In this document: in pieces, positions 1 through 64,000 of the stretch | How positions within the stretch are numbered: position 1 is the stretch's first letter | Layout: the number at the start of each line of letters is the position of its first letter | IMG/VR virus record: IMGVR_UViG_3300042302_000394 | Coordinates: 62,001-126,000 of that record | Direction: 5' to 3' (one strand) | Length of the DNA stretch: 64,000 nt | Notes under the pieces: generated by a model | The model's database searches: none | Seen by the model: the letters and a program-made list of their open reading frames with translations, nothing else | Told to the model about the DNA's origin: nothing | Translations under genes and position numbers: made by a program

Positions 1-462
1 ACCCACATCCATGCAACGATATTTTTCCATGCCTGTAGTGCCACCGTGCAAGTGACCGTGAAAGTGCAGAGAACCACGATGCATCTGATCCCATTCATAG
101 ATAGGATAGTGAAACATCACGCACTTGTGGCCATCATAGGTGATATCCAAATACTTATGTACTTCAACAAATGCATCGCGGAATGTTACATCCATTAGGG
201 TCTTGCGGTCATGGTTGCCTTCTACAAGGATCTTATCTCCGTTCAACCGATTCATCATTCGTCCAGCATCACTTCCTGACATAAACGCTACATCGCCTAA
301 GATGTAGACTAAATCACCCGGCTCTACTTTGTCGTTCCATTCTTCCGCCATTGCGTTATTCATATAAGCAACATCGTCACGAAATCGTGCCCGTGTTTGC
401 GGACAGAACTTCATAATGTTCTTGTGCCCGAAATGGAGATCCGAAGTAATCCAAGTTTTCAT
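1..462 (-). CDS. Calcineurin-like metallophosphoesterase (runs off left edge)
   Basis: Manual translation MKTWITSDLHFGHKNI with DxH, YILGD, GNHD and HFHGHLH motifs; not in ORF track because truncated. Confidence 0.8.
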   Translation of the reverse strand, partial: MKTWITSDLHFGHKNIMKFCPQTRARFRDDVAYMNNAMAEEWNDKVEPGDLVYILGDVAFMSGSDAGRMMNRLNGDKILVEGNHDRKTLMDVTFRDAFVEVHKYLDITYDGHKCVMFHYPIYEWDQMHRGSLHFHGHLHGGTTGMEKYRCMDVG

Positions 463-497
463 ATTATTTCCTATTATACAGCCAGTGACCTATACCG

Positions 498-962
498 TCA
501 ACTGGCATACCAAATTTCTTTAAACCCTTCTTCCTCAGTGGGCTCTTCCCAACTGGCAATCATGCTGGCAATAACATGATCCGGAATCTCTTTGCCAGGG
601 CGGCTCATCAATCGGCGCATAAGTTCTTTGTGTTCAGGTGTCTTAAACACTATTGCAATATGCTCATAGTCAGGTAACATGTTAAACTTGCGAGTACGAC
701 TTGCAAGAGTAGTACTAGTTTGATCCCAGATAATATCTCGATTCATTTCACGAGCCGCAACAACTTCCTTGGCCATAAGGTCTACAGCAGTGGGCATAAA
801 GTCTACAAACACTTCGCTGTAGGTGCGTCCTACTTCCTTTGCGTAGATTTCAACCCACTTGTCTGTGCTAATACAAGAGCAGGTCAACGCCCAGTCTTGT
901 TCAGCCACCCAAGTACTTTTACCTGAACCAGGCACTCCAATCAATTGATAACATTTTGCCAT
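498..962 (-). CDS. P-loop kinase, AAA_33/polynucleotide kinase-like
   Basis: GVPGSGKST Walker A, ISTD and IIWDQT motifs. Confidence 0.8.
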   Translation of the reverse strand: MAKCYQLIGVPGSGKSTWVAEQDWALTCSCISTDKWVEIYAKEVGRTYSEVFVDFMPTAVDLMAKEVVAAREMNRDIIWDQTSTTLASRTRKFNMLPDYEHIAIVFKTPEHKELMRRLMSRPGKEIPDHVIASMIASWEEPTEEEGFKEIWYAS

Positions 963-1430
963 TTAATCTACACTCCTAAAAGTTCGCCAATCGTCTATGT
1001 TTGGCTTTTCATCTTCATCATATGTCCAACCCAAAGCCTTCATCATGCGATGCTTGACCAATAGGTTGGGGCTACGGAATCTACCTGTGTCTTCAAAGCC
1101 CATCATAACACCAACTTCGCAAACTGCACCACTGCGGCAAATACCCGCATAGCAGTGAACAACTACATTCATACGGTTGTCCTTTGCGTGTTGCAACAGT
1201 CGAACAAGCTCGTTAGCCTGCTCTTGACTACATTTCATTGCTTCTTCCAACACTTCGTCCTTGGCCTCTACGTCCAAAAACTCAAAGTTGTGTTGCTCTT
1301 TAAACTTGTGAGCAGGCACAGGGCGCCAGCTGGCCGGATCAACAATGCTGATCAGCATACTGTTCTCACCTGCCTCATGATGAAACCTTGTGGGTATATC
1401 AGCGGCCGCTACGTTTTCAATCCATGGCAT
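963..1430 (-). CDS. Cys-dependent (tyrosine/dual-specificity-like) phosphatase
   Basis: VHCYAGICRS = HCxxGxxRS signature. Confidence 0.8.
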   Translation of the reverse strand: MPWIENVAAADIPTRFHHEAGENSMLISIVDPASWRPVPAHKFKEQHNFEFLDVEAKDEVLEEAMKCSQEQANELVRLLQHAKDNRMNVVVHCYAGICRSGAVCEVGVMMGFEDTGRFRSPNLLVKHRMMKALGWTYDEDEKPNIDDWRTFRSVD

Positions 1431-1453
1431 TTTATTCTCCTGCGCATTATATA

Positions 1454-1482
1454 ATTATAGCATCACTTTACCATTTTGTCAA
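1454..1482 (-). promoter_or_regulatory. sigma70-type promoter
   Basis: TTGACA-N17-TATAAT on minus strand upstream of phosphatase gene. Confidence 0.65.
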
Positions 1483-1498
1483 GCCAGTAAATAATGTT

Positions 1499-1711
1499 AT
1501 GTCCACCCAAAAAACTCGCCTAGAAAAAAAAGCTGACGATATATTTGAGTTGCTGGATCATTATGTTTATCCCACAACGGGCGAAACACTGGCAGCTCAA
1601 AAGGGTTTGATGGTAGGCTGGTTAGCTAGACTGGCAACTACTGACTGGACAGTTGCAGAAGAATTAGAAAGACGATTACATCTTGCTCGGAAACAAAAAG
1701 GTAAAATTTGA
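1499..1711 (+). CDS. Hypothetical protein
   Basis: ORF from MSTQKT, preceded by TAAATA. Confidence 0.55.
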   Translation: MSTQKTRLEKKADDIFELLDHYVYPTTGETLAAQKGLMVGWLARLATTDWTVAEELERRLHLARKQKGKI

Positions 1712-1747
1712 ATTTTATACCCTCTAATTTTAGAAATAAATATAATT

Positions 1748-2299
1748 ATGAGATGTTTCTATAAATTAAAAATTAATAATCTAGAATCTATACAGGCACA
1801 CGCATTATCTAAAATATCTGAAGAAGATCTTAATTTGATGCCAACTAGATTATTTTATCCAGAATATAATTTTTTAGATGATCAAGATCTCTTATGTGCG
1901 TTAAATCAATACGGGTTGACAAATTATATACATAATGTTGCTCTTTTTGTTCTCAATTCAGGAGGCATAAGCCCTATTCATGTCGACGGGGATAATGACT
2001 ATAATTGGAGTTTAAATATACCTTTAAAAAATTGCAGATATACTCGAACTAATTTTTATCAATCTAATGAGGTTCCTGTTAAGAAAAAAAGTCCAAACAG
2101 TGATATAGAATACAGTATCTTTGATCCAAACTCTTGCACACTACTAGATTCTCTTCGATTATCTGATCCATTTTTAATGAATGTGTCAGTTCCTCACAGC
2201 ATATCTAATCTTACTTTTACAACAAGAGTTTCTATATGTATAAGAATAAAATCTACATTTGACATAGAAGCCGCTCTGTCAGAATGGGATTTAAAATAA
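1748..2299 (+). CDS. Short 2OG-Fe(II) oxygenase/cupin-like protein
   Basis: IHVD...SLNIPLKNC...VPH...R motif (HxD...H facial triad). Confidence 0.65.
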   Translation: MRCFYKLKINNLESIQAHALSKISEEDLNLMPTRLFYPEYNFLDDQDLLCALNQYGLTNYIHNVALFVLNSGGISPIHVDGDNDYNWSLNIPLKNCRYTRTNFYQSNEVPVKKKSPNSDIEYSIFDPNSCTLLDSLRLSDPFLMNVSVPHSISNLTFTTRVSICIRIKSTFDIEAALSEWDLK

Positions 2300-2306
2300 C
2301 GAATTT

Positions 2307-2846
2307 CTACATAATAAATTTTTCAAATCTACTTAATGCATCCTGCCATTTGAAATATTTCGAATTGTGTAATGATACTTTTATACTAACACACCATCGA
2401 GGTGACGTTATATTTGATACGTTATGAGGAACACCGCTTTGAAATAAACACGCCCCTTGTAAGTTTACGGATTCGATTAACTGCATTTTATCAATTTCGT
2501 AGTCTCTTTTCCAAGCTACACCATTGTGTTTCGGTAGTCCTGGATACTTATTAATTGATCTGTACCAGTTAACTAGACTATCATTTGCATTTATATAAAA
2601 ATTTAAATTTGTTTGATCGTAAACGTTATAGTTGTCTATATGAATCGGGGAAGACGTGCTTTCCCCACTATAATAAATTATTAGGCCGTTTAGTCGAAAA
2701 TCATCAATTTTCTTTAACAGTTCTAGCATATCTGGACTTAATATTTCTGTTATATGAGCAGTACCTAATTTCCATTGTTTTTCGCATACAAAAGATTCGC
2801 TAAGAAACGGTACAGGAAATGACAGTTTTTTAAAATAATCGCTCAT
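2307..2846 (-). CDS. Short 2OG-Fe(II) oxygenase/cupin-like protein
   Basis: IHID...NLNF...VPHNV...RW motif. Confidence 0.65.
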   Translation of the reverse strand: MSDYFKKLSFPVPFLSESFVCEKQWKLGTAHITEILSPDMLELLKKIDDFRLNGLIIYYSGESTSSPIHIDNYNVYDQTNLNFYINANDSLVNWYRSINKYPGLPKHNGVAWKRDYEIDKMQLIESVNLQGACLFQSGVPHNVSNITSPRWCVSIKVSLHNSKYFKWQDALSRFEKFIM

Positions 2847-2909
2847 TCAAATATTTACCACCTAATTATTAATCGAGCTTTCTAGGAGTAATAAGAGCAG
2901 ATAAATATT

Positions 2910-3476
2910 TTGATGAAATATTATAAAAAAATAGAAATTGAAAACTTAGAGGTAATACAGAAAAAAGTTTTACAATTTATTAAATTTAAACACCCCACTA
3001 TATATTTTAGAAAAGTTGAGTCATCTTGGAACCATCTCGATGTTCCGAGTTTGTTGGCGGCATGCCCAGAACTTTCTGAGTCTTTCGGCAAATTGAATTT
3101 ATCCTGCATTTTTGCGTCAATTCATATAATGTATGATAATACACATTCTGCTATACATACTGATATTACGCCCTGGAAAGCTAGAATTAACATTCCTATT
3201 TTAAATTGCAACGGAACATTTACTAAATTTTATACAGGTGAAAAGGTAGTAGAAGAAATTAGGACCATGGCAAATAATAAAACGTTTAAGGTAGATGCAA
3301 TTATAAATCCACTTGAATGTATTGAAGTAGACGCATACGAATTAACACAGCCGTTAATTCTTAAAACTTATATACCACATAGGGTTTTTATGAATGAAAC
3401 TTCGAGACCTAGAATAGCATTGTCAATTGGCTGCGATCCTGATCCATTCTATCAATATTTTTCGTCAGACGAATAA
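2910..3476 (+). CDS. Short 2OG-Fe(II) oxygenase/cupin-like protein
   Basis: IHTD...INIPILNC...IPH...R motif. Confidence 0.65.
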   Translation: MMKYYKKIEIENLEVIQKKVLQFIKFKHPTIYFRKVESSWNHLDVPSLLAACPELSESFGKLNLSCIFASIHIMYDNTHSAIHTDITPWKARINIPILNCNGTFTKFYTGEKVVEEIRTMANNKTFKVDAIINPLECIEVDAYELTQPLILKTYIPHRVFMNETSRPRIALSIGCDPDPFYQYFSSDE

Positions 3477-4043
3477 ATCTGTAGTATCCACTACATCTTC
3501 AATATTTCTAAATTTAATAGGATGTAGTCCCCATCGCACGGTAAACATTATCCTTATATCATCATTAAAATTTTTAACACCATGCATGACATCACCTTTA
3601 ACAAAACAAGGCTTTGTTATCTCAAGGTCTTCGATAATTTCTAATTTAGAATTGTCTATAGGAGTTAGACCATGCAGGTAACTGCTTTGTACGGCACCCA
3701 TGACTAGATTTTCTTTTGGACAATGATACCATAACATTTTTGTATTATGACAATTTAATACAGGAATATTTAATCCAAACGGTACTGTAATGAATGAACT
3801 ATCAACATGAGGAGCTAGCTCAGCATGCCCCGGTGTAAAATAAAACCTAAGTAATCGAATTTGACTTTTACTCCTCGACTTTAGCCACCTCATTAATTTT
3901 GGACAATGTTCAGTCATATGCTCTTCACTGAACGTACATGCATGTAGGCCTTTAGATGCATAATCATAATTAATAGATTTAATTAATTCGTGTTGAATCT
4001 CTTCAAAGTTGGGGATATGGATGTATCTATAAAGTTCTTGCAT
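3465..4043 (-). CDS. Short 2OG-Fe(II) oxygenase/cupin-like protein
   Basis: PHVD...LNIPVLNC...MHGV...R motif. Confidence 0.65.
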   Translation of the reverse strand: MQELYRYIHIPNFEEIQHELIKSINYDYASKGLHACTFSEEHMTEHCPKLMRWLKSRSKSQIRLLRFYFTPGHAELAPHVDSSFITVPFGLNIPVLNCHNTKMLWYHCPKENLVMGAVQSSYLHGLTPIDNSKLEIIEDLEITKPCFVKGDVMHGVKNFNDDIRIMFTVRWGLHPIKFRNIEDVVDTTDLFV

Positions 4044-4088
4044 ACTTCCAAATATTTAGTAATAAATACTTTACAAACTTTAAAAATT

Positions 4089-4709
4089 ATGCTACCTTCT
4101 ATAACATTAAACCCTGATGATTATTATTATGCACTTAATCAGCCCTGTACAATCTTACCTCAACTATTAGAATATGTTCAAAGTGTAGAAGACTGGGAGG
4201 GATTAGATTGGCATACATTTTATTTAGATGTACCAAATAGGACTGCTTGTAATTTCGAATCAGATCCTGTAATTAAATTTTTTCTAGATCAGGGATGGAG
4301 GTTAAACTTCACATGTATGCCCCCTAAGGGGCATTATCGATGGCATATCGATAATCAAGGAAATAGACAAACCGCAATAAATTTAGCACTAAATGGTTTT
4401 GAAACAACTAAAGTTATGTGGCGACCAAATAGACCGTACGTGCGAAAAATGAATACAGAAATTATGGATATTCCCTACACACCTGGTACGTATTTTGTAT
4501 TTAATACACAAGAGGAACATTGTGTAACTAATTTCAGTAATGAAAATAGATATCTATTAAGCATTACACCAGATAAAAGATTTGCTGTTCCTGAGTATTT
4601 TGACGGAATTTATAAAAATGTAAGTCCTAGTCGATACGCTGAAATTCTAAAAGGTTACAAGCTAGCATTTAAAGAGGTCGTTAGCGAAGTTAAAGCACAA
4701 GGTTGGTAG
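4089..4709 (+). CDS. Short 2OG-Fe(II) oxygenase/cupin-like protein
   Basis: WHID...AINL...EHCV...RY; start moved to MLPSIT after TAAATA. Confidence 0.6.
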   Translation: MLPSITLNPDDYYYALNQPCTILPQLLEYVQSVEDWEGLDWHTFYLDVPNRTACNFESDPVIKFFLDQGWRLNFTCMPPKGHYRWHIDNQGNRQTAINLALNGFETTKVMWRPNRPYVRKMNTEIMDIPYTPGTYFVFNTQEEHCVTNFSNENRYLLSITPDKRFAVPEYFDGIYKNVSPSRYAEILKGYKLAFKEVVSEVKAQGW

Positions 4710-4721
4710 TAGATTTTAAAT

Positions 4722-5330
4722 TCAGTCTTTCCATCTAATAGTATTCCAATCAAACATAAAATTTAAGTTAAGTTGTTCGTACGCTATCCATTGTTTAGTG
4801 TACTGAATATTAAGAGGAAAATCAATTACATTAAAATTATTATAAAATAGATGATGTAATTGTCTAGGTGATCGAGTTTCACCTAATCTTTTTCTTTTAA
4901 ATGTTTCTATCAAATTTTTATTATAGTCATTAAATGTGATAGCAATAGCTTTACAATTATTGTCTATTGCCCATTGTTTGTGCATTGGTAAAAAAAGTTC
5001 TCTAGGTAATCCTAAATGTCGGTAATCTTTTGTAACCCATGTTCTACATCCGCCTATGGCAACTTCATTGGAGAATTCACTTCTATAAACTCCCGAACAG
5101 GCTACAATAGTTTCATTTTTTATCGCTAAGTGAAACGCTCCACTGGTTTCAAAATATCGATGCCTGTTGTATATTTGATGTATTAGTGTGTTAGATTTAG
5201 TATGCCAATCTTCTACCCACATATTGCTGTGTGCTAGCTGAGTAATTTCTTCTGATGCCTCTTGACAAAATTTAAAAAATAAACTTTTATCCTCTAACTC
5301 GTCATACCGAATAAGTGTTAGATCAGACAT
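4722..5330 (-). CDS. GNAT-like acyltransferase
   Basis: RTWVTKDYRHLGL resembles the acetyl-CoA binding motif. Confidence 0.5.
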   Translation of the reverse strand: MSDLTLIRYDELEDKSLFFKFCQEASEEITQLAHSNMWVEDWHTKSNTLIHQIYNRHRYFETSGAFHLAIKNETIVACSGVYRSEFSNEVAIGGCRTWVTKDYRHLGLPRELFLPMHKQWAIDNNCKAIAITFNDYNKNLIETFKRKRLGETRSPRQLHHLFYNNFNVIDFPLNIQYTKQWIAYEQLNLNFMFDWNTIRWKD

Positions 5331-5871
5331 TGCTAACTAAATCTTCAAAATTTGGATTACCGTGAAATCTCATAGTAAATACCCACCGATCTTCGAGTTG
5401 ATTTGATTGTGCTGAATGCGGACAATCTACTCTTAATAGATGAGGGCTGTCAATTTCTAATTTAAAATCTTCTGTATATGGTTCTTGCCACATAATTTCA
5501 TGATAAACGTTGTTGGATAACATTACAAGAGATGTGCTGTATTTTCCTTTATACCAAATTTGGTAACTGTTTTTACAACCTTTCAACGGAATGTTTATTG
5601 CAGATTTTATAATACCTTCTTCATTACCGTCTATATGAATACCTTGAAAACTATTCTTTGGTCTAATATAACTTAGACAATAGCGAACAGGAGGTATATT
5701 ATACCTAGCTAGGTCTGCATCAATTATATGCTTTAATTGATTGTTGAGCTCGTGTCTTATTTGTATTTGTCTATCTACAGGAATTGAAGTATCTATCTTT
5801 TTCTCTATATCTAAAATTGCAAATTCTTTTATAAGATGTTCGCATGTTAAATGAATTTTTTTACAGTACAC
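5323..5871 (-). CDS. Short 2OG-Fe(II) oxygenase/cupin-like protein
   Basis: IHID...AINIPLKGC...CPH...RW. Confidence 0.65.
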   Translation of the reverse strand: MYCKKIHLTCEHLIKEFAILDIEKKIDTSIPVDRQIQIRHELNNQLKHIIDADLARYNIPPVRYCLSYIRPKNSFQGIHIDGNEEGIIKSAINIPLKGCKNSYQIWYKGKYSTSLVMLSNNVYHEIMWQEPYTEDFKLEIDSPHLLRVDCPHSAQSNQLEDRWVFTMRFHGNPNFEDLVSNV

Positions 5872-5936
5872 GATGTTTATCGTAAAATTTTGGAATATCT
5901 TTTATTTAACTCTCTGCAATTTTGTAATATAAATAT

Positions 5937-6563
5937 ATGAAACATATTATGATAGTAGCCACACCACTTAACCTTCCTACTGTAGTCCCTGACGATTGGT
6001 CTGTATTTTGGAATATTTGGAACAATTATGGAAAACCTATAGTTAAAACGCAACAAAACCATAAGGGATCTTATTCAAAAATTGGAGATACAGATGTCTG
6101 GAAAGGTTTAGATATCTATAAAAATAATTTATTTCGATCTGCATGGACTGCACCTTACTATGATATTCGAGAAGAACTTCCCTTAATGTATCAAATGATT
6201 ACAAAAATTCCTCTATTCTCTCTTGTCACTGGTGTTAGGGTTGTAGAAAGCCTAGGAAATATTCCGCCACACACTGATGATAATATAGATCGATGGAACG
6301 TTAGAGCAATGTTGCATTATACTGATTCGAACCCTCAATGGTTTTTTACTAAACCGAATGATACAAAAACTGCTGTGTTGTTAACATTGCCAGAGTCCAC
6401 TAATTGGTTTGCATATAACGATAAGTACACATGGCATGGGTCGAAGTATAACCCGGATCACCCTAAATTATTAATTCAAATGTTTGGAGTAGGATTTAAG
6501 AACAGTCAGTTCCTACAAAAAAGTGCAGAAATGTACAAAGAATATACAATATCATATGACTAA
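5937..6563 (+). CDS. 2OG-Fe(II) oxygenase-like protein
   Basis: PHTD...WHGS...K motif. Confidence 0.5.
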   Translation: MKHIMIVATPLNLPTVVPDDWSVFWNIWNNYGKPIVKTQQNHKGSYSKIGDTDVWKGLDIYKNNLFRSAWTAPYYDIREELPLMYQMITKIPLFSLVTGVRVVESLGNIPPHTDDNIDRWNVRAMLHYTDSNPQWFFTKPNDTKTAVLLTLPESTNWFAYNDKYTWHGSKYNPDHPKLLIQMFGVGFKNSQFLQKSAEMYKEYTISYD

Positions 6564-7344
6564 TTTATTTCAAGCTAGTTCAACTACTGTTAGGTATTCT
6601 CATATTGTAGCAAGGTTAGCAATTATTATAGGTGCATTCTTTGTAACATTTAATTTACCCTTATTACTTGTGTCTGCTATTGCATATCATGTTTTACTAT
6701 CTATCGGTATAAGCATAATGATGCATAGATACTTCAGCCATAAAAGTTTTGAATTTAAAAATAATATTGTCAGAAAAGTTTTTATTATAATTTCATTGCT
6801 TTCGTTGCGAGGAAGTCCAATAGCTTGGGCATACATCCATCGAGCACATCACGAACACGTAGATACCGAAGATGATCCGCATACTCCTGTTGGTAGAAAA
6901 TTTAACTTTTTTGGATTACTTGACAACAAAAATAAAGCTGATGATATTCAGATATTTAAAATTAGATCTATGATGACCAAGGAGCACCTATTTATTAATC
7001 AATACTATTGGTTGATCTTAGCATGTTTGTTAGTACCTTTTGCATTTATTAATTTTACATTATTTTATTATACATGGCTAGTTCCTGTAGTTCTTGTACA
7101 ATTTTCTATTAATTTACAAAACTATTTAGGACATATGTCAGGTATAGGTGCGTATAGGACTTACACTAATCCATCTAGCGGCAATAGTCAAAATAGTTTG
7201 TTATTGTGGCCTTTATATTTAGGTGAAGCGTGGCATAACAACCACCATGCACATGCTCGACATTATCACTACGGAACTGAAATAAGTGGAAAGTGGTGGG
7301 AGATCGATCCCGGTGCAATGCTCATTAAGTTACTGAAAAAATGA
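6556..7344 (+). CDS. Membrane fatty acid desaturase (delta-9-like)
   Basis: His boxes HRYFSH, HRAHH, HNNHH; WWEID C-terminus. Confidence 0.9.
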   Translation: MTNLFQASSTTVRYSHIVARLAIIIGAFFVTFNLPLLLVSAIAYHVLLSIGISIMMHRYFSHKSFEFKNNIVRKVFIIISLLSLRGSPIAWAYIHRAHHEHVDTEDDPHTPVGRKFNFFGLLDNKNKADDIQIFKIRSMMTKEHLFINQYYWLILACLLVPFAFINFTLFYYTWLVPVVLVQFSINLQNYLGHMSGIGAYRTYTNPSSGNSQNSLLLWPLYLGEAWHNNHHAHARHYHYGTEISGKWWEIDPGAMLIKLLKK

Positions 7345-7901
7345 TACGATTTTTAACAATGGATGACTTGCCGGATTGCATGAAAATTGCACCATTAAAA
7401 AATAGAACCGGTGGCACTGTTCCATTAACACTCGAAGGATTTTTAGGTGCCTTTGAAAAATATTTCCAGGATGATGAATTTTGCCGTGTGATTGGATACT
7501 TTGAAAATAATGAACTTGTTAGTTTTGTATGTATCAGAATGTTCGAAACTACGATGAGAGGAAAATTTTGGGTTATTTCGGGATTATATACTAAGAATTT
7601 TAAAAGTTATTTTAGCTTTAACCATTCAGGAATAGGCGAATTAATTAAATTTGCATTCGATTATGCTGAATCACGAGGTTGGTATGAATATTATTATTGC
7701 ACTGCCGAACGTGTAATAAATGTATATGAAAGACAATGGAAACGATCACACTCTCATAGATACGAACATATATTGTTAGACGTTGTTCCACCTAATACAA
7801 AACCATTTTATGAATTGCACTGGAGACTAATGGGGCAAGAAGTTAAACCTGTCCCAATGATTGTTAAAAAGCGAGCGTTAAAACAAGAATTTAGAAAATA
7901 A
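7341..7901 (+). CDS. Hypothetical, possibly GNAT-fold
   Basis: MIRFLTMDD start and GIGELIKFAFDYAESRG segment. Confidence 0.4.
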   Translation: MIRFLTMDDLPDCMKIAPLKNRTGGTVPLTLEGFLGAFEKYFQDDEFCRVIGYFENNELVSFVCIRMFETTMRGKFWVISGLYTKNFKSYFSFNHSGIGELIKFAFDYAESRGWYEYYYCTAERVINVYERQWKRSHSHRYEHILLDVVPPNTKPFYELHWRLMGQEVKPVPMIVKKRALKQEFRK

Positions 7902-7947
7902 AAATCAGTTATTTTATCCTATAAATATAATGCTCATAGGAAACTAA

Positions 7948-8724
7948 ATGAACACAGCATTTTTATCTAGCAGCACTAGGGGTGCTCAACTATTCTTGAT
8001 ATTAAATTTAATAGGTACTTTCGGTGCTGTCTGGTTGTACGGATTAAATTTTAATTCTTTTATGATGGTACTAGTGGGATACTTTTTATATGGTTGTTTA
8101 GGTATCGTCGTAACTTATCACAGAAATCTTTCTCACAATAGTTATAGAACACATCCGATCATTGTAAAGATATTTTCATTATTAGGATGCTTTGCAGGGA
8201 CCGGCAGTCCACTTGCATGGGTGGCCATTCATATCAATCATCACTTAAAGAGTGACAAGCCTACTGATCCGCATAGTCCGTTATACAAAGGGGTAAAGAT
8301 CTTTATGATGGATTATATAAATGAAGTTGATAAAGATACAAAATGGAGAATGAGGGCATTAGTCACTGACAGATTCCAGCAATTCCTACATAGATATTAT
8401 TTTGCAATCATTGCAACCTATAGCCTTGTACTATTTTTAATAGGAGGATTTTGGTTGATGGTATTTTTTCATTGGGCGCCTGCTGCAATGACCGCCCTTA
8501 TGAGTAATGTTGTTAATTATGTGGGACACAAACCAAGTTGGTGGGGTGGATATAGAACACACAATCTAAATGATCAAAGTACAAATAATTGGCTATGGGC
8601 TATTCCTAGTTGGGGGGAAGCGTGGCACAACAATCATCATAGATATCCTAGGAATTTTAGTTTTGGAAACAAGTGGTGGGAGATTGATATTTCGGCACTT
8701 GTAATTAGATTGATTAAAATTTAA
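7948..8724 (+). CDS. Membrane fatty acid desaturase (delta-9-like)
   Basis: HRNLSH, HINHH, HNNHH, DPHSP motifs. Confidence 0.9.
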   Translation: MNTAFLSSSTRGAQLFLILNLIGTFGAVWLYGLNFNSFMMVLVGYFLYGCLGIVVTYHRNLSHNSYRTHPIIVKIFSLLGCFAGTGSPLAWVAIHINHHLKSDKPTDPHSPLYKGVKIFMMDYINEVDKDTKWRMRALVTDRFQQFLHRYYFAIIATYSLVLFLIGGFWLMVFFHWAPAAMTALMSNVVNYVGHKPSWWGGYRTHNLNDQSTNNWLWAIPSWGEAWHNNHHRYPRNFSFGNKWWEIDISALVIRLIKI

Positions 8725-9596
8725 TGAAATTTAATAGCAAACATCCAATTGTGGCTATGCCCATGAATGGAGTATCCAATGTTGACTTAGCTATTGCTGT
8801 AACTCAAGCGGGTGCTGTACCTAGTTTGTCAATCTTTAATTATTATGAAGGTGGAAAAGTAAATCTAAAGCATGTAGATGCCAGTTTAAAAAGGTTTACA
8901 GATGCAACCAGTTCTACAGAAATAATTTTAAGTATGCACTGGGAACATTTTATATGGACTCCTGTTATAGATGTTCTATTAGAAAATAATATAAAATTAG
9001 TTGAACTTTTTATTAGACCATCAGATCATCATTTGTGGCCTGAATTATCTAAACAGATCGACAATATGAAGGTACACGGTATAGCTGTAATGTTTAAAAC
9101 TTCTAATCGGCTACCTATGTCCTATTTTGATTCGATAGTATTGAAAGGTCCTCAGGCTGCTGGGAGATCATTCGGTAGTCTAGTATCATTAGAAGATCGA
9201 TATGATGCTATGAAAGAACAAGTAGGATCAAGAATCATTCCAAGCGGTGGTATTGGCAGTCCTGAACAGGTAAAATATTTTATGGACAGAGAAGCATTAG
9301 CTGTGGGTATTGGCACACTACTTGCAGCATCTGAAGAAAGTTGTGTGTCAAGCGATACTAAACAAAAAATTATAGAGTCCACATCAAAAGATATCAAATT
9401 AATAGGTCCGTTAAATTGCAGAGGGCTGTTATTTTCTAGACTAGAAAATGACGACGATAACAATTCCAAATCTCTATATGAGGGTATCAAGGGAACTAAT
9501 TCCGGATGCATCTATGTAGGCAACGGAATAGACTATATAAACAAAATAATGCCAGTAAAAGATATAATAGAGTGGTTAGTTAAAGATGTTAATTAA
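8724..9596 (+). CDS. Nitronate monooxygenase/FabK-like FMN oxidoreductase
   Basis: PIVAMPMNGVS, AAGR, IPSGGIG, VGIGT, ASEES motifs. Confidence 0.75.
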   Translation: MKFNSKHPIVAMPMNGVSNVDLAIAVTQAGAVPSLSIFNYYEGGKVNLKHVDASLKRFTDATSSTEIILSMHWEHFIWTPVIDVLLENNIKLVELFIRPSDHHLWPELSKQIDNMKVHGIAVMFKTSNRLPMSYFDSIVLKGPQAAGRSFGSLVSLEDRYDAMKEQVGSRIIPSGGIGSPEQVKYFMDREALAVGIGTLLAASEESCVSSDTKQKIIESTSKDIKLIGPLNCRGLLFSRLENDDDNNSKSLYEGIKGTNSGCIYVGNGIDYINKIMPVKDIIEWLVKDVN

Positions 9597-10752
9597 TAAG
9601 TTACTGGGCTATTATACATGTGACGGTTTAGAATTTGAATCAAAAATTCAAGCATGTTTTCATTCTCTTAAAGTCAACAAGCCAGTTGACTGGGTCTTTA
9701 ATGATTTAGAATTTAGCATACACGACTGGACTAAAGAACCAGAAGAAACATTAGACCAATTATATGATAAACGAGTGAGAGATCTGCGAGCAAAATACGA
9801 TTATCTTATTTTAAGTTACAGCGGCGGCGCTGATAGCCATCAAATTTTAATGAGTTTTATTAGACAAGGTATACACTTAGATGAGCTGCTAATCAACACA
9901 ATGGAAAAAGGTTGGAAACCTTATACTAGTTTAGATCCTAGAAATGTTTCTAGTTTGAATTCAGGGGCCGAGCATTACCTACAAACTATTCCAAGACTAA
10001 AAGAAGTAGAGCAGTTTATTCCAAAAACAAAGATTACAATCTGTGATCTAACTGATCAAGTTAACGATTCATTATTGTCAGTAGGTGATGCAAGCTGGGT
10101 ATTGCAAAAAAGAGAAGCATTGAATCCTATAGGAATTACTCGATTTAACTATGTATACTTTGATGAAGTTCGTAGACTGTTTGATAAAGAGAAGAAGATA
10201 GGTATTATACTTGGAGTAGAAAAACCTAAAAGCATTATCCATGAAGGTCAATTTTGGATGAGATTCAATGATCGATCAGCTAACATGGTTACAATTGTCG
10301 ATCACATAAAAGATTACGACAACAGTGTTATTGAATATTTTTACTGGAGCCCTGAGTGTGTGCCATTATTAATCAAACAAGGACATGTGATAAAAAGATG
10401 GCTAGAATTAAATCCTAATTATCAGCAATACTGGAACACTAAAACTTCTAGTTATGCTTCTGTAAGATTTTGGCATGAGAGATTATTAAGAAAAGTTATG
10501 TATCCGACAACTTGGAATAATTCTTGGTTTCAAGTGCATAAAGCAACAAAAGATTGGTATAGCGAATTTGACAATTGGTTCATCGAAGGAAGCGTTAAAA
10601 CAAAAGCCAATGTCATATGGCATGAGGGCATTGATTATGTTAGGAATTCTTTAACTCCATTTTTGAGATACGATTTAGAAACAAATCAACCAGACGGATT
10701 ACAATCCTTTGTTAAACAATATTTAATTGGTAGAGTTGAAACACGGTCTTAA
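9586..10752 (+). CDS. PP-loop adenine nucleotide alpha-hydrolase-like protein
   Basis: LSYSGGADS motif. Confidence 0.6.
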   Translation: MLINKLLGYYTCDGLEFESKIQACFHSLKVNKPVDWVFNDLEFSIHDWTKEPEETLDQLYDKRVRDLRAKYDYLILSYSGGADSHQILMSFIRQGIHLDELLINTMEKGWKPYTSLDPRNVSSLNSGAEHYLQTIPRLKEVEQFIPKTKITICDLTDQVNDSLLSVGDASWVLQKREALNPIGITRFNYVYFDEVRRLFDKEKKIGIILGVEKPKSIIHEGQFWMRFNDRSANMVTIVDHIKDYDNSVIEYFYWSPECVPLLIKQGHVIKRWLELNPNYQQYWNTKTSSYASVRFWHERLLRKVMYPTTWNNSWFQVHKATKDWYSEFDNWFIEGSVKTKANVIWHEGIDYVRNSLTPFLRYDLETNQPDGLQSFVKQYLIGRVETRS

Positions 10753-11657
10753 TCTTTTGTTTTGATCTTATTTTCTAAAATAAATTTTCTAATATTGTCA
10801 TTATAATTCAACGATTCTTTAATCTTAGATTTATCAGTATCTGATTTGAAAAATAATCCTATATCAGTAAGCCCTTGCTTATATTCTGCTGATTGAAATA
10901 TTGTTTTTAGATCAGCTGTAATTTTACCTTTAGTATATTCATCCATAGTCTTAGGAACAATTACTGAAAGATAGCTTTGGAATGGGAACACTTCTTTATA
11001 AAAACTTTCCCATGTTGATGTTTTTAATCCAACAGCATGACTAGTTAATAATAATTTTAAATTTTCGTGATTGGTGTAGGCTTTAACTGTCGGGTAGTTG
11101 CCAAACATACAATCAACATGCCCGCCAACTAAATCTAATACAGACTTATTTCCCCCTTGAGCATAGGGAACGACGATATGATTGTTTTTAGTTTTTGATA
11201 GTAATACTTCAGTGGCGATATGTTCGGAAGACCCATAACCTCCAACAGCAAAGGACAATGATTTTTTAGTATTGATAAAGTCTTGATAGGATGTTATTCC
11301 TGTTTTAGCATTACAGAGTAATGCAGAGGGCATAATTCCTATAGTGGCCAGCACTTCTAAATCAATTTTGTGATCGTAATTTAAGTCGTTAAAATTGATA
11401 GGGTTGGTAACAAAAACTTGAACTACAGTAGCCAGTAGCATAGTTTTTTCATTCATTAAATGACCCATAGCAATTTTGCCAGATGCTCCTGGCCGATTGA
11501 CTACTACATATTTTTTATCTAAGTTTTTAGCGATATACCGTGTTGTGATATCGCTCACACCACCGGGAGCGTGCATAACTGTAAACTCTAATGATTGAGC
11601 TACTGCAACTTTTGAAAAAAATAAAATTAATAAAAGAAAAAATTTGTTGATTAGCAT
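10749..11657 (-). CDS. Bug/TctC-family periplasmic binding protein
   Basis: Signal peptide, PGGVSD, VVNRPGASG, VPY..G, DLVGGHVD. Confidence 0.85.
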   Translation of the reverse strand: MLINKFFLLLILFFSKVAVAQSLEFTVMHAPGGVSDITTRYIAKNLDKKYVVVNRPGASGKIAMGHLMNEKTMLLATVVQVFVTNPINFNDLNYDHKIDLEVLATIGIMPSALLCNAKTGITSYQDFINTKKSLSFAVGGYGSSEHIATEVLLSKTKNNHIVVPYAQGGNKSVLDLVGGHVDCMFGNYPTVKAYTNHENLKLLLTSHAVGLKTSTWESFYKEVFPFQSYLSVIVPKTMDEYTKGKITADLKTIFQSAEYKQGLTDIGLFFKSDTDKSKIKESLNYNDNIRKFILENKIKTKD

Positions 11658-11675
11658 GATATATAAATATTCTTT

Positions 11676-12242
11676 ATGTACTTCTCATACTTATCTCTTC
11701 CAAGATTACCTAAAGAATTTTTTGCTCAATGTTTGGAAAATGTAAAATACATTGGTGTAGATCCTAGACTAGAAAATGTTAATAGTTATCGAGGGCCAAT
11801 GAATCGAGCTACGTATCTGCCCGAAGAATGTAATACATGGATTATTAGAAATATTGTATTTCCGTTATATGGAAGTATTCCTTCAACTCTAAAATTAAAT
11901 TTATTAAATGTAACTACATACCAAAAGTTAAAACCTCAAGAAGAGACATGGGGTACACACCCTAAACATATCGACAAAGGCAGAAACTGGGCATTAAATT
12001 ATTATTTTACCACTGGTGGAAGTAATACTACCGTTAGGTGGTACGAAGATAATGTTGTGGCAGCAGAAACACCACCTATAGAAATTAATAGATGGTGTTT
12101 ATTAAAAGTTAATCAACTACACGATGTTAGAGGAATTGAAGAAGGTCAAATTCGATATTTTTTAACATTGAATATTTCTTCTGAAAATATAGATAATTTT
12201 AAATCAGTAATTGATCAAAATACAGTGATTGAAAAAAAATGA
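11676..12242 (+). CDS. Short 2OG-Fe(II) oxygenase/cupin-like protein
   Basis: KHID...WALNY...LHDV...RY. Confidence 0.6.
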   Translation: MYFSYLSLPRLPKEFFAQCLENVKYIGVDPRLENVNSYRGPMNRATYLPEECNTWIIRNIVFPLYGSIPSTLKLNLLNVTTYQKLKPQEETWGTHPKHIDKGRNWALNYYFTTGGSNTTVRWYEDNVVAAETPPIEINRWCLLKVNQLHDVRGIEEGQIRYFLTLNISSENIDNFKSVIDQNTVIEKK

Positions 12243-13771
12243 CAGTAGATTGTTTGTTACTATATGGTAATCATTTATTACCTATGTCTAAATATGCGGG
12301 AACATTTCGAATTGCTAGCGAGTTAAGAAATGCAGGCTATACTGTTCAGTGTATTGATATGACAGCGTATGAAGACAACCGTGAAGAACTCATCGATACA
12401 ATAAAGATGTTTATAGGTAATAATACATTATGGGTGGGAATTAGTACAACCTTTTTGCGTCATGTATTTGGATATCCCTATTTTCGTACGATAGATTCAT
12501 TTAATGTAAAATCTACAACTATCCCAAATATTGATAAAGAAATTTTAAATTTTATTAAAACCGTTAAGGATATTAATCCAAACGTAAAATTTATTGCCGG
12601 TGGCTCGAAAAGATTTATGATCGAGAAATACGGTTTTAAAGTTTTTACAAAAAATAATGATACTGAAATTATTGAGTTTACAGATTATTGTGCAAAAAAA
12701 TCTAAAAAAATACCAGTAAGTTTTTTAGAATCACTGATTGAAGGTTCAGAATTTCAACAGTTTACAACAAGCCAAAATATCTTTACTAAGAACGATATTG
12801 TCGAATCGTCAGATACCCTTCCTATTGAAGTTAGTAGAGGTTGTATTTTTAAATGTAAATTTTGTTCATTTCCACTTAATGGTAAAAAGAAAGGCGAATG
12901 GGTTAAACGTTCTAATGTATTGTATGAAGAGTTTATAAAGAATTATGAGTTGCATGGAGTAACAGAATACAGTTTTTCCGATGACACATACAATGATAGT
13001 GAAGAAAAAGTTAAAAGATTGTATGACGAAGTGTATAGTAGGCTACCATTTAAATTAAACTTTACTACATATTTGAGACTTGATTTAATGATAAAATTTC
13101 CCGACACAGTGAAATACTTACAAGAGTCAGGTTTAAAATCAGCAGTCTTTGGTATAGAAACAATAAATCATAATTCAGGTAAGGCTATTGGCAAAGGTTT
13201 AAATCCCATTGAACAATTTCAGTTTATTGAAGAAATTAAAAAAAATGAATTTAAAGAGATACTAACTCGTTCTGGATTTATATTAGGGTTGCCAAAAGAC
13301 AGACACGACGAGATTAATATCCTAGAAGAATTCTTATTTTCAGAAAAGAATAAATTAGATGACTTTAGTGTAGAACCTTTGATTATATTTCCTCCAAAAT
13401 TTGATCAAACAAAATTTAAAGATTTTTCTGAATTTGATATAGAATATGAAAAATATGGATATAAGATTTATGAAAACATCGAAACATCTTCTATTACTGA
13501 AATTAGATGGACCAACGATTATATCGGAATGACTTTTGATCAAGTAGCTAAAGCTGCAAAAAAAATAAATGTAAGAAAATATTTCGATGGTAGATTCAAG
13601 TGCGGTGGATTTGGTTACAATTGGCATAGGTCTCTCGGAATTCCAGCAGATGATCTAGTGGCACTGAGTCGGAATGAAATATATACAAAGTATAACGTCA
13701 AACAACTGCTAAAAACAAAAAAAGATAATTATCGATCATTAATACTTAATGTAATGAAAAATAATGAATAA
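12239..13771 (+). CDS. Radical SAM protein with B12-binding-like N-terminus
   Basis: EVSRGCIFKCKFC, DDTYN, FGIET, GFILGLP. Confidence 0.85.
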   Translation: MTVDCLLLYGNHLLPMSKYAGTFRIASELRNAGYTVQCIDMTAYEDNREELIDTIKMFIGNNTLWVGISTTFLRHVFGYPYFRTIDSFNVKSTTIPNIDKEILNFIKTVKDINPNVKFIAGGSKRFMIEKYGFKVFTKNNDTEIIEFTDYCAKKSKKIPVSFLESLIEGSEFQQFTTSQNIFTKNDIVESSDTLPIEVSRGCIFKCKFCSFPLNGKKKGEWVKRSNVLYEEFIKNYELHGVTEYSFSDDTYNDSEEKVKRLYDEVYSRLPFKLNFTTYLRLDLMIKFPDTVKYLQESGLKSAVFGIETINHNSGKAIGKGLNPIEQFQFIEEIKKNEFKEILTRSGFILGLPKDRHDEINILEEFLFSEKNKLDDFSVEPLIIFPPKFDQTKFKDFSEFDIEYEKYGYKIYENIETSSITEIRWTNDYIGMTFDQVAKAAKKINVRKYFDGRFKCGGFGYNWHRSLGIPADDLVALSRNEIYTKYNVKQLLKTKKDNYRSLILNVMKNNE

Positions 13772-13820
13772 TTATCTAGGTAGAGTTAAATTAACATTTT
13801 TACAAAATTAGAACTAACAA

Positions 13821-14741
13821 ATGGAAAGACATAATCAATGGATGAGCTACAGTTTTGATGCTATAGAATATGGCAAAAAAACTGATTCAAATTCTATTTT
13901 TAAAATTCATTTTAATAAAAAAATAGATAAAAATCTCCCTTCTTATAGAGATGCATTATTTAATAATGCCCGTATTATGCGAGACTCGTATAATGAACCA
14001 TTTGATGTAATGTTGTCAGGCGGAGTTGATAGCGAAATGGTTGTGCGAACATTTCATGCTGTGGGAATTAAACACAATACATTTATTTTTAGATTAGAAA
14101 ATGATTATAACATTCGAGATGTTAATTATGCCATAGCTGTTTGTAAAGAACTAAACATTAATTATAAAATAATAGATTTTAATTTACAAAAATTCTTCGA
14201 AAATGATGCACTTGATTTATTTCAAAAGACACTAATTCCAAGATCAGGAAGAATAGTGAGACTTGCGTGGTTTAACTATCTTGATAATATTCCAGTTTTT
14301 TGTGACGGTGAACCCTACTGGCGCAGGGATGCAAATAAAGATTTTAGTAAAAAATCTACGTGGAGATTAATTTTAAACGAAGACGGATACTCGTGTTCTA
14401 CCTATGCTAAATCAATTGGTAGAGTAGCGATTGGGGATTGGTATGAATATACCCCCGAATTGTTATTGTCATACAACGAATTGCCGTTAGTTAAAAAATT
14501 ACTCAACGACGAAATCTCAGGGAAGATTAGTTCCTGGAGTAGCAGGTCTGCTATTCACAGAGATATCTGGCCTACTGTACAGGATAAAATAAAATTAGCA
14601 GGATACGAAGGTGCAGACGGCAATCCTGTATTGAGTCGTCCGGATTTTATGAATCACTTTCAGGTAACGTATATGAATCAAGTGTCCAATACTCATTACG
14701 AATATACTGAAGAAGAACTAAGAAATTTAATCCTTAATTAG
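13821..14741 (+). CDS. PP-loop (asparagine synthetase-like) protein
   Basis: LSGGVDSE; paralog of 18361-19290. Confidence 0.65.
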   Translation: MERHNQWMSYSFDAIEYGKKTDSNSIFKIHFNKKIDKNLPSYRDALFNNARIMRDSYNEPFDVMLSGGVDSEMVVRTFHAVGIKHNTFIFRLENDYNIRDVNYAIAVCKELNINYKIIDFNLQKFFENDALDLFQKTLIPRSGRIVRLAWFNYLDNIPVFCDGEPYWRRDANKDFSKKSTWRLILNEDGYSCSTYAKSIGRVAIGDWYEYTPELLLSYNELPLVKKLLNDEISGKISSWSSRSAIHRDIWPTVQDKIKLAGYEGADGNPVLSRPDFMNHFQVTYMNQVSNTHYEYTEEELRNLILN

Positions 14742-15566
14742 ATTTTCTCGGACCCAACGTCCCCAATGTATACAATGATACTCGTATTTTGATAGTGATT
14801 CGGTAACAGGAAAGAATTTTGTTTTTATCTTTTCGATCGCAGCAACATCTTCCCTAAACACAGTTTCTAATGTTTCAAATTCGATACGATCATTATGTGG
14901 AACATCAGGGGCATAATAGAATTGTGTAATCCATTCGAATTTCCATTCTATATTTTTATCTGCAGGAACAATAGTGTTTACTGACAGGCATCCTTTCTTA
15001 TGCTCGACAAAGGTGTAGGGGTATATATAGAGTGACCACCAACCTGGAGAATGTTCTTGGAATATCCATCCATCTCCTTGATCCATAACAACATTATCTA
15101 AATCAATTTGTTCAGAGAGTCTCGGATGAATTCCATCCTTTTGTACATGTAAATAATCTGCTTCAGCATCCATGAGCCATAACCAGCTTCCCTCGCTTTT
15201 ACCTTGAAGAGAATGACTATATTCTAGCGTTGTTTCTTTTTCCAGATCATCGACCCATTGATGGTCTGGTTCGATAAAATCTTTAAATACTAACCCTGAT
15301 CGACCAACAGTTGCAGTCCCACAATTTAATTTTTTAGAATTATTAATTGGTGTGCCATTTGCATCCCATTGAAATCCGTGGAACTTACATGTAATGCTGT
15401 TGATATGTGTTCCTGGATCAGCTAGTGGATACATTCTGTGGGGACAAAATCTGTGAAATAAATTTACTATATTACCTTGTTTATTTAGAATATATTCAGA
15501 AACTGCAAAGTTCTTGTCCTGCAATGCACTGAGATGAGCAAAAATTTTAGGAGATTTAATAAACAT
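14727..15566 (-). CDS. Rieske [2Fe-2S] oxygenase-like protein
   Basis: CPHR...CKFHG Rieske ligands; DYLHV...IH mononuclear iron site. Confidence 0.8.
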   Translation of the reverse strand: MFIKSPKIFAHLSALQDKNFAVSEYILNKQGNIVNLFHRFCPHRMYPLADPGTHINSITCKFHGFQWDANGTPINNSKKLNCGTATVGRSGLVFKDFIEPDHQWVDDLEKETTLEYSHSLQGKSEGSWLWLMDAEADYLHVQKDGIHPRLSEQIDLDNVVMDQGDGWIFQEHSPGWWSLYIYPYTFVEHKKGCLSVNTIVPADKNIEWKFEWITQFYYAPDVPHNDRIEFETLETVFREDVAAIEKIKTKFFPVTESLSKYEYHCIHWGRWVRENLIKD

Positions 15567-15598
15567 TGTAAGAGTAATGTGCGTATATAAATAGTTGT

Positions 15599-16186
15599 AT
15601 GTATGCTATTTACTTAAACGACATAGAAAGATTTATTGCGATTGAAAAAGATCTTTGGATTGCACATGCATCGGCAAAATTGCTATCTTCAAAATTATCT
15701 ATCTCTATATGTGATATCGGAAATGCATTGTCTGTAACTAACTATAACTGTTTTCAATGGACATTGTCAAGTGTAGACTTGCCCGCCTCTACACAATATC
15801 CAAAATTAGTTGTACCAAAAGATTCTAAATTAGAATTTGTCGGTGATCCTATTAATACAGATATGGAAATGTTAAAATTGCATCAGCAATTTTGTTTGTT
15901 AGTATTAAAGGTTGTTTTTGCGGCAAAAATGACCGACATTGAATTAAATTCAGGAGATCGAAAATATTTTCAATCTTTACTTAAAAACGACACTTTACTA
16001 TCTGCGTCGGACGAGTCCGGAATTCCTGGAGGGTTTTTACATACAATAGAAAGAATTCTTTATTTGAGTTCAAATGTAACGCACGTTATGTCTCATATTG
16101 AATTAATGTTTAATAATTCAGAGAGTATATTTCCTAGAAATCTTGCACAATATAAATTACTATTTTACAAATACTTAAATGCATAA
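15599..16186 (+). CDS. Hypothetical protein
   Basis: 195 aa ORF after TATAAATA, overlapping the next gene. Confidence 0.6.
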   Translation: MYAIYLNDIERFIAIEKDLWIAHASAKLLSSKLSISICDIGNALSVTNYNCFQWTLSSVDLPASTQYPKLVVPKDSKLEFVGDPINTDMEMLKLHQQFCLLVLKVVFAAKMTDIELNSGDRKYFQSLLKNDTLLSASDESGIPGGFLHTIERILYLSSNVTHVMSHIELMFNNSESIFPRNLAQYKLLFYKYLNA

Positions 16187-17471
16187 ATTTTATTACAAAA
16201 CCTTTGATCCAAACCTTAGAAGTTTTTCTAAATTGCTCAGTAACAATGTAACTGATTTACCACCAGGCGGCAGATTCTATTTTAATCTTGCAAGATCAAT
16301 GCGTATGAGCGGTGAGAATTACCTATTTAGAGATGGGGAGTGGAGTGATCCTTTTAAAACTGTGGTCCACCCTACCTTTGCTATGCCATCATATACGTCA
16401 AATTTTAATTTAAATTTTTCAGAAGTATCGGACTTAAGGTCTCTCGATATTAAAAAAATCATCAACGATACTGATCGGTCGATAGTAATTCAATGGTCTG
16501 GAGGAATTGACAGTACTGTAGCACTTGTATCTTTATTAAAAAATCTGTCACATTCTGAATTGTCAAATGTAATTATTGCAATGAGTAGCGACAGCCTTTT
16601 AGAAAATCCTAATTTTTATAATAAGTTTATTAAAGATAAATTCAAAATTATTGATTCTGAAAATATGTTGTTTAACGATTATAAAGAAAAATACAATGCA
16701 TATTGCATCATGGGAGACACAGGCGATTGTCTATTTGGTTCAGAATTAGGAAATAAATTATACCCTAAGATGAAATTTATACAAGATAACACTGGTCATC
16801 TTTATAACAAAATTAGTTCACCTGATGTACATTATTCAATCTATAGGGATATCATTGTACAGTATTTTAATGATAATCTTCAAACTTCAATACTTTCTTT
16901 AAAACAACAAGGTGTAGTTAACAGTAGTATTAGCGAATTTATTTCAGGGGACGAAACGTTTGGAGAACTATTCTACGAAAAAATTGTTAAGAATATAGAA
17001 ACATGCAGTGTTCCTATATACAGTCTACATGACTTTTTCTGGTGGACAATCTTTAGTGGAAGATATATATTCTGTGCCCTAAGAGGACCTAGTGTGTTTA
17101 GCATCGGCGCCAATAAAGAGGCATTAATTAATGATTGTCTTATTCAATGGTTTAATACCGACGAATATCAACTATGGTCTATGAATAATAATAACAATGG
17201 GGAAAAGTTATCTGGGCCTATACAAGGCCTTGGAAAAACTGCTGCAAAAAAATACATTTACGATTTTGATAAAAACGAATGGTATTTTACGCATAAGATG
17301 AAAGTCGTGTCGTCACCAAATATTCTTAGAAGAAACTGGCGTAAACATTTTGCAGATTTTGATCCTATGCTAGGTGTTGATACAAATTACAATTTGATTA
17401 AAATAGGACCAGCGACAGTTAACAATTATGTCATTAATAGACTAATGAACTACAAAATAGATTGGTGTTAA
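16179..17471 (+). CDS. PP-loop (asparagine synthetase-like) protein
   Basis: WSGGIDST and GDTGDCLFGS motifs. Confidence 0.65.
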   Translation: MHKFYYKTFDPNLRSFSKLLSNNVTDLPPGGRFYFNLARSMRMSGENYLFRDGEWSDPFKTVVHPTFAMPSYTSNFNLNFSEVSDLRSLDIKKIINDTDRSIVIQWSGGIDSTVALVSLLKNLSHSELSNVIIAMSSDSLLENPNFYNKFIKDKFKIIDSENMLFNDYKEKYNAYCIMGDTGDCLFGSELGNKLYPKMKFIQDNTGHLYNKISSPDVHYSIYRDIIVQYFNDNLQTSILSLKQQGVVNSSISEFISGDETFGELFYEKIVKNIETCSVPIYSLHDFFWWTIFSGRYIFCALRGPSVFSIGANKEALINDCLIQWFNTDEYQLWSMNNNNNGEKLSGPIQGLGKTAAKKYIYDFDKNEWYFTHKMKVVSSPNILRRNWRKHFADFDPMLGVDTNYNLIKIGPATVNNYVINRLMNYKIDWC

Positions 17472-18364
17472 TTTTGAGTTATTTCTTTCTTATATCGTTC
17501 TCTGAAAGACTTTAATAAAGAAATACTTGAATGGTAATGCAATTTTGAATCTTGATTATAAAAGACAGGACTTATAAAGTCTCCTAATCCAAACAACTTA
17601 TTCTTGCCTAAATTCATTGTAGCTTGATGAAATATAGCGGATATATTTTCTTTAGTTTCTTTGGGCATTTCTTTTGATGCCATAGTGAAATGAAAGATAT
17701 ATGGAGCTGTAATTTTTTGCTCAGTTAACGTTTTAATATTTGGGAGATCTGGGTGTCGTTCTGTGCAACTCATTCCGATTATTTGTAAGTTAGGATTCTT
17801 TGCCTTGTACTGATTAAATGCAGATACACGCTCAACAATAAAGTTAATACTATTATTGTCAGAAGCCATGTGGAGCAGTGCATCTGCATTGCTTCGATAC
17901 ACAATATAGCGAACAGGTATATTATATTTTTTTCCTAGTTCTAGACCTAGTAGATGAGTAGCACCACCTATAGCAGGGCCGCCTATGGTAAGTTCTTTAG
18001 GAAGCTCATTTTCTTTAAAGTTAGTAATAATTGCCCAGCAGGCACTTCCGTGACTAAACACTGGTTCTAATTTATTTAGGTCAATTAGTCCTCTACTTTC
18101 AGCTTCGACTACACTATTGGTAATAGTCACAACACGATTTTTTGGTTGTTCTAATGCCTCTCGAACACCTATACTTTCAAAGCCACCAGCTTTAAATTCT
18201 GTAACAAATTTATATTTGTTTTGTATTTTATTTGCTTCATCTAACACAGCGAATATTTGAGGAGTCATACTTTGCGTAGGTCCTTGAGCATTTATTACTA
18301 CAATAGTTTCTTGTGCCTGTGCTAGATTTAAAAATAACAATAAACTTACAATTATAAACTTCAT
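17468..18364 (-). CDS. Divergent Bug/TctC-family periplasmic binding protein
   Basis: Signal peptide, GGATHL, IVY, RHPDLPNIKTLTEQ. Confidence 0.65.
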   Translation of the reverse strand: MKFIIVSLLLFLNLAQAQETIVVINAQGPTQSMTPQIFAVLDEANKIQNKYKFVTEFKAGGFESIGVREALEQPKNRVVTITNSVVEAESRGLIDLNKLEPVFSHGSACWAIITNFKENELPKELTIGGPAIGGATHLLGLELGKKYNIPVRYIVYRSNADALLHMASDNNSINFIVERVSAFNQYKAKNPNLQIIGMSCTERHPDLPNIKTLTEQKITAPYIFHFTMASKEMPKETKENISAIFHQATMNLGKNKLFGLGDFISPVFYNQDSKLHYHSSISLLKSFRERYKKEITQN

Positions 18365-19290
18365 GGGATTCCTTTAAATTTTTTGTTTACTTCTTCAAGT
18401 GAATACGTAAAACTAAGATTGGTTAAGTCTGACATTTGATTTTCCATATAAAAATCTTTAAAAAATTTAGGAAGACTTTCTAAAGGTGTTCCAGTCGGAC
18501 CTTCGTAACCAATTAATTTTGATTTATTTTTTATGTCTGGCCATATCTGTTGATGTAAAGATATTCTACTAGAGAGGGTGCTTTTTTTGCCTACATTTTT
18601 ATCATCTAGCAAATCTTTTATAAGATCATTTTGATGGTAACTCATTGTAATGTAGGGAGTGTATAGGTACCATTCTCCTATAATCTCTCTATTATGATGG
18701 TGTGATGTTAACGACATAAAAAGCTGGCGCTCAGTAAGATACAGAGACCAATTAGATTTTTTTGTATAATCACTGAGCAAGTCTCGTTTCCAATAAGGAG
18801 ATCCTTCACCAAAAACAGGTATGTTATCTAAATAATCTAACCATTTAATTTTTGATAAGGACGGACTATGCGGCACTAACGTTTTTTCAAATATGTCTTT
18901 AGCATCGTGTTCATAAAATTTAGATAAGTTAAAATCAATAATTTTATAAGGTATATTTAATGTTTCACATATCTGTATTGAAGAATTAATATCTCGAATA
19001 TTTAAATTATCTTCGTACCTAAAAATAAATGTATTATGTGTTATACCTAAATCTTTAAAAGTGCGAACTATCACTTCGCTATCTATGCCACCGGATAATA
19101 AAACATCAAACGGCTCTGAAAAAGAATCTCGCATAATACTTGCATTTTGTATCAATGCATCATGATACGACATTGGCATAATGTCGTTAGAGATATTAAA
19201 ATGAATGTCCAGGAAAGATCTTCTAGAAGATTTAGGAGAATTTAAAATTCCGTCAAAAGAATACGTCATCCAATCTCTAAATCTTCTCAT
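18361..19290 (-). CDS. PP-loop (asparagine synthetase-like) protein
   Basis: LSGGIDSE; paralog of 13821-14741. Confidence 0.65.
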   Translation of the reverse strand: MRRFRDWMTYSFDGILNSPKSSRRSFLDIHFNISNDIMPMSYHDALIQNASIMRDSFSEPFDVLLSGGIDSEVIVRTFKDLGITHNTFIFRYEDNLNIRDINSSIQICETLNIPYKIIDFNLSKFYEHDAKDIFEKTLVPHSPSLSKIKWLDYLDNIPVFGEGSPYWKRDLLSDYTKKSNWSLYLTERQLFMSLTSHHHNREIIGEWYLYTPYITMSYHQNDLIKDLLDDKNVGKKSTLSSRISLHQQIWPDIKNKSKLIGYEGPTGTPLESLPKFFKDFYMENQMSDLTNLSFTYSLEEVNKKFKGIP

Positions 19291-19296
19291 AGAAAA

Positions 19297-19608
19297 TTAA
19301 AGTTCTTCTTTTTCTACCGGGTCAGAATAAATGCCTACAGAAGTGTTATATGCATCGAGAGCGGCAGTTCTTTCAATCGTTACACTACGACTTGCATAGT
19401 CCTCGTAGAGTTCTTTACTTTCCCATATGAATTCTACTTCTAATGTCAGCTCGTCCGGTTCGGATAACGTTCTGATTTTTCTCCCATGAAACTCTCCGAA
19501 CATCATTTCTAACATTCGGGTATTTAAATCTTCATCTAAGTTTAGATTAAAATACCATTCTATCGTTTCATTCGGTCTATGAAATCTGCTTAAAACTCTA
19601 TATGCCAT
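19297..19608 (-). CDS. Hypothetical acidic protein
   Basis: ORF from MAYRVL with GGAG RBS. Confidence 0.55.
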   Translation of the reverse strand: MAYRVLSRFHRPNETIEWYFNLNLDEDLNTRMLEMMFGEFHGRKIRTLSEPDELTLEVEFIWESKELYEDYASRSVTIERTAALDAYNTSVGIYSDPVEKEEL

Positions 19609-19691
19609 GCTAATTCTCCAGTGATACAATTATTTATTGTTTTAGATAAGAGATCTTATATTTTGATGTGCTAGCAATATACTTTTAGAAT

Positions 19692-20381
19692 TTACCATAT
19701 TATAGCATAGTCTTTAAATTTGGTAGCCGACATAACTATCATATCTCTAGTTCTCTGTCGAACTATAGTTTGATAATTTTTTTTAACTGTTATAAATGCT
19801 GCAATTCTAATACCTGAAACATTTATTGATGGTGCATGTACTGCTCTAAAATTGTTTAGATAATATGCCATGTGCGGATCGGTCATCTTACAATTAAAAA
19901 TTTCTTCTTGCAATCTTCTATCCCCGCCGGTTAACGGTACAGTAATACCTTCCTGTCTGTAGTAGGGCAGTTTTGTTTTTCGTAATAATAATGGATTATC
20001 ATTGTAGTGTTCACACTCGAGGTAGAATCTAAAACCGGTTGGATCAACATCATTGTGCCAAAATGAAACACCTTTGACGGATTTTCTTACTGGCAAGAAT
20101 ATTGCACCACTAAGTTCATGTCGGCGTATTTTAAAAGCTTCATAGCAATATACTGCTAGTTCGGGAAATTCTTTATCAAAATTATTTTGCCAGACGCCGT
20201 CCCAAGCACCCCAAACTAAATCCCAAGGGTATTCTTCTCCAATAATATCTTCAGCATTATCTGATTTAGACTTACAGGATTGCGGGTAGGCACTTTGCGC
20301 CCAAGATAAAAATTTTGTAATGTCTACATCCGGTCTCTTTGGGATGTCTAAGGGAGTATAACAAATATCAATAGGTTCCAT
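19692..20381 (-). CDS. 2OG-Fe(II) oxygenase-like protein
   Basis: WHND...VHAP...RI; start moved to MEPIDI. Confidence 0.5.
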   Translation of the reverse strand: MEPIDICYTPLDIPKRPDVDITKFLSWAQSAYPQSCKSKSDNAEDIIGEEYPWDLVWGAWDGVWQNNFDKEFPELAVYCYEAFKIRRHELSGAIFLPVRKSVKGVSFWHNDVDPTGFRFYLECEHYNDNPLLLRKTKLPYYRQEGITVPLTGGDRRLQEEIFNCKMTDPHMAYYLNNFRAVHAPSINVSGIRIAAFITVKKNYQTIVRQRTRDMIVMSATKFKDYAIIW

Positions 20382-20510
20382 ACTTATTTTTTTTAATCTT
20401 GTTTGCTTATAACGGATATGCACAATATTTAAAAGAGCATTCATTGCTAAGTTATTTATTTTTAAAAATAACAATATGTCCGCATTGAATGGCTATACAA
20501 TTAGATTGCC

Positions 20511-20768
20511 CTAAGCAGAGGAGCTCATCCTCAAAAGATACATCGTAACTTCGGCACCCTCAACTTTAACTAGATCGCTAGGATATTTGTTAGAACCAGT
20601 ATACCATCTACTGGCACTCCTTCCTGCTTCCATAACTTTAACCATCTTGGGATTTAGTTTTTTAACAGTTCCTAGATCTAGGCTGTTTTGGCAAGGGTAG
20701 CAAACAGCATCACCTACTGCTAGCACTCGTCCTAGTTTATCTCTATGTTCAGGAATTGCTTTTGCCAT
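20511..20768 (-). CDS. Small hypothetical (SH3-like) phage protein
   Basis: DKLGRVLAVGDAV motif. Confidence 0.55.
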   Translation of the reverse strand: MAKAIPEHRDKLGRVLAVGDAVCYPCQNSLDLGTVKKLNPKMVKVMEAGRSASRWYTGSNKYPSDLVKVEGAEVTMYLLRMSSSA

Positions 20769-20769
20769 G

Positions 20770-20997
20770 TTAGACTCTTTCTCTTTTCATACCGCCAATT
20801 CGACTGGCCTTGTTCCAGTCATAGGCAACACCATCCGGACACATTCCGTCCTTGATGCTATCCACTCCGAAGATACCTACAATTTCAAAATCTGGTCCTG
20901 TGATAGTTACAAACTCATTCATTGACTTGGCAACGTTCATAGCCTCAGCTAGTGTAAGCACCTTGAATATTTCTTCTTTACCTTTTACTTTAAACAT
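20770..20997 (-). CDS. Hypothetical protein
   Basis: ORF from MFKVKG downstream of TTGACT-N17-TACAAT. Confidence 0.55.
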   Translation of the reverse strand: MFKVKGKEEIFKVLTLAEAMNVAKSMNEFVTITGPDFEIVGIFGVDSIKDGMCPDGVAYDWNKASRIGGMKRERV

Positions 20998-21068
20998 ACA
21001 TCTATTGTACTTTCTTTTCGACATTTAGTCAAGAGAACGCCCCACACAAAGTGTGAGGCGTTTATTAT

Positions 21069-21143
<75 letters not shown>

Positions 21144-21284
21144 TTATCTTGTGAATTTTCTTACTAGTTTTAGCCAGTAGTATTTAACTCCGCGGAATGA
21201 TGGAGGCCAATCCATTCCGAAACTAGGAGTTATTTCTTTTGGGACATTACCGTATGCTTTGTCAAGCGTTTCTTTTACTTTCAT
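21144..21284 (-). CDS. Small hypothetical protein (46 aa, MKVKETLDKAYG)
   Basis: AAGGAG RBS, open frame between RNA genes. Confidence 0.55.
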   Translation of the reverse strand: MKVKETLDKAYGNVPKEITPSFGMDWPPSFRGVKYYWLKLVRKFTR

Positions 21285-21300
21285 GTCTACTCCTTTAGTT

Positions 21301-21422
21301 AACAGGTTCTCATTTTATGTGCTACCACTACACCAACACCGCTGACCAAGCAGTGCCCAGGATTCGAACCTGGCCCGTCTTTTTTACAGAAAGTTTAATA
21401 AGATTGCTGAAAAGAACCTAAA
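21301..21422 (-). ncRNA. CAGCAA-motif RNA E1 with permuted tRNA module (anticodon GUA, T, acceptor hairpin, D)
   Basis: TTAGGTTCTTTTCAGCAA...AGAACCTGTT terminal stem; internal CCAGGTTCGAATCCTGG then TGGTGTAGTGGTAGCACA. Confidence 0.75.
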
Positions 21423-21433
21423 TGGTCAAACCA

Positions 21434-21548
21434 TTTGTTATATTGTAGATTTTATCAGTTTATTGTTCTACAACCTCACGACGCCATGGCAGCTATACTG
21501 CCGCACTGCTCGATACCACCTCCCCTTTCAGGGCGTCCGGAATAACAA
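21434..21548 (-). ncRNA. Putative structured RNA
   Basis: TTTGTTAT...ATAACAAA terminal complementarity with internal hairpins. Confidence 0.35.
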
Positions 21549-21553
21549 AATAA

Positions 21554-21673
21554 AACAGGATACCTTTTTCGATGGCTTGGAAGCCATTGCTCTACCATTG
21601 AGCGATCTACGCAAAAGCGTGGAGTTGGAATCGAACCAACATGTCATTTAAGACGTTGCTGCATGTATCCTAA
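21554..21673 (-). ncRNA. CAGCAA-motif RNA E2 with permuted tRNA module (T, acceptor hairpin, D, anticodon-like)
   Basis: TTAGGATACATGCAGCAA...GTATCCTGTT; GTTGGTTCGATTCCAAC then GCTCAATGGTAGAGC. Confidence 0.75.
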
Positions 21674-21676
21674 AAT

Positions 21677-21750
21677 TGGATGCGGGCCCAGGATTTGAAC
21701 CTGGGATGCTCCGAGCTTATGAGACTGGAGTGGTGGCCGCCCTGCCCGCT
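21677..21750 (-). tRNA. tRNA-Met(CAT)-like, degenerate D arm
   Basis: CTCATAA loop, T arm, CCA. Confidence 0.6.
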
Positions 21751-21817
21751 ATATTCTTTGCCACACTACTTATCCTATTATACACCGTGTGCCATGGTGA
21801 ATTCTTTCTTGTATTTA

Positions 21818-21895
21818 TGGTCGGAATAGTAGGATTCGAACCTACGACCCTCGCGTCCCAAACGCGATGCGCTAACCAGACTGCGCTACATTCCG
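21818..21895 (-). tRNA. tRNA-Pro(TGG)
   Basis: Canonical cloverleaf with CCA. Confidence 0.92.
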
Positions 21896-21902
21896 ATTTA
21901 AA

Positions 21903-21978
21903 TGGTACCTGGTGTCAGACTCGAACTGACATCGTTCTCCGTGTAAAGGAGATGCATAACCTCTCTGCGCAACCAGGC
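21903..21978 (-). tRNA. tRNA-Val(TAC)
   Basis: TCTCC-TTTACAC-GGAGA arm, CCA. Confidence 0.88.
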
Positions 21979-21985
21979 AAAAATA

Positions 21986-22059
21986 TGGAGCGGGGTAAGA
22001 GAATCGAACTCTCAGCATGAGCTTGGAAGGCTCAGGTATTACCACTATACGAACCCCGC
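21986..22059 (-). tRNA. tRNA-Gly(TCC)
   Basis: Canonical cloverleaf with CCA. Confidence 0.92.
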
Positions 22060-22062
22060 ATA

Positions 22063-22183
22063 CTTTATTAAAACATACTCCCAACAAGTGTCTTATGCTT
22101 GTTGTACCGTGTGCTAGGCACATTTCCTTTGCAAGGCTCCCCCGGGTTTGGGCTACGTAGACAAAGAATATATTTTAATAAAG
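22063..22183 (-). ncRNA. Structured RNA with long AT-rich terminal helix
   Basis: CTTTATTAAAATATA...TATGTTTTAATAAAG pairing. Confidence 0.5.
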
Positions 22184-22187
22184 TTAC

Positions 22188-22293
22188 CTTATTGAAACAC
22201 ACTGTTGCGGCCGCAGGATACCGAGTGATGTAGTGAGTCGGAATCAAACCTTCCCAATCTACACAGTGCTCTCCACAATGCGTTTCAATAAAG
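22188..22293 (-). ncRNA. Structured RNA with long AT-rich terminal helix
   Basis: TTATTGAAACGCATTGT...ACAGTGTGTTTCAATAA pairing. Confidence 0.5.
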
Positions 22294-22495
22294 TGTCTAG
22301 CTACTCACACCACATGAGCCCTAAACTGGTCTGTTGCTACGTCCATAACATTTTCTTCTTCTGGAAAGGCTGTTAATCCTCACCCTAGGCAGTTTCCAGT
22401 ATCCCTTAAATAGGGACTGTGAGGTCAGGTCCTAGTGTACCCTCTGGTCTATCGTTACAGAGACGCTATTTCGTTACGTAGAAATAGTAAGACGG
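22294..22495 (-). ncRNA. Putative ~200 nt structured RNA
   Basis: Non-coding, GC-richer than flanks, several hairpins, imperfect end pairing. Confidence 0.35.
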
Positions 22496-22501
22496 GTTTT
22501 C

Positions 22502-22566
22502 AACAGGTTAATACTAGTTTAATGACCTAGCAGTCGCCATATTTTTGATAGCTGTAATTAACCTAA
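22502..22566 (-). ncRNA. CAGCAA-motif RNA E3 (short form)
   Basis: TTAGGTTAATTACAGCTA...ATTAACCTGTT. Confidence 0.65.
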
Positions 22567-22571
22567 AAACT

Positions 22572-22646
22572 TGGTGCCCCGTGTCTGAATCGAACAGACG
22601 ATCTCCGCTTTACAAGAGCGGCGCATTGCCACTGTGCTAACAGGGC
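22572..22646 (-). tRNA. tRNA-Thr(TGT)
   Basis: Cloverleaf with CCA. Confidence 0.9.
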
Positions 22647-22655
22647 GCAATATAT

Positions 22656-22922
22656 TTAACCGCCCTGAGTGGAATCACTTACATTCTTTGACTGTTCATC
22701 TGCTAGATATGATGCTAGCTTTGATTGAAAGTCAGCTTCTGTTAGACCATGCCAACCGACACACTTACCAGTCGGACTACGACCACAACCGCATTTTCCA
22801 ATCTCATCTGCATTTTCTTGTACTCTTACTTGCATATCTTTCTTTCCAAAAATAGCGTCATAGTTGTTAGCAAATGTATTCTGGCTAACGCTAAACGGAC
22901 GAGCTCTTGAACCTTTTGACAT
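22656..22922 (-). CDS. CDGSH-like iron-sulfur protein
   Basis: CGCGRSPTGKCVGWH 3Cys-1His motif. Confidence 0.65.
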   Translation of the reverse strand: MSKGSRARPFSVSQNTFANNYDAIFGKKDMQVRVQENADEIGKCGCGRSPTGKCVGWHGLTEADFQSKLASYLADEQSKNVSDSTQGG

Positions 22923-23152
22923 TACCGAACCTTTTTAAGATACTCTCTACCAATTTTACCTGCTTCAATTTCTTGCAAGGCAGTAATAGTGGCACTGTTG
23001 GTTCCGCTAACTTGTTTAGCATGTCCACGTCGCAGTTCGCGAACTCGAGCACTGGCAATCAGAACTAGATCAAATCTATTGCCCACGGCTTCGACACATT
23101 TGTCTGTGTCGATGTTCTGTGGAGAAAAGGGAACTTTAATAACTTTAATCAT
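22922..23152 (-). CDS. rpoZ: RNA polymerase omega subunit homolog
   Basis: NRFDLVLIASARVREL...TALQEIEAGKIG. Confidence 0.85.
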   Translation of the reverse strand: MIKVIKVPFSPQNIDTDKCVEAVGNRFDLVLIASARVRELRRGHAKQVSGTNSATITALQEIEAGKIGREYLKKVR

Positions 23153-23179
23153 CTATTACTTTCGTTGGTTTAAAAAATT

Positions 23180-23255
23180 TGGCTCCCCGGGCAAGGATCG
23201 AACTTGCGACCAACAGATTAACAGTCTGCTGCTACTACCGCTGAGCTACCAGGGA
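23180..23255 (-). tRNA. tRNA-Asn(GTT)
   Basis: Cloverleaf with CCA. Confidence 0.92.
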
Positions 23256-23262
23256 ATATACT

Positions 23263-23436
23263 TTACTTTGCGTCTCGCTCTTTAGAGGATCGCGGAACAA
23301 TGTTCGCAGCCACTTGAGCATCTATCATTGCATTTTTGAATCCATGACGGTCTTGATCGTTCTTAAAACTCATCAATGCTATCATAGTCTTTGCTCTTTT
23401 ACTCAACCTAAAAGTTGAACCTGTTCTTGCTCTCAT
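23263..23436 (-). CDS. Small hypothetical protein (57 aa, MRARTGSTFRLSK)
   Basis: AAGGA RBS, open frame. Confidence 0.5.
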   Translation of the reverse strand: MRARTGSTFRLSKRAKTMIALMSFKNDQDRHGFKNAMIDAQVAANIVPRSSKERDAK

Positions 23437-23457
23437 TTTATTCCTTAAAAAATTTTA

Positions 23458-23532
23458 TGGTGGACCGAGGGAGGATCGAACTCCCACCCGAGGCTTGCAA
23501 AGCCACTGTGCTCCCATTATCACTATCAGCCC
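23458..23532 (-). tRNA. tRNA-Ala(TGC)
   Basis: G3:U70, TGC loop, CCA. Confidence 0.88.
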
Positions 23533-23613
23533 ATATTAAAACACATTTAAACAGTCCTTCAACGCTAGTCGCTATCTCCCCTACTAGAGGGCGGATCTGT
23601 ATGTGTTTTAATA
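23533..23613 (-). ncRNA. Structured RNA with AT-rich terminal helix
   Basis: ATATTAAAACACAT...ATGTGTTTTAATAT perfect inverted ends. Confidence 0.5.
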
Positions 23614-23697
23614 TGGTGCCCCAGGTCGGACTCGAACCGACACGCCTCTCGGCACTGGCTTCTAAGACCAGCGTGGCTACCATTACACCACCGGGGC
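23614..23697 (-). tRNA. tRNA-Leu(TAG)
   Basis: Long variable arm, CCA. Confidence 0.92.
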
Positions 23698-23705
23698 AAA
23701 TTTTT

Positions 23706-23734
23706 ATTATACAGGATATTTATAATCCTGTCAA
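23706..23734 (-). promoter_or_regulatory. sigma70-type promoter with nested TATAAATA
   Basis: TTGACA-N17-TATAAT. Confidence 0.7.
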
Positions 23735-23751
23735 CCTCTATTTTAATAACT

Positions 23752-23828
23752 TGGTGCGCCCACTAGGACTTGAACCTAGGACCAAAGGATTATGAGTCCT
23801 CTGCTCTGACCAACTGAGCTATAGGCGC
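23752..23828 (-). tRNA. tRNA-Met/Ile2(CAT)
   Basis: Canonical cloverleaf, CTCATAA loop. Confidence 0.88.
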
Positions 23829-23837
23829 ATCAATCAT

Positions 23838-23929
23838 TGGTACCAGCGGAGGGGATCGAACCCTCTCAAGAACGCTAATCTGGCGCTAAAAGGTCTATAA
23901 GGCCTCTCTGACTACCAAGTCTCGCTGGC
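23838..23929 (-). tRNA. Atypical tRNA, TAT anticodon, long variable arm
   Basis: 7-bp acceptor, T arm, CCA; CTTATAG loop; 4-nt D loop. Confidence 0.6.
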
Positions 23930-23938
23930 ATGTATGTT

Positions 23939-24028
23939 TGGCGGTGCGACTGAGACTCGAACTCAGAACCCGGATTACGCCGAGCGACGGATTAGCAATC
24001 CGCTCTAATACCATTATAGGACCGCACC
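23939..24028 (-). tRNA. tRNA-Ser(GCT)
   Basis: Long variable arm, G73, CCA. Confidence 0.9.
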
Positions 24029-24037
24029 AAATTTCCA

Positions 24038-24155
24038 TTAGTTGAATCCTCTACACTATATGCCTATCCTCAACACGCTTTACTCGAGTTGACGGTTTAT
24101 TGAATAGGTTACATAACGTATGATCAAACCTCTGTGCTTGCAAAGGATTCAATTA
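24038..24155 (-). ncRNA. Putative structured RNA
   Basis: TTGAATCCT...AGGATTCAA terminal stem between tRNAs. Confidence 0.4.
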
Positions 24156-24156
24156 A

Positions 24157-24240
24157 TGGTGCGAGAGACGGGACTCGAACCCGTATGCCTTTCGGCGGCA
24201 GATTTTAAGTCTGCTGAGTATACCATTTCTCCACTCTCGC
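24157..24240 (-). tRNA. tRNA-Leu(TAA)
   Basis: Long variable arm, CCA. Confidence 0.92.
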
Positions 24241-24257
24241 AAAATACTAACTTTACA

Positions 24258-24326
24258 TTTTTAAAGAACAGTGCTGTTATTAGCAGCGTATGTATAAATT
24301 ATACTGTCTTTCTCAGTGTGTGTCAA
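24258..24326 (-). promoter_or_regulatory. sigma70 promoter followed by hairpin and boxA-like element
   Basis: TTGACA(24326)-N17-TATAAT then TGTTCTTTAAAAA. Confidence 0.65.
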
Positions 24327-24346
24327 CAGGTATTTAAAAATATTTT

Positions 24347-24420
24347 TGGTGCTCAAGCAAAGAATCGAACTTTGATTGCTGTCGTACCAAGACAGTGTAC
24401 TACCATTGTACTACAAGAGC
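24347..24420 (-). tRNA. tRNA-Thr(GGT)
   Basis: Cloverleaf with CCA. Confidence 0.88.
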
Positions 24421-24456
24421 ATTTTTGTGTTATCACTAGGAATCAAATCTAAATGT

Positions 24457-25947
24457 TTATTTTAGAGACATGAGATCATTATAATACGTTTGTACAAACA
24501 AGTGAACTCTATTTTGCCATTCATTGTCTAAGTTGTATTCGCCCCATCGCAGTCTATCTATTTCTTCAACAGTGTATCCAAATTGTAGGACTTCAACTGC
24601 GTTCCAGCCGCCTCTTTTAACATGCGGGGCCGCGCTTTCAGTTAGCAAATTTGTCCATTTTACTACATCTAAAAATGTAAGACCTGATGAATGCTTCCAC
24701 CAAGTTTGTCTCCAGAGACGCTTACCAATAGCGTAAGACTCGGGCAATACCTGTATTATTTCAAATCCATATTTTTCTGCATTACGTTCAAACTCACTAG
24801 TGAATACCGAAGTATCAGGTTTATTAAGTAATAAGGGAATTATTTTCCAGGATGTTATTTTATTATCGACACACCAGTTATGAGTTTCTTTTAAATCATC
24901 TAATGTTTCTGGAGGAATGCCTGCGATAAAACTAAGATGTTCTTTTACTTTTCCCTGCCATCTGTCCTGTAACAAATGAGGCAAATAGTCTTTGGCTTTT
25001 TTTCCGCTAAATGCCTTTCCTACCAAAGCAGATGCATCTTTATTAAAACTTTCTATTCCAAAAAAAGCTCCATAAAGACCGCTTTCCAATAACATATCTT
25101 CAGTATGACGATGAGCCTCAATTAAATCTAATCTTAAATAAGTTGCATATTTAATTTTAAAAGGTAAGGATGATACCATTTTGGCAAATTCTTCCAATCT
25201 TTCGGTGTCTGCATTAAATGTATCGTCTAAAATATAATAATTCGTTGTTCCAAATCTTTCGTAATTGTCAAGTAACTCATCTCTTATATTTTCCATCGGT
25301 TTAAGGAAATCTTTTTTATTTTTTCCAATTAACGGATATTGACAGAATTTACACTTAAAAATGCATCCCCTGGTTGTTTCTAACGGCAATGCTTCATTTG
25401 GCTGTATAGCATCACTGTCATGCCACCTAAAATTACACTGCTCAATTGAAAATCCTTCATTACTTTGATACGAAGATTCTTTTACAATTTTGTAACCGTC
25501 TGCACCTATTTCGACAAATGGCTGTGGACCTTTTTTAAAAATCCAATTGCAAAATTGTAACATTGTATTTTCAGCATGACCTGTAAAATAATAATCAAGT
25601 GTTTTTTTTAATTTTCCTTTAATTATACCAACAGATGGGCCACCGGCTATTATTTTTAAATTTGGATGTTTTGTTTTAAGTTGTTTAATTGCTGAACTGA
25701 ATATAGAAAAGAATACATCGTTAGCTTCTAATAAAATTCCTCCAAGGCCTATAACTTTGGTTTCATCTGTTACAAATTTTTCAAACAGTGCATTTACTTT
25801 ATCCAATGTAAAAATTGGTTCAGAATAATTTATAACCTGTACTGTATAACCAAAGAGTCTTAAATACCAAGCTAATTGGTGACCCCCAATTGATCTAGGA
25901 GCGGCGCCCCGATAATCGCTAATTGTTTGTATAATAATAACATTCAT
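24457..25947 (-). CDS. Radical SAM protein with B12-binding-like N-terminus
   Basis: ETTRGCIFKCKFC, DDTFN, FGIES; paralog of 12239-13771. Confidence 0.85.
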   Translation of the reverse strand: MNVIIIQTISDYRGAAPRSIGGHQLAWYLRLFGYTVQVINYSEPIFTLDKVNALFEKFVTDETKVIGLGGILLEANDVFFSIFSSAIKQLKTKHPNLKIIAGGPSVGIIKGKLKKTLDYYFTGHAENTMLQFCNWIFKKGPQPFVEIGADGYKIVKESSYQSNEGFSIEQCNFRWHDSDAIQPNEALPLETTRGCIFKCKFCQYPLIGKNKKDFLKPMENIRDELLDNYERFGTTNYYILDDTFNADTERLEEFAKMVSSLPFKIKYATYLRLDLIEAHRHTEDMLLESGLYGAFFGIESFNKDASALVGKAFSGKKAKDYLPHLLQDRWQGKVKEHLSFIAGIPPETLDDLKETHNWCVDNKITSWKIIPLLLNKPDTSVFTSEFERNAEKYGFEIIQVLPESYAIGKRLWRQTWWKHSSGLTFLDVVKWTNLLTESAAPHVKRGGWNAVEVLQFGYTVEEIDRLRWGEYNLDNEWQNRVHLFVQTYYNDLMSLK

Positions 25948-25987
25948 AATAGTAAACAAATATTTATCATTAACTGTATATAAAACT

Positions 25988-26062
25988 TGGTCCCGCCAGT
26001 AGGAATCGAACCTACATTTAAGTCTTAGGAGGACCCCGTACTATCCATTGTACTATAGCGAG
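25988..26062 (-). tRNA. tRNA-Arg(CCT)
   Basis: Cloverleaf with CCA. Confidence 0.88.
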
Positions 26063-26065
26063 ATA

Positions 26066-26140
26066 TGGCCGGTCTTGAGAGGATCGAACTCCCACCCTCG
26101 GTTTCGAAGACCGAGATGATATCCATTTCACCAAAGACCG
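26066..26140 (-). tRNA. tRNA-Arg(TCG)
   Basis: Cloverleaf with CCA. Confidence 0.88.
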
Positions 26141-26145
26141 ATATG

Positions 26146-26220
26146 TGGTACCGCCTACAGGAATCGAACCCATATTCGCAGGGTAGAAGCCTGCCGTATT
26201 ATCCATTATACGAAAGCGGT
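26146..26220 (-). tRNA. tRNA-Arg(TCT)
   Basis: GCAGG-CTTCTAC-CCTGC arm, CCA. Confidence 0.88.
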
Positions 26221-26221
26221 G

Positions 26222-26311
26222 TGGCAGTGAGTGAGAGATTCGAACTCTCGTGCCCCTTACGGAACCATCACCTTTCCAAGATGCGCCAATAGGCCTCTCT
26301 GGCAACTCACT
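26222..26311 (-). tRNA. tRNA-Ser(GGA)
   Basis: Long variable arm, CCA. Confidence 0.85.
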
Positions 26312-26317
26312 ATTGTT

Positions 26318-26395
26318 TGGTACCCCTGACCGGATTCGAACCGGTACTTGACAATGTTTAAGACTGTTGCCTGCTACCAATTGGGCTACAGGGGC
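26318..26395 (-). tRNA. tRNA with TAA anticodon and short variable loop (Leu?)
   Basis: ACAGT-CTTAAAC-ATTGT arm, CCA. Confidence 0.75.
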
Positions 26396-26403
26396 AAATA
26401 GGT

Positions 26404-26550
26404 TTTTGAGAGACCAGCTATCTTTCTCAAGGACTCACTGGCTTGTCTCGTATGAAGGAGTTTAAACTACCTTGTGTTGCTACTGGTGTGTCAGTCTCAA
26501 GAATAGGGACCTAGCGCACAAGGGACTCTACTTCAACGTCTATCTCAAAA
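26404..26550 (-). ncRNA. Putative structured RNA
   Basis: TTTTGAGA...TCTCAAAA terminal stem; shares AAGTAGAGTC...CTAGGT with 27118-27327. Confidence 0.45.
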
Positions 26551-26552
26551 CT

Positions 26553-26628
26553 TGGCGTCCCATAGCGGATTCGAACCGCTGTAAATACCGTGAAAGGGTA
26601 CTATCCTAGGCCTCTAGATGAATGGGAC
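26553..26628 (-). tRNA. tRNA-Glu(TTC)
   Basis: Cloverleaf with CCA. Confidence 0.9.
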
Positions 26629-26633
26629 ATGTT

Positions 26634-26708
26634 TGGTAGTAACGGTGAGATTCGAACTCACACCGGGCACCGTATGAAGGTGTTGCACAACCATTATGCT
26701 ACGTTACC
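26634..26708 (-). tRNA. tRNA-Met(CAT)
   Basis: Cloverleaf with CCA. Confidence 0.85.
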
Positions 26709-26799
26709 ATATCAAAACACACTAGCGGAATCGAACCGTTACGCCTCCTGCACTACGTGAGGAAGCGGATGCCCACACTAGTTCTAGTGAGCTTTGATA
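26709..26799 (-). ncRNA. Structured RNA with AT-rich terminal helix and T-loop
   Basis: ATATCAAAGCTCACTAG...CTAGTGTGTTTTGATAT; internal CGGTTCGATTCCG. Confidence 0.5.
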
Positions 26800-26877
26800 T
26801 GGTAGGACTGTCCGGATTCGAACCGGAACCTGGCGGATTAAAAGTCCGCTGTGCTAAACCGTTGACACTACAATCCC
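26800..26877 (-). tRNA. tRNA-Lys(TTT)
   Basis: Cloverleaf with CCA. Confidence 0.9.
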
Positions 26878-26882
26878 ATATA

Positions 26883-26959
26883 TGGTCCCTAGCGTCAGAT
26901 TCGAACTGACACCTCATCGGTTAAGAGCCGAGTACGCTACCGTTAAACGCCAGCTAGGG
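26883..26959 (-). tRNA. tRNA-Lys(CTT)
   Basis: Cloverleaf with CCA. Confidence 0.85.
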
Positions 26960-27078
26960 TTGTTGCATATTAAATTTGTCTTTAATGTGCCAACCCTAGA
27001 CCATATACGGGATCTAAGATTGACACTATCGTTTACCTGAACGTTTCATGTCATTACCTCTTTTGTGTTTAAGTTTCT

Positions 27079-27107
27079 ATTATACAACCTTTTAGGGTAG
27101 TTGTCAA
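27079..27107 (-). promoter_or_regulatory. sigma70-type promoter
   Basis: TTGACA-N17-TATAAT. Confidence 0.7.
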
Positions 27108-27117
27108 CCGCATTGAA

Positions 27118-27327
27118 TTTGTAAGCTGTTGCGTCCCTCATATCGCAACCATTTTCCCTTGTAATAAAGCCGGCAGGGTCAAGATACGTCACTTGGGCTT
27201 TGTCCAGACGATACTCCAACTGTATTCCGATCTTCCGATCGGACGGGGATCGAACCCGCTACCTTCTACTGTTTTGGTAGTTCGAACATACCTAGACAGC
27301 GTGACTCTACTTGCTGACACTTACAAA
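27118..27327 (-). ncRNA. Variant CAGCAA-motif RNA with permuted tRNA module
   Basis: TTTGTAAGTGTCAGCAA...CTTACAAA; CGGGTTCGATCCCCG, TCCGATC-GGAA-GATCGGA, ATAC-AGTTGGA-GTAT. Confidence 0.65.
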
Positions 27328-27330
27328 ACT

Positions 27331-27408
27331 TGGTGGACGATAGTGGAATCGAACCACTGTCACGGCAGGGTTGCTACCGCCTGTTATCCTTTACAACAGT
27401 CATCGCCC
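27331..27408 (-). tRNA. Atypical Ala-like tRNA
   Basis: G3:U70, A73, CCA, T arm; 8-nt anticodon loop. Confidence 0.55.
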
Positions 27409-27415
27409 ATTAACT

Positions 27416-27490
27416 TGGTGCCCACATATGGAATCGAACCACAATCCCCGGTTTCGTAGACCAGTGTATTATCCATTATACTATGCGGGC
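27416..27490 (-). tRNA. tRNA-Arg(ACG)
   Basis: Cloverleaf with CCA. Confidence 0.9.
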
Positions 27491-27496
27491 AAATAA

Positions 27497-27559
27497 AACA
27501 GGATAGCATTTTTGGTTTCATTAACAGTGAAATTTTTGATTTTGCTGTTGCTATCCTAA
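27497..27559 (-). ncRNA. CAGCAA-motif RNA E4 carrying an Asn(GUU) anticodon arm
   Basis: TTAGGATAGCAACAGCAA...TTTCA-CTGTTAA-TGAAA...TGCTATCCTGTT. Confidence 0.75.
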
Positions 27560-27621
27560 AAATTTGTGCTGGGTAGGTGCTCCAGCGCCGATCGTCTTGA
27601 TATTATCTCACGGCCCTTGTT

Positions 27622-27697
27622 TGGTGCCACAAACTGGACTCGAACCAGTAACACACGAATTTTCAATCCGCTGCTCTACCATTGGAGCTATTGTGGC
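27622..27697 (-). tRNA. tRNA-Phe(GAA)
   Basis: Cloverleaf with CCA. Confidence 0.9.
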
Positions 27698-27705
27698 AAA
27701 ATGTT

Positions 27706-27780
27706 TGGTGGAGGCCGGGGGTATCGAACCCCTCTAGTCACGATGCTTGCAAGGCAACGCCGCAGCCCTCTGCTGCCCCC
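27706..27780 (-). tRNA. tRNA-Ala(TGC), reduced D arm
   Basis: G3:U70, CTTGCAA loop, CCA. Confidence 0.65.
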
Positions 27781-27789
27781 AAATTGTAT

Positions 27790-27868
27790 TGGCTCCGTGT
27801 GTGAGGATCGAACTCACCTAATCATTGATTAACAGTCAAGTCCTTGCACCATGCTTGGATTTCACGGA
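27790..27868 (-). tRNA. tRNA-Asn(GTT)
   Basis: CTGTTAA loop, CCA. Confidence 0.8.
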
Positions 27869-27876
27869 ATAAATTT

Positions 27877-27951
27877 TGGCGATCCTGCGGGGAATCGAAC
27901 CCCGATATCCGACTAGACAGGCCGGTATAATAACCACTATATGACAGGACC
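27877..27951 (-). tRNA. tRNA-Asp(GTC)
   Basis: Cloverleaf with CCA. Confidence 0.88.
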
Positions 27952-27958
27952 ATTAACT

Positions 27959-28045
27959 TGGTGGAGACGACTGGAGTCGAACCAGTAGTGCCTTTCGGGC
28001 GGCGGATTTACAGTCCACTGGGGTTACCAATTTTCCTACATCTCC
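27959..28045 (-). tRNA. tRNA-Tyr(GTA)
   Basis: Long variable arm, CCA. Confidence 0.9.
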
Positions 28046-28051
28046 ATAACT

Positions 28052-28127
28052 TGGCGCCACAGACGGGAATCGAACCCGCCTAAATCGGATAGACAATCCG
28101 GTGCCCTACCCAGAGGACTACTGTGGC
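28052..28127 (-). tRNA. tRNA-Asp(GTC)
   Basis: Cloverleaf with CCA. Confidence 0.85.
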
Positions 28128-28132
28128 AAAAC

Positions 28133-28231
28133 TAATAACACAAGCATAACATTAACCAGTTATGCCTGCCACTCTCATCCCTCGCTGGCAGGGAGACTGA
28201 ATGCCATCCTACAGTGCGTTGAGTGTTGTTA
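28133..28231 (-). ncRNA. Putative structured RNA
   Basis: TAACAACAC...GTGTTATTA terminal pairing between tRNAs. Confidence 0.35.
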
Positions 28232-28234
28232 ACT

Positions 28235-28311
28235 TGGTACTCCGTACGGGACTCGAACCCGTTTTTCCAACTTGAAAGGCTAGCGTCCTAAACCACGTAG
28301 ACGAACGAAGT
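28235..28311 (-). tRNA. tRNA-Glu(TTC)
   Basis: Cloverleaf with CCA. Confidence 0.85.
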
Positions 28312-28315
28312 AAAA

Positions 28316-28428
28316 TTCTTATACAACTACACACTCACAGGACTCGAACCTGCCAACTGGACTTCTCGTCCAGCTAGATACCACCTCTATCTGCTTGGCC
28401 TAAGCATTTGTGTGTATGTGTATAAGAA
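28316..28428 (-). ncRNA. tRNA-like multi-hairpin RNA with extended terminal helix
   Basis: TTCTTATACA...TGTATAAGAA ends; GCAGGTTCGAGTCCTGT T arm; no CCA. Confidence 0.5.
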
Positions 28429-28445
28429 CTTCTTATACTGTAAAT

Positions 28446-28516
28446 TTTTAAAGAACATTTACATCTAATTGCTTAGTGTATGTGTTAATTATAGCAAGGT
28501 TTTACCTCCTTGTCAA
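28446..28516 (-). promoter_or_regulatory. sigma70 promoter followed by boxA-like element
   Basis: TTGACA(28516)-N17-TATAAT then TGTTCTTTAAAAA. Confidence 0.65.
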
Positions 28517-28559
28517 TAGTCTTTGCAACTATTTTTGTTGTATTTTAACAACACTATTA

Positions 28560-28625
28560 AACAGGATACTGTTTGCTTTTCACAGCCAAAAAGTGAAATA
28601 TTTTGGTTTGCTGTAAGTATCCTAA
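28560..28625 (-). ncRNA. CAGCAA-motif RNA E5
   Basis: TTAGGATACTTACAGCAA...TTTCAC-TTTTTGGCT-GTGAAA...AGTATCCTGTT. Confidence 0.7.
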
Positions 28626-28627
28626 AC

Positions 28628-28701
28628 TGGTGCGGGGTAAGGGAATCGAACCCTTAACTACTGGGTGGAAGCCAGTGATCTTACCATTAAACGAACCACG
28701 C
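28628..28701 (-). tRNA. tRNA-Gly(TCC)
   Basis: ACTGG-CTTCCAC-CCAGT arm, CCA. Confidence 0.82.
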
Positions 28702-28791
28702 ATAAACTTGGCCCTCGAGGTGTATGTCGCAGTACACATTACTAACTATTGGCAAGGGTGTATACGGCCCCGCTTAACTCAAGGATAAAAT

Positions 28792-28867
28792 TGGTGCAAC
28801 CTGTAGGGATCGAACCTACTTCAATGGCTCTTCAGACCACCGCTATGACCACATCAGCTAAAGTTGC
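28792..28867 (-). tRNA. tRNA-Phe(GAA)
   Basis: Cloverleaf with CCA. Confidence 0.85.
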
Positions 28868-28874
28868 ATTGTAT

Positions 28875-28950
28875 TGGTGCCCCAGTCCGGAATCGAACCG
28901 ACTTCCCCTGCTTACAAGACAGGACCTCATCCATTAAAGGCTTCAAGGGC
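28875..28950 (-). tRNA. tRNA-Thr(TGT)
   Basis: Cloverleaf with CCA. Confidence 0.82.
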
Positions 28951-28957
28951 AATAAAC

Positions 28958-29034
28958 TGGAACATCGGGTGGGACTCGAACCCACGACTGGACGGATTTG
29001 CAATCCGCTACATTGGCCGCTCTGTCACCGATGC
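28958..29034 (-). tRNA. tRNA-Cys(GCA)
   Basis: U73, CCA. Confidence 0.88.
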
Positions 29035-29040
29035 ATAAAC

Positions 29041-29119
29041 TGGTCTGTGTGGCAGGATTCGAACCTGCGACCTCCGACTTCCAAGGCCGGCCGTCTGACC
29101 TGACTGACATTACACACAG
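29041..29119 (-). tRNA. tRNA-Pro(TGG)
   Basis: Cloverleaf with CCA. Confidence 0.85.
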
Positions 29120-29126
29120 ATAAAAT

Positions 29127-29201
29127 TGGTAGCCACGGACAATTTCGAAATGTCGACTCCCGCCTTATCAAGACGGTACTCTGCCTCTGAGTTACGTGGC
29201 C
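29127..29201 (-). tRNA. tRNA-Ile(GAT)
   Basis: TTGATAA loop, CCA. Confidence 0.85.
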
Positions 29202-29206
29202 ATAAA

Positions 29207-29608
29207 TTACCACTCTGCGTATTCTGTTATTATACGAGAGTTTTTATCTTTTCTTTTTGTTGATTCTACACATCGCAGTTTAACTTCTTTTACATCGCAT
29301 ATTTCTGCAATAGGAACGAGATATACTTTATCTAATTCATTTACATAGACTGCAATATAATCGATGTTACTTTCATTGTAAGAAACTCTATTTGTAAATG
29401 TGTTTTGAGATAGTTTAATTGTAACTATTCCGTTACTTTCTAACGATCTAAACTTAACTTGAATTCGTAAAAGTTTACCGTCGTGTCTATCTAACACATA
29501 ATCATAAGGACAACCTTGTGGCATTTTGCCAGTCCAATATCCTCTTTTGGCAGAAACGAGCACAAATGCTGCTTCTCCTATTTCACCTTTTTCGTTTGAT
29601 ATACTCAT
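29207..29608 (-). CDS. PD-(D/E)XK homing-type endonuclease
   Basis: KGEIGE...PYDYVLD...RIQVK...IDYIAVY. Confidence 0.8.
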   Translation of the reverse strand: MSISNEKGEIGEAAFVLVSAKRGYWTGKMPQGCPYDYVLDRHDGKLLRIQVKFRSLESNGIVTIKLSQNTFTNRVSYNESNIDYIAVYVNELDKVYLVPIAEICDVKEVKLRCVESTKRKDKNSRIITEYAEW

Positions 29609-29646
29609 AGTGTTCTCCTACAAGTATTTATAACGCTCGCCAGGAA

Positions 29647-29678
29647 AGCGATTGTTATACCATTTAACTACAAGAGGA
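29647..29678 (-). pseudogene. 5' half of a tRNA gene
   Basis: CCTCTTGTAGTTAAATGGTATAACAATCGCTT = acceptor 5' strand plus D arm; no 3' half found. Confidence 0.5.
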
Positions 29679-29690
29679 ATAAACTGCTTA

Positions 29691-29763
29691 GGGGTGACTA
29701 ACGGGATTTGAACCCGTACTGACAAGGTCACAACATGTAGTGCTACCATTACACTATAGCCAC
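29691..29763 (-). tRNA. tRNA-His(GTG), no encoded CCA
   Basis: TTGTGAC loop, C73; acceptor extended by CTTAGG/CCTAAG. Confidence 0.8.
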
Positions 29764-29786
29764 ACCTAAGAAGTCTAACAAAATAT

Positions 29787-29860
29787 TGGCACCCGGACTA
29801 GGGATCGAACCTAGGCTAACAGAGTCAAAGTCTGTTGTGCTACCATTACACAATCCGGGA
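29787..29860 (-). tRNA. tRNA-Gln(TTG)
   Basis: Cloverleaf with CCA. Confidence 0.88.
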
Positions 29861-29866
29861 ACAAAA

Positions 29867-29926
29867 AACAGGATGCTTATTTTTCAATTAAAAGTTGAAT
29901 TTTTTGATTTGCTGGACGCATCCTAA
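29867..29926 (-). ncRNA. CAGCAA-motif RNA E6 carrying a Lys(UUU) anticodon arm
   Basis: TTAGGATGCGTCCAGCAA...TTCAA-CTTTTAA-TTGAA...GCATCCTGTT. Confidence 0.75.
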
Positions 29927-29929
29927 AAC

Positions 29930-30004
29930 TGGCATACCCCCTTGGATTTGAACCAAGCCTAACGGTTTTGGAGACCGGCGTGCTGCCGCTGACACTAGGG
30001 ATAC
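29930..30004 (-). tRNA. tRNA-Trp(CCA)
   Basis: CTCCAAA loop, CCA. Confidence 0.88.
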
Positions 30005-30011
30005 ATAATAA

Positions 30012-30076
30012 AACAGGATCAACTTTGGTTTTTTTGAATAATAAAAAAGTTTTTAAGTTTGCTGAACTGATCCTAA
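30012..30076 (-). ncRNA. CAGCAA-motif RNA E7
   Basis: TTAGGATCAGTTCAGCAA...TTGATCCTGTT. Confidence 0.7.
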
Positions 30077-30079
30077 AAC

Positions 30080-30195
30080 TGGTACGACCGGTAGGTCTCG
30101 AACCTACAAGAGCACGGTAACTATGTTATGTGCCCCTTCCCCTGACCTATGCTATGAGCATAACGGGAGGTCTGCCATATTCCACTTACGGTCGC
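30080..30195 (-). tRNA. Oversized (116 nt) tRNA-like RNA with expanded anticodon arm
   Basis: GCGACCG/CGGTCGT acceptor, T arm, CCA; extra TATGC-TCATA-GCATA hairpin; long variable arm. Confidence 0.55.
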
Positions 30196-30203
30196 ATAAT
30201 GTA

Positions 30204-30232
30204 ATTATACAATCTTATGTAGAATTTGTCAA
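30204..30232 (-). promoter_or_regulatory. sigma70-type promoter
   Basis: TTGACA-N17-TATAAT. Confidence 0.7.
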
Positions 30233-30238
30233 TTGTCT

Positions 30239-30330
30239 TGGCGGAAAGCAGAGGAGTCGAACCCCATCCCATTTCTGAGAACCCAGTTTTCAAGGCTGGT
30301 CGCAGGACCAACCCCGCTGCATTACTTTCC
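30239..30330 (-). tRNA. tRNA-Ser(TGA)
   Basis: Long variable arm, CCA. Confidence 0.88.
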
Positions 30331-30339
30331 ATTTAAACT

Positions 30340-30415
30340 TGGTCTCGCATGAAGGACTCGAACCTTCGAAATCCTGGCCCCAAACCAGGTGGCATAGCCG
30401 CTAACCGAATGCGAG
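30340..30415 (-). tRNA. tRNA-Pro(TGG)
   Basis: Cloverleaf with CCA. Confidence 0.85.
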
Positions 30416-30422
30416 ATAAAAT

Positions 30423-30511
30423 TGGTGGAGCCTGAAGGAATTGAACCTCTTGCCAGCCACCCCACTTAATAATGGCTACCAGGTTACAGCTGGCAATGGG
30501 GGACAAGCTCC
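30423..30511 (-). tRNA. D-armless tRNA-Tyr(GTA)-like RNA
   Basis: Acceptor, GCCAG-CTGTAAC-CTGGT arm, long variable arm, T arm, CCA; no D stem. Confidence 0.55.
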
Positions 30512-30540
30512 AAATTGTTAACACTCTCTTTCGAAAGTGC

Positions 30541-30613
30541 TTATTAAAACAAACTGTTACGCTATGCGTCCTGTTCTGATTCAGAGTCAGCAGGTACCAA
30601 TTTGCTTTAATAA
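30541..30613 (-). ncRNA. Structured RNA with AT-rich terminal helix
   Basis: TTATTAAAGCAAATTG...CAGTTTGTTTTAATAA. Confidence 0.4.
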
Positions 30614-30725
30614 CTAGTATTTTTTTATCCACATAAGGATAAGCCATCCACTAGTCCGCCCGTTTAGAACATGTTTTAAGTGCGTTCCCCGGGCCTCGTT
30701 CCCGTACTATATTACACTTTGCGAT

Positions 30726-30875
30726 CTACGACCGCCCTTGAGCAATCTCTCGCTTCCTACTTGCTTCGTAATACGCAGTTGCACGTTGTAACTTTTCCAA
30801 AATCATCTTGCGAAGATCTTGTTTAGTTAAAGTATGCGCTTTTGTAAACTCAGCTTGTCTCTTCAAATCTGTCAT
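30726..30875 (-). CDS. Small basic hypothetical protein (49 aa, MTDLKRQAEF)
   Basis: AAGGAAG RBS immediately after the attenuator terminator. Confidence 0.55.
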   Translation of the reverse strand: MTDLKRQAEFTKAHTLTKQDLRKMILEKLQRATAYYEASRKREIAQGRS

Positions 30876-30887
30876 TCTTCCTTGCGG

Positions 30888-30924
30888 AAAACAAAAAACC
30901 CCAGGGTTTTTAATCCTAGGGTCC
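30888..30924 (-). terminator. Intrinsic terminator of putative attenuator
   Basis: GACCCTAGG-loop-CCTGGGGTT followed by TTTTGTTTT. Confidence 0.75.
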
Positions 30925-30951
30925 TTGAAGTTTGTTGTGTTAACTTGTGTG

Positions 30952-31098
30952 TTACACGACAGTCCTCCGGACCCTAGAAATCTCTGGTGTACGATCATAT
31001 GATAGACTTCCCGCATTAATCGATAACCAACCGCAGGCTATTACACCTACCTGTTTGGGCATCGTATTAAATTGTTGATGTCTATTGGACGATTGCAT
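30952..31098 (-). CDS. Putative attenuator leader peptide (48 aa, all 20 amino acids)
   Basis: MQSSNRHQQFNTMPKQVGVIACGWLSINAGSLSYDRTPEISRVRRTVV; 3' end complementary to terminator 5' arm. Confidence 0.65.
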   Translation of the reverse strand: MQSSNRHQQFNTMPKQVGVIACGWLSINAGSLSYDRTPEISRVRRTVV

Positions 31099-31157
31099 TT
31101 TGTTTTCTCTTTAAAACCTTTTGTTACATACACTACCTTATTGCAGTGTATGTTCTA

Positions 31158-31186
31158 ATTATACAGTTATTTAGCATTGTTGTCAA
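31158..31186 (-). promoter_or_regulatory. sigma70-type promoter at head of tRNA array
   Basis: TTGACA-N17-TATAAT. Confidence 0.75.
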
Positions 31187-31320
31187 CCCTTATTTGTTCT
31201 TTTGAACAAAAAGTTTTTAACAACTTCTCTTCCTAACTAGTCTCTATTGTACTGCTTCTATTTATGTCTGTCAATAAGTATGTGGTTAAAATGCCACAAT
31301 TTTGGCGAATTTTTATTTTA

Positions 31321-31806
31321 TTACTTTTCTACTACACCGACAAGGTGTAGCCTAGGGTCATCAGAGCAATTCATAAAAGTGTGGGGCTTTCGAGTATCAA
31401 CCCACCAAACTAATTTTTTATTCAAGTGTATTATTCTACCAGATTGAAAAACAAAATAGCAACTAGGATTAGTTATTAAAGGTATGTGTATTCTTGGAGT
31501 TTCGTCTCGATGGATACTATAACATGCATAAGGGTCTACCCACATTAATCTAGTTCTAGTTAATTTATATTGAGCTATTATATTTTCAAATATAGTATTT
31601 TTAAAAAATGGATTTAAATTAGTATATGTTAATTCCTGTCCAGTACTTCTTCCTACTGCACTAGTCCAAGGATCTTCATTATCTTTAAACTGAACTCCGG
31701 CTTGTCGCCCTTTGTGTCCGTAGGATGTCCATTGGATGTTTTCTTCAATTAGATTAAAGGCATCTAATATTTCTTGTTCGTCAATTTTTCCTAAAACTTT
31801 TATCAT
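31321..31806 (-). CDS. Aspartyl/asparaginyl beta-hydroxylase-like 2OG-Fe(II) oxygenase
   Basis: HRD...RIHIPLITN...HTFMN...RLHLV. Confidence 0.75.
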   Translation of the reverse strand: MIKVLGKIDEQEILDAFNLIEENIQWTSYGHKGRQAGVQFKDNEDPWTSAVGRSTGQELTYTNLNPFFKNTIFENIIAQYKLTRTRLMWVDPYACYSIHRDETPRIHIPLITNPSCYFVFQSGRIIHLNKKLVWWVDTRKPHTFMNCSDDPRLHLVGVVEK

Positions 31807-31854
31807 GCTAAAATTATATCCGCGGCTTGGTCTTCAGTAATTCGTTGTCAACCA

Positions 31855-32358
31855 CTATTTTCCAAATGTTATGGTATGCACTTTGTAACTACTATTTAAT
31901 GCAAAATCTAACACATCTACTACTTCATTAACTGATAATCTATTACCTAGAATATGTTTAACTCTGTTAGTATCGATTAATCCCGGCTTTAAATTAATTA
32001 TATATGGTAAGGTAAACTCTTTAGACTTGCAAAATATATCCTGTAGTTCTTTATCTTTGCAATATTTTTCAGGACCAGTAGTGTATCGGGATGATATATT
32101 AACAATAACTTTGTTTGTTCCTTCCCATAGCGTGTAAACTTCTTTTAATAATTGTAACTGAGAATCATCAAAATTATTGTATGCATTGTTGATAAACATA
32201 TCAGCATCTTTAATTTCTTCTAAAATTTTAATTCTGGATACCGGACTGAATATGTTGTAACCGTTGCTTCTTGAAAATCCAAGAACATCGTGCGACTGAA
32301 AATGATCAAAGAACGCTTTCCCTAATCCTTGTGTATGACCTGTTATTGCAATTTTCAT
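31855..32358 (-). CDS. Short-chain dehydrogenase-like protein
   Basis: ITGHTQGLG, FINNA, NISS, YCKDK. Confidence 0.75.
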   Translation of the reverse strand: MKIAITGHTQGLGKAFFDHFQSHDVLGFSRSNGYNIFSPVSRIKILEEIKDADMFINNAYNNFDDSQLQLLKEVYTLWEGTNKVIVNISSRYTTGPEKYCKDKELQDIFCKSKEFTLPYIINLKPGLIDTNRVKHILGNRLSVNEVVDVLDFALNSSYKVHTITFGK

Positions 32359-33002
32359 AGTTTACACTTTAATCTCAGACTTAATCCAATTTTAGGAACA
32401 CGGTTAGTAGTAACTGAGAAGTGTAACTGGTTGCATGGGAAACTAACTAAACTTCCTATTTTCCAACTAATTATAGTGTCAATGCTCATTCCGTCTAATG
32501 TTGAATCTGTGAAAATTATACCTAACTCGTTTAATCGAGAATCCCACTTGTTATACTCAAGTCCTTGAATATCTTCATAACTTGTAACCATATTGTTCCA
32601 TCCCTTAGTCCAAGGCTGTTTGACAAAGGTAGTTGCTTCACCTAGCCATTTTTGATTTAACAATAGCAAATACGAAACACTATCTTCAGGAATATATAAA
32701 GGAAACAAAAAAACTGTATAATCTAAACTGTGAGTATTGTCTTTACCAGTATCAACGTGAATGGGATACTGACTTGCAGTTTCGAGATAGTTCCCACTAG
32801 GTTCGTCATCTAAAATAACATAACCTAAAGACTCAATAAATGTGTATAATTCAGGTATATCTGTTCGAGTAGGAGGTGTTCCTCTAAGATCTTTTCCTTT
32901 AAAGTTGGTATCATAGGATTGTTGTTTTTTATAAAAGTCTAGCATCTTTGCTACTAGATCTAAAGGAACTGTGTCTTTTGACCAAGAAATAATTTTGCTC
33001 AT
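32355..33002 (-). CDS. 2OG-Fe(II) oxygenase-like protein
   Basis: IHVD...LHFS...K. Confidence 0.5.
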   Translation of the reverse strand: MSKIISWSKDTVPLDLVAKMLDFYKKQQSYDTNFKGKDLRGTPPTRTDIPELYTFIESLGYVILDDEPSGNYLETASQYPIHVDTGKDNTHSLDYTVFLFPLYIPEDSVSYLLLLNQKWLGEATTFVKQPWTKGWNNMVTSYEDIQGLEYNKWDSRLNELGIIFTDSTLDGMSIDTIISWKIGSLVSFPCNQLHFSVTTNRVPKIGLSLRLKCKL

Positions 33003-33006
33003 AATA

Positions 33007-34014
33007 TCAAGTCATCCACCAAAATAGCCTGTTAGACCAGCCTTTTGTATTCCATTTCATATCCCAATCTTCTGCCCAACTTTTATAAAAATATAAATTA
33101 GATCCTCTTGCACCGTCTACATAGGGTATTGTTTGATAATCATCAAGTTTTTCTAACACGTTCATAGGAAAATATAAAAGACTGGCATGCTTAGGATGCA
33201 CGATAAGATGTGTATCTATACGTCCCCAATAGTTTTTAGCAGTATGATAATCTTGTATAGTATAAGGAGTCATTGCAAAATTTATACTAACATCGCTGAC
33301 TTCTTTTAGATCACGGACACCACTTATTAATTCTTCCCAGGAAGATCCTCTGCGAAACCATTCGTATGTTTCTCCATAACCATCTGCACTGACACTGCAT
33401 TTAACAGATTGCCAACCCTTCCATAGTTCATCTCTAAAGGGACTAATGCCGTTTGTTATATATTCTAATGTACAATGACTTCTATCAAACTGCTGTAAGT
33501 ATTCTAATATCTTCCAATGGTTAGGGTCGAGAAAAGGCTCGCCGCCGGTAAATTTTAGACAAGTTATCTGCGGTAGTAATTCTCCTAACTCTTTTAAAAA
33601 TTCGTCAGTTAATTCAAAACTATCGGAAGCTATCGGAGTTATCTTTAAAAACTTTTTCCATCCTGTAGATAACTCAGGACCACAATGAGCACAAGTTAGT
33701 TGGCACTTGTTACTCATTTTAAATTGAATTGTTTTTAATGTCCTATCTTGTGTGGCAAACGGTGTACTGGTACGCATACTAGGTTGATCTGCAGATTCTA
33801 AAATTTCGCATCTGTTACAAAATGGTCGAGTCTTTTTAGAATAACCGTTCTTTAACTCCTCTCTTAATTCTAGTAATTTAGAATTATTCCATGCTGCCTG
33901 TATTCCGTTATTAATATGTGCTATCCTTGCATCCTTAGACGGTTCTGCACAGCACGGTCGCGTCCATCCGTCTGTTTCGATGCTCATCATATTTTCTAAC
34001 CAGGCACATTTCAT
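33007..34014 (-). CDS. Radical SAM protein with N-terminal SPASM/twitch-like Cys region
   Basis: CQLTCAHC, FTGGEPF, ITNG; PCC...CNRC. Confidence 0.8.
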   Translation of the reverse strand: MKCAWLENMMSIETDGWTRPCCAEPSKDARIAHINNGIQAAWNNSKLLELREELKNGYSKKTRPFCNRCEILESADQPSMRTSTPFATQDRTLKTIQFKMSNKCQLTCAHCGPELSTGWKKFLKITPIASDSFELTDEFLKELGELLPQITCLKFTGGEPFLDPNHWKILEYLQQFDRSHCTLEYITNGISPFRDELWKGWQSVKCSVSADGYGETYEWFRRGSSWEELISGVRDLKEVSDVSINFAMTPYTIQDYHTAKNYWGRIDTHLIVHPKHASLLYFPMNVLEKLDDYQTIPYVDGARGSNLYFYKSWAEDWDMKWNTKGWSNRLFWWMT

Positions 34015-35441
34015 ACTACAGCATTTGCAAAGTTTTGTGCCAATTGTATTCTTAATTGATTGTTCAAGCCTGGCCAGTGTACTACCCAATCACCCTGCTG
34101 CCACTGTCCGTCGTTGCCTAACATGTCAATTCCGTCGACTCCATACATCTTGTAATCGTAGCTGTTCATAGTACGTTGTGGTACAAGTTTAATAATATCC
34201 TTGTAGGTAACATAAGTGTCGATAACACACTGCTGATCAAACCATTTCTTATCGTTGAGGTAGTCCTTGCGCTTACCGATCATATCCTCTAACCACACCC
34301 GACTGTTCTCACTGTTCTTGACAAAGAAGCTGCCTGTGTTAAGACTGGCAATGTCAGTGGCCATGATGATGTCATAGCTGTCATCAATTACATCTTCTAT
34401 CTTGCAATTGAAGTTGGTAATCATAGCATCGTTGTCTAACCACCACACCCAAGATAGATTAGGATTATCGTTCATTACTTGCAAAATATGCACAAACTTA
34501 TCAAAGTGAACTGCTTCTGAACTAAAGTCGTCCATTTTAGAAAAGGCTTTGTATCCGCGATGTGTTGCATACTTGTCTTTGTTATTGAACCAAGTGTGTT
34601 TGGCAAGTTCAAAATGTGGCTCATTGAACATACTAACAATAGCGTACTTGCTAGGATCACCACGCTTCCAAAGTTGCGGAATACTGTACCACAATCCCTC
34701 AAAATCAATGTAAGGATCTTTTAAGGACTCTAGTGTGATATGCAGGCTTAGGCTAGGAATAGGACTGAACAACATAACATCGTCTTTGTTCCATACCTGA
34801 TTGATAGTTTCATTTTCATCTTTACGCAATATCCATTCTGCTGCATCATCAAAGTGTTTGCGATACTTGTCAAATACAGCACGACTGGCTAAGCAGGTAT
34901 AGGTACTGTGCTTAACTGTACGATAATGCCTGTGGGGACCAAACAACAAAATGCTAGGGTAAACTTGTGCTGTGTAACGGTACACATCGTCATGCGGATT
35001 GACTGCAATCATCTTGCCTGTTTGCTGCTCAAACTGTGTTACAGTATCTAGCATGTCTTGTATTGCTGTTTGAAAATGCGGATAGTCATCTTCTGCATGA
35101 TACCACAAGTCTGTACACTGTTGATCTACAATTTCATAGACTTTCTTGCAAGTGTAGCTAGCACCAGTTCCGCCTGTTACTGCTACAAACTCTGTAGACG
35201 ATTTGCATTGTGCAAGGATGATTTTAAAATCAGCAACTGCTTCGGGTGTGCTGTTGTCATCTAAGACTACTAGCTTAACATCGTGCCCTTCACAGTGATT
35301 AATACTATCTACAATACTGCTAAGGCAAACATTTACAAGCTCATGCTTAGGTACTTTGTGATAGCGGCCGCCCATGTTTTCACCGTTGAGCATGTTAACA
35401 CGGGTACAAGTTCTTAATACAATTAGTAAGTTTCTTTTCAT
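34011..35441 (-). CDS. Two-domain glycosyltransferase (GT-A + GT34-like)
   Basis: VLDDNS, AEDDY; WWLDNDA, LNTGSFF, FDQ, VVHWPG. Confidence 0.75.
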   Translation of the reverse strand: MKRNLLIVLRTCTRVNMLNGENMGGRYHKVPKHELVNVCLSSIVDSINHCEGHDVKLVVLDDNSTPEAVADFKIILAQCKSSTEFVAVTGGTGASYTCKKVYEIVDQQCTDLWYHAEDDYPHFQTAIQDMLDTVTQFEQQTGKMIAVNPHDDVYRYTAQVYPSILLFGPHRHYRTVKHSTYTCLASRAVFDKYRKHFDDAAEWILRKDENETINQVWNKDDVMLFSPIPSLSLHITLESLKDPYIDFEGLWYSIPQLWKRGDPSKYAIVSMFNEPHFELAKHTWFNNKDKYATHRGYKAFSKMDDFSSEAVHFDKFVHILQVMNDNPNLSWVWWLDNDAMITNFNCKIEDVIDDSYDIIMATDIASLNTGSFFVKNSENSRVWLEDMIGKRKDYLNDKKWFDQQCVIDTYVTYKDIIKLVPQRTMNSYDYKMYGVDGIDMLGNDGQWQQGDWVVHWPGLNNQLRIQLAQNFANAVV

Positions 35442-36049
35442 CTGTTCATCATCTGTGTAATGTATGCTGGGTCTGCAATCTTTTCAATCACACACTCAAT
35501 TTCGTAGCAGCCTTCGCTGTGTGTTGTATCTGGCAAACTGTAGTCAAAGCCTGCATCATTATCGCACATATGACGTAAGCGCCATTCACCTAGTGGGAGT
35601 GCCTCTTGGACTTCTGCAAGCAGAGTGCTAGGTAAGTAATAACGAAAATGCCCCGCACCTGCAAAGCGACTGGGCAGATCTTTCTTCTTTTCGTATAACA
35701 ACCAATGTGGTACAACAATTACCATGTAACCTCCCACTTTAAGTACTCGGAACCACTCCTGTAACACTTGTTCCCAATACGGAATGTGCTCAAGTACATG
35801 ACTGCTATATACTGCATCTTGGCTAGCATCCTCAAACGGCAGGTGCAACCCGTCGTAGCCCGGATAACCCTGATCAATACCAATTGCATTTTCTACAATA
35901 GGAACAACTTCTCGTCCTGCATTGTATCCTTGGTATCCAATTTCTAAAATGTTCTTACCGCTTAGGTACTTTTCTAAAAATCCACTTTCAATTTTCTGAG
36001 CATAACTTTTAATACTTTCTATGCCTACTGGTCTATTCTTGTCAAACAT
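35438..36049 (-). CDS. SAM-dependent methyltransferase
   Basis: LEIG, LPFED...SSHVLEH...RVLKVGG. Confidence 0.85.
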   Translation of the reverse strand: MFDKNRPVGIESIKSYAQKIESGFLEKYLSGKNILEIGYQGYNAGREVVPIVENAIGIDQGYPGYDGLHLPFEDASQDAVYSSHVLEHIPYWEQVLQEWFRVLKVGGYMVIVVPHWLLYEKKKDLPSRFAGAGHFRYYLPSTLLAEVQEALPLGEWRLRHMCDNDAGFDYSLPDTTHSEGCYEIECVIEKIADPAYITQMMNR

Positions 36050-36157
36050 GATCTGTTCCTTTGAGATATTTAGTACATTATATACGCACAGAATAAAATT
36101 ATCTACTACTATATTGATTTTACCATTAACTGTAAATATAATAAACTGGAGTAGGAT

Positions 36158-36436
36158 ATGGGCGATTTCTTTAAATTAGTAGCAGAGTTAGGGTTTCCAA
36201 TAGCTGGTGCAATAGCGGCTGGCTACTTTGTTTTCCTAACATTGAAGTTTATTTTAGCTGGTGTAACATCTAGCGTCAACGGAATGGGTGGTATTATTAA
36301 AGGTCTAGACAGTCGAGTAGATACTATGACCAACCAATTACAACGTATTGATGTTAAAGTAAGTCATGCATTGGGACTACAGCCCGATTATGATCGGATT
36401 GCTCGTGCTGATCAAGTTGATCAAAGGAAAGACTAA
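36158..36436 (+). CDS. Small membrane protein with coiled-coil tail
   Basis: GFPI...GYF TM segment; paralog of 36763-37125. Confidence 0.6.
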   Translation: MGDFFKLVAELGFPIAGAIAAGYFVFLTLKFILAGVTSSVNGMGGIIKGLDSRVDTMTNQLQRIDVKVSHALGLQPDYDRIARADQVDQRKD

Positions 36437-36585
36437 TGAATAAGATTAAGCAACTGCAAACTGAACTAGCAAAAGATTTAGTAAATTTTGAACAGAGCGA
36501 GTTAACTGAAGAACAGTTAGAAATGATTGAAGAAACTTATCAGCAAGTATATCTTATTCTCGGCACAGTAGAAAGCACCTTATGA
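36436..36585 (+). CDS. Small hypothetical protein (MNKIKQLQ)
   Basis: TAATG-coupled ORF. Confidence 0.45.
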   Translation: MNKIKQLQTELAKDLVNFEQSELTEEQLEMIEETYQQVYLILGTVESTL

Positions 36586-36761
36586 AATACTTAGACTACG
36601 ACTGGGATCTTCGAAAAGATCGAATTATTCTAGACAGAGAAATTAACATAGACAAGTTAGAGTGGCGTGCTGGAGATCACTTTGAGCTTAAAAATATAGA
36701 CGGGCAAAGTCAATTAGTCAAAGTAGACCCCGTACTAAAATTTACCAAAGGGTATAAGTAA
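36582..36761 (+). CDS. Small hypothetical protein (MKYLDYDWDL)
   Basis: ATGA-coupled ORF. Confidence 0.5.
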   Translation: MKYLDYDWDLRKDRIILDREINIDKLEWRAGDHFELKNIDGQSQLVKVDPVLKFTKGYK

Positions 36762-36762
36762 T

Positions 36763-37125
36763 ATGGATATAGCAGAAATGATCAACAAATATGGTTTTCC
36801 TATTGTTGCTGCGGGCGGCATGGGATACTTTATCTATTACGTGTGGACCTGGGTAACCACAGAAATCAAACCAGTTATAGGACAAGCCAATGGAACTCTT
36901 ATTGCTCTTATTGATCGTATTCGTATGCTGGACAATGACCTTATAAGATTAAATCAAAAAGTTGAAACAGTTATGGAATTGCGTGGCAAGACAATTGAGA
37001 AAGAACGTATTGCTGCTGATGCATCTATTAACAAAGAACCTGAACCTGTTAAAGAAAAACTATCTCCAATACCTCAGAGAAAATTTACACCTCAAGAAAT
37101 TAACGACGCAGCAGCAGACGATTAA
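36763..37125 (+). CDS. Small membrane protein with coiled-coil tail
   Basis: GFPI...GYF TM segment. Confidence 0.6.
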   Translation: MDIAEMINKYGFPIVAAGGMGYFIYYVWTWVTTEIKPVIGQANGTLIALIDRIRMLDNDLIRLNQKVETVMELRGKTIEKERIAADASINKEPEPVKEKLSPIPQRKFTPQEINDAAADD

Positions 37126-37218
37126 TTTCTTTAATGTTGTCAGAGTTTCCTAAAACAAAATAAGGCCAATAATATGCCAGGATCCAAAGCCTGGCATATT
37201 CATCTAGAACATCTTCTA

Positions 37219-39282
37219 TCACTTTGATGTAGCTCTGTAGGTACCGTCCCAATCTGCGGCTAGATCTCTTGTACGCATCTCAGCAATACGCTCAATCCAT
37301 AATTCGTAATAGTGATCCATCTTGCCGTCAAACTCACCTGTAAGTTCTTGGCACAGTGTAATGGCCTTGTCCCACTGTTGTTGACGATAATATTCTAACA
37401 TTAGTTCATGATGCTCTCGAGCCATGATCCAATCTGCTGCCACAGTGGCATCTGGATTGTAAAACACTGTGAATATGTTAACGCCAATAGTCTTACCTTT
37501 AACAGCAATACAGTCTAATGGAATTGTAAAGTAATTGTCGCCTACTCGAGCCTGTGTAAACTCGCTAATGATGATCAACACACCATAGTTCTTGGTCTGT
37601 CCTTCTAGTCGAGCAGTTAAACTTACTGAGTCGCCTAGTACGTCATAACCAAATCGATCCTTACTACCAATGTTACCAATTAGTGTAGGGCCAGTGTTGA
37701 TACCCAATCCGCAACCTACTAAGGGCTTACCTTCTTTGGTAAGTTCAATATTAAACAGCTCAACAGCGTGCAACATTTCAAGACCTGTACGCACTCCTGC
37801 TAACACATGATCCGGATCTTGTTCTTCTTGAATAGGAGCACCGTGTACGTGTAATGACGCATCACCTATGAACTTGATCAAACACCCATTGTTACGCAGT
37901 ATAGGCTCCGCAATGGCAGTCATGTAACGGTTCATAGTCTGTGTAAATGCCACAACGTCATCACCGTATGTCTCACCTAGTCCCGTAAAGTTACGCATGT
38001 CGCTCATGATAACAGTTAAATCTTTCTTCTCACCACCCAGTTTGATAAAGCTAGGATCTTTTTGTAAGCGTTCAACAATAACAGGATTTACGTAACTGCC
38101 AAACTGTTTCTTAATCTGACTCTTCTGTAGGAACTCGCTTACAAACTTGATGCCATAGGCATGCAGAGCGACCAAAGTTGTGCCAACTGCAAAGGCAGTA
38201 GCATCGAATAAGAATAAAAGACTGCTGTAAGCATAGATGCTGCCAGCAATGCCACCGCCAATAATAACAACTGTCGCTGCCAATCCCGCATAGGTCCACC
38301 TCGTTAAAAATAATAGCAATATACCTGCAATTAGAATAGCTACTGTTTCTAAGTCATCTGCGTAGCCTGGACGCTGAATAGTTTTGCCGTTAAGCATTGT
38401 ACCTAATAAACTTGCCTGCATATCCTGTGGCCAAATTTCGCCGCGAGCAGTAGCTACTGGTTGAACTAATCCTGCCGCACTTAATCCCACTATAACGATT
38501 TCACCGTTGAAGTCTTTGGGCAATTTGGCAAGACTGTGTTGCTTGGGTTGCTGGCTCCAATCAATCCATACACGACTCAATGGATCTACGTTGATGCGAT
38601 TCAGTTTAGGAATACGCACTGCTTCAACCCCCATGTCTGTAATCTTAACTTGTATTTTTGTATCTCCTGCCGCAGTCCTAAGTGTTTCTAAACCGATTGC
38701 AGGATGCACAGTTTCTCCGCTTAGTATTAGCAACGGCATACGACGAACAACACCGTCTATTTCAGGAAAAGTATTTACAACACCTACACCAGCCGCACGT
38801 TCTTCTAGCATAGGAACGTTGGCGATAATACCTGGATATTCTACTAGACTACCTTCTGGGTCAACGCCTACAATTTGTACAGCACTTCCGAACGTCTTAT
38901 TCTTGCCTGTGGTGCTGGCAACCTGCGGCAGCACCACTGAATATTTTTCTAAGGCTTTGGCCAGTTGAGTATCTTGATTGAATCGATCTGATTCAGGCAT
39001 GAGGATATTGAGCACAACAAGTCCAGCGTTTCTATCATATAGGTCTTTAATAATGTCAGCATATAGTCCTCGAGGAAAAGGGAATTGTCCATACTTGTCT
39101 AATGCAGCTTCATCTATATTAACAGTATGTACAGGAATGTCTTGTTTAGGTTGGCTAATGATAAGTTGATCGAAGTATCGCAGTCTAACTGATTCAACAA
39201 ATGCAGGATCTGCAAATCTGACACCTGCTATCAATACCAATGTAATTAATGCCAACCACGGGCTTAGTAATATTTTTTTCAT
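37219..39282 (-). CDS. CHASE2-domain class III adenylate/guanylate cyclase
   Basis: VNIDE..L..YGQFPFPR, DGVVRR; SDMRNFT, KFIGDA, GDSV, VKGK. Confidence 0.9.
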   Translation of the reverse strand: MKKILLSPWLALITLVLIAGVRFADPAFVESVRLRYFDQLIISQPKQDIPVHTVNIDEAALDKYGQFPFPRGLYADIIKDLYDRNAGLVVLNILMPESDRFNQDTQLAKALEKYSVVLPQVASTTGKNKTFGSAVQIVGVDPEGSLVEYPGIIANVPMLEERAAGVGVVNTFPEIDGVVRRMPLLILSGETVHPAIGLETLRTAAGDTKIQVKITDMGVEAVRIPKLNRINVDPLSRVWIDWSQQPKQHSLAKLPKDFNGEIVIVGLSAAGLVQPVATARGEIWPQDMQASLLGTMLNGKTIQRPGYADDLETVAILIAGILLLFLTRWTYAGLAATVVIIGGGIAGSIYAYSSLLFLFDATAFAVGTTLVALHAYGIKFVSEFLQKSQIKKQFGSYVNPVIVERLQKDPSFIKLGGEKKDLTVIMSDMRNFTGLGETYGDDVVAFTQTMNRYMTAIAEPILRNNGCLIKFIGDASLHVHGAPIQEEQDPDHVLAGVRTGLEMLHAVELFNIELTKEGKPLVGCGLGINTGPTLIGNIGSKDRFGYDVLGDSVSLTARLEGQTKNYGVLIIISEFTQARVGDNYFTIPLDCIAVKGKTIGVNIFTVFYNPDATVAADWIMAREHHELMLEYYRQQQWDKAITLCQELTGEFDGKMDHYYELWIERIAEMRTRDLAADWDGTYRATSK

Positions 39283-39285
39283 ATT

Positions 39286-39573
39286 TTATTCCTCGCAGTT
39301 CCAGCGAGACAGTGCTTTGGCTTTAGGAGTTGGACGACCTTTCTCGTCCTTCATAGGGCCTTTGTTACCCGACATGCGAGCACAAAAACTCTTGCGGCGT
39401 TTAGCATCCTTGCTGCCTGCTTTTAATTTACTAGGCTTAGTAGTTACAGCAGTCTTAAGTTTGCTGCCTGGATTCTCTCTACGATAAGCATTAACAGCCT
39501 TTTGACTAAGGCCATCTGTCTTGTCTTGTTTGTTGACTTTGTTCCAGTCTTCTAAAAGTTCTTGAATCTTCAT
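39286..39573 (-). CDS. Conserved basic phage protein
   Basis: RRKSFCARMSG...SRWNC; MKIQELLE N-terminus. Confidence 0.6.
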   Translation of the reverse strand: MKIQELLEDWNKVNKQDKTDGLSQKAVNAYRRENPGSKLKTAVTTKPSKLKAGSKDAKRRKSFCARMSGNKGPMKDEKGRPTPKAKALSRWNCEE

Positions 39574-39902
39574 TTCTTAGCCTTCCCTGCTTTCATATTG
39601 GCCATCCAATGTGCTAACTGACCTTTTCGACCACCTTGCTTGGCAACCTTACGCAGTGTACTTACTGACGATTTAGTAGGAACACCGTGACGCTTGCTGT
39701 CGCCTTTGTCTTGCGGGTTCTTACCATCTGCAAAGTTTTCTTCTAAACTGTGACCACCTTCCATCATAGCATATTCTAATGCTGTAAATTTTGGAGCAGG
39801 TTTATCCGCCATTTCTGCATCAAGTTTAGCCTGTAAACTTTCTGTATAGGTCAATGGCTTCTGCGGTTTGGCAGGTTTTTTAATAAGGTCGTCGAATCGC
39901 AT
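39570..39902 (-). CDS. Hypothetical phage protein
   Basis: ORF with LEENFADGK...LAHWMANMK. Confidence 0.55.
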   Translation of the reverse strand: MRFDDLIKKPAKPQKPLTYTESLQAKLDAEMADKPAPKFTALEYAMMEGGHSLEENFADGKNPQDKGDSKRHGVPTKSSVSTLRKVAKQGGRKGQLAHWMANMKAGKAKK

Positions 39903-39921
39903 CAGTTATTTATAGCAAAAT

Positions 39922-41907
39922 TTACTTGTTTCTAATAACTGATACCGAGCAGCCTGCTGGATTTGTACAGGTCTGTTGTAGTGTGTAGGCATCTCCTACA
40001 CCTGTTTGTGTGACGCTAACAGTGTTTTTATTACCAATTAAGTTTAATAAAGTACTGTGTCCTGTGCCAGTTTGATTAACTGTTGCTGAGTTGTTGTCTC
40101 CGCTGACATTTACAATGCTTAGATTGTTGCTGCCGGCTTGTGTGTTGTTAACAGTGTTCCAATTGCCTGTTAATGTAGCATAACTTGCATTACCTGTTCC
40201 AGTCTTTTGTGTAATGTTTACAGTATTAATATCCCATGTAGTTTTTACACTAGCGGTATTGTTATTGCTCTGTTGTTGAGCAGTGACTGCATTACCATTA
40301 CCAGCACTTTCAAAATTGAATATATTGTTGTTGACATCACCACCGTTAGCAGTCTGTTGCTTAATGTCAATATTGTTGCCCCAGGCATTCATTTTAACAC
40401 CTGCAATATTACCTTGTCCGAACTGTTTTATACTCAGTATGTTGCCGTTGCCATTTAACGTTGCCCACCCGCTGTCGGTTCCTGTAATGGCATTGTTATT
40501 TCCATCTTGCTCTAATGTAACGGAATTGTTTGTGCCAGCCACAACCTGTTTGATATAAATGCTGTTGCCACTAATGTTAGGAGCGGTTCGAGAATATGTA
40601 GGAGCAGTTCCGTAAGTGGGTGTGATGGTATAGGTAGTGTTAGTAGTGCTACTTGGTGTACCGTTGCTAGTTGTAGTTGATCCGTCACTCCATGTAGTAG
40701 TAGTCACCGGTGTTGTAGTTGTTGTAGTCACTGTAGTTGTTCCTACGAACCCGTCAGTAAAGTTTCCTGTGGTAGTTGGGCGAGTAATTGTTATAGATCC
40801 AGTGCTTGAACTAGATGAACTTGTGCTAATACTGTTGCTAGTTGATGTACCAACTACCGTTGGTCCTTCGTTGGATACTGCTGCACCTGCTGTACCTGGA
40901 TTGCTAGGTGTGCCACCTGAACCTGTATCACTGCTGGTTACTCCATCATTTAAATCGTAGTAGTAGGTAACTTCAGCAATCTGCACACTATTACCGCTGT
41001 TATTTTTAATACTTGGAAACTTTATAAAGTAATAGACATAGGCGGTAGTGTTGTCCACTGTTATTTCACCACTGACACTAAATCTAGAATCAGATAAAGT
41101 CAACGGACCTTCTTTAATCAGAGTCCAGTTAACACCATCATTAGATCCGTATAGTTTATAACTTGCTGGATCTCGTTCAACTGAATCATTAGCAGTAGTA
41201 ATGGTAAACTTTTGAACTACACGACCTTGACTTAGTTTAACAGTGACACCTGCGTTCTGTTTATCAAAGTTCAAGTACTTAGTGCCAACGTTGCCGTCAA
41301 AGGCATTAGCAGCACCTTCGTTGCTGGGACTATTATAGCTGGTAGGATAGATGTTGCTGATTACAACTGGCGTGCTGTTGGTTCTAATCATTTGCCAGTT
41401 CGGTGTTGCAGGTGCCGGCTGTGCTGTTTGTCCTGCTGATAACGGTGTTGTGCTAGCAAATGTATAGTTATTTAGGTCACTGCTGGTAACACTAGTATCC
41501 ATATTAGTAAATGTAGCACTAGCACCGTAGTTATAACCTTGTGCCGTTGTAATCACATTACCAAAGAACCCAGATCCAATATAGAAGATAGCACCATTAC
41601 CTAGAGCAGTAATATCGCCGTGATCATGGACAATACTGTGTTGTGTGCCGTTGCTGTTCATCAATTTCAATCCGTGCTTCCCTGGATTAGTTGTGCTATT
41701 AAAGAACTGAAAGTATTGTCCTGCGCTAACCGTCACTGTTTGAAAGTTCTTGTTGTAAGGTGCAATAAAGTTGCTGGCATATAATGTGGTACCACTCCAG
41801 CTGTATTGTACGTCAAATATTTGATTGATGCCAAACTTGCCGTCGGTGATAGCACCAAAGGCATTTGTGCAGACTAGCAACATCATTAAAAATATTTGTC
41901 TTATCAT
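39922..41907 (-). CDS. Secreted protein: discoidin-like domain, Thr/Ser linker, curlin-like repeats
   Basis: Signal peptide; AFDGN.GTKY...TAND...RDP; repeated QxGxxN. Confidence 0.75.
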   Translation of the reverse strand: MIRQIFLMMLLVCTNAFGAITDGKFGINQIFDVQYSWSGTTLYASNFIAPYNKNFQTVTVSAGQYFQFFNSTTNPGKHGLKLMNSNGTQHSIVHDHGDITALGNGAIFYIGSGFFGNVITTAQGYNYGASATFTNMDTSVTSSDLNNYTFASTTPLSAGQTAQPAPATPNWQMIRTNSTPVVISNIYPTSYNSPSNEGAANAFDGNVGTKYLNFDKQNAGVTVKLSQGRVVQKFTITTANDSVERDPASYKLYGSNDGVNWTLIKEGPLTLSDSRFSVSGEITVDNTTAYVYYFIKFPSIKNNSGNSVQIAEVTYYYDLNDGVTSSDTGSGGTPSNPGTAGAAVSNEGPTVVGTSTSNSISTSSSSSSTGSITITRPTTTGNFTDGFVGTTTVTTTTTTPVTTTTWSDGSTTTSNGTPSSTTNTTYTITPTYGTAPTYSRTAPNISGNSIYIKQVVAGTNNSVTLEQDGNNNAITGTDSGWATLNGNGNILSIKQFGQGNIAGVKMNAWGNNIDIKQQTANGGDVNNNIFNFESAGNGNAVTAQQQSNNNTASVKTTWDINTVNITQKTGTGNASYATLTGNWNTVNNTQAGSNNLSIVNVSGDNNSATVNQTGTGHSTLLNLIGNKNTVSVTQTGVGDAYTLQQTCTNPAGCSVSVIRNK

Positions 41908-43040
41908 CTGTAGCTCTGATTAATAATGATACTGCCCTGCGGCTTGTTGAGTGATCCAGCAAAATTGAACGCATCGGTAATTCTATCTTGTGTAACTACT
42001 ACCAACACCTTGTTGTCATTAGTTAGACTTATAGCAGTAAAGTTATTTCCGTTAGCACTCAAACTCATATAGCCTATACCTAACTGATTTAAGTTTGGAT
42101 TATCGTTCTTGTAGTATCGAACCACATGCTCGTTTTCAAATGCTTTGTCTGTTACTGCAACACCTTTATCTTTTAGTTCTGTTAATAAGGATAAGGCACG
42201 GTCTTCTGCATCTCGCTCCCTAGAAGTTCGTTCTTGATTATTTTTCTGCTGATCGTTAGTCGCTTTGGCTTCTGCCGAACTAGGATCTTTGTTGTCTTTC
42301 TTGTCATCGTCACGTTTGGCATCGCCAGTTTTTTCAGCAGCAGCACGAGCAGCTTGTTGTATACCAACACCTGACATAGTATTAGGCAAACGAATCAATA
42401 AATTATTTCCAATTGCAGTATTAGCTAGATTAACTACTACAGGAATAGTAGGAGGGGTTGCCGCTGTTTCAACAATAGTTGCTTGATAAGGTTTGTCTAA
42501 TGTAATTATTTTTGATCCGCTGTCAACATCTATTCGACCACTACCGCAAACCATTCCTTTTAAGTTAATGCTTTGATTTACTTCACAGGCAGGCATTAAC
42601 ATAACAAGACTTTTACCTGTTTCATCTACTGACATTACAAAATCAGTGCCGCGAACAGCAATAGACGCAGTGGGTGTATTAATTTTTACACTGTTGGGGT
42701 TGTTGTGTGCGATATTACCAGATACATAACGTACAGTACCAGCAGCAGCCTTAAGGCTAAGTTTGCCGCCCGCAGCATTTTTAGGATCGTATACAAAATC
42801 ATCTATTACTAATGCACTGTTTTCAGTTATTTTAACAGTGGTGTTGTCTTTAAACTTGATGTTGACAACACCGTTTTTAGTTTCAACTTTATCATTGGTT
42901 TCAACTACAGTGCCTTTAGCTACGGAGACGATTGTTTTGCCACGTTTAATAACTGCGGTGCCTGAAAGATCAACGACTGATCCTATATCAGCAATCGCAG
43001 TGGTGCAAACCAACCATAGTGCAATGGCCCATAACTTCAC
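41904..43040 (-). CDS. FecR-domain protein
   Basis: Signal peptide; TPTASIAVRGTDF. Confidence 0.85.
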   Translation of the reverse strand: MKLWAIALWLVCTTAIADIGSVVDLSGTAVIKRGKTIVSVAKGTVVETNDKVETKNGVVNIKFKDNTTVKITENSALVIDDFVYDPKNAAGGKLSLKAAAGTVRYVSGNIAHNNPNSVKINTPTASIAVRGTDFVMSVDETGKSLVMLMPACEVNQSINLKGMVCGSGRIDVDSGSKIITLDKPYQATIVETAATPPTIPVVVNLANTAIGNNLLIRLPNTMSGVGIQQAARAAAEKTGDAKRDDDKKDNKDPSSAEAKATNDQQKNNQERTSRERDAEDRALSLLTELKDKGVAVTDKAFENEHVVRYYKNDNPNLNQLGIGYMSLSANGNNFTAISLTNDNKVLVVVTQDRITDAFNFAGSLNKPQGSIIINQSYR

Positions 43041-43052
43041 AGCATCCTCCGA

Positions 43053-43859
43053 TTAACGGCTCTTCTGAATGATGTTAAAAGTGCCACCTGCTGCTGTGGC
43101 TGAAATATTAGCAACGTTAGCATGGGTCCCAGTTTGACTGATGTTAAAAGTTGTTCCACCTGCACCGTTTTGTGCCAATACTAAACTGCTCATGCTTGCA
43201 CTAGATTGCAGAACGTTAACAGTGTTGTTGTCACTACTTGACAAGTTAATCAACATTTGTTGACCAGCACCGGTAGAGCTAGATTGTTCTAAGTTAAGTG
43301 TATTACCGTTGCCTGTAACATACGCTGCTGCTTGAAGTGCTGTACCATTGCCGGTATAATTTGCAGTGTTGCTGTTACCAGTGAATCTTAAATCAAGCAA
43401 TGCATTTTCATCAAGGCCAGCTTGTCCTGCACAGGTTGTTGTCAATCCACAACTTACATTGGCTGTGTTGCTGTTACCTGACTGTAGCAAGTAAACATTA
43501 GCATCACTTCCGGTGATTTTCATGGTGTTGATAATGTTATTGTTACCTGTTTGGTCAATAGTAACAACTTGATTATTACCATCTAATATCATACTGTTAA
43601 TAGCACCTGCGGCAGTAGCACCAGCACGGTTACTGTTACCGTCTTGATTGATACTGACTGTAGGTGCAGATCCAGTCTGCTCTAGATAGATAATGTTAGT
43701 TGTACTTGCACCTAATGCAGCCGTAACGCCTGCTGCAAAGCGTGTGGTACTGGCTGTAGTAATCGTGGGCGCACTGGCCTGCGTTGGTGCAGTAGGTGCT
43801 GTTTGTGCAAAAGCCGGCAGTGTTGCGGCTAATATAATTGCTAATAGTGTTTTTTTCAT
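43053..43859 (-). CDS. Curlin-like repeat protein
   Basis: Signal peptide MKKTLLAII; repeated QxGxxN. Confidence 0.75.
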   Translation of the reverse strand: MKKTLLAIILAATLPAFAQTAPTAPTQASAPTITTASTTRFAAGVTAALGASTTNIIYLEQTGSAPTVSINQDGNSNRAGATAAGAINSMILDGNNQVVTIDQTGNNNIINTMKITGSDANVYLLQSGNSNTANVSCGLTTTCAGQAGLDENALLDLRFTGNSNTANYTGNGTALQAAAYVTGNGNTLNLEQSSSTGAGQQMLINLSSSDNNTVNVLQSSASMSSLVLAQNGAGGTTFNISQTGTHANVANISATAAGGTFNIIQKSR

Positions 43860-43894
43860 TTTATTTGCTCCTGGTTTTGTTGACCGGTCTCGCT

Positions 43895-44860
43895 TTATTT
43901 TGTTGTTTGGATCCTGTTGCCTGATCCGTCGGTAGCATTCCAACTACCTTCTTCTTTACTTCCTCTAGCATTTTTTCCGTTGCTGGGCTGTACTGACGAT
44001 GCGGAAGGTGTTTGGGCGGCTCCTTCACGTGGGGCTTCCTTTTGAACCAACTCATTAGGTTTCTCCTTGAATTTCCATAGACCTAGATTTTTTCCACTTT
44101 TAACTAGCTCAATAATCCCTTGCTCAATTGCCGACCTTAGAGCATAGTTGCCTGGTTCATTAAAAGTTTGACTACTGTCAAACTCAAATGATCGCGTTCC
44201 TTGATTGTAAAATTTAACAGCAGTTGTACCGTCTTTGGTACTCAAAAGATTTTTCTCAATAGTAACACTGGTTAATATTTCTCCGGTTTGTACACTGACT
44301 AATCTCATACTGATTACCACTTGATCTTGCATATACTGTGTGTATGGGCCAATTCCTAAAACTGCAAATCCAGTTCCGCCTGTTAGTACATTACTGTTGT
44401 AGTCAATGATACCACCTTCTAGAATAACTCCAGCTAATGCCAAAGGTGGTAGCATTTTAGCATTAGCTCCGTCGTATATCTCACGAGTCTGTTTAATCAT
44501 CTGACGTTCTTTTAATAGGTTGTCAAGATTAACACGTTCTACTACAGTAAACCATTGACGATTACCTGCTTCTTGTAAACTCTTGATTAGATAACTTTCG
44601 GCACCTTGTGTTACTGCGGTTGAGAATAAACTCAGCGTGGTGCTGTTTTTTCTCTGTCCAGTCATGTCTTTAAATCCGTAAACTGCCACTGCAATCTTAG
44701 GACCGTCTGGCGCAGGTAGTGTATCAATTTCTTTTTGTATAGTCTCTGTTACTTTTGGTATGTCTCCAATACCTACTTTGCCAAAAGGTCTAACTACGGA
44801 TGCACACCCCATCAATACTGCTGTTGCAAGAACAATAGTTGATAATTTAAATATTCTCAT
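43895..44860 (-). CDS. csgG: Curli secretion channel CsgG family lipoprotein
   Basis: Lipobox LMGC; VAVYGFKDMTGQRK, STAVTQG, VERVNLDNLLKERQ. Confidence 0.9.
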   Translation of the reverse strand: MRIFKLSTIVLATAVLMGCASVVRPFGKVGIGDIPKVTETIQKEIDTLPAPDGPKIAVAVYGFKDMTGQRKNSTTLSLFSTAVTQGAESYLIKSLQEAGNRQWFTVVERVNLDNLLKERQMIKQTREIYDGANAKMLPPLALAGVILEGGIIDYNSNVLTGGTGFAVLGIGPYTQYMQDQVVISMRLVSVQTGEILTSVTIEKNLLSTKDGTTAVKFYNQGTRSFEFDSSQTFNEPGNYALRSAIEQGIIELVKSGKNLGLWKFKEKPNELVQKEAPREGAAQTPSASSVQPSNGKNARGSKEEGSWNATDGSGNRIQTTK

Positions 44861-44870
44861 CCATCGCTCC

Positions 44871-45359
44871 TTAAAAATTAAAACTAGATACTGGCACAGT
44901 GATAGTCTGTGTCGGACTTGCATTTGGAACAAATTTCTTGTCAACGATTTTTCCATCAAAAACATTCAGCGTAACATTATTCTCTAATTTAGTCCAGACA
45001 ATTTTTTGTGTTTCAGTTACCATAAACTCACCTTTAGAACAATTTGATCCAGTACATTCTTTAAACAGATTGTTAGTTAACTGTGTAGCCAATTGACTGT
45101 ATACTTGTCCTGTAAACAGATTCATAAATCTAGCCAACGGTGTATTTGCTGCGGCCGCTTCTGCTGCGGCTCTTTCTCCAGCCTCTCTTGACGCTTTACT
45201 GGCCTGTGCGCTCTGTCGCATTTGCTCCATAGTCAGCACTTGGCTGGCCCACCCTTGACCGCTAAAGGTAGGATTGTTGAATTGGTGTACCAATTCTGCA
45301 TTTGCAGTAGCAAGTCCTAGTGTAAGACATACTCCTAACGCTATTTTAATTTTCTTCAT
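44871..45359 (-). CDS. csgF: Curli assembly component CsgF family
   Basis: Signal then ELVHQFNNPTFSG. Confidence 0.75.
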   Translation of the reverse strand: MKKIKIALGVCLTLGLATANAELVHQFNNPTFSGQGWASQVLTMEQMRQSAQASKASREAGERAAAEAAAANTPLARFMNLFTGQVYSQLATQLTNNLFKECTGSNCSKGEFMVTETQKIVWTKLENNVTLNVFDGKIVDKKFVPNASPTQTITVPVSSFNF

Positions 45360-45438
45360 TGCTCGCTCCGATGTCCTTACATATATTTAAGGGCATTTGG
45401 AGAGCGATTATATACGCAGTTTTGTTGGGTTTAACAAT

Positions 45439-45807
45439 TCAAACTAACAAAAACCATATCATCCATATGTATGTGACTTGATGTGCTAGCTGGTCTAGAC
45501 CGAACTGTGTCCAGAAGATAGGTTTAGTGTTGTCTTTGCTACCATACTTTACCTTGCTGTAATCCACAAGATAGTGAACAATACCTTCAATTAGAGTAAC
45601 AAATATTATAGCAAACGCACCAACAGGAACAAAGAAACTGAAAATAAGCATTGCTATTAAAGTACAATACATATGATCTGTTGTATGACTAATTCCCGTG
45701 GGGTCCATCCACACACCTTTTTTAACGGTCTGTTGATAAGTCTGCAGGACAAAATCAGCATAACAATGCTTGATCTGCAAAAGAAGGAGTATTGAGAGCA
45801 GTTCCAT
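45439..45807 (-). CDS. DUF3307-like membrane protein
   Basis: KH..ADFVLQ...HYLVD...GLDQLAH. Confidence 0.7.
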   Translation of the reverse strand: MELLSILLLLQIKHCYADFVLQTYQQTVKKGVWMDPTGISHTTDHMYCTLIAMLIFSFFVPVGAFAIIFVTLIEGIVHYLVDYSKVKYGSKDNTKPIFWTQFGLDQLAHQVTYIWMIWFLLV

Positions 45808-45844
45808 CGTTAAGTATTTAGTATATACTTAACGACAGGAATAA

Positions 45845-47227
45845 TTAATTAAGTTTCCAGGTCATTGCACTATCCCATTTTGGAGCAGGATCTTTGTGCT
45901 CAAATGTAATAGTACCACCTACTTTTGAAGGCCATTTTACATCTGTTATAAATTGCTTGCCTTTAATAGTGGTTTTTAATAGAACAAAATTCTGTCCTAA
46001 CAATTCAATCATACGTTTAGAAAAATTAGGAATGACGCCTTTCTTAACAGCACTATGAATTACATCCTTGACATAGTATCTCAAGTAGTACCATAAAGGG
46101 TGTTTAGCAGTTATAGAAGTTTCCACTAACTTATATAGTTCTTGAAATTCTGCTGGAATTTGATCTAGTGTTTCTGGCACACCTTCGTTACGAGATTTTA
46201 GAATAGTGGACAAATATATAAACAATTCGTCAGTAAAGGGTAAAAATTTACTTAATTCTCCCATTGAACCTGGATAGTTTTCTTCTAACCAATTTGCGGC
46301 ATAGAACGGTTGTATCCATGCAGGTTTGGCATTTTGTTGCAACATGTCAATAAATGTAATTGCAGGATCTTTGCCAATCATTTTTCTCATGTTATTGGGA
46401 ATCTTTAATGCGGTTACACTGCTTGGCATGCCACCTCCAGCGCCCTTACTGCTGATAAAAATAGTATTTTCAGTTTTTCTGTTAACAAGAGCGTAACTAT
46501 CTGCTACAGGATTACTAGAACTAGCCGGAAAATATAATACTAATTCCTCTAGATTGCCGCCCACGTGTTCGTAAAATGCTTCAGAATTTGGAAAATTTGC
46601 AACACCTTTGATTAGGGCTTGTACTCCTAGATATTCAAATCCATAGTTTTGTATGTTGCCAATTTCTGATTTGCTGAGATCTGGAACCGTCGGAATTTGT
46701 TCTGCATCAATTGCACGGGAAATTTCTTTAACAGCCGCACCAGCTGCACCCTGACTATCAAGATGTTTATTTGATTGTATCTTTTGCCCCAATTGTCCCG
46801 CAAGAAATGCCCCCAACTCCAAGGCAAGTTCGGGTGTTAGATTTTGATCTTTATTTGGGTCACCGTGTTGGAAGACCTGTCCTGGTCTAAGGCCAGCAAC
46901 AGGAACTGCATCTGTGTCTTGTTGATTAGGAGGAACACTTTGACCACCGTATTCTTTTGTTTTTAAGAATGATCCCAGTGGATAGGGTTTTTGATCTGCA
47001 CCTAGTAGAGTTATAGTACCAGCAAATTTTCCTTGATCAAAAAGATCTTGTAATCGCTTTGCTTCTGTGTTTTTAATAACAACAGGAGTACCGTCTTTTA
47101 AGTATAAAGGGTTGCCGGCAGTAATATTAGCAATGAGCCTATCAAACCGTACCATATCTTTTGTCAGTTTGTTAGGATTAAGAGTTTGCTCGGATTCTAA
47201 TAGGGTTAAAAATTCACGTGATCGCAT
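45845..47227 (-). CDS. Hypothetical protein (possibly virion-packaged or nuclease-fold)
   Basis: 460 aa ORF after TAAATA; ADSY...ISSKG. Confidence 0.55.
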   Translation of the reverse strand: MRSREFLTLLESEQTLNPNKLTKDMVRFDRLIANITAGNPLYLKDGTPVVIKNTEAKRLQDLFDQGKFAGTITLLGADQKPYPLGSFLKTKEYGGQSVPPNQQDTDAVPVAGLRPGQVFQHGDPNKDQNLTPELALELGAFLAGQLGQKIQSNKHLDSQGAAGAAVKEISRAIDAEQIPTVPDLSKSEIGNIQNYGFEYLGVQALIKGVANFPNSEAFYEHVGGNLEELVLYFPASSSNPVADSYALVNRKTENTIFISSKGAGGGMPSSVTALKIPNNMRKMIGKDPAITFIDMLQQNAKPAWIQPFYAANWLEENYPGSMGELSKFLPFTDELFIYLSTILKSRNEGVPETLDQIPAEFQELYKLVETSITAKHPLWYYLRYYVKDVIHSAVKKGVIPNFSKRMIELLGQNFVLLKTTIKGKQFITDVKWPSKVGGTITFEHKDPAPKWDSAMTWKLN

Positions 47228-47237
47228 AATAGAGTAT

Positions 47238-47909
47238 TTAGTGAAATTCCGGGAATAAGATTTCCTGTACGAATTTCTTCATAGTAGGTTCAGATATGCC
47301 CATACTAATCATACTTTTGATCACATGGGGATTCTGTTTCTGATAATGGCAATAACGATTTTGTGCCATGTGATAATCAGCACCACTTTGTTGTTCTATT
47401 CCTACATTCTTTAGATAGAAATCTAATGTGGTTAATGCTGTATTGCATAGTTGGTCTATTTCAGCTTCGTCTTGTAGATTACCAGCAGCTACCATAGCAG
47501 GACTGAAGATCTGTTGTGCCCACTCGGGTAATTGTCTAGGCTTGTTCCATTCTAGTCCATGCACCTGAGCTTTAAACCACAAATACATAAAACTATTAGG
47601 ATCACCAGCGTGACTGAAGTCGTGAAACGCACCTGTTATTTTGTTTGGGCCGCATACAGCATCAAACCCATAGATAGGGCTAGGATCGTTGAAGTGCGGA
47701 AATACTGTGACATGTAATATGTAGATATTGTAGGTCTCACGGAAATCTACAATTTCAACATGTGCTCTGCGGAATTGGTTACTGGACCATAGAGTATTAT
47801 GCCAACCATATTGATGTGCAGACGGGGAATTAATCTGTTCCCCGACAACATTAAATCTTTCTGTAATATCAGCGGCTAGTTTACTAACCTTATCCCAAAC
47901 TACTGTCAT
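47238..47909 (-). CDS. Ferredoxin-dependent bilin reductase (PcyA/PcyX family)
   Basis: FRRAHVE, LHVTVFP, PIYGFD, LPEWAQQIFS, QNRYCHYQKQNPH. Confidence 0.85.
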   Translation of the reverse strand: MTVVWDKVSKLAADITERFNVVGEQINSPSAHQYGWHNTLWSSNQFRRAHVEIVDFRETYNIYILHVTVFPHFNDPSPIYGFDAVCGPNKITGAFHDFSHAGDPNSFMYLWFKAQVHGLEWNKPRQLPEWAQQIFSPAMVAAGNLQDEAEIDQLCNTALTTLDFYLKNVGIEQQSGADYHMAQNRYCHYQKQNPHVIKSMISMGISEPTMKKFVQEILFPEFH

Positions 47910-48426
47910 AGTCCCTCATCATTCGTATTGCCCAATCAAAGGCCACATTGGCTTCATCGCCCATGCTGTCGTCCAGCTTGGCACGAATATTGGTCATCAG
48001 TGTTCGGGGATCTTCGAACTCTAAGTTACGATGTGCGCCCGGAACAATCTTCTTAATCATTTGGCCACCGAACATGTCACCCATGTGCCATGTATACAAG
48101 TGTGCCATAATCTTGTTAGGATCTTTACTAATGCTTAGAATGTAATTGTAATAGTCAACAACGATATGACGGAACTCATGGCGGGGATTGTCCCCGTTCA
48201 TTTCTTGATAATCCATTGCTAGATAAAATGCACGGCGTAAGTCTGGCAAGTCTCCTAACAATCGATTGGCCCCTGCGGCACCTTCAATGGCTCCATAGAA
48301 TAGCCACTTTTGATATGTCCAATCTACCCACAAATCAAAAGGCAGGGTTTGTGCAAACACTGCCTTCATAAACGGAGTAGATTCAGCCTCTGCATGTTTA
48401 GCACTGGTTAAATCTTTTAAGCTCAT
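47890..48426 (-). CDS. Heme oxygenase
   Basis: LKDLTSAKHAEAE, AHLYTWHMGDMFGGQMIKK, EANVAF. Confidence 0.88.
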   Translation of the reverse strand: MSLKDLTSAKHAEAESTPFMKAVFAQTLPFDLWVDWTYQKWLFYGAIEGAAGANRLLGDLPDLRRAFYLAMDYQEMNGDNPRHEFRHIVVDYYNYILSISKDPNKIMAHLYTWHMGDMFGGQMIKKIVPGAHRNLEFEDPRTLMTNIRAKLDDSMGDEANVAFDWAIRMMRDYDSSLG

Positions 48427-48434
48427 TTAAATCC

Positions 48435-48752
48435 TCATTCTGGTTCTACTTTAATTATCAAAGGGAATCCATTAGTACGAGCAAGATTGGTAGCATCGAT
48501 TCCTTTTTGGTCTGCAACTTCATAACTATAGATTCCTACAACAGCGTGTCCGTTGTTATGTATCTTTAAAGTCAATTCAAGAGAACTTTTTTCACTATGT
48601 CTAAACACAGCAACTAGCATGGATATTACAAATTCAACAGGAGTAACATCGTCGTTGCAAACAATGACTTTGTACCTAGTAGGTTCTTGACTTTTTTCCT
48701 TATTTTTAGAAATAGTTTTTGTGTCTTTTTCGATAATTGTATCAGATGCCAT
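48435..48752 (-). CDS. clpS: Clp protease adaptor ClpS
   Basis: YKVIVCNDDVTPVEFV...IHNNG. Confidence 0.9.
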   Translation of the reverse strand: MASDTIIEKDTKTISKNKEKSQEPTRYKVIVCNDDVTPVEFVISMLVAVFRHSEKSSLELTLKIHNNGHAVVGIYSYEVADQKGIDATNLARTNGFPLIIKVEPE

Positions 48753-48794
48753 ATTATTCCTATTGGACGGGGAGTTGCCTCCCCCTGGGTTATA

Positions 48795-49226
48795 TTACTT
48801 GATTGCAATCACGCGAGGCTTGAGTGCTTCAGGTACTTCTCGTGTTAGTTTAACACTTAAAATACCGTTTGTCAATTCTGCATTGCCCACAATAATGTGC
48901 TCTGCAAGAGTAAACGTGCGTTCGAAGTCTCGAGCTGCTAGTCCACGATATACATACTTAGATGTGTCGTCTTCTTTCTGGCGTTGGCCTTTAATAATAA
49001 GTAGACTTTGATCTACCTCAATGCTGATATCCTCTCGATCAAATCCTGCAACAGCAACTTCAATTTCAAAAGAATTGTCGTCGTGCTTTAGAACGTTGTA
49101 TGGAGGATAGTTAGGAACGGAGTTTGAAAATCGTCTTTCAACATCGTTGAAAAGGCTATCAAATCCAATAAGTGCTCTGTTTAGTTGATTTAGAGCGGTG
49201 GTGTCGAAACGTGCGAGTTGATTCAT
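48795..49226 (-). CDS. Small heat shock protein (Hsp20)
   Basis: NYPPYN, AVAGF, RGLAARDFERTF, NGIL. Confidence 0.92.
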   Translation of the reverse strand: MNQLARFDTTALNQLNRALIGFDSLFNDVERRFSNSVPNYPPYNVLKHDDNSFEIEVAVAGFDREDISIEVDQSLLIIKGQRQKEDDTSKYVYRGLAARDFERTFTLAEHIIVGNAELTNGILSVKLTREVPEALKPRVIAIK

Positions 49227-49326
49227 AGTTTTTCTCCTTAATAAGCAAGAATCATTTTGAGGTACCATACCTCAATGTAAAACCCTTACGGCGTCTTACA
49301 ATATTATTTATACACGAAATATCAAA

Positions 49327-49578
49327 TTACTGCGAGAAATTTGAAAAAGTTTCCACAGTTTTTTGTTCATTTGGCACTATCTCGGCATTCCAGTGTAACG
49401 CCATCAATAATGCATCCTTATTACTTTTAAAAATAAAGTCCATGTAGTTTACATTGGCATGGGTTTCGAATCTGCCCCCAGGCAGGCCAAAATATTCAAT
49501 TGCCCATGTACATACTTCATTCCAATAGAATGAGTTATCATATTTACGAACCCACGATATACGTACAGTACTACTCAT
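49327..49578 (-). CDS. Hypothetical protein
   Basis: WNEVCTWAIEYFGLPG ORF. Confidence 0.55.
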   Translation of the reverse strand: MSSTVRISWVRKYDNSFYWNEVCTWAIEYFGLPGGRFETHANVNYMDFIFKSNKDALLMALHWNAEIVPNEQKTVETFSNFSQ

Positions 49579-50429
49579 ACTTCCACTATTTTTGTAATGT
49601 CCCAACCGCTGTCTTCACAGTATCCGTCGCTTTCATATCCGCGAGGGTTACAAACAATACGAGTCTCTCCAATGACATAGTCAAATGGGTGATGCGTATG
49701 TCCGTGTGTCCACAATTTGATCTGCGGATGGTCCATAATGAATTCACTTAGATCACTACTATAAGCACCGTTCATGAGATATTGAGATTTGTACTGCTCA
49801 TGTGTGCTCATCTTGCTAGGTGCATGATGTCCAATAACGACACACTTTTTGTCCTTGTGCTCACTGACAATGTGTTTGATGTATTGCAGTGTCTCACGAT
49901 GACGAATAGCAGTATCAGCAGGCTTCAAAGGTGTGTAACCTTTTTCATCGTTTTTAATAATACGGAAGTCGTTCATCATATCACGAACAGCGTGAAGAGT
50001 TATAGGGTCACCCTTGTTCATATCAGTCCACAAAGTACCTCCTACAAACACAACATCATCGATGATCTTCGTGTCCTTTTCCAAGAAATAGACGTTAGAG
50101 TGTTTGGCGCATTCGTCACGCAGGTACTGAATACCTTTGTAGAACCCACCGTTGTAGAACTCATGGTTGCCAGCTACGTAGAAGACATGCGGAAACTGGA
50201 AGGCACACCGCTTCAGGAAATCACGAAATCGAGCAACTCGTTGCAACTTGCGACCGAGATCAGCTAATGCTCCATTACTGTAGGGGCTAAAATCTGCGGC
50301 GTGATGGTCGTGCAAATCCTGAGAGATCATAATATCACCCGAAAGAATTAGCACATCTGCGCCTTCATCATTTGGAATTGTGATATCACTAAATTCCAAA
50401 TGTAGATCTGATACAATTTTGATTTTCAT
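49575..50429 (-). CDS. Calcineurin-like metallophosphoesterase
   Basis: SDLH, GDI, GNHE, HHAP, HGHTH. Confidence 0.88.
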   Translation of the reverse strand: MKIKIVSDLHLEFSDITIPNDEGADVLILSGDIMISQDLHDHHAADFSPYSNGALADLGRKLQRVARFRDFLKRCAFQFPHVFYVAGNHEFYNGGFYKGIQYLRDECAKHSNVYFLEKDTKIIDDVVFVGGTLWTDMNKGDPITLHAVRDMMNDFRIIKNDEKGYTPLKPADTAIRHRETLQYIKHIVSEHKDKKCVVIGHHAPSKMSTHEQYKSQYLMNGAYSSDLSEFIMDHPQIKLWTHGHTHHPFDYVIGETRIVCNPRGYESDGYCEDSGWDITKIVEV

Positions 50430-50479
50430 AATAGTAATTATACACTCAATTAAATTTTTTGTCAATAAATACATACATT

Positions 50480-51694
50480 ATGATTAAGCCAAAAACTCAA
50501 GATGTTATTGCCCAAAGTTTAGAAAAACTTAAAACAGAGGGTAATTATCGTACATTTACTGATATTCTACGTGAACGTGGAAGTTTTCCTAAAGCCATGT
50601 ATTACGGACGTTATAACATCAAACATATAACCAACTGGTGCAGTAACGATTATCTAGGAATGGGTCAGCATAAAGTGGTAATCGATGCCATGCATACAGC
50701 ATTAGACACTACCGGAGCAGGGTCCGGTGGAACAAGAAATATCAGCGGAACTAGTCACTATCATGTTGCACTAGAACACGAACTAGCCAAGTTGCATGAC
50801 AAGACTACAGCATTGACATTTACCAGTGGCTATGTTGCCAATCAAAGTACCCTAGGAGTACTAGGTAAGATGCTGCCAAACGTTCATTATATCAGCGACA
50901 GTGAAAATCACAACAGCATGATTGTAGGAATGAAATCTAGTCAAGCACCTATTACTGTTTGGCGTCATAATGATCTTACACATCTAAAAGAAATTTTATC
51001 CACATTGTCCGATGATATTCAACCTATCATTGCCATGGAAGGTGTGTATAGTATGGACGGAGATCGAGGACTTGTTAGCGATGTATGCGATATTGCTCGA
51101 CTATATGGAGCAATGGTATATGTTGACGAAGTACATGCTGTGGGACTCTATGGTCACAGAGGTGCTGGCATCGCTGAAGAACAGCGGTGCGTCGATGGAG
51201 TAGACGTTATTCAAGGCACTTTAGCCAAGGCATTTGGTGTACAAGGAGGATACGTTGCAGGTAGCAGAGATCTTATAGATATGGTTCGTAGCTATGCTAA
51301 CGGATTTATTTTTTCAACGTCTATGAGTCCTGTATTATGTGCAGGAGCACTCGCTTCAGTTAAATGGGTTCAGGACCATCCTGATTTGCGTTCTAAAATT
51401 TTTGAAGTTGCAGGGGCAACAAGAGAACATCTTAAAAATGCAGGACTAGAAGTACATCTCAGCTCAGAAGGTGGACATATAGTCCCTGTTATGATACGTG
51501 ATGTTAAGAAATGTAAGGCAATCAGTGACTGGTTGTTGAACGAAAAGGCCATTTATGTGCAGCCTATAAATTATCCCACAGTTCCGTGGAGCACAGAGCG
51601 TTTACGTTTTACGCCAACGCCAAATCATACAGAATCAGATATATATTATCTGGCTAAAAGCCTAAAGGAGGCATTTGATGTTTACAAAAATTAA
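50480..51694 (+). CDS. hemA: 5-aminolevulinate synthase
   Basis: WCSNDYLGMG, GAGSGGTRNISGT, DEVHAVGLYG, GTLAKAFG, QPINYPTV. Confidence 0.92.
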   Translation: MIKPKTQDVIAQSLEKLKTEGNYRTFTDILRERGSFPKAMYYGRYNIKHITNWCSNDYLGMGQHKVVIDAMHTALDTTGAGSGGTRNISGTSHYHVALEHELAKLHDKTTALTFTSGYVANQSTLGVLGKMLPNVHYISDSENHNSMIVGMKSSQAPITVWRHNDLTHLKEILSTLSDDIQPIIAMEGVYSMDGDRGLVSDVCDIARLYGAMVYVDEVHAVGLYGHRGAGIAEEQRCVDGVDVIQGTLAKAFGVQGGYVAGSRDLIDMVRSYANGFIFSTSMSPVLCAGALASVKWVQDHPDLRSKIFEVAGATREHLKNAGLEVHLSSEGGHIVPVMIRDVKKCKAISDWLLNEKAIYVQPINYPTVPWSTERLRFTPTPNHTESDIYYLAKSLKEAFDVYKN

Positions 51695-52100
51695 AAAGTA
51701 TTTATGGTTTACAGCCGGTATCCTATTTCTAGGAATCGCATACATTGGAGTCATAGTGCCGGGAATCCCGTGGAGCACACCTAGTTTAATTGCTGCCTAT
51801 TGTTTTGCTCGAAGTAGCGAAAGATTTCATAACTATATGCTCAATCACAAATTGTTTGGTCCGTTCATTACTAACTGGCGTGACGGGAAAGTTTACCCAA
51901 CTAAGGTAAAATGGATCATGTTTATCTGCATGGATGCTAGTTTAGTTATTATGTGGTTTGCTACACAGAACTGGAAAGCTGTAGCAGGTATGGGCGTATT
52001 CTTTGCATTGGTACTATTGTGGGCCAGTCGTTATCCAGGTAGCAAAGAAGAAAGCGACCGTAGAAAGGCTGCTGGCGAAAAGATCGGTTGGTTTAAGTAA
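51678..52100 (+). CDS. YbaN/DUF454 membrane protein
   Basis: GVIVPGIP.STP...AYCFARSSERFH...FGPFI. Confidence 0.8.
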   Translation: MFTKIKKYLWFTAGILFLGIAYIGVIVPGIPWSTPSLIAAYCFARSSERFHNYMLNHKLFGPFITNWRDGKVYPTKVKWIMFICMDASLVIMWFATQNWKAVAGMGVFFALVLLWASRYPGSKEESDRRKAAGEKIGWFK

Positions 52101-52102
52101 CC

Positions 52103-52131
52103 AAAAAAAAGGACTCCTAAGAGTCCTTTTA
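52103..52131. terminator. Bidirectional intrinsic terminator
   Basis: AAAAAAAAGGACTC-CTAA-GAGTCCTTTT between convergent genes. Confidence 0.65.
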
Positions 52132-52137
52132 AAACAC

Positions 52138-53535
52138 TTACGCTATTACAGCGTAACGTGGAGCGTTGATTGTAGCCAACATTACATTGACTGGATCCAA
52201 CGATTCGGCGCTTAGGATGCTCTTCATGATAGCAGGGCTGAATCCGCTAACAAGGGCAACACCCTTCTTGTCATGCTTAACTGGAACGTTGCCAGCACGA
52301 GCATTCAAGTTCCAGAATACAATGTTGGGAACAGTGTATCCTGCCGCTTCATACTTACGAGCGATCATTTCCATTGCCGAGTCGTCGTGACGAGCACAGT
52401 AATTGAATTCCATATCACTCATGATAAGGATATACTTTGGCATATCCTTTGCATCAACATTGCCCTTGACTGCGAAGTCAAGCACAGTGTTAAATGCGGC
52501 GTGTAGATTAGTACTCATGTCCCATTCTGCACGTTGTAGTTGAGCCAACTTGCTCAACAGGTTACCCTTCAAGATTTCGATCTTGCTCTTGGTAGAGAAG
52601 GTCAAAAACATGTCCTTGAATGGACCAGTGTTCTTGTCAGCAAGGTACAAGCCCAAACTAACGCAAACATCCATACAGGTCAAGTTAGCGTTTCCGCCAA
52701 CTGGAGAGCTCATAGAGCCAGACACGTCACACATTGGCAACACCAGTTCATCACCGATGTAGTTTGGCAATGCATCCCATTGTGCTTGCACAACAGTGGC
52801 GTCACCACCAAACTTGTGGCTCTTGATAACGTCATATGGGTAAACAGCCGAAGCGTTAACCTTTGCGTCACCAGTAACCAACTTTGCCTTGTAAGCATCA
52901 TAGCCTACAGGGTCGTGCTTCTTAAAAGCCTTTTGGTATCGAGCAGCCGCCAACGATGGTACGTGGCTATAGTTGATGTCATCCCAAGTGTTTGCACACA
53001 TGTTCTGTTCAACTGTCTTGCTCAAGTTAACCAAACTCTTACGGTAGAACTTTGGGCTCATTCCGAAGAAGGTGCGGATTTCAGCAGCCAACGCACCTTG
53101 ACGTGGCATCCACTTTGCGGCCAGCCCGTTGCTTGCACGTAGCGCATCACCGATTAGGGTAAATGCTTGTGCCTTCACTTCCTTAGAAGTAAAGATCAAC
53201 AGGTCGTCCCAACGACCGAATTCAGCCAGGTGTGGCAAAATACGGGCAAGCGCCTTAGGGTTGGTCTTTTCAAGATTCAAAAGAATCTTACGAACAACTT
53301 CACGTTCGCCTGCACCACCACGGACGTCACGAGCCCACATCAAAAGACGTAGAGCAAGAGTTTCGTCTTGTGCTAGTGCGCGAGCAAACTGAGTGCTCAA
53401 ATCCTTACCACGGCTTGCACCAATGGCAAAGAACAAATCTACAAGATCACTCTTGCTAGATTCAAAAGTCTTCATACCGTTTGCGGTACGAGATTCAACT
53501 GGAACGGACTTAACCGCTTCTACAAATGCGTTCAT
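52138..53535 (-). CDS. DUF2828-type TROVE-like/vWA protein (Ro60-related)
   Basis: RDVRGGAGER, GRWDD, AKWMPR, DVSGSM MIDAS, SDMEF, FWNL, VSGFSP. Confidence 0.8.
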   Translation of the reverse strand: MNAFVEAVKSVPVESRTANGMKTFESSKSDLVDLFFAIGASRGKDLSTQFARALAQDETLALRLLMWARDVRGGAGEREVVRKILLNLEKTNPKALARILPHLAEFGRWDDLLIFTSKEVKAQAFTLIGDALRASNGLAAKWMPRQGALAAEIRTFFGMSPKFYRKSLVNLSKTVEQNMCANTWDDINYSHVPSLAAARYQKAFKKHDPVGYDAYKAKLVTGDAKVNASAVYPYDVIKSHKFGGDATVVQAQWDALPNYIGDELVLPMCDVSGSMSSPVGGNANLTCMDVCVSLGLYLADKNTGPFKDMFLTFSTKSKIEILKGNLLSKLAQLQRAEWDMSTNLHAAFNTVLDFAVKGNVDAKDMPKYILIMSDMEFNYCARHDDSAMEMIARKYEAAGYTVPNIVFWNLNARAGNVPVKHDKKGVALVSGFSPAIMKSILSAESLDPVNVMLATINAPRYAVIA

Positions 53536-53547
53536 TTTATTTTCCTT

Positions 53548-53590
53548 CAGGTTACTTTTAAATTAAAAAATTTTGCTGTATATAACCTAT
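53548..53590 (-). promoter_or_regulatory. CAGCAA-motif copy A abutting RBS of DUF2828 gene
   Basis: ATAGGTTATATACAGCAA...TAACCTG-AAGGA-AAATAAA-ATG. Confidence 0.65.
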
Positions 53591-53593
53591 ACA

Positions 53594-53835
53594 AGCAGGA
53601 TGGGTGTGCCAATTTGTTTATTTTCTGGTCTGGCCAATTATAGCACCCAGACCCTATCGACAATTCATGTTGACTATCTAAACTTGTGTCTGCGTTAGAA
53701 ACATACAAAGTCTTTCCCTTGTGTCATCCATTCCTTGAGTGTCTAGTTTCCTAGAACAGTATCTCCACTGTGTCCTACAACCACTTTCTATGGCATTTAA
53801 CTTTAGTATTGTTTTAATTGCTGAATCCATCCTAG
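53594..53835 (-). ncRNA. CAGCAA-motif RNA B (long form)
   Basis: CTAGGATGGATTCAGCAA...CCATCCTGCT; TTGAAC-N17-TATAAT immediately upstream. Confidence 0.65.
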
Positions 53836-53893
53836 GATCAATTATAGCACACGTTCGTCTGAGGTTCAATTCAGTTGTAGTGCTATAAAATAA

Positions 53894-54061
53894 AACAGGT
53901 TAGTTGTCGGCTGCTTTTATTCAACTCAGGCCACCACTCTGAGCTCGCTAGTCTATTTCAATGTTGACTCTTCAACGCACTCGGTCAAGACTCTGTGCTC
54001 CAATTCAACACCATAGGGTCTAGCAGTCCATATTAAATGAAAATTGCTGCACCTAACCTAA
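53894..54061 (-). ncRNA. CAGCAA-motif RNA C (long form)
   Basis: TTAGGTTAGGTGCAGCAA...CTAACCTGTT; shares internal GACTGCTAG with E3. Confidence 0.65.
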
Positions 54062-54095
54062 AACTTCTTTTAACAAGTTTCCTTGCTATATATCT

Positions 54096-54124
54096 ATTAT
54101 AGTGTCATATAATTATCTTGTCAA
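54096..54124 (-). promoter_or_regulatory. sigma70-type promoter
   Basis: TTGACA-N17-TATAAT upstream of RNA C. Confidence 0.7.
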
Positions 54125-54162
54125 CAAAAATATGCACTATAATAGCCAAAATCTAGATGATT

Positions 54163-55269
54163 TTAAAATGCATCCATGTAGTTGTAGTACTTTTCTTTAA
54201 TGCGGTTCAGTGTCACACGGTCACCGTCCTCGTTAATGAAAACAAACTTACCAGCAGTTGCATCAATCTGCTTGAGATCTTCTTGACCAAATCGAGCATC
54301 TTCCCAATTCCAGTCTGTTTCAATAGAAGCCAGACCGTCGAGTGCTGGCTCAGCACTCTTTGCATCTTCAAAGACCTTGTAGTCAATGCTGACACGATTG
54401 GTCAGTGGATTGCCTGTCCAGACTTCTTGCTCAATCAACTCCGGATTAATGTCTAGGCCTTTGATCTGCAGGGCAACCTTGTACTTGCTGTCACCACCGA
54501 ACTCTGGCTTGGCGTTGAGCATACGCATAGCTTCGCTGGCAGTTTCTTTGTATCGATTCATTTCTTCAACCAATGCCTTCAGCATGTCAAAGTTGAACTG
54601 ATCAAACATTGCCGCAACTCGGCATACACTGGCGATATGATCAACATTGTCCAGATTGTCTGCACAGTACTCCATAATGAAGTCTTGTTCCAGACCTTTG
54701 AAGTCCAGTGAGTAGAAGATACGACCAGGACGGTTTCGCATGTGGCTGTCAATGCGCCACTTGTCGTTACAGGTTAGAATGAACAGCTTCTTGGAGGGAT
54801 ATACACCGTCCAATAGTGTCAGCATCTTTTCCTGGTCATCCTTGTCGTAGACCTTTTCAAACTCGTCAAATAGGATCACTGTGGGTTGCTCAATCATCTG
54901 CATGAAGCTGTTAAAGCCTTCACCGCACCATGGCTCGTTGATAACAATTGTTGGCACCGCCGCTTCTGCGGCAGTGACTGCCAACAGTTTGGCTAACAGT
55001 GTCTTGCCCGAACCTTTTTCACCAGTAAGCATTACACCAGTGGATGCAGTACGGTCATTGAAAGTATTGAGAATACGTTGGCTCTGCTTGCGAGTATCTC
55101 CGTATACCTTGCCGCGGATCTCGAAGCTTTCGATCGCTTCAAGATAGAAACAGCCAGCCATCTTGTCAAATTTAACAGTGTAGTTGCCAACAGGCAGTTG
55201 CTCATGTAGATCCATTGCTTCCTTAGTGGAAACATTAAATCGTGTACCAGATTTCAAAAAATATGTCAT
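54163..55269 (-). CDS. AAA+ ATPase
   Basis: GEKGSGKT, ILFDEFEK, NRPGR. Confidence 0.85.
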   Translation of the reverse strand: MTYFLKSGTRFNVSTKEAMDLHEQLPVGNYTVKFDKMAGCFYLEAIESFEIRGKVYGDTRKQSQRILNTFNDRTASTGVMLTGEKGSGKTLLAKLLAVTAAEAAVPTIVINEPWCGEGFNSFMQMIEQPTVILFDEFEKVYDKDDQEKMLTLLDGVYPSKKLFILTCNDKWRIDSHMRNRPGRIFYSLDFKGLEQDFIMEYCADNLDNVDHIASVCRVAAMFDQFNFDMLKALVEEMNRYKETASEAMRMLNAKPEFGGDSKYKVALQIKGLDINPELIEQEVWTGNPLTNRVSIDYKVFEDAKSAEPALDGLASIETDWNWEDARFGQEDLKQIDATAGKFVFINEDGDRVTLNRIKEKYYNYMDAF

Positions 55270-55346
55270 ACTGTCTTTCAGTGTGTTTTGTTGCTATGTG
55301 TAAATTATACAATAAAAACAAGGGGTTGTATAGCCCCTTGTTAGTT

Positions 55347-56741
55347 TTATTTGCGAGCGTTAGCTCGAACTTCTTCGAACGAAATCTCGTTGTAAAGTTT
55401 GCCGTTCTCGAATACCTTCTGTAGAGAAGACTTCCACTCGAGTCCTCGATCAGTCCAACCTTTTGGTTGTTCTACGGAGGATTGATATTCTCCGCCGGAC
55501 TCCCACAGTTCGACTCGGCCTTTCTTGCTTTTCTTACCTGGATCAGTGACAGGATCTTTCTGGACATCTACCCAGGTTCCGTTGATACAGGCTGCACTTG
55601 CTTTTAGGGCAAACTTCTGCGTGTCACGATCTACAATCTGCAACAGGGCACCGCCCATACCAAAAGCAATGTTATCGGCACTCCAACCCATGGCCATGAA
55701 CGCACCAAGGATACTGCGAACAGTGAGTTCGTTGATGCCGTCACCTTGGATCAGACGCACATTGTTCAGTACCTTGAATCCTTTAGCGTTAACTGTGTAG
55801 CCAAACTTCTCGCCCAGGATTTCAACTAGACGACGGTTGACTTCGACAGGATCGCCACTATCAGGCCTAATGACAACAGTAGCACCACTATCGATAACCT
55901 GTTGGCGAAGTTCTTCGCCCCAGAGCTTAGAGGCTGCGTTGTAGATATCATAACTATCACTGACAACAGCGAGGATAGTACCGGGACGAGCGAACTGGGT
56001 AAGCATATTTCTGTAAGCATCTACTTCCCCGTCACGACCCCAACTGGTGATTGTACTATGCTCTGCGGCTGGGATTGAGAAACCAGCAATACCAGCATTG
56101 TAATATTCACGAGCAAACAGAACACCAGTAATAGTGTCAGTTCCCATAAAGTTGACCAAGTGCGCGGCACTGCCAATGCCAGCACTTTCAAGGCTAGATA
56201 CGCCACGAGCACCAAAGTCGTGCAACTTAAAATCGATAGTAGTAGGATCACCAGTTCTCTCCAAGAAGTCAAGAATGACTTGTTTAATTGTGTATGATTG
56301 TGTTGCCACAGTAGTACCATACCACACTGCACGAAGCAGGGCAGTTTCCAACCAAGTGGTCAACCAGAAGCATTCTGGATCTGTGTTTTCAATTGTCGCA
56401 AGTACATTTTTGACGGGGACCACAGTTCCTTCTGGCACGGCCCGAATGACAACTGGGAGGTATCCACGGTGCTTGTCCAGTATGTATTGCCATCCTGCTC
56501 GGTTGAAAGGCTCACCGTGTAGGGTAAGGATTTCTTCAGCGATGTCAATGTCTGCTTGGGTGATGGGTTCGAGAAGGTACTCTTTGATAAAAGCCTGTAA
56601 TCCGAAGAATACTGTTCTATCGTACCGCCCGCCTCTAGACTCGATATATGAATATACACCTGTAGTACCTGCTGGGTATTGTTTGAACATGCTGACTTTG
56701 TAGCTGTCAGTGTTCAAAATAAGATTTTTTGCGAGTTTCAT
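55347..56741 (-). CDS. nadV: Nicotinamide phosphoribosyltransferase
   Basis: TDSYK, LHDFGARG, PAAEHS, VSDSYD, RPDSGDP, IQGDG. Confidence 0.92.
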   Translation of the reverse strand: MKLAKNLILNTDSYKVSMFKQYPAGTTGVYSYIESRGGRYDRTVFFGLQAFIKEYLLEPITQADIDIAEEILTLHGEPFNRAGWQYILDKHRGYLPVVIRAVPEGTVVPVKNVLATIENTDPECFWLTTWLETALLRAVWYGTTVATQSYTIKQVILDFLERTGDPTTIDFKLHDFGARGVSSLESAGIGSAAHLVNFMGTDTITGVLFAREYYNAGIAGFSIPAAEHSTITSWGRDGEVDAYRNMLTQFARPGTILAVVSDSYDIYNAASKLWGEELRQQVIDSGATVVIRPDSGDPVEVNRRLVEILGEKFGYTVNAKGFKVLNNVRLIQGDGINELTVRSILGAFMAMGWSADNIAFGMGGALLQIVDRDTQKFALKASAACINGTWVDVQKDPVTDPGKKSKKGRVELWESGGEYQSSVEQPKGWTDRGLEWKSSLQKVFENGKLYNEISFEEVRANARK

Positions 56742-56820
56742 AATAAAGTTCCTTTATCAAAATTGCCAGGCGTCTATCGCTTGGACTTGTTTATAGTATA
56801 ACACAGACCCTATGTCTGCG

Positions 56821-57294
56821 TCAACTAATTCTTTGGCCAAATTCTACTAGTGTGACTGTGCCGCCTTCAAGGGCAATTCGTCCGGCAAATACGTCGATCA
56901 TGTCAACAATAGTTTCCTGTTCGCCACCGGCAAGTCCACACCCAATATAGGGCAAGCCAATCCGTTTGCCAGGAAAGACAAAGGCCAGCTTTTCCAAAAT
57001 CAATTGAAAGGCAGTGTACTCAAATACATCAGTGCCGCGACTCATATTGTATTGAGTGTAAGCATTAACAATCAAAAACTTGCCGGTAAAGGCTGTGGTA
57101 AAATTGCCCAACTTGCGGTAGTCGCCTTTTACGGTCTCATTATCAACTAATGCAGCCATTGGATAACGCTCACGAATCTCACGAGCAATGCCGCCACCCA
57201 TGGTGTTGAAGCAGTTACAGCCTTGGACAACAATGTCAAAGTCTCCCGCTTCTGCCAGGTCGAGCAGATTGCCTTTAGTATGTTTTAATGTCAT
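56821..57294 (-). CDS. Macro domain protein
   Basis: GNLL, QGCNCFNTMGGGIA, PYIGCGLAGG. Confidence 0.88.
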   Translation of the reverse strand: MTLKHTKGNLLDLAEAGDFDIVVQGCNCFNTMGGGIAREIRERYPMAALVDNETVKGDYRKLGNFTTAFTGKFLIVNAYTQYNMSRGTDVFEYTAFQLILEKLAFVFPGKRIGLPYIGCGLAGGEQETIVDMIDVFAGRIALEGGTVTLVEFGQRIS

Positions 57295-57542
57295 AGTTCT
57301 ACTCCGAAATGTTCTTTGATTCTCATACCGTTTGTTTTGGTAATATATCCACAACCAACTGAATTGGGTCTCTCCGTATCAGCAATCTCAGCACATTGCC
57401 TCACAATCTTCTCAGCGAAACGCTCCAAATCAACCATTACACTACTGTAGTAATCACCGTTCTCTAGTTTGTCGTATGGATCACAAATACAATCATAAAT
57501 GCCGCCTGTGATGGCTAAATCTCTAATCAGTTGTTTGTTCAT
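57291..57542 (-). CDS. Small hypothetical protein
   Basis: Paralog of next ORF (FAE.IVR.C...EHFGVE). Confidence 0.6.
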   Translation of the reverse strand: MNKQLIRDLAITGGIYDCICDPYDKLENGDYYSSVMVDLERFAEKIVRQCAEIADTERPNSVGCGYITKTNGMRIKEHFGVEL

Positions 57543-57781
57543 TCTTCAACTCCGAAATGTTCTTCAATATCATTGATTGCTGTGGACATTGCTTCATCCA
57601 CATTCCATCCATCTTCAATAGCCAGGTCTCTGTTGGCAGATACAAGTTCCACACATTCTCTCACAATCAACTCGGCGAACTTTTCTTTATCGAACACGTC
57701 AAATGTCAAGCCGTCGTATGGAGGATGTCCGGGCATGTGGGAAGTAGCCTGTTCAGCAAGTTCTCGAATTCGTTCGTTCAT
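57539..57781 (-). CDS. Small hypothetical protein
   Basis: MNERIRELA...FAELIVREC...EHFGVE. Confidence 0.6.
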   Translation of the reverse strand: MNERIRELAEQATSHMPGHPPYDGLTFDVFDKEKFAELIVRECVELVSANRDLAIEDGWNVDEAMSTAINDIEEHFGVEE

Positions 57782-57782
57782 A

Positions 57783-58802
57783 TTATGCTCCTACAAAATG
57801 TGAGATGATTTCAAAATGGTCTTCAAAGCATTCTTCGCTTCGAACCTCTGCAATAGGTACCCAACGTGCTTTCTCAGCATCGTCACTGCCTTTTACTTTT
57901 GGCAACTCACCGTCTGGCAGTTGGATGTGAAACGCATGTGTAATTATACGTCCTCTAGGACTTCTGTCAACCGCATCAAATACCTTACTGCGAACAATCG
58001 ATCCACGCAACACCGGAGCAGGCACTTTAATCATAGTTTCTTCACGCAGTTCACGGATAGCCGCATCTTCAACTGACTTGTCGGTATTGGCGTTGACGTA
58101 GCCGCCTGGCAGTGCCCACAAGCCCTTGCCGGGCTCTGCACGGCGTTTGATCATCAGCACATGACCTGAACAGATCACAACACTATCAGCAGTGCTGAAG
58201 ATTGGAGGATATGGCAATGACGCATACTGTTTCTTATAGTTTGCAACAAACTCTCGCTCACGGATAATTTGTTCATATTCGGCATGGTGGCGGAATTCAT
58301 CCAAGAACTCAAACACAGTTTCTGGCACAACACCTTTAATGAACTTCATGTTGACATCACGCTTGAAGTAAAGATCACGAATGTCAACAGCACTAAGGAA
58401 CTCAATCAGTTCCACGTTTTCATATCCCCATTGTGGGAACATGTCCAGATAGAAGCTACTGTCGTCTTTCTTGTGTCCAATAATACCAGTCTTGGTACCA
58501 AGGACTGCATACTTGCTGACAATGCCTTGGATACGCACTGCCCAGGCTTGATCGTTATAGATAGTGTCTACATTGGGTTCAATGTAGATTTGCATATTCA
58601 ATCCACGGGTAGCCGATTTGATCATGCCCGCACGTTCTGCACTTGTGAACGGATTCTTGTAAGTACGGGGTTGTGCGGCAGAACCAGTGATAATTACTAA
58701 CTGTTCGCATAGGGCAGTGGCACGTTTTACAATCTCAAGGTGAGCACTGTGAAATGGTTGAAAGCGCCCAATGAGCACTAGGGTGTGATATTTTTTAGTC
58801 AT
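57783..58802 (-). CDS. nadM: Bifunctional NMN adenylyltransferase/Nudix hydrolase
   Basis: GRFQPFHSAH, NPFT; ALPGG...AIRELREET, GSDDA. Confidence 0.92.
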   Translation of the reverse strand: MTKKYHTLVLIGRFQPFHSAHLEIVKRATALCEQLVIITGSAAQPRTYKNPFTSAERAGMIKSATRGLNMQIYIEPNVDTIYNDQAWAVRIQGIVSKYAVLGTKTGIIGHKKDDSSFYLDMFPQWGYENVELIEFLSAVDIRDLYFKRDVNMKFIKGVVPETVFEFLDEFRHHAEYEQIIREREFVANYKKQYASLPYPPIFSTADSVVICSGHVLMIKRRAEPGKGLWALPGGYVNANTDKSVEDAAIRELREETMIKVPAPVLRGSIVRSKVFDAVDRSPRGRIITHAFHIQLPDGELPKVKGSDDAEKARWVPIAEVRSEECFEDHFEIISHFVGA

Positions 58803-59155
58803 TTTGTGCCTTCCAACATGGCAAGTTTGCGGGCCAATTCTTTGCGAATTTGGGTAATCTCTGCTTTGGCTTTTGCTCGGGCTTCTGACATGATTTCAGT
58901 AGTTAGAATCACTTTAGCTTGGATCTCGACTTCCAGAACTTCGATACTGACAACGTCTCGACGCATGTAGTCTGTGCTGGAGAATATTGGAATCTTGTCC
59001 AGCGATTCCCAAGTTTTGTCTTGGGAGAAGTAAGGGCTCCAATACGGATAACCGCCTGAGTGTGAATCAGTGTCGTAATAGACACGCTTGCCTGCCTTGT
59101 CAATTGCTGACAACGCATAGGTTTTTTTGATGGTGAATGTAGTTGCTTTTGACAT
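58799..59155 (-). CDS. Hypothetical protein
   Basis: ORF coupled to nadM. Confidence 0.55.
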   Translation of the reverse strand: MSKATTFTIKKTYALSAIDKAGKRVYYDTDSHSGGYPYWSPYFSQDKTWESLDKIPIFSSTDYMRRDVVSIEVLEVEIQAKVILTTEIMSEARAKAKAEITQIRKELARKLAMLEGTK

Positions 59156-59257
59156 ACAAAAATCCTTTGTATAATGTACGCTCGGAGTCTATCTCTTTGC
59201 TGTATGTATTTATTATACAGGGTTTTACGGACCCTGTAAACCGGTTATTTTGCCAAA

Positions 59258-59764
59258 TTAACTGTTTAATACTTTAGCAACACTATTCATGACACTGGCA
59301 ATACGTCCAATATCACGAAGTTGTTCCACTGTGTAGCCTTCTGTCTTCAATGTCTCGTAATGTGCTTTCACACAGAAGTGACACTTACCGACAATGCTTG
59401 CGGCTAAACTGAATGCTTCAAAGTTGCTCTTGGTAGTTCCGCCATGATTGGCAATGGCGTTCATTCGCAACTGTGCCGGCAATCCTTTTAGACCAGGATC
59501 ATCAGCCATTTCAACAAAGGGGTACCACGTGTTGTTTTGGCTCATAATTGAAGCGGCACACATAGCTGACTCTGCGTGGACAGGAGCATCCGCTAACAAG
59601 ATGCCCAATACCTTACCGTTACCAGTTGCAGCCAATGCAGCCACAGCACAACCTATGGCCACATCTGCATCCAATGTGCTACGAAGTAGCACAGCGTCAA
59701 GATTTAACTTAGTGTCTTTGGCATAGTCTGGCAACGCACCTTTTACTGATTCAATAAAGCTCAT
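59258..59764 (-). CDS. ahpD: Alkyl hydroperoxide reductase D
   Basis: LPDYAKDTKLNL, LRMN, KCHFCVKAH. Confidence 0.9.
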   Translation of the reverse strand: MSFIESVKGALPDYAKDTKLNLDAVLLRSTLDADVAIGCAVAALAATGNGKVLGILLADAPVHAESAMCAASIMSQNNTWYPFVEMADDPGLKGLPAQLRMNAIANHGGTTKSNFEAFSLAASIVGKCHFCVKAHYETLKTEGYTVEQLRDIGRIASVMNSVAKVLNS

Positions 59765-59765
59765 T

Positions 59766-60416
59766 TTAATATTTTCCTGATGCTAATACGATTTGGCAAA
59801 TGTGTTCCAATCGTTCAATGTGTTCAAATGCACGCCACGGACTTGTATCAATTGCTACCACGCCGTGGCCCTTGATGCCCACAATATCATACTTAATGTT
59901 ACCCGCACTGTCTAACTTAAGATTCTCATGGCAACGGTCAGCAAGCTCTTGACTAATTGGAGCAACATCACCCACATTAGGTGCTACCTTAGTGTAACGA
60001 TTTAATTCTGGAAATGCTGAACTGATAGTACTTAAATCAATGCCGGCATGCATGGCCGCAATACAATAGGTAGGGTGTAAGTGAACTACTACTCTAACAT
60101 CATTACTATGCTGACCCATATTCTTTTGTAAGCCAAAATGCAGAGGTAATTCTCCACTAGGTTTTAGCTTCTCACTGATGTCAGTATATGCCAATTCTTT
60201 CCAAGAATAGTATGGCCTAGGAGGTTGGTCATAGTAGCCTTGTTCAATACCAATCTTCTTAAACTGGTCTGGCTGCATGGTTTGCTTACGGACGCCACTG
60301 GGTGTGATATAAAAGTGATCACGGTCGTGATGGCGAATCGAAACATTGCCATCACGACTGGTAATCCAGTTGCGTCTATATGCTTCAACCAAAGTATCGC
60401 ATATAGTCTCTAACAT
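59766..60416 (-). CDS. Class II aldolase/adducin family protein
   Basis: DGNVS, TPSG, PSGELPLH, VHLHP, GHG. Confidence 0.85.
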   Translation of the reverse strand: MLETICDTLVEAYRRNWITSRDGNVSIRHHDRDHFYITPSGVRKQTMQPDQFKKIGIEQGYYDQPPRPYYSWKELAYTDISEKLKPSGELPLHFGLQKNMGQHSNDVRVVVHLHPTYCIAAMHAGIDLSTISSAFPELNRYTKVAPNVGDVAPISQELADRCHENLKLDSAGNIKYDIVGIKGHGVVAIDTSPWRAFEHIERLEHICQIVLASGKY

Positions 60417-60955
60417 TACAGAGTCTCGCCGCCAACTGTGCGGTTACATGCACACAGTTCGCCAGTCTGCAGGGCATCAAGCACACGCAGGGTTTCTTCT
60501 GGACTACGACCAACGTTCAAGTTGTTGACTGTGACGTGTTGGATTTCGTTGTTTGGATCAACAATGAATGTAGCACGAAGTGCAGCACCTGCTGGAGCGT
60601 AGAATACGCCTAATTGCTCAATCAAGCTCAACTCACCACGCTGTGTATCAGCAAATTGAGTGTGTGTGATCTTCTTTAAATCTGGGTGAGCCGTTTGCCA
60701 AGCTGTCTTACAGAATTCGTTATCGGTTGAACCGGTCAATAGAACGGCATCACGATCAAAAAAGTCATCTGTTAGTTTGTCGTATGCCACAATTTCTGTA
60801 GGGCATACAAATGTAAAGTCTTTTGGGTAGTATACGATTACTTTCCACTTGCCTGGCCAGCTCTCATCTGTAATTGTAAAGAAAGCGTCTTCTGGTTGTC
60901 CTGGCTTAACACCAGTGACTGCGAATGGGGCTAATTTGTCGCCAACTGTTTTCAT
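60416..60955 (-). CDS. ahpC: Peroxiredoxin AhpC
   Basis: YPKDFTFVCPTE, RATFIVDP, VGR. Confidence 0.92.
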   Translation of the reverse strand: MKTVGDKLAPFAVTGVKPGQPEDAFFTITDESWPGKWKVIVYYPKDFTFVCPTEIVAYDKLTDDFFDRDAVLLTGSTDNEFCKTAWQTAHPDLKKITHTQFADTQRGELSLIEQLGVFYAPAGAALRATFIVDPNNEIQHVTVNNLNVGRSPEETLRVLDALQTGELCACNRTVGGETL

Positions 60956-61090
60956 AATATCTCCTTTGTGTGTGAAATGAAAAATTTGCAGAATTATTCT
61001 GCGTGTGTTTATTGTACAGTTATTTACAATAGCAATCAACTAAAAACTCATGGTTTTCCATTGATTTTTCCTATGTCAATAATAGGTTAT

Positions 61091-61309
61091 TCAAAAATCA
61101 AATAATCTTCGTTTCGGTGCGACGAAGTCTTTGGCAATTCTAGCACCTTCTAATCTCACAGCAGGATCTCGACTGTTAAGCATCTCGTTAATCAGTGCTG
61201 TCTTTGCCATGTCGTTCATAGTTTTATCACGACTGACACTTTTCTCTACATCTGGATTTGTTGCACATCCCGTTAAGAGCAGTGCTGTAATAATTATAAT
61301 TGATTTCAT
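61091..61309 (-). CDS. Small lipoprotein
   Basis: Lipobox LTGC. Confidence 0.65.
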   Translation of the reverse strand: MKSIIIITALLLTGCATNPDVEKSVSRDKTMNDMAKTALINEMLNSRDPAVRLEGARIAKDFVAPKRRLFDF

Positions 61310-61310
61310 A

Positions 61311-61559
61311 TTATGTTTCTTTTAATTTAAATTTGATGTCTTTATGTTTGACTATGATAAACAAAGTTATTTTATCATTAACTCGTATAGGCAAATCTAA
61401 GTGTATAGTTACTTCCGGCCCGTCGATGTCGTTAATTTTGCGGTCATTACCTACTGTACCAACAAATGGGATTTTATTATAGTGACCAAATACACGATCA
61501 CCTATGTTATAGGTATGCTTGTATCCAATCTTGTTAAAATAATCAGTTTGATTGCCCAT
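61311..61559 (-). CDS. Hypothetical protein
   Basis: ORF from MGNQTDYF. Confidence 0.5.
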   Translation of the reverse strand: MGNQTDYFNKIGYKHTYNIGDRVFGHYNKIPFVGTVGNDRKINDIDGPEVTIHLDLPIRVNDKITLFIIVKHKDIKFKLKET

Positions 61560-61836
61560 ATACTTTCCAACAGTTATTTTCAACGTCCCAATGACGATTG
61601 TCATAAAGAGTTGCGTTAATGCTGTAGCCAAACAGACCCAGACCTAATGTTGCACCAGAATGGTCGCATCGTGTTCTTACTGTAAAATCAAATTCTACAA
61701 TGCAACCATTTTTAAGCAGCTCGAACTCCCAATGCTTATTTTTAAAAGGAGTAGCACCATGCCAATGTCGGATGTTCTTAAAACTCTTCCAACCTTTAAA
61801 TCGAGGATTCTGTATGGCAAAGGTAATCGCTATCAT
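61543..61836 (-). CDS. Hypothetical protein
   Basis: ATGA-coupled ORF. Confidence 0.5.
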   Translation of the reverse strand: MIAITFAIQNPRFKGWKSFKNIRHWHGATPFKNKHWEFELLKNGCIVEFDFTVRTRCDHSGATLGLGLFGYSINATLYDNRHWDVENNCWKVYGQSN

Positions 61837-62153
61837 TCGTCATCCTCATCGAGATCTCCGTCATGCATATGTCCGATAATATCTTCATCGTCTAGTGTTG
61901 CACCTAGCATCCGAATGAGCCTAAGAACATCAGGGGGTCCTAGACTTAAAGTCATACTGGTTACATCAGTATGTAGAGTTAAAGTAGTTGATCCTGTTTC
62001 ATTGTCGTAACCTACTCTATAGTGATCACGAAATTGATTTTTTGGAATATTAGGAATAGGAGGGATTGGATTAATTTTATTTTCCATATTTGTATACCCG
62101 TGATTTTGGTTCTCGTCTCTAGAGTTTTTAAAATTTTTAAACCAGTCAAACAT
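61833..62153 (-). CDS. Hypothetical protein
   Basis: ORF with acidic tail. Confidence 0.5.
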   Translation of the reverse strand: MFDWFKNFKNSRDENQNHGYTNMENKINPIPPIPNIPKNQFRDHYRVGYDNETGSTTLTLHTDVTSMTLSLGPPDVLRLIRMLGATLDDEDIIGHMHDGDLDEDDE

Positions 62154-62222
62154 ATTAACGTCCTAGATTATCTTGGTCAGCGGCAGGAATGTCAGACCCA
62201 GGCGTTGCCAAATTTATCCAAA

Positions 62223-62504
62223 TTAAGATTCTGGATTAACTACAGAAATACCCTGATTTTGGAAATACATGATTAGAAATCGTTTAGCGGCCTGTGCATC
62301 AGATTTGCTTAGATTTTGGATAACTGTTTCAACTCTTACCAATTCTCCTGCTCGAATCTTTTGGTAAGTCTTGCTCATAACATCTAGAGATGCTTGTGCC
62401 CAAGACTCGTGAATTTCTACTTTGTTTTCGCCCACGTTTTTGCGGGCGTGAATACCGATTGAGCCGTCTCGGTAGTGACGAATTAATACATTATGTTCTT
62501 TCAT
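62223..62504 (-). CDS. Hypothetical protein
   Basis: AAGGAG RBS. Confidence 0.55.
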   Translation of the reverse strand: MKEHNVLIRHYRDGSIGIHARKNVGENKVEIHESWAQASLDVMSKTYQKIRAGELVRVETVIQNLSKSDAQAAKRFLIMYFQNQGISVVNPES

Positions 62505-62549
62505 ACAATTTCTCCTTGTAAAATGCCGTTTCTCACAGCATAAAATTTA

Positions 62550-62651
62550 TTAACGCTTTTTTGCGGCTCGACGAGCCATTTCGTTTACAGTCTTTGGCTT
62601 TGGGGGCTTTTTGCCTTTTAAGATTTGACTGACTTTGCGTGGGCTTGGCAT
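62550..62651 (-). CDS. Tiny basic peptide (33 aa)
   Basis: MPSPRKVSQILKGKKPPKPKTVNEMARRAAKKR. Confidence 0.5.
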   Translation of the reverse strand: MPSPRKVSQILKGKKPPKPKTVNEMARRAAKKR

Positions 62652-62654
62652 AAG

Positions 62655-62729
62655 TTATTTCCTTTTTTTGACAATTCGACGTGCAGTAGCACGTACTGAT
62701 CGAGGATGATGTGCTCTAAATTTAGCCAT
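62655..62729 (-). CDS. Tiny basic peptide (24 aa)
   Basis: MAKFRAHHPRSVRATARRIVKKRK, TGATG-coupled. Confidence 0.5.
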   Translation of the reverse strand: MAKFRAHHPRSVRATARRIVKKRK

Positions 62730-62803
62730 CATTTTTTCTTTCTAAGTTGGCGGCGAACTGCAACTTTAATTGGACTTGTTGCCCTATCTGATCTACGTGC
62801 CAT
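62729..62803 (-). CDS. Tiny basic peptide (24 aa)
   Basis: MARRSDRATSPIKVAVRRQLRKKK, AAGGAG RBS. Confidence 0.5.
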   Translation of the reverse strand: MARRSDRATSPIKVAVRRQLRKKK

Positions 62804-62827
62804 GATTATCTCCTTGTGTTTAGTGTA

Positions 62828-63367
62828 TTATTTATTGTTCAAGTTGTCAATGTTTAATTTACCCAAACTTTCTAGGTAGATGATTAACTTTTGTTGCTCA
62901 TCTGACGACATATCTTGATAAAGATCAATGATAGTGGCTCTGCGTTCTTTATCCGAATTAGTATTTCCTCTATTTTCATTCAGACGCCTGCATCGGATAC
63001 GTAGATTTCCTGGAACATCCTTGCCGCCGAGACTTTTTGGAACAATATGGTCTAGATTAGGAACATGCAGATAATCTGAGGTAATCAAATTTTTGCCCTT
63101 GCCCCAATCGTAATAATATTCATTTACTCCGTCAGTCCATTTTATTGAATTCTCTTTATGATCTTCAATAAATTGATCTGCTTGCTCTCTAGTCCATTTA
63201 TATTCTTTTGCGTAATAACCGTAGACTGCTAGTTTAAAAAGAATAAACGGGTCGTCATGGTTATCACATACATAGTCATAAAGCTCGCCTGTAAAATAGG
63301 TACCTTCTTCACGCCCAGTAAAGAGGGACCTATTAGTTATAGCCTTGTTGATATCAATGTGGTTCAT
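62828..63367 (-). CDS. HNH-motif protein
   Basis: LDHIVPKSLGG...NL...C...NE.RGN. Confidence 0.7.
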   Translation of the reverse strand: MNHIDINKAITNRSLFTGREEGTYFTGELYDYVCDNHDDPFILFKLAVYGYYAKEYKWTREQADQFIEDHKENSIKWTDGVNEYYYDWGKGKNLITSDYLHVPNLDHIVPKSLGGKDVPGNLRIRCRRLNENRGNTNSDKERRATIIDLYQDMSSDEQQKLIIYLESLGKLNIDNLNNK

Positions 63368-64000
63368 GGCTTCTTAGGAATTGCTTTAAATCCTGCAAGT
63401 GCAACTTCAACATCTTGTCCATTGTAATTAATTGGTGCCCAATTAATTGTAGGATGTACAATTTTGCACAATTTACCAATACCGGCCGCAAGATATCTTG
63501 GCTCGGAGCAGTCTAGAAACTTACCGGCTTTAGCATTATTTTCCAAAAACTCACGAAATACTTTTTTAATATCTAAGTGCATGCCACTACGAACTGGATC
63601 TGTGTACTTGTAAGTAATTGCTTCCTGAATGTTCCAATCCAACTCCATTGAATCAGAGATGGGTCCGTTGTTTTCTTGTTCACGCAAGTATTCCATAATT
63701 CCCCACGCATTTGCAGTAGAGAACGGTGCTTTGGCAAATATAGAACATACTATTCCCACCGCACGTTCGTAGATGTCGGCTCCGTAAACATCGTAGTATT
63801 TTAGCATGTTACCCACGCCTGTACATTCTTTTGGTAACACATTATCCGTGCCTTTACCTTTTTCTACAAATCGACTTCCGTATCGAGCATGAATGTCAAA
63901 CACATGTTCACATTTGATATCTTCGGCAATTAAATCAGTTCGACCTTCTGCCTTACGTACTTGATTTCGTCGAACCTTAATTCGAAACTCGTCAAAAGGG
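63364..64000 (-). CDS. Hypothetical protein (5' end outside window)
   Basis: Frame appears open to right edge. Confidence 0.5.
   Translation of the reverse strand, partial: PFDEFRIKVRRNQVRKAEGRTDLIAEDIKCEHVFDIHARYGSRFVEKGKGTDNVLPKECTGVGNMLKYYDVYGADIYERAVGIVCSIFAKAPFSTANAWGIMEYLREQENNGPISDSMELDWNIQEAITYKYTDPVRSGMHLDIKKVFREFLENNAKAGKFLDCSEPRYLAAGIGKLCKIVHPTINWAPINYNGQDVEVALAGFKAIPKKP

What the first reader, a model, noticed from the sequence alone, without database searches (positions are those of the whole stretch)
21301..54061. Family of 10-11 small RNAs with a covarying stem and UAGG-N7-CAGC(A/U)A motif, linked to a DUF2828 TROVE-like/vWA gene
Seen in sequence: ten minus-strand elements begin TAGG-N7-CAGCWA and end with the complement of the stem followed by CCTG. 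Positions: 21301-21422, 21554-21673, 22502-22566, 27497-27559, 28560-28625, 29867-29926, 30012-30076, 53548-53590, 53594-53835, 53894-54061, plus a variant at 27118-27327. Stem sequence changes compensate (GGTTCT/AGAACC, GGATAC/GTATCC, GGATGC/GCATCC, GGTTAG/CTAACC, GGATGG/CCATCC) while the N7 spacing is invariant. Interiors range from about 20 to about 215 nt. Seven copies lie in the tRNA array, mostly right after a tRNA CCA, and three are in tandem directly upstream of the 465 aa DUF2828-type gene 23 kb away. Established: Ro60/Rsr (TROVE plus vWA) proteins bind Y RNAs through a terminal stem, and bacterial YrlA RNAs carry a tRNA-like module. Inference: a modular RNP in which the DUF2828 protein grips a constant handle and displays variable RNA cargo. 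The handle differs from the canonical Y RNA bulged helix, so this may be an undescribed Ro-like system.
Basis: partly seen in the sequence, partly recalled or inferred. Interest (0 to 1): 0.92.

Follow-up and report, generated by a model that had tools for sequence, protein, structure and literature searches.

The report
Phage Ro-like protein with tRNA-mimic RNAs
A large phage encodes a distant relative of the Ro60 RNA-binding ring protein together with eleven small RNAs that share one constant "handle" and carry tRNA-like pieces, and the same unrecognised protein and RNA pairing recurs across the distantly related phage groups sampled.

Summary
TAGG-N7-CAGCWA occurs 10 times, all on the minus strand, against 0.29 expected. 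Every copy is closed by the complementary strand followed by UG, and an eleventh variant lies at 27119-27326.

The elements form a real RNA family. It has a 7-bp terminal helix (99.5% paired, all 7 pairs with compensatory changes), a 3-nt linker, single-stranded CAGCAA, a variable body and a 3' UG.

The family tracks the DUF2828/DUF7788 gene. In 1.2 Mb around homologues, a covariance model finds 103 copies, all on the gene strand. In 1.2 Mb of control phage DNA it finds 7, all beside the gene or in tRNA arrays. The pairing recurs in Felix O1-like, KVP40, Listeria, Staphylococcus, Enterococcus, Bacillus, Campylobacter, Fusobacterium and mycobacteriophage genomes.

The protein model's only full-length structural match is human Ro60.

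RNA bodies mimic tRNA parts. The roughly 115-nt class has a T-arm, a closed acceptor hairpin and a D-arm. About a third of the short ones carry an anticodon-like hairpin.

No Rfam family matches at threshold. The sub-threshold hits are YrlA and Dictyostelium Class I RNA.

Verdict: a new variant of the Ro/Y-RNA kind. Binding and function are untested.

The parts
52138..53535 (-). Gene for the 465-aa DUF2828 + DUF7788 (vWA) protein, a Ro60-like putative RNA-binding ring protein
   Evidence: Pfam PF11443 at 7e-30 and PF25043 at 1.5e-51. PHROG 850 'RNA-binding protein' at 3.7e-150. AF2 model with Foldseek top hits Ro60 9nfa_A and 9nf8_A. MIDAS residues D270, S272 and S274 are invariant.
53548..53588 (-). 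Mini handle RNA or operator. It has the handle and an ~16-nt body and ends 12 nt before the start codon, abutting the Shine-Dalgarno sequence. Candidate autoregulatory site.
   Evidence: It was not used to train the covariance model yet scores 33.3 bits, E 4e-5. It is conserved at about -66 to -50 in relatives.
53596..53833 (-). Handle RNA of the ~235-nt class, with its own promoter
   Evidence: Its position and length are conserved in relatives with 57-100% protein identity, and the stems covary (GGATGG, GGATGA, GGATAG).
53841..53869 (-). Sigma-70-type promoter (10/12 plus extended -10 TG). It places the transcription start at about 53834, the 5' end of the handle.
53896..54059 (-). Handle RNA of the ~160-nt class, with a conserved structured body
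   Evidence: An alignment of 19 orthologues shows a covarying internal helix.
54096..54124 (-). Perfect 12/12 sigma-70-type promoter upstream of the three tandem RNAs and the gene
21303..21419 (-). Handle RNA of the tRNA-like class. Order: anticodon-like hairpin (loop CUGUAAA), T-arm, closed acceptor-like hairpin, D-arm.
   Evidence: The consensus fold across phyla has 19 of 22 pairs with compensatory changes.
21556..21671 (-). Handle RNA of the tRNA-like class in the YrlA-type order: T-arm, closed acceptor hairpin, D-arm, then an anticodon-like arm with loop UUCCAAG. It starts 5 nt after the called end (CCA) of tRNA-Met.
   Evidence: Full-length but sub-threshold match to Rfam YrlA RF02553, 29.3 bits against a gathering score of 69. 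MFE fold.
22504..22564 (-). Short handle RNA with the CAGCUA variant, directly after tRNA-Thr
   Evidence: Covariance model 33.6 bits.
27119..27326 (-). Variant handle RNA. Stem UUGUAAG/CUUACAA, then UGU and CAGCAA, with a T-arm-like body. It ends in AA instead of UG.
   Evidence: Read directly from the sequence. It is not recovered by the regex or the model, so membership is probable rather than certain.
27499..27557 (-). Short handle RNA whose body is a 5-bp hairpin with loop CUGUUAA (Asn GUU-like)
   Evidence: Covariance model 52.5 bits.
28562..28623 (-). Short handle RNA directly after tRNA-Gly
   Evidence: Covariance model 49.6 bits. Dicty_Class_I_RNA 29.4 bits.
29869..29924 (-). Short handle RNA directly after tRNA-Trp, with a 5-bp hairpin and loop CUUUUAA (Lys UUU-like)
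   Evidence: Covariance model 52.9 bits. Dicty_Class_I_RNA 29.4 bits.
30014..30074 (-). Short handle RNA after a CCA end
   Evidence: Covariance model 48.8 bits. Dicty_Class_I_RNA 24.3 bits.
21070..30415 (-). Array of 39 tRNA genes that hosts eight of the RNAs. It is driven by several perfect sigma-70-type promoters.

Best explanation
The window encodes a phage version of the Ro60/Y-RNA ribonucleoprotein, built from a divergent Ro60 paralogue and its own class of partner RNAs.

Shown by computation:
- The 465-aa DUF2828/DUF7788 protein has the Ro60 architecture: a helical repeat region plus a vWA domain with a MIDAS site.
- Eleven small RNAs share a constant module and a variable body. The constant module is a 7-bp helix joining the 5' and 3' ends, a 3-nt linker (usually xUA), single-stranded CAGCAA and an unpaired 3' G. 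The body is 16 to 215 nt.
- The RNA genes lie either next to the protein gene or inside tRNA arrays, always on the transcribed strand.
- Many bodies copy tRNA parts. One form is a permuted tRNA with a T-arm, a capped acceptor hairpin, a D-arm and an anticodon-like hairpin. Another is an anticodon-like 5-bp/7-nt hairpin alone.

Inferred:
- The protein grips the constant module and displays the body.
- The RNAs in the array are transcribed with the tRNAs from host-type promoters. They are cut out by the enzymes that trim tRNA 3' trailers, because each copy starts and ends in the same U-rich spacer that follows tRNA CCA ends.
- The mini copy that abuts the ribosome-binding site of the protein gene lets the protein repress its own translation.
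- The particle works in the conflict over tRNAs. It acts as a decoy or tether for tRNA-directed nucleases, or for repair and decay enzymes, and so helps the phage overcome host defence.
For: RNA family. The motif occurs 10 times against 0.29 expected, on one strand only, and all copies are closed by the complement plus UG. A covariance model built from 50 short copies of diverse phages finds 103 copies at E<=0.01 in 1.2 Mb around DUF2828 genes, all on the gene strand. The helix is 99.5% paired and all 7 pairs show compensatory changes: 193 double-change cells against 45.9 in shuffles, and 29-41% paired when the partner is slid.

Linkage to the gene.
- A generic stem scan gives 225 hits on the gene strand, 16 on the opposite strand and 10 in shuffles.
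- A triplet is conserved at about -480, -305 and -66 in relatives.
- The same handle with unrelated stem sequences lies beside the gene in KVP40, wV8, Faith1 and Listeria LMSP-25. It also lies beside the gene in Campylobacter F372, Enterococcus EFDG1, Staphylococcus S-CoN_Ph6, Bacillus PK-3 and Fusobacterium Fnu1.
- It is also present in 22 of 33 genome or MAG contigs, down to 31% protein identity.
- In 1.2 Mb of control DNA anchored on NAMPT genes there are only 7 hits. Three are in a locus that contains the gene, and the other four (three in L180, one in L195) lie in tRNA arrays directly after a tRNA.

Protein. The AF2 model has pLDDT 78.7. The Foldseek top hits are Ro60 at E 5e-6 and TM 0.52/0.47 over the full length, and all other hits cover the vWA domain only. 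The MIDAS motif is invariant. A profile search gives weak hits to phage TROVE structures.

tRNA mimicry. There is a full-length sub-threshold YrlA match, and EFDG1 reaches 44.9 bits. The cross-phylum consensus fold has 19 of 22 pairs with compensatory changes. Seven-nt loops are enriched: 24 against 3.8 expected, and 45 of 123 interiors against 14.3.

Context. RtcB or RNA ligase genes are nearby in Listeria and Yersinia phages. Promoters are placed at the RNA 5' ends.

Literature. Bas63 gp130 is Ro60-like, lies upstream of the tRNA genes and counters the Ppl defence system (PMC11482910). Canonical Ro60 binds Y RNAs encoded next to its gene, in phages as well (PMC4201824, PMC12135203).
Against: No binding, expression or processing data exist for any of these RNAs. 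That Bas63 gp130 is the DUF2828 homologue is inferred from genus and gene position, not checked.

The protein does not match the TROVE Pfam family by sequence, and its structural match to Ro60 is moderate (TM about 0.5, 10% identity).

The handle has none of the features that canonical Ro60 recognises (a bulged helix or CGAA motif), so the binding mode cannot be carried over.

In the jumbo Eneladusvirus phages (Yersinia fHe-Yen9-04, Serratia BF) no handle RNA was found near the gene.

Only about a third of the short RNAs have an anticodon-like hairpin. AU-rich composition inflates U and A at loop positions.

The covariation counts come from alignments selected for, or fitted to, the helix.
Confidence: 0.75

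Rival explanations
1. The elements are RNA-processing or punctuation signals of polycistronic tRNA transcripts. They would be nuclease entry sites or terminator-like hairpins, not stable RNAs bound by DUF2828.
For: Most copies lie in tRNA arrays right after a CCA end. They end in the same U-rich spacer as the tRNAs.
Against: No terminator-like site coincides with any element. The invariant part is a single-stranded hexamer, not a cleavage-type helix. The bodies are conserved structured domains, tRNA-like or the 160-nt class. Copies stand beside DUF2828 genes where the surveyed flank shows no adjacent tRNA array, as in Faith1, Staphylococcus and Fusobacterium phages. Some have their own promoters.
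Confidence: 0.07
2. The elements are cis-regulatory leaders or operators of the DUF2828 gene only, and the copies in the tRNA array are incidental or titrating sites.
For: The proximal copy ends 12 nt before the start codon. In KVP40 the 3' strand of the handle includes the start codon.
Against: In Faith1, wV8, Staphylococcus phage and several MAG contigs the RNAs lie downstream of the gene. In the window eight copies are 23 kb away. The large conserved bodies are unnecessary for an operator. This reading probably holds for the proximal mini copy and is compatible with the main explanation.
Confidence: 0.1
3. The tRNA-like copies are circularly permuted tRNA genes, and the handle is a splicing or circularisation motif. 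They would be matured into working tRNAs by ligation (RtcB) and end processing.
For: All four tRNA arms occur in permuted order, with recognisable anticodon-like loops. RtcB or RNA ligase genes are close by in some phages.
Against: The acceptor-like stem is capped by a 4-6 nt loop and no CCA is encoded. Bacteria have no bulge-helix-bulge splicing endonuclease (general knowledge). Most family members (the short, 160-nt and 235-nt classes) have no tRNA body yet share the same handle. YrlA shows the same layout and is a mimic, not a tRNA (PMC4201824).
Confidence: 0.04
4. The elements are a repeat or mobile-element family, such as miniature inverted-repeat elements or homing sites, that spreads within phage genomes.
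For: There are multiple copies per genome with short inverted termini.
Against: Strand polarity is strict, 103 to 0. The termini covary instead of being conserved. The same architecture appears in phages of different bacterial phyla at the same place relative to one gene. No transposase was seen and no target duplication was looked for.
Confidence: 0.02

Closest known systems
Ro60 (TROVE + vWA) with Y RNAs, especially bacterial and phage Rsr with YrlA (Rfam RF02553; Chen et al. 2014, PMC4201824; Thermus phage phiLo phiRo60 with Yrl1/2, PMC12135203)
   Same: The overall protein architecture is shared (Foldseek top hit Ro60), as is the vWA MIDAS motif. The RNA genes lie next to the protein gene, often several in tandem. 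RNA ends are joined in a terminal helix. One RNA class carries a permuted tRNA-like domain with a T-arm, a capped acceptor and a D-arm. RtcB or RNA ligase is nearby in some genomes.
   Different: There is no sequence match to the TROVE domain. The RNAs score 29-45 bits against a gathering score of 69. The constant module is a plain 7-bp helix plus single-stranded CAGCAA, not the bulged helix or CGAA motif. Further cargo classes exist: anticodon-hairpin minis of 45-65 nt, and 160-nt and 235-nt bodies. Many copies are embedded in tRNA arrays.
Dictyostelium Class I RNAs (Rfam RF01414; Kjellin et al. 2021, PMC7919456)
   Same: Both are 42-65 nt with a short covarying stem that joins the 5' and 3' ends. 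Both have a conserved motif directly 3' of the 5' stem strand: CCUUACAGCAA in Dictyostelium and xUACAGCAA in the phages. Both have a variable AU-rich body and end in stem-UG(U). Three window RNAs align over the full model at 24-29 bits.
   Different: The scores are below the gathering score of 41.5. The spacing from stem to CAGCAA is 1 nt shorter. The eukaryotic RNAs have a DUSE promoter and a known binder, the RRM protein Rnp1A. The RNAs have been reported only in Dictyostelia. In a 65-kb scan of eight distant phage loci only one short RNA reached E<5. Common descent is therefore unproven, and whether dictyostelids have a DUF2828 protein could not be tested here.
DUF2828 / DUF7788 family (Pfam PF11443, PF25043; PHROG 850 'RNA-binding protein'; 'Ro-like RNA binding protein' in mycobacteriophage records; Bas63 gp130 in PMC11482910)
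   Same: The window protein is a full member. Homologues occur in 710 phage records and 6264 clusters at 50% identity. Giant viruses have the same fold.
   Different: None of these sources names an RNA partner. The preprint only guessed that some annotated tRNA genes might be Y RNAs.

Membership tests
DUF2828/DUF7788 protein family (PF11443 + PF25043; PHROG 850) | Significant match to the family profiles over the whole protein | tested here: met
   PF25043 175 bits and PF11443 105 bits, both above their cut-offs. PHROG 850 at 3.7e-150, covering residues 1-462.
Ro60 / TROVE proteins | Sequence match to the TROVE domain | tested here: not met
   Pfam lists only DUF2828 and DUF7788 at E<=0.1. A profile search against PDB gives TROVE chains only at E 0.47, in the MIDAS region.
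Ro60 / TROVE proteins | Helical-repeat region followed by a vWA domain with a MIDAS site, the same overall fold as Ro60 | tested here: met
   AF2 model pLDDT 78.7. Foldseek PDB hits 9nfa_A and 9nf8_A (Ro60) at E 5e-6 and 4e-5, TM 0.52/0.47 over the full length; the next hits cover the vWA domain only at TM<=0.25. D270, S272 and S274 are invariant. Ring closure itself was not measured.
Ro60 / TROVE proteins | Binds small RNAs encoded next to its gene | not testable with these tools
   Co-location is shown. Binding needs EMSA or RIP-seq.
YrlA / bacterial Y RNA (RF02553) | Score at or above the Rfam gathering score (69 bits) | tested here: not met
   Window 21554-21671 scores 29.3 bits. The best relative, EFDG1, scores 44.9 bits.
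YrlA / bacterial Y RNA (RF02553) | Terminal helix of the 5' and 3' ends plus a tRNA-like domain (T-arm, capped acceptor, D-arm) | tested here: met
   Met for the ~115-nt class only: and the consensus fold with 19 of 22 compensatory pairs. The short, 160-nt and 235-nt classes lack the tRNA-like domain.
YrlA / bacterial Y RNA (RF02553) | Canonical Ro-binding site (conserved bulged helix or CGAA-type motif) in the stem | tested here: not met
   The constant module is an uninterrupted 7-bp helix, a 3-nt linker and CAGCAA. The Rfam alignment shows the inner YrlA stem unpaired in the window RNA.
Dictyostelium Class I RNA (RF01414) | Score at or above the Rfam gathering score (41.5 bits) | tested here: not met
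   29.4, 29.4 and 24.3 bits, each over the full model length.
Dictyostelium Class I RNA (RF01414) | 42-65 nt, a short terminal stem, a conserved motif ending in CAGCAA next to the 5' stem strand, and a 3' CUGU | tested here: met
   The short class is 45-70 nt. The consensus is A-GGAUxx-xUA-CAGCAA...xxAUCC-UG-U. The family definition was taken from PMC7919456. The spacing differs by 1 nt.
Dictyostelium Class I RNA (RF01414) | Dictyostelid origin with a DUSE promoter | tested here: not met
   The elements here lie in a phage contig behind sigma-70-type promoters.
Intrinsic terminators | GC-rich hairpin with a short loop followed by a U run | tested here: not met
   No terminator-like site lies at any element. 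The 'loops' are 16-215 nt.
Circularly permuted tRNA genes | Acceptor ends that can be opened to give a 5' end and a CCA-bearing 3' end, plus a splicing motif at the permuted termini | tested here: inconclusive
   The arms are in permuted order, but the acceptor is capped by 4-6 nt and no CCA is encoded. Maturation cannot be tested in silico.

The most novel reading that the evidence does not exclude
The phage handle (terminal helix, xUA-CAGCAA, 3' UG) may be the same module that defines the Class I RNAs of Dictyostelium, whose function and motif reader are unknown. On this reading, DUF2828-type Ro paralogues are the missing reader. Such proteins also occur in giant viruses, some of them in amoeba-infecting lineages, and in plants. 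Phage handle RNAs and Class I RNAs would then be one ancient ribonucleoprotein family spanning viruses of bacteria and eukaryotes. In phages it would serve as a display platform for tRNA mimics that neutralise tRNA-targeting immunity. The commonest anticodon-like loops are Lys UUU, Thr UGU and Asn GUU, the three tRNAs cleaved by the PARIS effector AriB.
Probability: 0.2. Interest if true: 0.95.

Novelty: new variant of a known kind. Interest (0 to 1): 0.82.

Why it matters
Ro60 and Y RNAs are a classic but still poorly understood particle. This finding defines a second, much larger viral branch of it: 710 phage records and more than 6000 protein clusters. The branch has a simple, searchable RNA signature, and the partner RNAs have gone unannotated or been called as tiny ORFs.

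It gives a concrete RNA partner to a protein family that a genetic screen already tied to anti-defence, assuming the screen's Bas63 gp130 is a member of it. It shows that phage tRNA arrays contain a hidden class of tRNA mimics. It suggests a testable decoy or tether mechanism in the conflict over tRNAs.

The system is directly tractable in laboratory phages such as Felix O1-like Bas63, KVP40 and Listeria A511/P100-like phages.

It also offers the first lead outside Dictyostelia for the conserved motif of Class I RNAs.

Tried and rejected
- Megablast of the gene region against GenBank phages found nothing. The window comes from an uncultured IMG/VR phage of about 208 kb.
- Rfam at gathering thresholds found only tRNAs. 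The 53.4-54.2 kb RNAs match no family even at E<=10.
- A single-sequence search of PDB gave nothing useful.
- NCBIfam has no model for the protein.
- A weak covariance-model hit at 33405-33505 and regex hits at 34012-34174 and 1340-1565 lie inside ORFs and lack the flanking A/UG features, so they were treated as chance.
- The AAA ATPase, NAMPT and other neighbours of the gene are not syntenic with it in relatives. A metallophosphoesterase is often nearby but not fixed.
- I could not reach eukaryotic DUF2828 sequences. The protein searches list only the best phage-like hits, and no eukaryotic genome collection is on hand, so the Dictyostelium question stays open.
- The paper that reported the four Class I RNA-associated proteins is not in the library.
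- Bas63 itself was not among the listed Felixounavirus rows. Equating gp130 with the DUF2828 homologue therefore rests on the genus and on its described position just upstream of the tRNA genes.
- One Rfam call was run without alignments and added little.

Full report
**1. The observation**

The pattern TAGG-N7-CAGCWA occurs 10 times in the window, always on the minus strand. Dinucleotide-preserving shuffles give 0.29 on average and at most 2.

I read the sequence and searched for the closing strand. Nine copies have a perfect 6-nt complement followed by TG. The tenth, 53548-53588, pairs with one G.U. The stems differ between copies in a compensating way.

The stated positions, the body lengths (about 16 to 215 nt) and the layout are all correct. 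The array holds 39 tRNAs. Seven canonical copies and one variant (27119-27326) lie in it. Three copies stand in tandem directly upstream of the 465-aa ORF at 52138-53535. That ORF is a DUF2828 + DUF7788 protein.

**2. It is a real RNA family with a covarying helix**

I wrote a generic scan: any 6-nt stem, N3, CAGCWA, the stem complement, then TG. I ran it over 80 IMG/VR loci that encode homologues with 57-100% identity. It gave 225 hits on the gene strand, 16 on the other strand and 10 in shuffled sequence.

The hits form a conserved triplet upstream of the gene, at about -480 (~160 nt), -305 (~235 nt) and -66 (~52 nt). The stems change between clades.

A covariance model was built from 50 short copies of diverse phages.
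- In the window it recovers the short copies, including one not used for training (53548-53588, 33.3 bits).
- In 1.2 Mb of DUF2828-anchored DNA it finds 103 copies at E<=0.01. Every one is on the gene strand.
- On that alignment the 7-bp helix is 99.5% paired and all seven pairs show compensatory changes. There are 193 double-change cells against 45.9 in shuffles, and sliding the partner gives 29-41% pairing.

One caveat applies: the copies were selected for, or fitted to, the helix. The strand bias and the controls in section 3 are therefore the stronger argument.

The consensus of the constant module is U-rich spacer, A, GGAUxx, xUA, CAGCAA, body, xxAUCC, U, G, U-rich spacer.

**3. It travels with the DUF2828 gene across phage groups**

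tblastn finds the protein in 710 of 50,697 phage records. The groups include:
- Felix O1-like phages, KVP40 and Aeh1, and several jumbo phages;
- phages of Listeria, Staphylococcus, Enterococcus, Bacillus, Campylobacter and Fusobacterium;
- cluster-L-type mycobacteriophages.

In the nine distant genomes below, the same handle lies within a few hundred bases of the gene, with completely different stem sequences.

| Phage | Handle RNAs near the gene |
|---|---|
| KVP40 | Stem GACAUU; one copy overlaps the start codon |
| wV8 | Four copies in the tRNA array just downstream |
| Faith1 | Three copies just downstream |
| Listeria LMSP-25 | Three copies just upstream |
| Campylobacter F372 | Two copies |
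| Enterococcus EFDG1 | Three copies, one with CAGCGA |
| Staphylococcus S-CoN_Ph6 | Three copies |
| Bacillus PK-3 | Five copies |
| Fusobacterium Fnu1 | One copy |

The handle also occurs in 22 of 33 contigs from the species-genome collection, down to 31% protein identity. Most of those are MAG contigs that look phage-derived.

As a control I fetched 1.2 Mb of viral DNA anchored on the window's NAMPT gene. The model finds only 7 hits there. Three are in a locus that also contains the DUF2828 gene. The other four (three in L180, one in L195) are in tRNA arrays directly after a tRNA. Nothing was found elsewhere.

The exception is the jumbo Eneladusvirus group. No handle RNA lies within 3 kb of the gene in Yersinia phage fHe-Yen9-04, and Serratia phage BF has no room for one upstream.

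**4. The protein is Ro60-like**

An AlphaFold2 model built from 23 homologues has pLDDT 78.7 and pTM 0.72. It shows a helical N-terminal two-thirds and an alpha/beta C-terminal third.

Against the PDB, the only full-length matches are two cryo-EM structures of human Ro60 (E 5e-6 and 4e-5, TM 0.52/0.47). All other hits align to the vWA domain alone, at TM 0.25 or less. The MIDAS DxSxS motif is invariant.

By sequence there is no TROVE match. A profile search touches the Thermus phage phiRo60 chains only at E 0.47.

In BFVD the fold recurs in phages and in giant viruses. The hits include Pithovirus LCPAC304 (TM 0.79), Marseillevirus LCMAC202, Mimiviridae ChoanoV1 and Bodo saltans virus.

The family is PHROG 850 'RNA-binding protein' and comprises 6264 clusters at 50% identity.

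**5. The cargo mimics tRNA**

Rfam gives no match at threshold. Below threshold, 21554-21671 aligns over the whole YrlA model at 29.3 bits against a gathering score of 69. The order is terminal stem, T-arm, capped acceptor, D-arm.

The ~115-nt class from the window, E. coli, Mycobacterium, Enterococcus and Bacillus phages folds into one consensus. It comprises the handle helix, a T-arm with GGUUCGAnnCC, a capped 6-bp hairpin and a D-arm-like hairpin. Nineteen of 22 pairs show compensatory changes.

In the members inspected, the hairpin before the T-arm has a 7-nt loop of the form CU-NNN-AA, for example CUGUAAA in 21303-21419. These RNAs are therefore whole tRNAs in circularly permuted order, with a capped acceptor end and no CCA.

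Among short RNAs, hairpins with 7-nt loops are enriched. In 79 diverse copies there are 24 against 3.8 expected. In 123 unique interiors, 45 have at least 5 bp closing a 7-nt loop, against 14.3 in shuffles. Position 33 is U in 31 of those 45 and position 37 is A in 32.

The commonest loops read as Lys UUU, Thr UGU and Asn GUU. These are the three tRNAs reported as targets of the PARIS nuclease AriB (PMC12409363). This is a correlation only, and AU-rich composition contributes to it.

The 160-nt class has a conserved body with a covarying helix and no known family match. The 235-nt class is conserved in place and length.

**6. Transcription and processing**

A perfect sigma-70-type promoter precedes the tandem RNAs (54124-54096). 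A second one, with an extended -10, places the start at about the first base of the 235-nt RNA. Five more perfect promoters drive the tRNA array. No terminator-like site coincides with any element.

In the window's array, copies begin 3-5 nt after a tRNA CCA end and finish in the same U-rich spacer that follows tRNAs; relatives show the same placement directly after a tRNA. I therefore infer that they are released by the tRNA 3'-trailer processing enzymes.

The proximal mini copy ends at the Shine-Dalgarno sequence of the gene, and in KVP40 it covers the start codon. This suggests translational autoregulation, which is also an inference.

**7. What is already known**

Canonical Ro60 with adjacent YrlA RNAs is known in bacteria and some phages (PMC4201824). 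A Thermus phage Ro60 with two upstream Y-like RNAs carrying a CGAA motif has been solved (PMC12135203).

For DUF2828 I found only annotation-level statements and one preprint. The statements are 'Ro-like RNA binding protein' and 'RNA-binding protein'. In the preprint, Bas63 gp130 is Ro60-like by predicted structure, lies just upstream of the tRNA genes and counters the Ppl defence system. Its authors guess that some annotated tRNAs might be Y RNAs (PMC11482910).

Only five papers mention DUF2828 at all. No paper in the library describes a CAGCAA-type phage RNA.

**8. The Dictyostelium lead**

Three short window RNAs align over the full Rfam model of Dictyostelium Class I RNA, at 29.4, 29.4 and 24.3 bits against a gathering score of 41.5.

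The published definition of that class almost describes the short phage class. It specifies 42-65 nt, a short covarying terminal stem, the conserved motif CCUUACAGCAA next to the 5' stem strand, a variable body and a 3' CUGU (PMC7919456). The phage consensus is xUACAGCAA with a spacing 1 nt shorter.

The resemblance is weaker in other phage lineages under the Rfam model. I could not test whether dictyostelids encode a DUF2828 protein.

The family does occur in giant viruses, some from amoeba-infecting lineages, and in plants. I treat this as a lead, not a membership.

**9. Verdict**

The thing is a Ro60-like ribonucleoprotein system with a new partner-RNA family. I rate it a new variant of a known kind. 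It is widespread and experimentally accessible.

Binding, RNA ends, the autoregulatory role and the anti-defence or decoy function are inferences that simple laboratory-phage experiments can settle.

Noticed in passing
window 27499-27557, 29869-29924; many loci (e.g. L034:3522-3579, L051:1308-1363, L088:305-370): The bodies of many short handle RNAs are 5-bp hairpins with 7-nt loops of anticodon-loop form (C-U-NNN-A-A). The commonest read Lys UUU, Thr UGU and Asn GUU, the same three tRNAs reported as targets of the PARIS nuclease AriB.
   Followed up: partly
L084 (Listeria phage LMSP-25) 2470-3021: A ROOL RNA (88.5 bits against a gathering score of 99.1) lies between the tRNA genes and the three handle RNAs, just upstream of the DUF2828 gene. 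An RtcB-type ligase gene lies 1.3 kb downstream.
   Followed up: no
L086 (Enterococcus phage EFDG1) 2400-2810: Each of the three tandem handle RNAs is preceded by a conserved ~35-nt segment with a GUUCC...GGAAC hairpin ending in CAUAA. It may be a processing or promoter signal. The middle RNA has CAGCGA instead of CAGCAA and the best YrlA score seen (44.9 bits).
   Followed up: partly
L087 (Staphylococcus phage S-CoN_Ph6) 4519-4866; L082 (wV8) 6332-6589: Handle RNAs are annotated as, or overlapped by, tiny hypothetical CDSs in GenBank records. The RNA family is therefore being mis-annotated as protein-coding.
   Followed up: no
L089 (Yersinia phage fHe-Yen9-04), L204 (Serratia phage BF): Jumbo Eneladusvirus phages have the DUF2828 gene (about 47% identity) but no canonical handle RNA within 3 kb. 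Yersinia has a promoter-driven hairpin upstream (AUGGAU...AUCCAU with GUGCAU in place of CAGCAA). Several jumbo-phage homologues are annotated 'structural protein', which hints at packaging into virions.
   Followed up: partly
window 30080-30200, 27700-27870, 30243-30330: tRNA-like sequences with T-arms and CCA ends that ARAGORN does not call. One scores 33.9 bits as tRNA-Sec-like in Rfam. The array may hold more unconventional tRNA-like genes.
   Followed up: no
window 29207-29608 (-): A PD-(D/E)XK endonuclease (PDDEXK_5) ORF sits inside the tRNA array. It may be a homing-type endonuclease.
   Followed up: no
window 37219-44965 (-): A curli-related cluster in a phage: CsgG, a curlin-repeat protein with an F5/8 type C domain, and a FecR-domain protein. 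A CHASE2-adenylate/guanylate cyclase lies next to it.
   Followed up: no
window 47238-48426, 55347-58802, 12239-19290, 24457-25959, 33007-34089: Many auxiliary metabolic genes are present. They include heme oxygenase with a ferredoxin-dependent bilin reductase, NAMPT with an NMNAT-NUDIX fusion (NAD salvage), three radical-SAM proteins, and QueC-like PP-loop proteins.
   Followed up: no
L180 2185-2258, L142 3615-3691: Related phages carry a tRNA with anticodon CUA, an amber suppressor that ARAGORN labels Pyl. None was seen in the window.
   Followed up: no
window 23706-30232 (-): Five perfect 12/12 TTGACA-17-TATAAT promoters lie within the tRNA array and one lies upstream of the DUF2828 RNAs. 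This implies strong host-polymerase transcription in several units.
   Followed up: partly

What the first reader, a model, noticed from the sequence alone, without database searches (positions are those of the whole stretch)
21301..27327. Circularly permuted tRNA modules inside three motif RNAs, with different break points
E1 (21301-21422) reads anticodon arm CTTT-CTGTAAA-AAAG (Tyr GUA), T arm CCAGG-TTCGAAT-CCTGG, closed acceptor hairpin GCACTGC..GCGGTGT, then D arm. E2 (21554-21673) reads T arm, acceptor hairpin, D arm GCTC-AATGGTA-GAGC, then ATGGC-TTCCAA-GCCAT (Gly-like, 6-nt loop). The variant (27118-27327) has T arm, TCCGATC-GGAA-GATCGGA, then ATAC-AGTTGGA-GTAT. T-before-D order with a loop-closed acceptor resembles YrlA RNAs, but E1 and E2 also keep an anticodon arm. 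Inference: non-chargeable tRNA mimics (decoys or tethers), or precursors needing ligation and re-cutting like the permuted tRNA genes of algae and archaea.
Basis: partly seen in the sequence, partly recalled or inferred. Interest (0 to 1): 0.75.

Follow-up and report, generated by a model that had tools for sequence, protein, structure and literature searches.

The report
Phage Y-RNA-like tRNA mimics, permuted
Three small RNAs in a phage tRNA gene array carry real, conserved, rearranged tRNA look-alike modules inside a shared RNA "frame" that travels with a phage relative of the Ro60 protein, so they are most likely non-chargeable tRNA mimics working like bacterial Y RNAs, apparently in an undescribed and very widespread form.

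Summary
All arms lie on the − strand, which is the transcribed strand of a 39-tRNA array. E1 (21305-21418) and E2 (21556-21672) each hold a T arm, a loop-closed acceptor hairpin and a D arm, in that order. In E1 an anticodon-like hairpin lies 5′ of this core; in E2 a hairpin lies 3′ of it. About 40 homologous modules in uncultivated and cultured phages keep this order with strong covariation.

Every module sits inside a shared frame: a terminal stem, single-stranded CAGCAA, an A-rich 3′ side and a C-UGU tail. The window has ten framed RNAs. Three lie directly upstream of a DUF2828/DUF7788 gene whose predicted fold is a full Ro60 (TROVE ring plus vWA domain). In nine diverse cultured phages, 24 frames lie within 1.5 kb of this gene on its strand and 1 on the other strand.

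Best reading: these are Y-RNA-like partners of a phage Ro-like protein, and E1, E2 and the variant are YrlA-like tRNA mimics. They are not tRNA precursors: the acceptor loops are 3-9 nt, some are GNRA tetraloops and none encodes CCA, whereas 37 of 39 true tRNAs here do. They fail membership of Rfam YrlA because the closing stem differs. I found no published description. RNA-protein binding and function are inferred, not shown.

The parts
21305..21418 (-). E1: framed RNA with a permuted tRNA-like module. Order is anticodon-like hairpin, T arm, closed acceptor hairpin, D arm. An RBS and the ATG of a 47-codon ORF follow directly (ATG at 21284).
   Evidence: 59.9 bits; 12 loci with homologs
21556..21672 (-). 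E2: framed RNA with a permuted tRNA-like module. Order is T arm, closed acceptor hairpin, D arm, then a hairpin at the anticodon position.
   Evidence: YrlA 29.3 bits, full model length; 62.4 bits
27118..27327 (-). Variant: 210-nt framed RNA with closing stem UUUGUAAGU/GCUUACAAA and CAGCAA. It holds a T arm, a variable hairpin, a D-like GG hairpin and further conserved helices.
   Evidence: 17 bits; 27 loci; 18 of 48 pairs with compensatory change
27499..27558 (-). M4: short framed RNA (stem, CAGCAA, A/U-rich hairpin)
   Evidence: (z −3.4)
28562..28624 (-). M3: short framed RNA
29869..29925 (-). M2: short framed RNA
30016..30073 (-). M1: short framed RNA
53896..54060 (-). R1: 165-nt framed RNA upstream of the Ro-like gene, preceded by a consensus σ70-type promoter (about 54125-54095)
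   Evidence: (10 loci)
53596..53834 (-). R2: 239-nt framed RNA upstream of the Ro-like gene
   Evidence: (15 loci)
53549..53588 (-). R3: 40-nt frame in the 5′-UTR of the Ro-like gene, directly before its RBS
52138..53535 (-). Ro60-like protein (Pfam DUF2828 + DUF7788; phrog_850 'RNA-binding protein'). It has a TROVE-type helical ring plus a vWA domain with an intact MIDAS site (D270, S272, S274, T342, D374).
   Evidence: (pLDDT 95.7)
498..1430 (-). P-loop kinase (AAA_33, polynucleotide-kinase-like; 498-962) and DSP/PTP-type phosphatase (963-1430). The cut ORF at 1-489 has a homolog that matches a phosphoesterase family. Homologs of all three lie near framed RNAs in 22-28 of 120 loci.

Best explanation
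E1, E2 and the variant belong to a large family of small phage RNAs built on one frame. The frame is a 6-10 bp stem joining the 5′ and 3′ ends, a single-stranded (U)UACAGCAA directly after the 5′ strand, an A-rich 3′ side and a C-UGU(U) tail.

I propose that this frame is the binding site for the phage's Ro60-like protein (DUF2828/DUF7788), as the conserved terminal stem of a Y RNA is for Ro60/Rsr. The variable insert would be the effector module.

In E1 and E2, and loosely in the variant, the insert is a tRNA elbow mimic made of a T arm, a closed acceptor helix and a D arm. The nucleotides for the T-loop/D-loop contacts are kept (U8, A14, G18, G19, T54-Ψ55-C56, A58). In YrlA terms it is a non-chargeable tRNA look-alike.

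The RNAs are cut out of the polycistronic tRNA transcripts, since each unit starts right after a tRNA CCA plus a (R)UUUUA spacer. They would then assemble with the Ro-like ring and either tether it to, or compete for, a tRNA-recognising enzyme. This would be part of the phage's tRNA supply, surveillance and repair function, next to its polynucleotide-kinase-like and phosphoesterase genes.

Shown: the structures, their conservation and covariation, the frame, the Ro60 fold, and the genomic linkage.
Inferred: RNA-protein binding, processing, and the tether or decoy role.
For: 1. Permuted core.
- Covariation is strong.
- The model scores E1 and E2 at about 60 bits, against at most 37 bits for tRNA junctions.
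- Thirty-nine hits of at least 46 bits were found in 100 loci and more in 23 others. All but one lie in CAGCAA or near-variant frames; the exception, L083 at 47.2 bits, is a tRNA-[insert]-tRNA junction.
- ARAGORN recognises 0 of 32 in native order and 25-27 of 32 after in-silico permutation.

2. Frame family.
- The pattern hits more than 120 IMG/VR contigs.
- There are 254 distinct framed RNAs with a clear consensus.
- Ten are in the window.

3. Protein.
- The AlphaFold model has pLDDT 95.7.
- The top 13 PDB matches and the top 5 Swiss-Prot matches are all Ro60/Rsr over the full length.
- The profile's four best PDB sequence hits are also Ro60/TROVE.

4. Linkage, from RNA to protein.
- The Ro-like protein is the most frequent window protein in loci fetched by the RNA pattern (35 of 120).

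5. Linkage, from protein to RNA.
- In nine cultured phages from Gram-negative, Gram-positive, Campylobacter, mycobacterial and cyanobacterial hosts, 24 frames lie within 1.5 kb on the gene's strand and 1 on the other strand. Eight of the nine phages have at least one. Shuffled loci give 3.7 frames in total against 34 observed.
- A frame sits in the gene's own 5′-UTR in the window and in LAh_9, which suggests autoregulation by direct binding.

6. Precedent.
- YrlA RNAs with the same T, closed acceptor, D order bind Rsr, carry tRNA modifications and are encoded beside the gene, including in phages (PMC4201824).
- Thermus phage Ro60 binds two phage Y-like RNAs (PMC12135203).

7. Framed permuted modules next to the Ro-like gene also occur in E. 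coli phage ekra (L123:8452-8577, 52 bits) and mycobacteriophage Lolly9 (L127:9544-9672).
Against: - No binding, expression or processing data exist. The link between frame and protein is genomic association plus analogy.
- E1 and E2 lie about 31 kb from the Ro-like gene in this window.
- The frame does not resemble the known Ro60/Rsr binding site. The YrlA model's stem part is not matched.
- Pectobacterium phage CBB has the protein but no frame within the 13 kb examined.
- The frame could instead be bound by another protein or serve as a processing signal.
- The variant's module is weak by the core model (17 bits).
- The set used for covariation counting was selected for pairing.
Confidence: 0.6

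Rival explanations
1. The RNAs are free-standing decoys for host tRNA-targeting defences (anticodon nucleases, acceptor-stem nucleases). They would soak up or inhibit the nuclease without needing the Ro-like protein.
For: - They lie in a 39-tRNA array, a context usually read as a counter to tRNA cleavage (PMC7824862).
- E1-type RNAs keep an anticodon-loop mimic CU-NNN-AA on an invariant CUUU/AAAG stem. The triplet differs between phages: GUA, GAA, GCA, GGA, ACG.
Against: - E2-type and variant-type RNAs have no conserved anticodon loop.
- Many framed RNAs have no tRNA part at all.
- This reading does not explain the invariant frame or its tight linkage to the Ro-like gene.
- The variation at position 35 could simply be an unconstrained loop base.
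- The two readings are not exclusive. A Ro-like/RNA particle could itself be the decoy.
Confidence: 0.15
2. The RNAs are cis-acting or processing elements. The frame and tRNA-like fold would act as entry sites for RNase P, Z or E that punctuate the polycistronic transcript, or as 5′-UTR regulators of the downstream ORFs.
For: - Units follow a tRNA CCA plus a (R)UUUUA spacer and end in UGUUUUAUU.
- E1 and R3 sit directly before an RBS and start codon.
Against: - Most framed RNAs are followed by another tRNA or another frame, not by an ORF.
- A processing signal does not need an invariant CAGCAA or diverse conserved inserts of 165-240 nt.
- The terminal-stem design is typical of stable small RNAs.
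Confidence: 0.12
3. The RNAs are true circularly permuted tRNA genes. The ends held by the closing stem would be ligated, perhaps by a phage RNA ligase. The acceptor loop would then be opened by RNase P and a 3′ nuclease, and CCA added, giving a working tRNA.
For: - After in-silico permutation, ARAGORN-27 of 32 as cloverleaves.
- E1 has a Tyr-like GUA loop.
- Related phages carry RNA ligases and a CCA-adding enzyme near the Ro-like gene.
Against: - The acceptor loops are only 3-9 nt and several are GNRA tetraloops.
- None encodes CCA, whereas 37 of 39 real tRNAs here do.
- The closing stem with CAGCAA and the A-rich linkers (about 25-30 nt) would remain as an insert between arms.
- ARAGORN's anticodon calls are inconsistent.
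- E2-type loops are 5-7 nt.
- No bulge-helix-bulge is present.
- The same frame carries non-tRNA inserts.
- The window already has a normal tRNA-Tyr.
Confidence: 0.05
4. The RNAs are decaying tRNA pseudogenes or recombination debris in a fast-evolving array, with no function.
For: tRNA arrays do accumulate odd tRNA-like remnants. Several unclassified tRNA-like stretches exist in this window.
Against: - Compensatory changes occur in all three helices across many phages.
- Tertiary-contact bases are invariant.
- The same architecture is found in phages of E. coli and Mycobacterium.
Confidence: 0.03

Closest known systems
YrlA (Rfam RF02553), the tRNA-like Y RNA bound by bacterial Ro60/Rsr (Chen et al. 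2014, PMC4201824)
   Same: - The modular design matches: a terminal stem plus a tRNA-like domain ordered T arm, loop-closed acceptor, D arm.
- The tRNA tertiary bases are kept.
- The RNAs are encoded with a Ro60-fold protein, and phage examples are known.
- E2 aligns over the whole model, and the Lolly9 RNA aligns over the tRNA-like part.
   Different: - Scores are far below the family threshold (29 and 38 bits against 69).
- The terminal stem and motif (CAGCAA) are unrelated to YrlA's Rsr-binding stem.
- The partner protein belongs to the DUF2828/DUF7788 branch, not Pfam TROVE.
- In YrlA the closing stem replaces the anticodon stem. Here it enters between the D and anticodon arms (E1) or between the anticodon and T arms (E2), and an extra hairpin is kept.
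- The genes lie inside tRNA arrays.
Deinococcus radiodurans Yrn1 and the Ro60-Y RNA-PNPase (RYPER) machine; Thermus phage phiLo Ro60 with Yrl1/Yrl2 (PMC12135203)
   Same: - A Y RNA tethers a Ro60 ring to an effector.
- Yrn1 has partial tRNA-like features, including an 'anticodon arm' with a 6-nt loop (PMC4201824), as E2 has.
- The RNAs are encoded just upstream of the phage Ro60 gene.
   Different: - The binding motif differs. A CGAA motif in an internal bulge is reported for phiLo.
- No evidence here points to PNPase as the partner.
Circularly permuted tRNA genes of Cyanidioschyzon merolae and some archaea
   Same: The 3′ half (T arm, acceptor 3′ strand) lies upstream of the 5′ half (acceptor 5′ strand, D arm). 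More than one break point occurs.
   Different: Those genes have a bulge-helix-bulge at the joined termini, a processable linker at the acceptor, and yield chargeable tRNAs through a circular intermediate. Here the loops are tiny or GNRA, there is no CCA, no bulge-helix-bulge, and the frame is shared with non-tRNA inserts.
Dictyostelium Class I RNAs (Rfam RF01414; Kjellin et al. 2021, PMC7919456)
   Same: The short framed RNAs share the whole architecture:
- about 60 nt long
- a 6-bp terminal stem starting with G
- CUUACAGCAA directly after the 5′ strand (Class I motif CCUUACAGCAA)
- an A/U-rich variable middle
- a 3′ C-UG(U) tail whose C pairs with the 5′ G

Rfam scores are 24-30 bits over the full model in the window and in Aeromonas phage LAh_9.
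   Different: - Scores are below the threshold of 41.5 bits.
- Class I RNAs are eukaryotic and reported as unique to Dictyostelia. The known direct binder is an RRM protein.
- Whether Dictyostelium has a DUF2828 protein could not be checked here because organism names were masked.
- This is a resemblance, not a shown relationship.

Membership tests
YrlA / bacterial Y RNA (RF02553) | Reaches the Rfam gathering score (69 bits) of the covariance model | tested here: not met
   E2 scores 29.3 bits, E1 gives no hit, and the Lolly9 framed RNA scores 37.7 bits on model positions 23-89 only.
YrlA / bacterial Y RNA (RF02553) | tRNA-like domain ordered T arm, loop-closed acceptor stem, D arm, with the conserved tRNA tertiary bases | tested here: met
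   (invariant G53, T54, Ψ55, C56, A58, C61, U8, G10, A14, G18; G19 nearly invariant)
YrlA / bacterial Y RNA (RF02553) | Terminal stem carrying the Ro60/Rsr binding site, continuous with the anticodon-stem position | tested here: not met
   The stem and CAGCAA motif are unrelated to the model's positions 1-22 and 90-114. In E1 and E2 the frame enters at other junctions.
YrlA / bacterial Y RNA (RF02553) | Encoded next to a Ro60 ortholog (Pfam TROVE) | tested here: inconclusive
   A Ro60-fold protein is present and flanked by framed RNAs R1-R3. However, it belongs to Pfam DUF2828/DUF7788, and E1 and E2 lie about 31 kb away.
YrlA / bacterial Y RNA (RF02553) | Physically bound by Ro60; carries tRNA modifications | not testable with these tools
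   This needs immunoprecipitation and modification mapping.
Ro60/TROVE protein family (for ORF 52138-53535) | Ring of helical repeats followed by a vWA domain with a MIDAS site | tested here: met
   - Full-length Foldseek matches to Ro60/Rsr (E 7e-8 to 3e-5, TM up to 0.65).
- MIDAS residues are invariant.
Ro60/TROVE protein family (for ORF 52138-53535) | Matches Pfam TROVE (PF05731) by sequence | tested here: not met
   - Pfam reports only DUF2828 and DUF7788, even at E ≤ 1.
- The profile against PDB sequences gives Ro60 as the top hits, but only at E about 0.03.
Circularly permuted tRNA genes (C. merolae type) | Permuted halves that give a complete cloverleaf with a 7-nt anticodon loop when rejoined | tested here: inconclusive
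   - ARAGORN-27 of 32 permuted constructs, but with inconsistent anticodons.
- E1 has a 7-nt loop on a 4-bp stem.
- E2-type loops are 5-7 nt.
Circularly permuted tRNA genes (C. merolae type) | Bulge-helix-bulge at the paired termini and a processable linker or CCA route at the acceptor | tested here: not met
   The closing stem is continuous and followed by CAGCAA. The acceptor loops are 3-9 nt, some are GNRA, and none has CCA.
Dictyostelium Class I RNA (RF01414) | Reaches the gathering score (41.5 bits); found in dictyostelid genomes with the DUSE promoter | tested here: not met
   The best scores are 29.4-29.8 bits. The context here is phage.

The most novel reading that the evidence does not exclude
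The CAGCAA frame is the cognate RNA handle of the whole DUF2828/DUF7788 branch of Ro60-like proteins. Phages use it as a modular display scaffold, plugging different RNA look-alikes into one protein-binding frame. These include tRNA bodies cut open at three or more different junctions, unpermuted tRNA bodies, and 165-nt and 240-nt modules of unknown mimicry. The same handle would survive in eukaryotes as the Dictyostelium Class I RNAs, which would then be Y-RNA-like partners of a DUF2828-type protein.
Probability: 0.3. Interest if true: 0.9.

Novelty: new variant of a known kind. Interest (0 to 1): 0.75.

Why it matters
Ro60 and its Y RNAs are a conserved but poorly understood RNA-surveillance system. 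The purpose of the tRNA-like domain of bacterial Y RNAs is still open.

Here a second, much larger branch of Ro60-fold proteins appears to have its own RNA partners. This branch has 6,264 clusters at 50% identity and occurs in 710 cultured phage genomes, including Felix-O1-like, KVP40-like, Listeria P100-like, Campylobacter and cluster-L mycobacteriophages. The partners are recognisable by a simple invariant motif.

Nature has run the experiment of attaching tRNA bodies to that handle in several topologies. This indicates that the T-loop/D-loop elbow plus acceptor helix is the functional part, and the anticodon end is not.

Because the system is present in E. coli K-12 phages, the question 'what does a tRNA-mimicking Y RNA recruit?' becomes directly testable by knock-outs, pull-downs and plating on hosts with tRNA-targeting defences. 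It also flags many unannotated ncRNA genes in phage tRNA arrays.

Tried and rejected
- A near-identity DNA search of the array against deposited phages gave only tRNA-sized hits, so there is no close cultured relative.
- Single-sequence AlphaFold of the Ro-like protein failed (pLDDT 42). It was redone with a 131-sequence alignment.
- phmmer of the single protein against PDB found nothing.
- A literature search for 'DUF2828'/'TROVE' returned noise. 'DUF2828' alone returned only plant and tardigrade papers.
- Burroughs & Aravind 2016 is not held, and the Chen 2014 supplements are not held. I therefore could not check whether cluster-L mycobacteriophage RNAs were already listed there.
- A recent preprint on three bacterial tRNA-mimic families covers other RNAs: skipping-rope, DUF2693-FD and salivarius-1.
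- AFDB cluster hits had masked organism names, so I could not test whether Dictyostelium has a DUF2828 protein.
- Rfam finds nothing for the 165-nt and 239-nt framed RNAs.
- The weak 'tmRNA_permuted' hit over the variant (16.8 bits, E 4.7) was rejected as noise.
- My first D-arm regex was too strict and misclassified most modules. It was replaced.
- ARAGORN anticodon calls on permuted constructs depend on how linkers are trimmed, so I do not use them for identity.

Full report
**What is in the window.**
ARAGORN finds 39 tRNA genes between 21070 and 30415, all on the − strand. Rfam confirms most of them. Six perfect TTGACA-17-TATAAT promoters, all on the − strand, lie within the array.

No deposited phage is close at the DNA level. 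The gene content is NAMPT, NMNAT-Nudix, radical-SAM and QueC-like enzymes and a PD-(D/E)XK nuclease inside the array. Relatives occur on contigs up to about 375 kb. Both point to a large uncultivated phage.

**Checking the observation.**

- RNAfold closes E1 and E2 with a terminal stem and gives cloverleaf-like hairpins inside. The z-score is −3.4 for E2 and −1.7 for E1.
- The order is T arm, acceptor helix closed by a short loop, then D arm. This is a circular permutation of tRNA.
- E1 has an extra hairpin 5′ of the T arm, with a 7-nt CUGUAAA loop. E2 has an extra hairpin 3′ of the D arm, with a 6-nt loop.
- The break points therefore differ, as claimed: between the D and anticodon arms in E1, and between the anticodon and T arms in E2.

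**A shared frame.**
All three RNAs, and four short RNAs in the array, share one frame. After a tRNA CCA and a (R)UUUUA spacer comes GGAU-N5-CAGCAA. The 3′ side is A-rich, followed by N-AUCC and then UGUUUUAUU.

A stem-checked regex over those loci gives 254 distinct framed RNAs. Most are 50-70 nt. About 45 are 100-120 nt. Two further size classes lie near 165 and 235 nt and usually sit side by side.

**The permuted module is conserved.**

- Among the framed RNAs of 85-135 nt, 41 of 54 have a T arm followed directly by a hairpin.
- Twenty-seven pass a stricter test: at least 6 of 7 acceptor pairs and a 4-bp D stem.
- Their alignment keeps the tRNA tertiary bases invariant or nearly so: G53, T54, Ψ55, C56, A58, C61, U8, G10, A14, G18, G19.
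- Pair counting gives 95.8% paired, against 63.7% in shuffles and about 43% when partners are slid. Thirteen of 16 pairs, including all seven acceptor pairs, change on both sides.
- This set was selected for pairing, so I also built a covariance model and searched everything held.
- In the window only E2 (62.4 bits) and E1 (59.9 bits) score high. The next hits, at most 36.6 bits, are ordinary tRNA-tRNA junctions. The variant scores 17 bits.
- In the loci, about 39 hits reach at least 46 bits.
- With one exception (L083, 47.2 bits, a tRNA-[insert]-tRNA junction), every one lies inside a CAGCAA frame or a close variant (CUGCAU, CAGCAU, CCGCAA). This includes about 17 not used for training.
ARAGORN of 32 native sequences but 25-27 of 32 after cutting the acceptor loop and rejoining the frame ends. 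The anticodon it reports is inconsistent.

**Subfamilies.**

- *E1-type RNAs* keep an invariant CUUU/AAAG stem with a CU-NNN-AA loop. The triplet differs between phages: GUA, GAA, GCA, GGA, ACG. They also keep a conserved UUGGUC acceptor loop and a conserved upstream UUUGACCAUUA that could pair with that loop.
- *E2-type RNAs* keep a covarying hairpin after the D arm, with a loop of 5-7 nt that is not conserved.
- *Other phages* open the tRNA body in the anticodon stem as YrlA does, for example L096:5673-5782. Others place an unpermuted D, anticodon, T body in the frame, for example L027:2776-2874.
- *The variant* has full-length homologs. Its closing stem covaries (GUAAGU/ACUUAC against GUUAGAGU/ACUUUAAC). 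Its T arm is conserved. Its D-like hairpin with GG covaries (AUAC/GUAU, GCAA/UUGC, UCUC/GAGA). Its middle hairpin varies and is missing in three of ten members. The constant feature is thus the T-loop/D-loop elbow.

**The protein partner.**
I compared all window ORFs with the ORFs of the 120 RNA-ascertained loci.

- The most frequent shared protein is ORF 52138-53535, found in 35 loci.
- Next come a DSP/PTP-type phosphatase, the cut ORF at window 1-489 (whose full-length homolog in L029 matches a phosphoesterase family, phrog_547) and a polynucleotide-kinase-like P-loop kinase.
- The ORF is Pfam DUF2828 + DUF7788 and phrog_850 'RNA-binding protein'.
- With a 131-sequence alignment, AlphaFold gives pLDDT 95.7.
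- Foldseek's top 13 PDB hits are all Ro60/Rsr/TROVE proteins over the full length (E 7e-8 to 3e-5, TM up to 0.65). After them come only vWA domains.
- In Swiss-Prot models the top five are Ro60, followed by telomerase p80 and TEP1.
- The MIDAS residues are invariant.
- Directly upstream of this gene the window holds three more framed RNAs: R1 (165 nt), R2 (239 nt) and R3 (40 nt, in the 5′-UTR). A consensus promoter lies in front.

**Reverse test in cultured phages.**
tblastn finds the protein in 710 deposited phage genomes. In some mycobacteriophages it is annotated 'Ro-like RNA binding protein'.

I fetched nine very different phages: RSP15, CBB, ekra, ValKK3, LP-064, PC14, Lolly9, LAh_9 and B23. 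The gene lies in or beside tRNA genes in six of them and near RNA ligase, RtcB, phosphoesterase or CCA-enzyme genes in four.

Frames were defined as a stem of at least 7 bp, exact CAGCAA and at most 140 nt.

| Measure | Gene's strand | Opposite strand |
|---|---|---|
| Frames within 1.5 kb of the gene | 24 | 1 |
| Frames in the whole loci | 34 | 8 |

- Eight of the nine phages have at least one frame within 1.5 kb on the gene's strand.
- Shuffled loci give a mean of 3.7 frames in total.
- The closing-stem sequence differs between phages (GGAU…, AGACC…, AGA…, UGGAC…), while CAGCAA and the C-(U)G tail stay.
- Aeromonas phage LAh_9 has seven frames packed upstream of the gene, the last one in its 5′-UTR.
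- E. coli phage ekra has four frames. One is an E1-like permuted tRNA module (L123:8452-8577, 52 bits).
- Mycobacteriophage Lolly9 has three frames just after the gene. The middle one is a permuted module (L127:9544-9672).

**Comparison with known families.**
YrlA is the closest. It has a terminal stem bound by Rsr and a T, closed acceptor, D tRNA-like domain. It carries tRNA modifications, and phage examples are known (PMC4201824). Thermus phage Ro60 binds two phage Y-like RNAs encoded upstream of its gene (PMC12135203).

Membership nevertheless fails. E2 scores 29.3 bits and the Lolly9 RNA 37.7 bits against a threshold of 69. Only the tRNA-like part of the model is truly matched. The stem motif is different, and the partner is not a Pfam TROVE protein.

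The permuted-tRNA-gene model also fails on defining features:

- The acceptor loops are 3-9 nt and some are GNRA tetraloops.
- None encodes CCA, although 37 of 39 true tRNAs here do.
- No bulge-helix-bulge is present.
- The frame is shared with non-tRNA inserts.

I found no paper describing the frame or an RNA partner for DUF2828 proteins. The library is incomplete and two key sources were not available.

**Mechanism, and how sure.**

- *Shown:* the structures, their conservation, the frame, the Ro60 fold of the protein, and two-way genomic linkage.
- *Inferred (about 0.7):* the frame is the protein's binding site. A frame in the gene's own 5′-UTR fits autoregulation by direct binding.
- *Inferred (about 0.45):* the tRNA-like insert tethers the ring to, or competes for, a tRNA-recognising enzyme within a phage tRNA surveillance and repair function.
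- *Decoy role:* a pure decoy role against host tRNA nucleases is a live rival, and it is compatible with an RNP.

**An unexpected resemblance.**
The short framed RNAs match the Rfam model of Dictyostelium Class I RNAs over its whole length at 24-30 bits, in the window and in LAh_9. They share every described feature of that class:

- about 60 nt long
- a 6-bp terminal stem starting with G
- the CUUACAGCAA motif after the 5′ strand
- a variable A/U-rich middle
- a 3′ C-UGU tail (PMC7919456)

DUF2828/DUF7788 proteins also occur in eukaryotes, but I could not check dictyostelids. This remains a lead only.

Noticed in passing
window 28562-28624, 29869-29925, 30016-30073 (−); L128:3952-4004, 7553-7606, 7627-7689: The short framed RNAs match the Dictyostelium Class I RNA model over its full length at 24-30 bits (threshold 41.5). 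They share its stem, the CUUACAGCAA motif and the C-UG tail. This may be a cross-kingdom RNA class tied to DUF2828 proteins, or it may be convergence.
   Followed up: partly
window 27328-27415 (−): An 88-nt tRNA-like gene between the variant and tRNA-Arg. It has a 7-bp acceptor stem, D and T arms and an encoded ACCA end. Its anticodon loop is GCAACCC, with no U33. Neither ARAGORN nor Rfam calls it.
   Followed up: no
window 26709-26799 (−): A 91-nt spacer with a good T arm (AACGG-UUCGAUU-CCGCU), a 6-bp acceptor-like pairing and a long central helix. It is another unclassified tRNA-like RNA. Only the near-identical locus L118 has it.
   Followed up: partly
window 30243-30330 and 23842-23929 (−): Weak tRNA-Sec-like Rfam matches (33.9 and 26.7 bits, threshold 47) in gaps of the array. 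ARAGORN calls neither.
   Followed up: no
window 22060-22571, 26396-26552, 26960-27117, 27698-27876, 30416-30725 (−): Other inter-tRNA spacers are conserved in many loci (17, 15, 34, 45 and 26 loci) and match no Rfam family. They are probably more undescribed structured RNAs, or tRNAs missed by the callers.
   Followed up: partly
window 21419-21440 and 21340-21346 (−), and E1-type RNAs in L004, L037, L067, L076, L096, L098: The conserved leader UUUGACCAUUA just 5′ of E1-type frames is complementary to the conserved acceptor-loop sequence UUGGUC(A), giving 5-6 bp. This could be a pseudoknot or an alternative pairing. Both sides are invariant, so covariation cannot test it.
   Followed up: no
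window 21150-21284 (−): A 47-codon ORF with a strong RBS starts 21 nt after E1. E1-type RNAs in L037, L093 and L076 are also followed by an RBS-like site. Other E1-type RNAs are followed by a tRNA instead.
   Followed up: no
window 31186, 30232, 28516, 27107, 24326, 23734 (− strand promoter starts): Six perfect 12/12 σ70 consensus promoters inside the tRNA array. The array is split into several strongly promoted units and the host probably uses an E. coli-like σ70.
   Followed up: no
L128:5364-5480 (Aeromonas phage LAh_9): A 117-nt Rfam tRNA hit (53.9 bits) in normal order, ending in ACCA. Its anticodon-arm region carries an insert with UUACAGCAA. It may be an unpermuted way of joining a tRNA body to the same motif.
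   Followed up: no
L125:6471-7022 (Listeria phage LP-064): A ROOL RNA match (87.4 bits, threshold 99.1) lies between the tRNA array and the three framed RNAs upstream of the Ro-like gene.
   Followed up: no
window 22925-23152 and 29207-29608 (−): Protein genes embedded in the array. One is an RNA polymerase omega/Rpb6-like 76-aa ORF, which co-occurs with framed RNAs in 21 loci. The other is a PD-(D/E)XK endonuclease.
   Followed up: no
window 37219-44965 (−): A block that is unusual for a phage: CHASE2-adenylate/guanylate cyclase, a curlin-repeat/F5-F8 type C protein, a FecR-like protein and CsgG.
   Followed up: no
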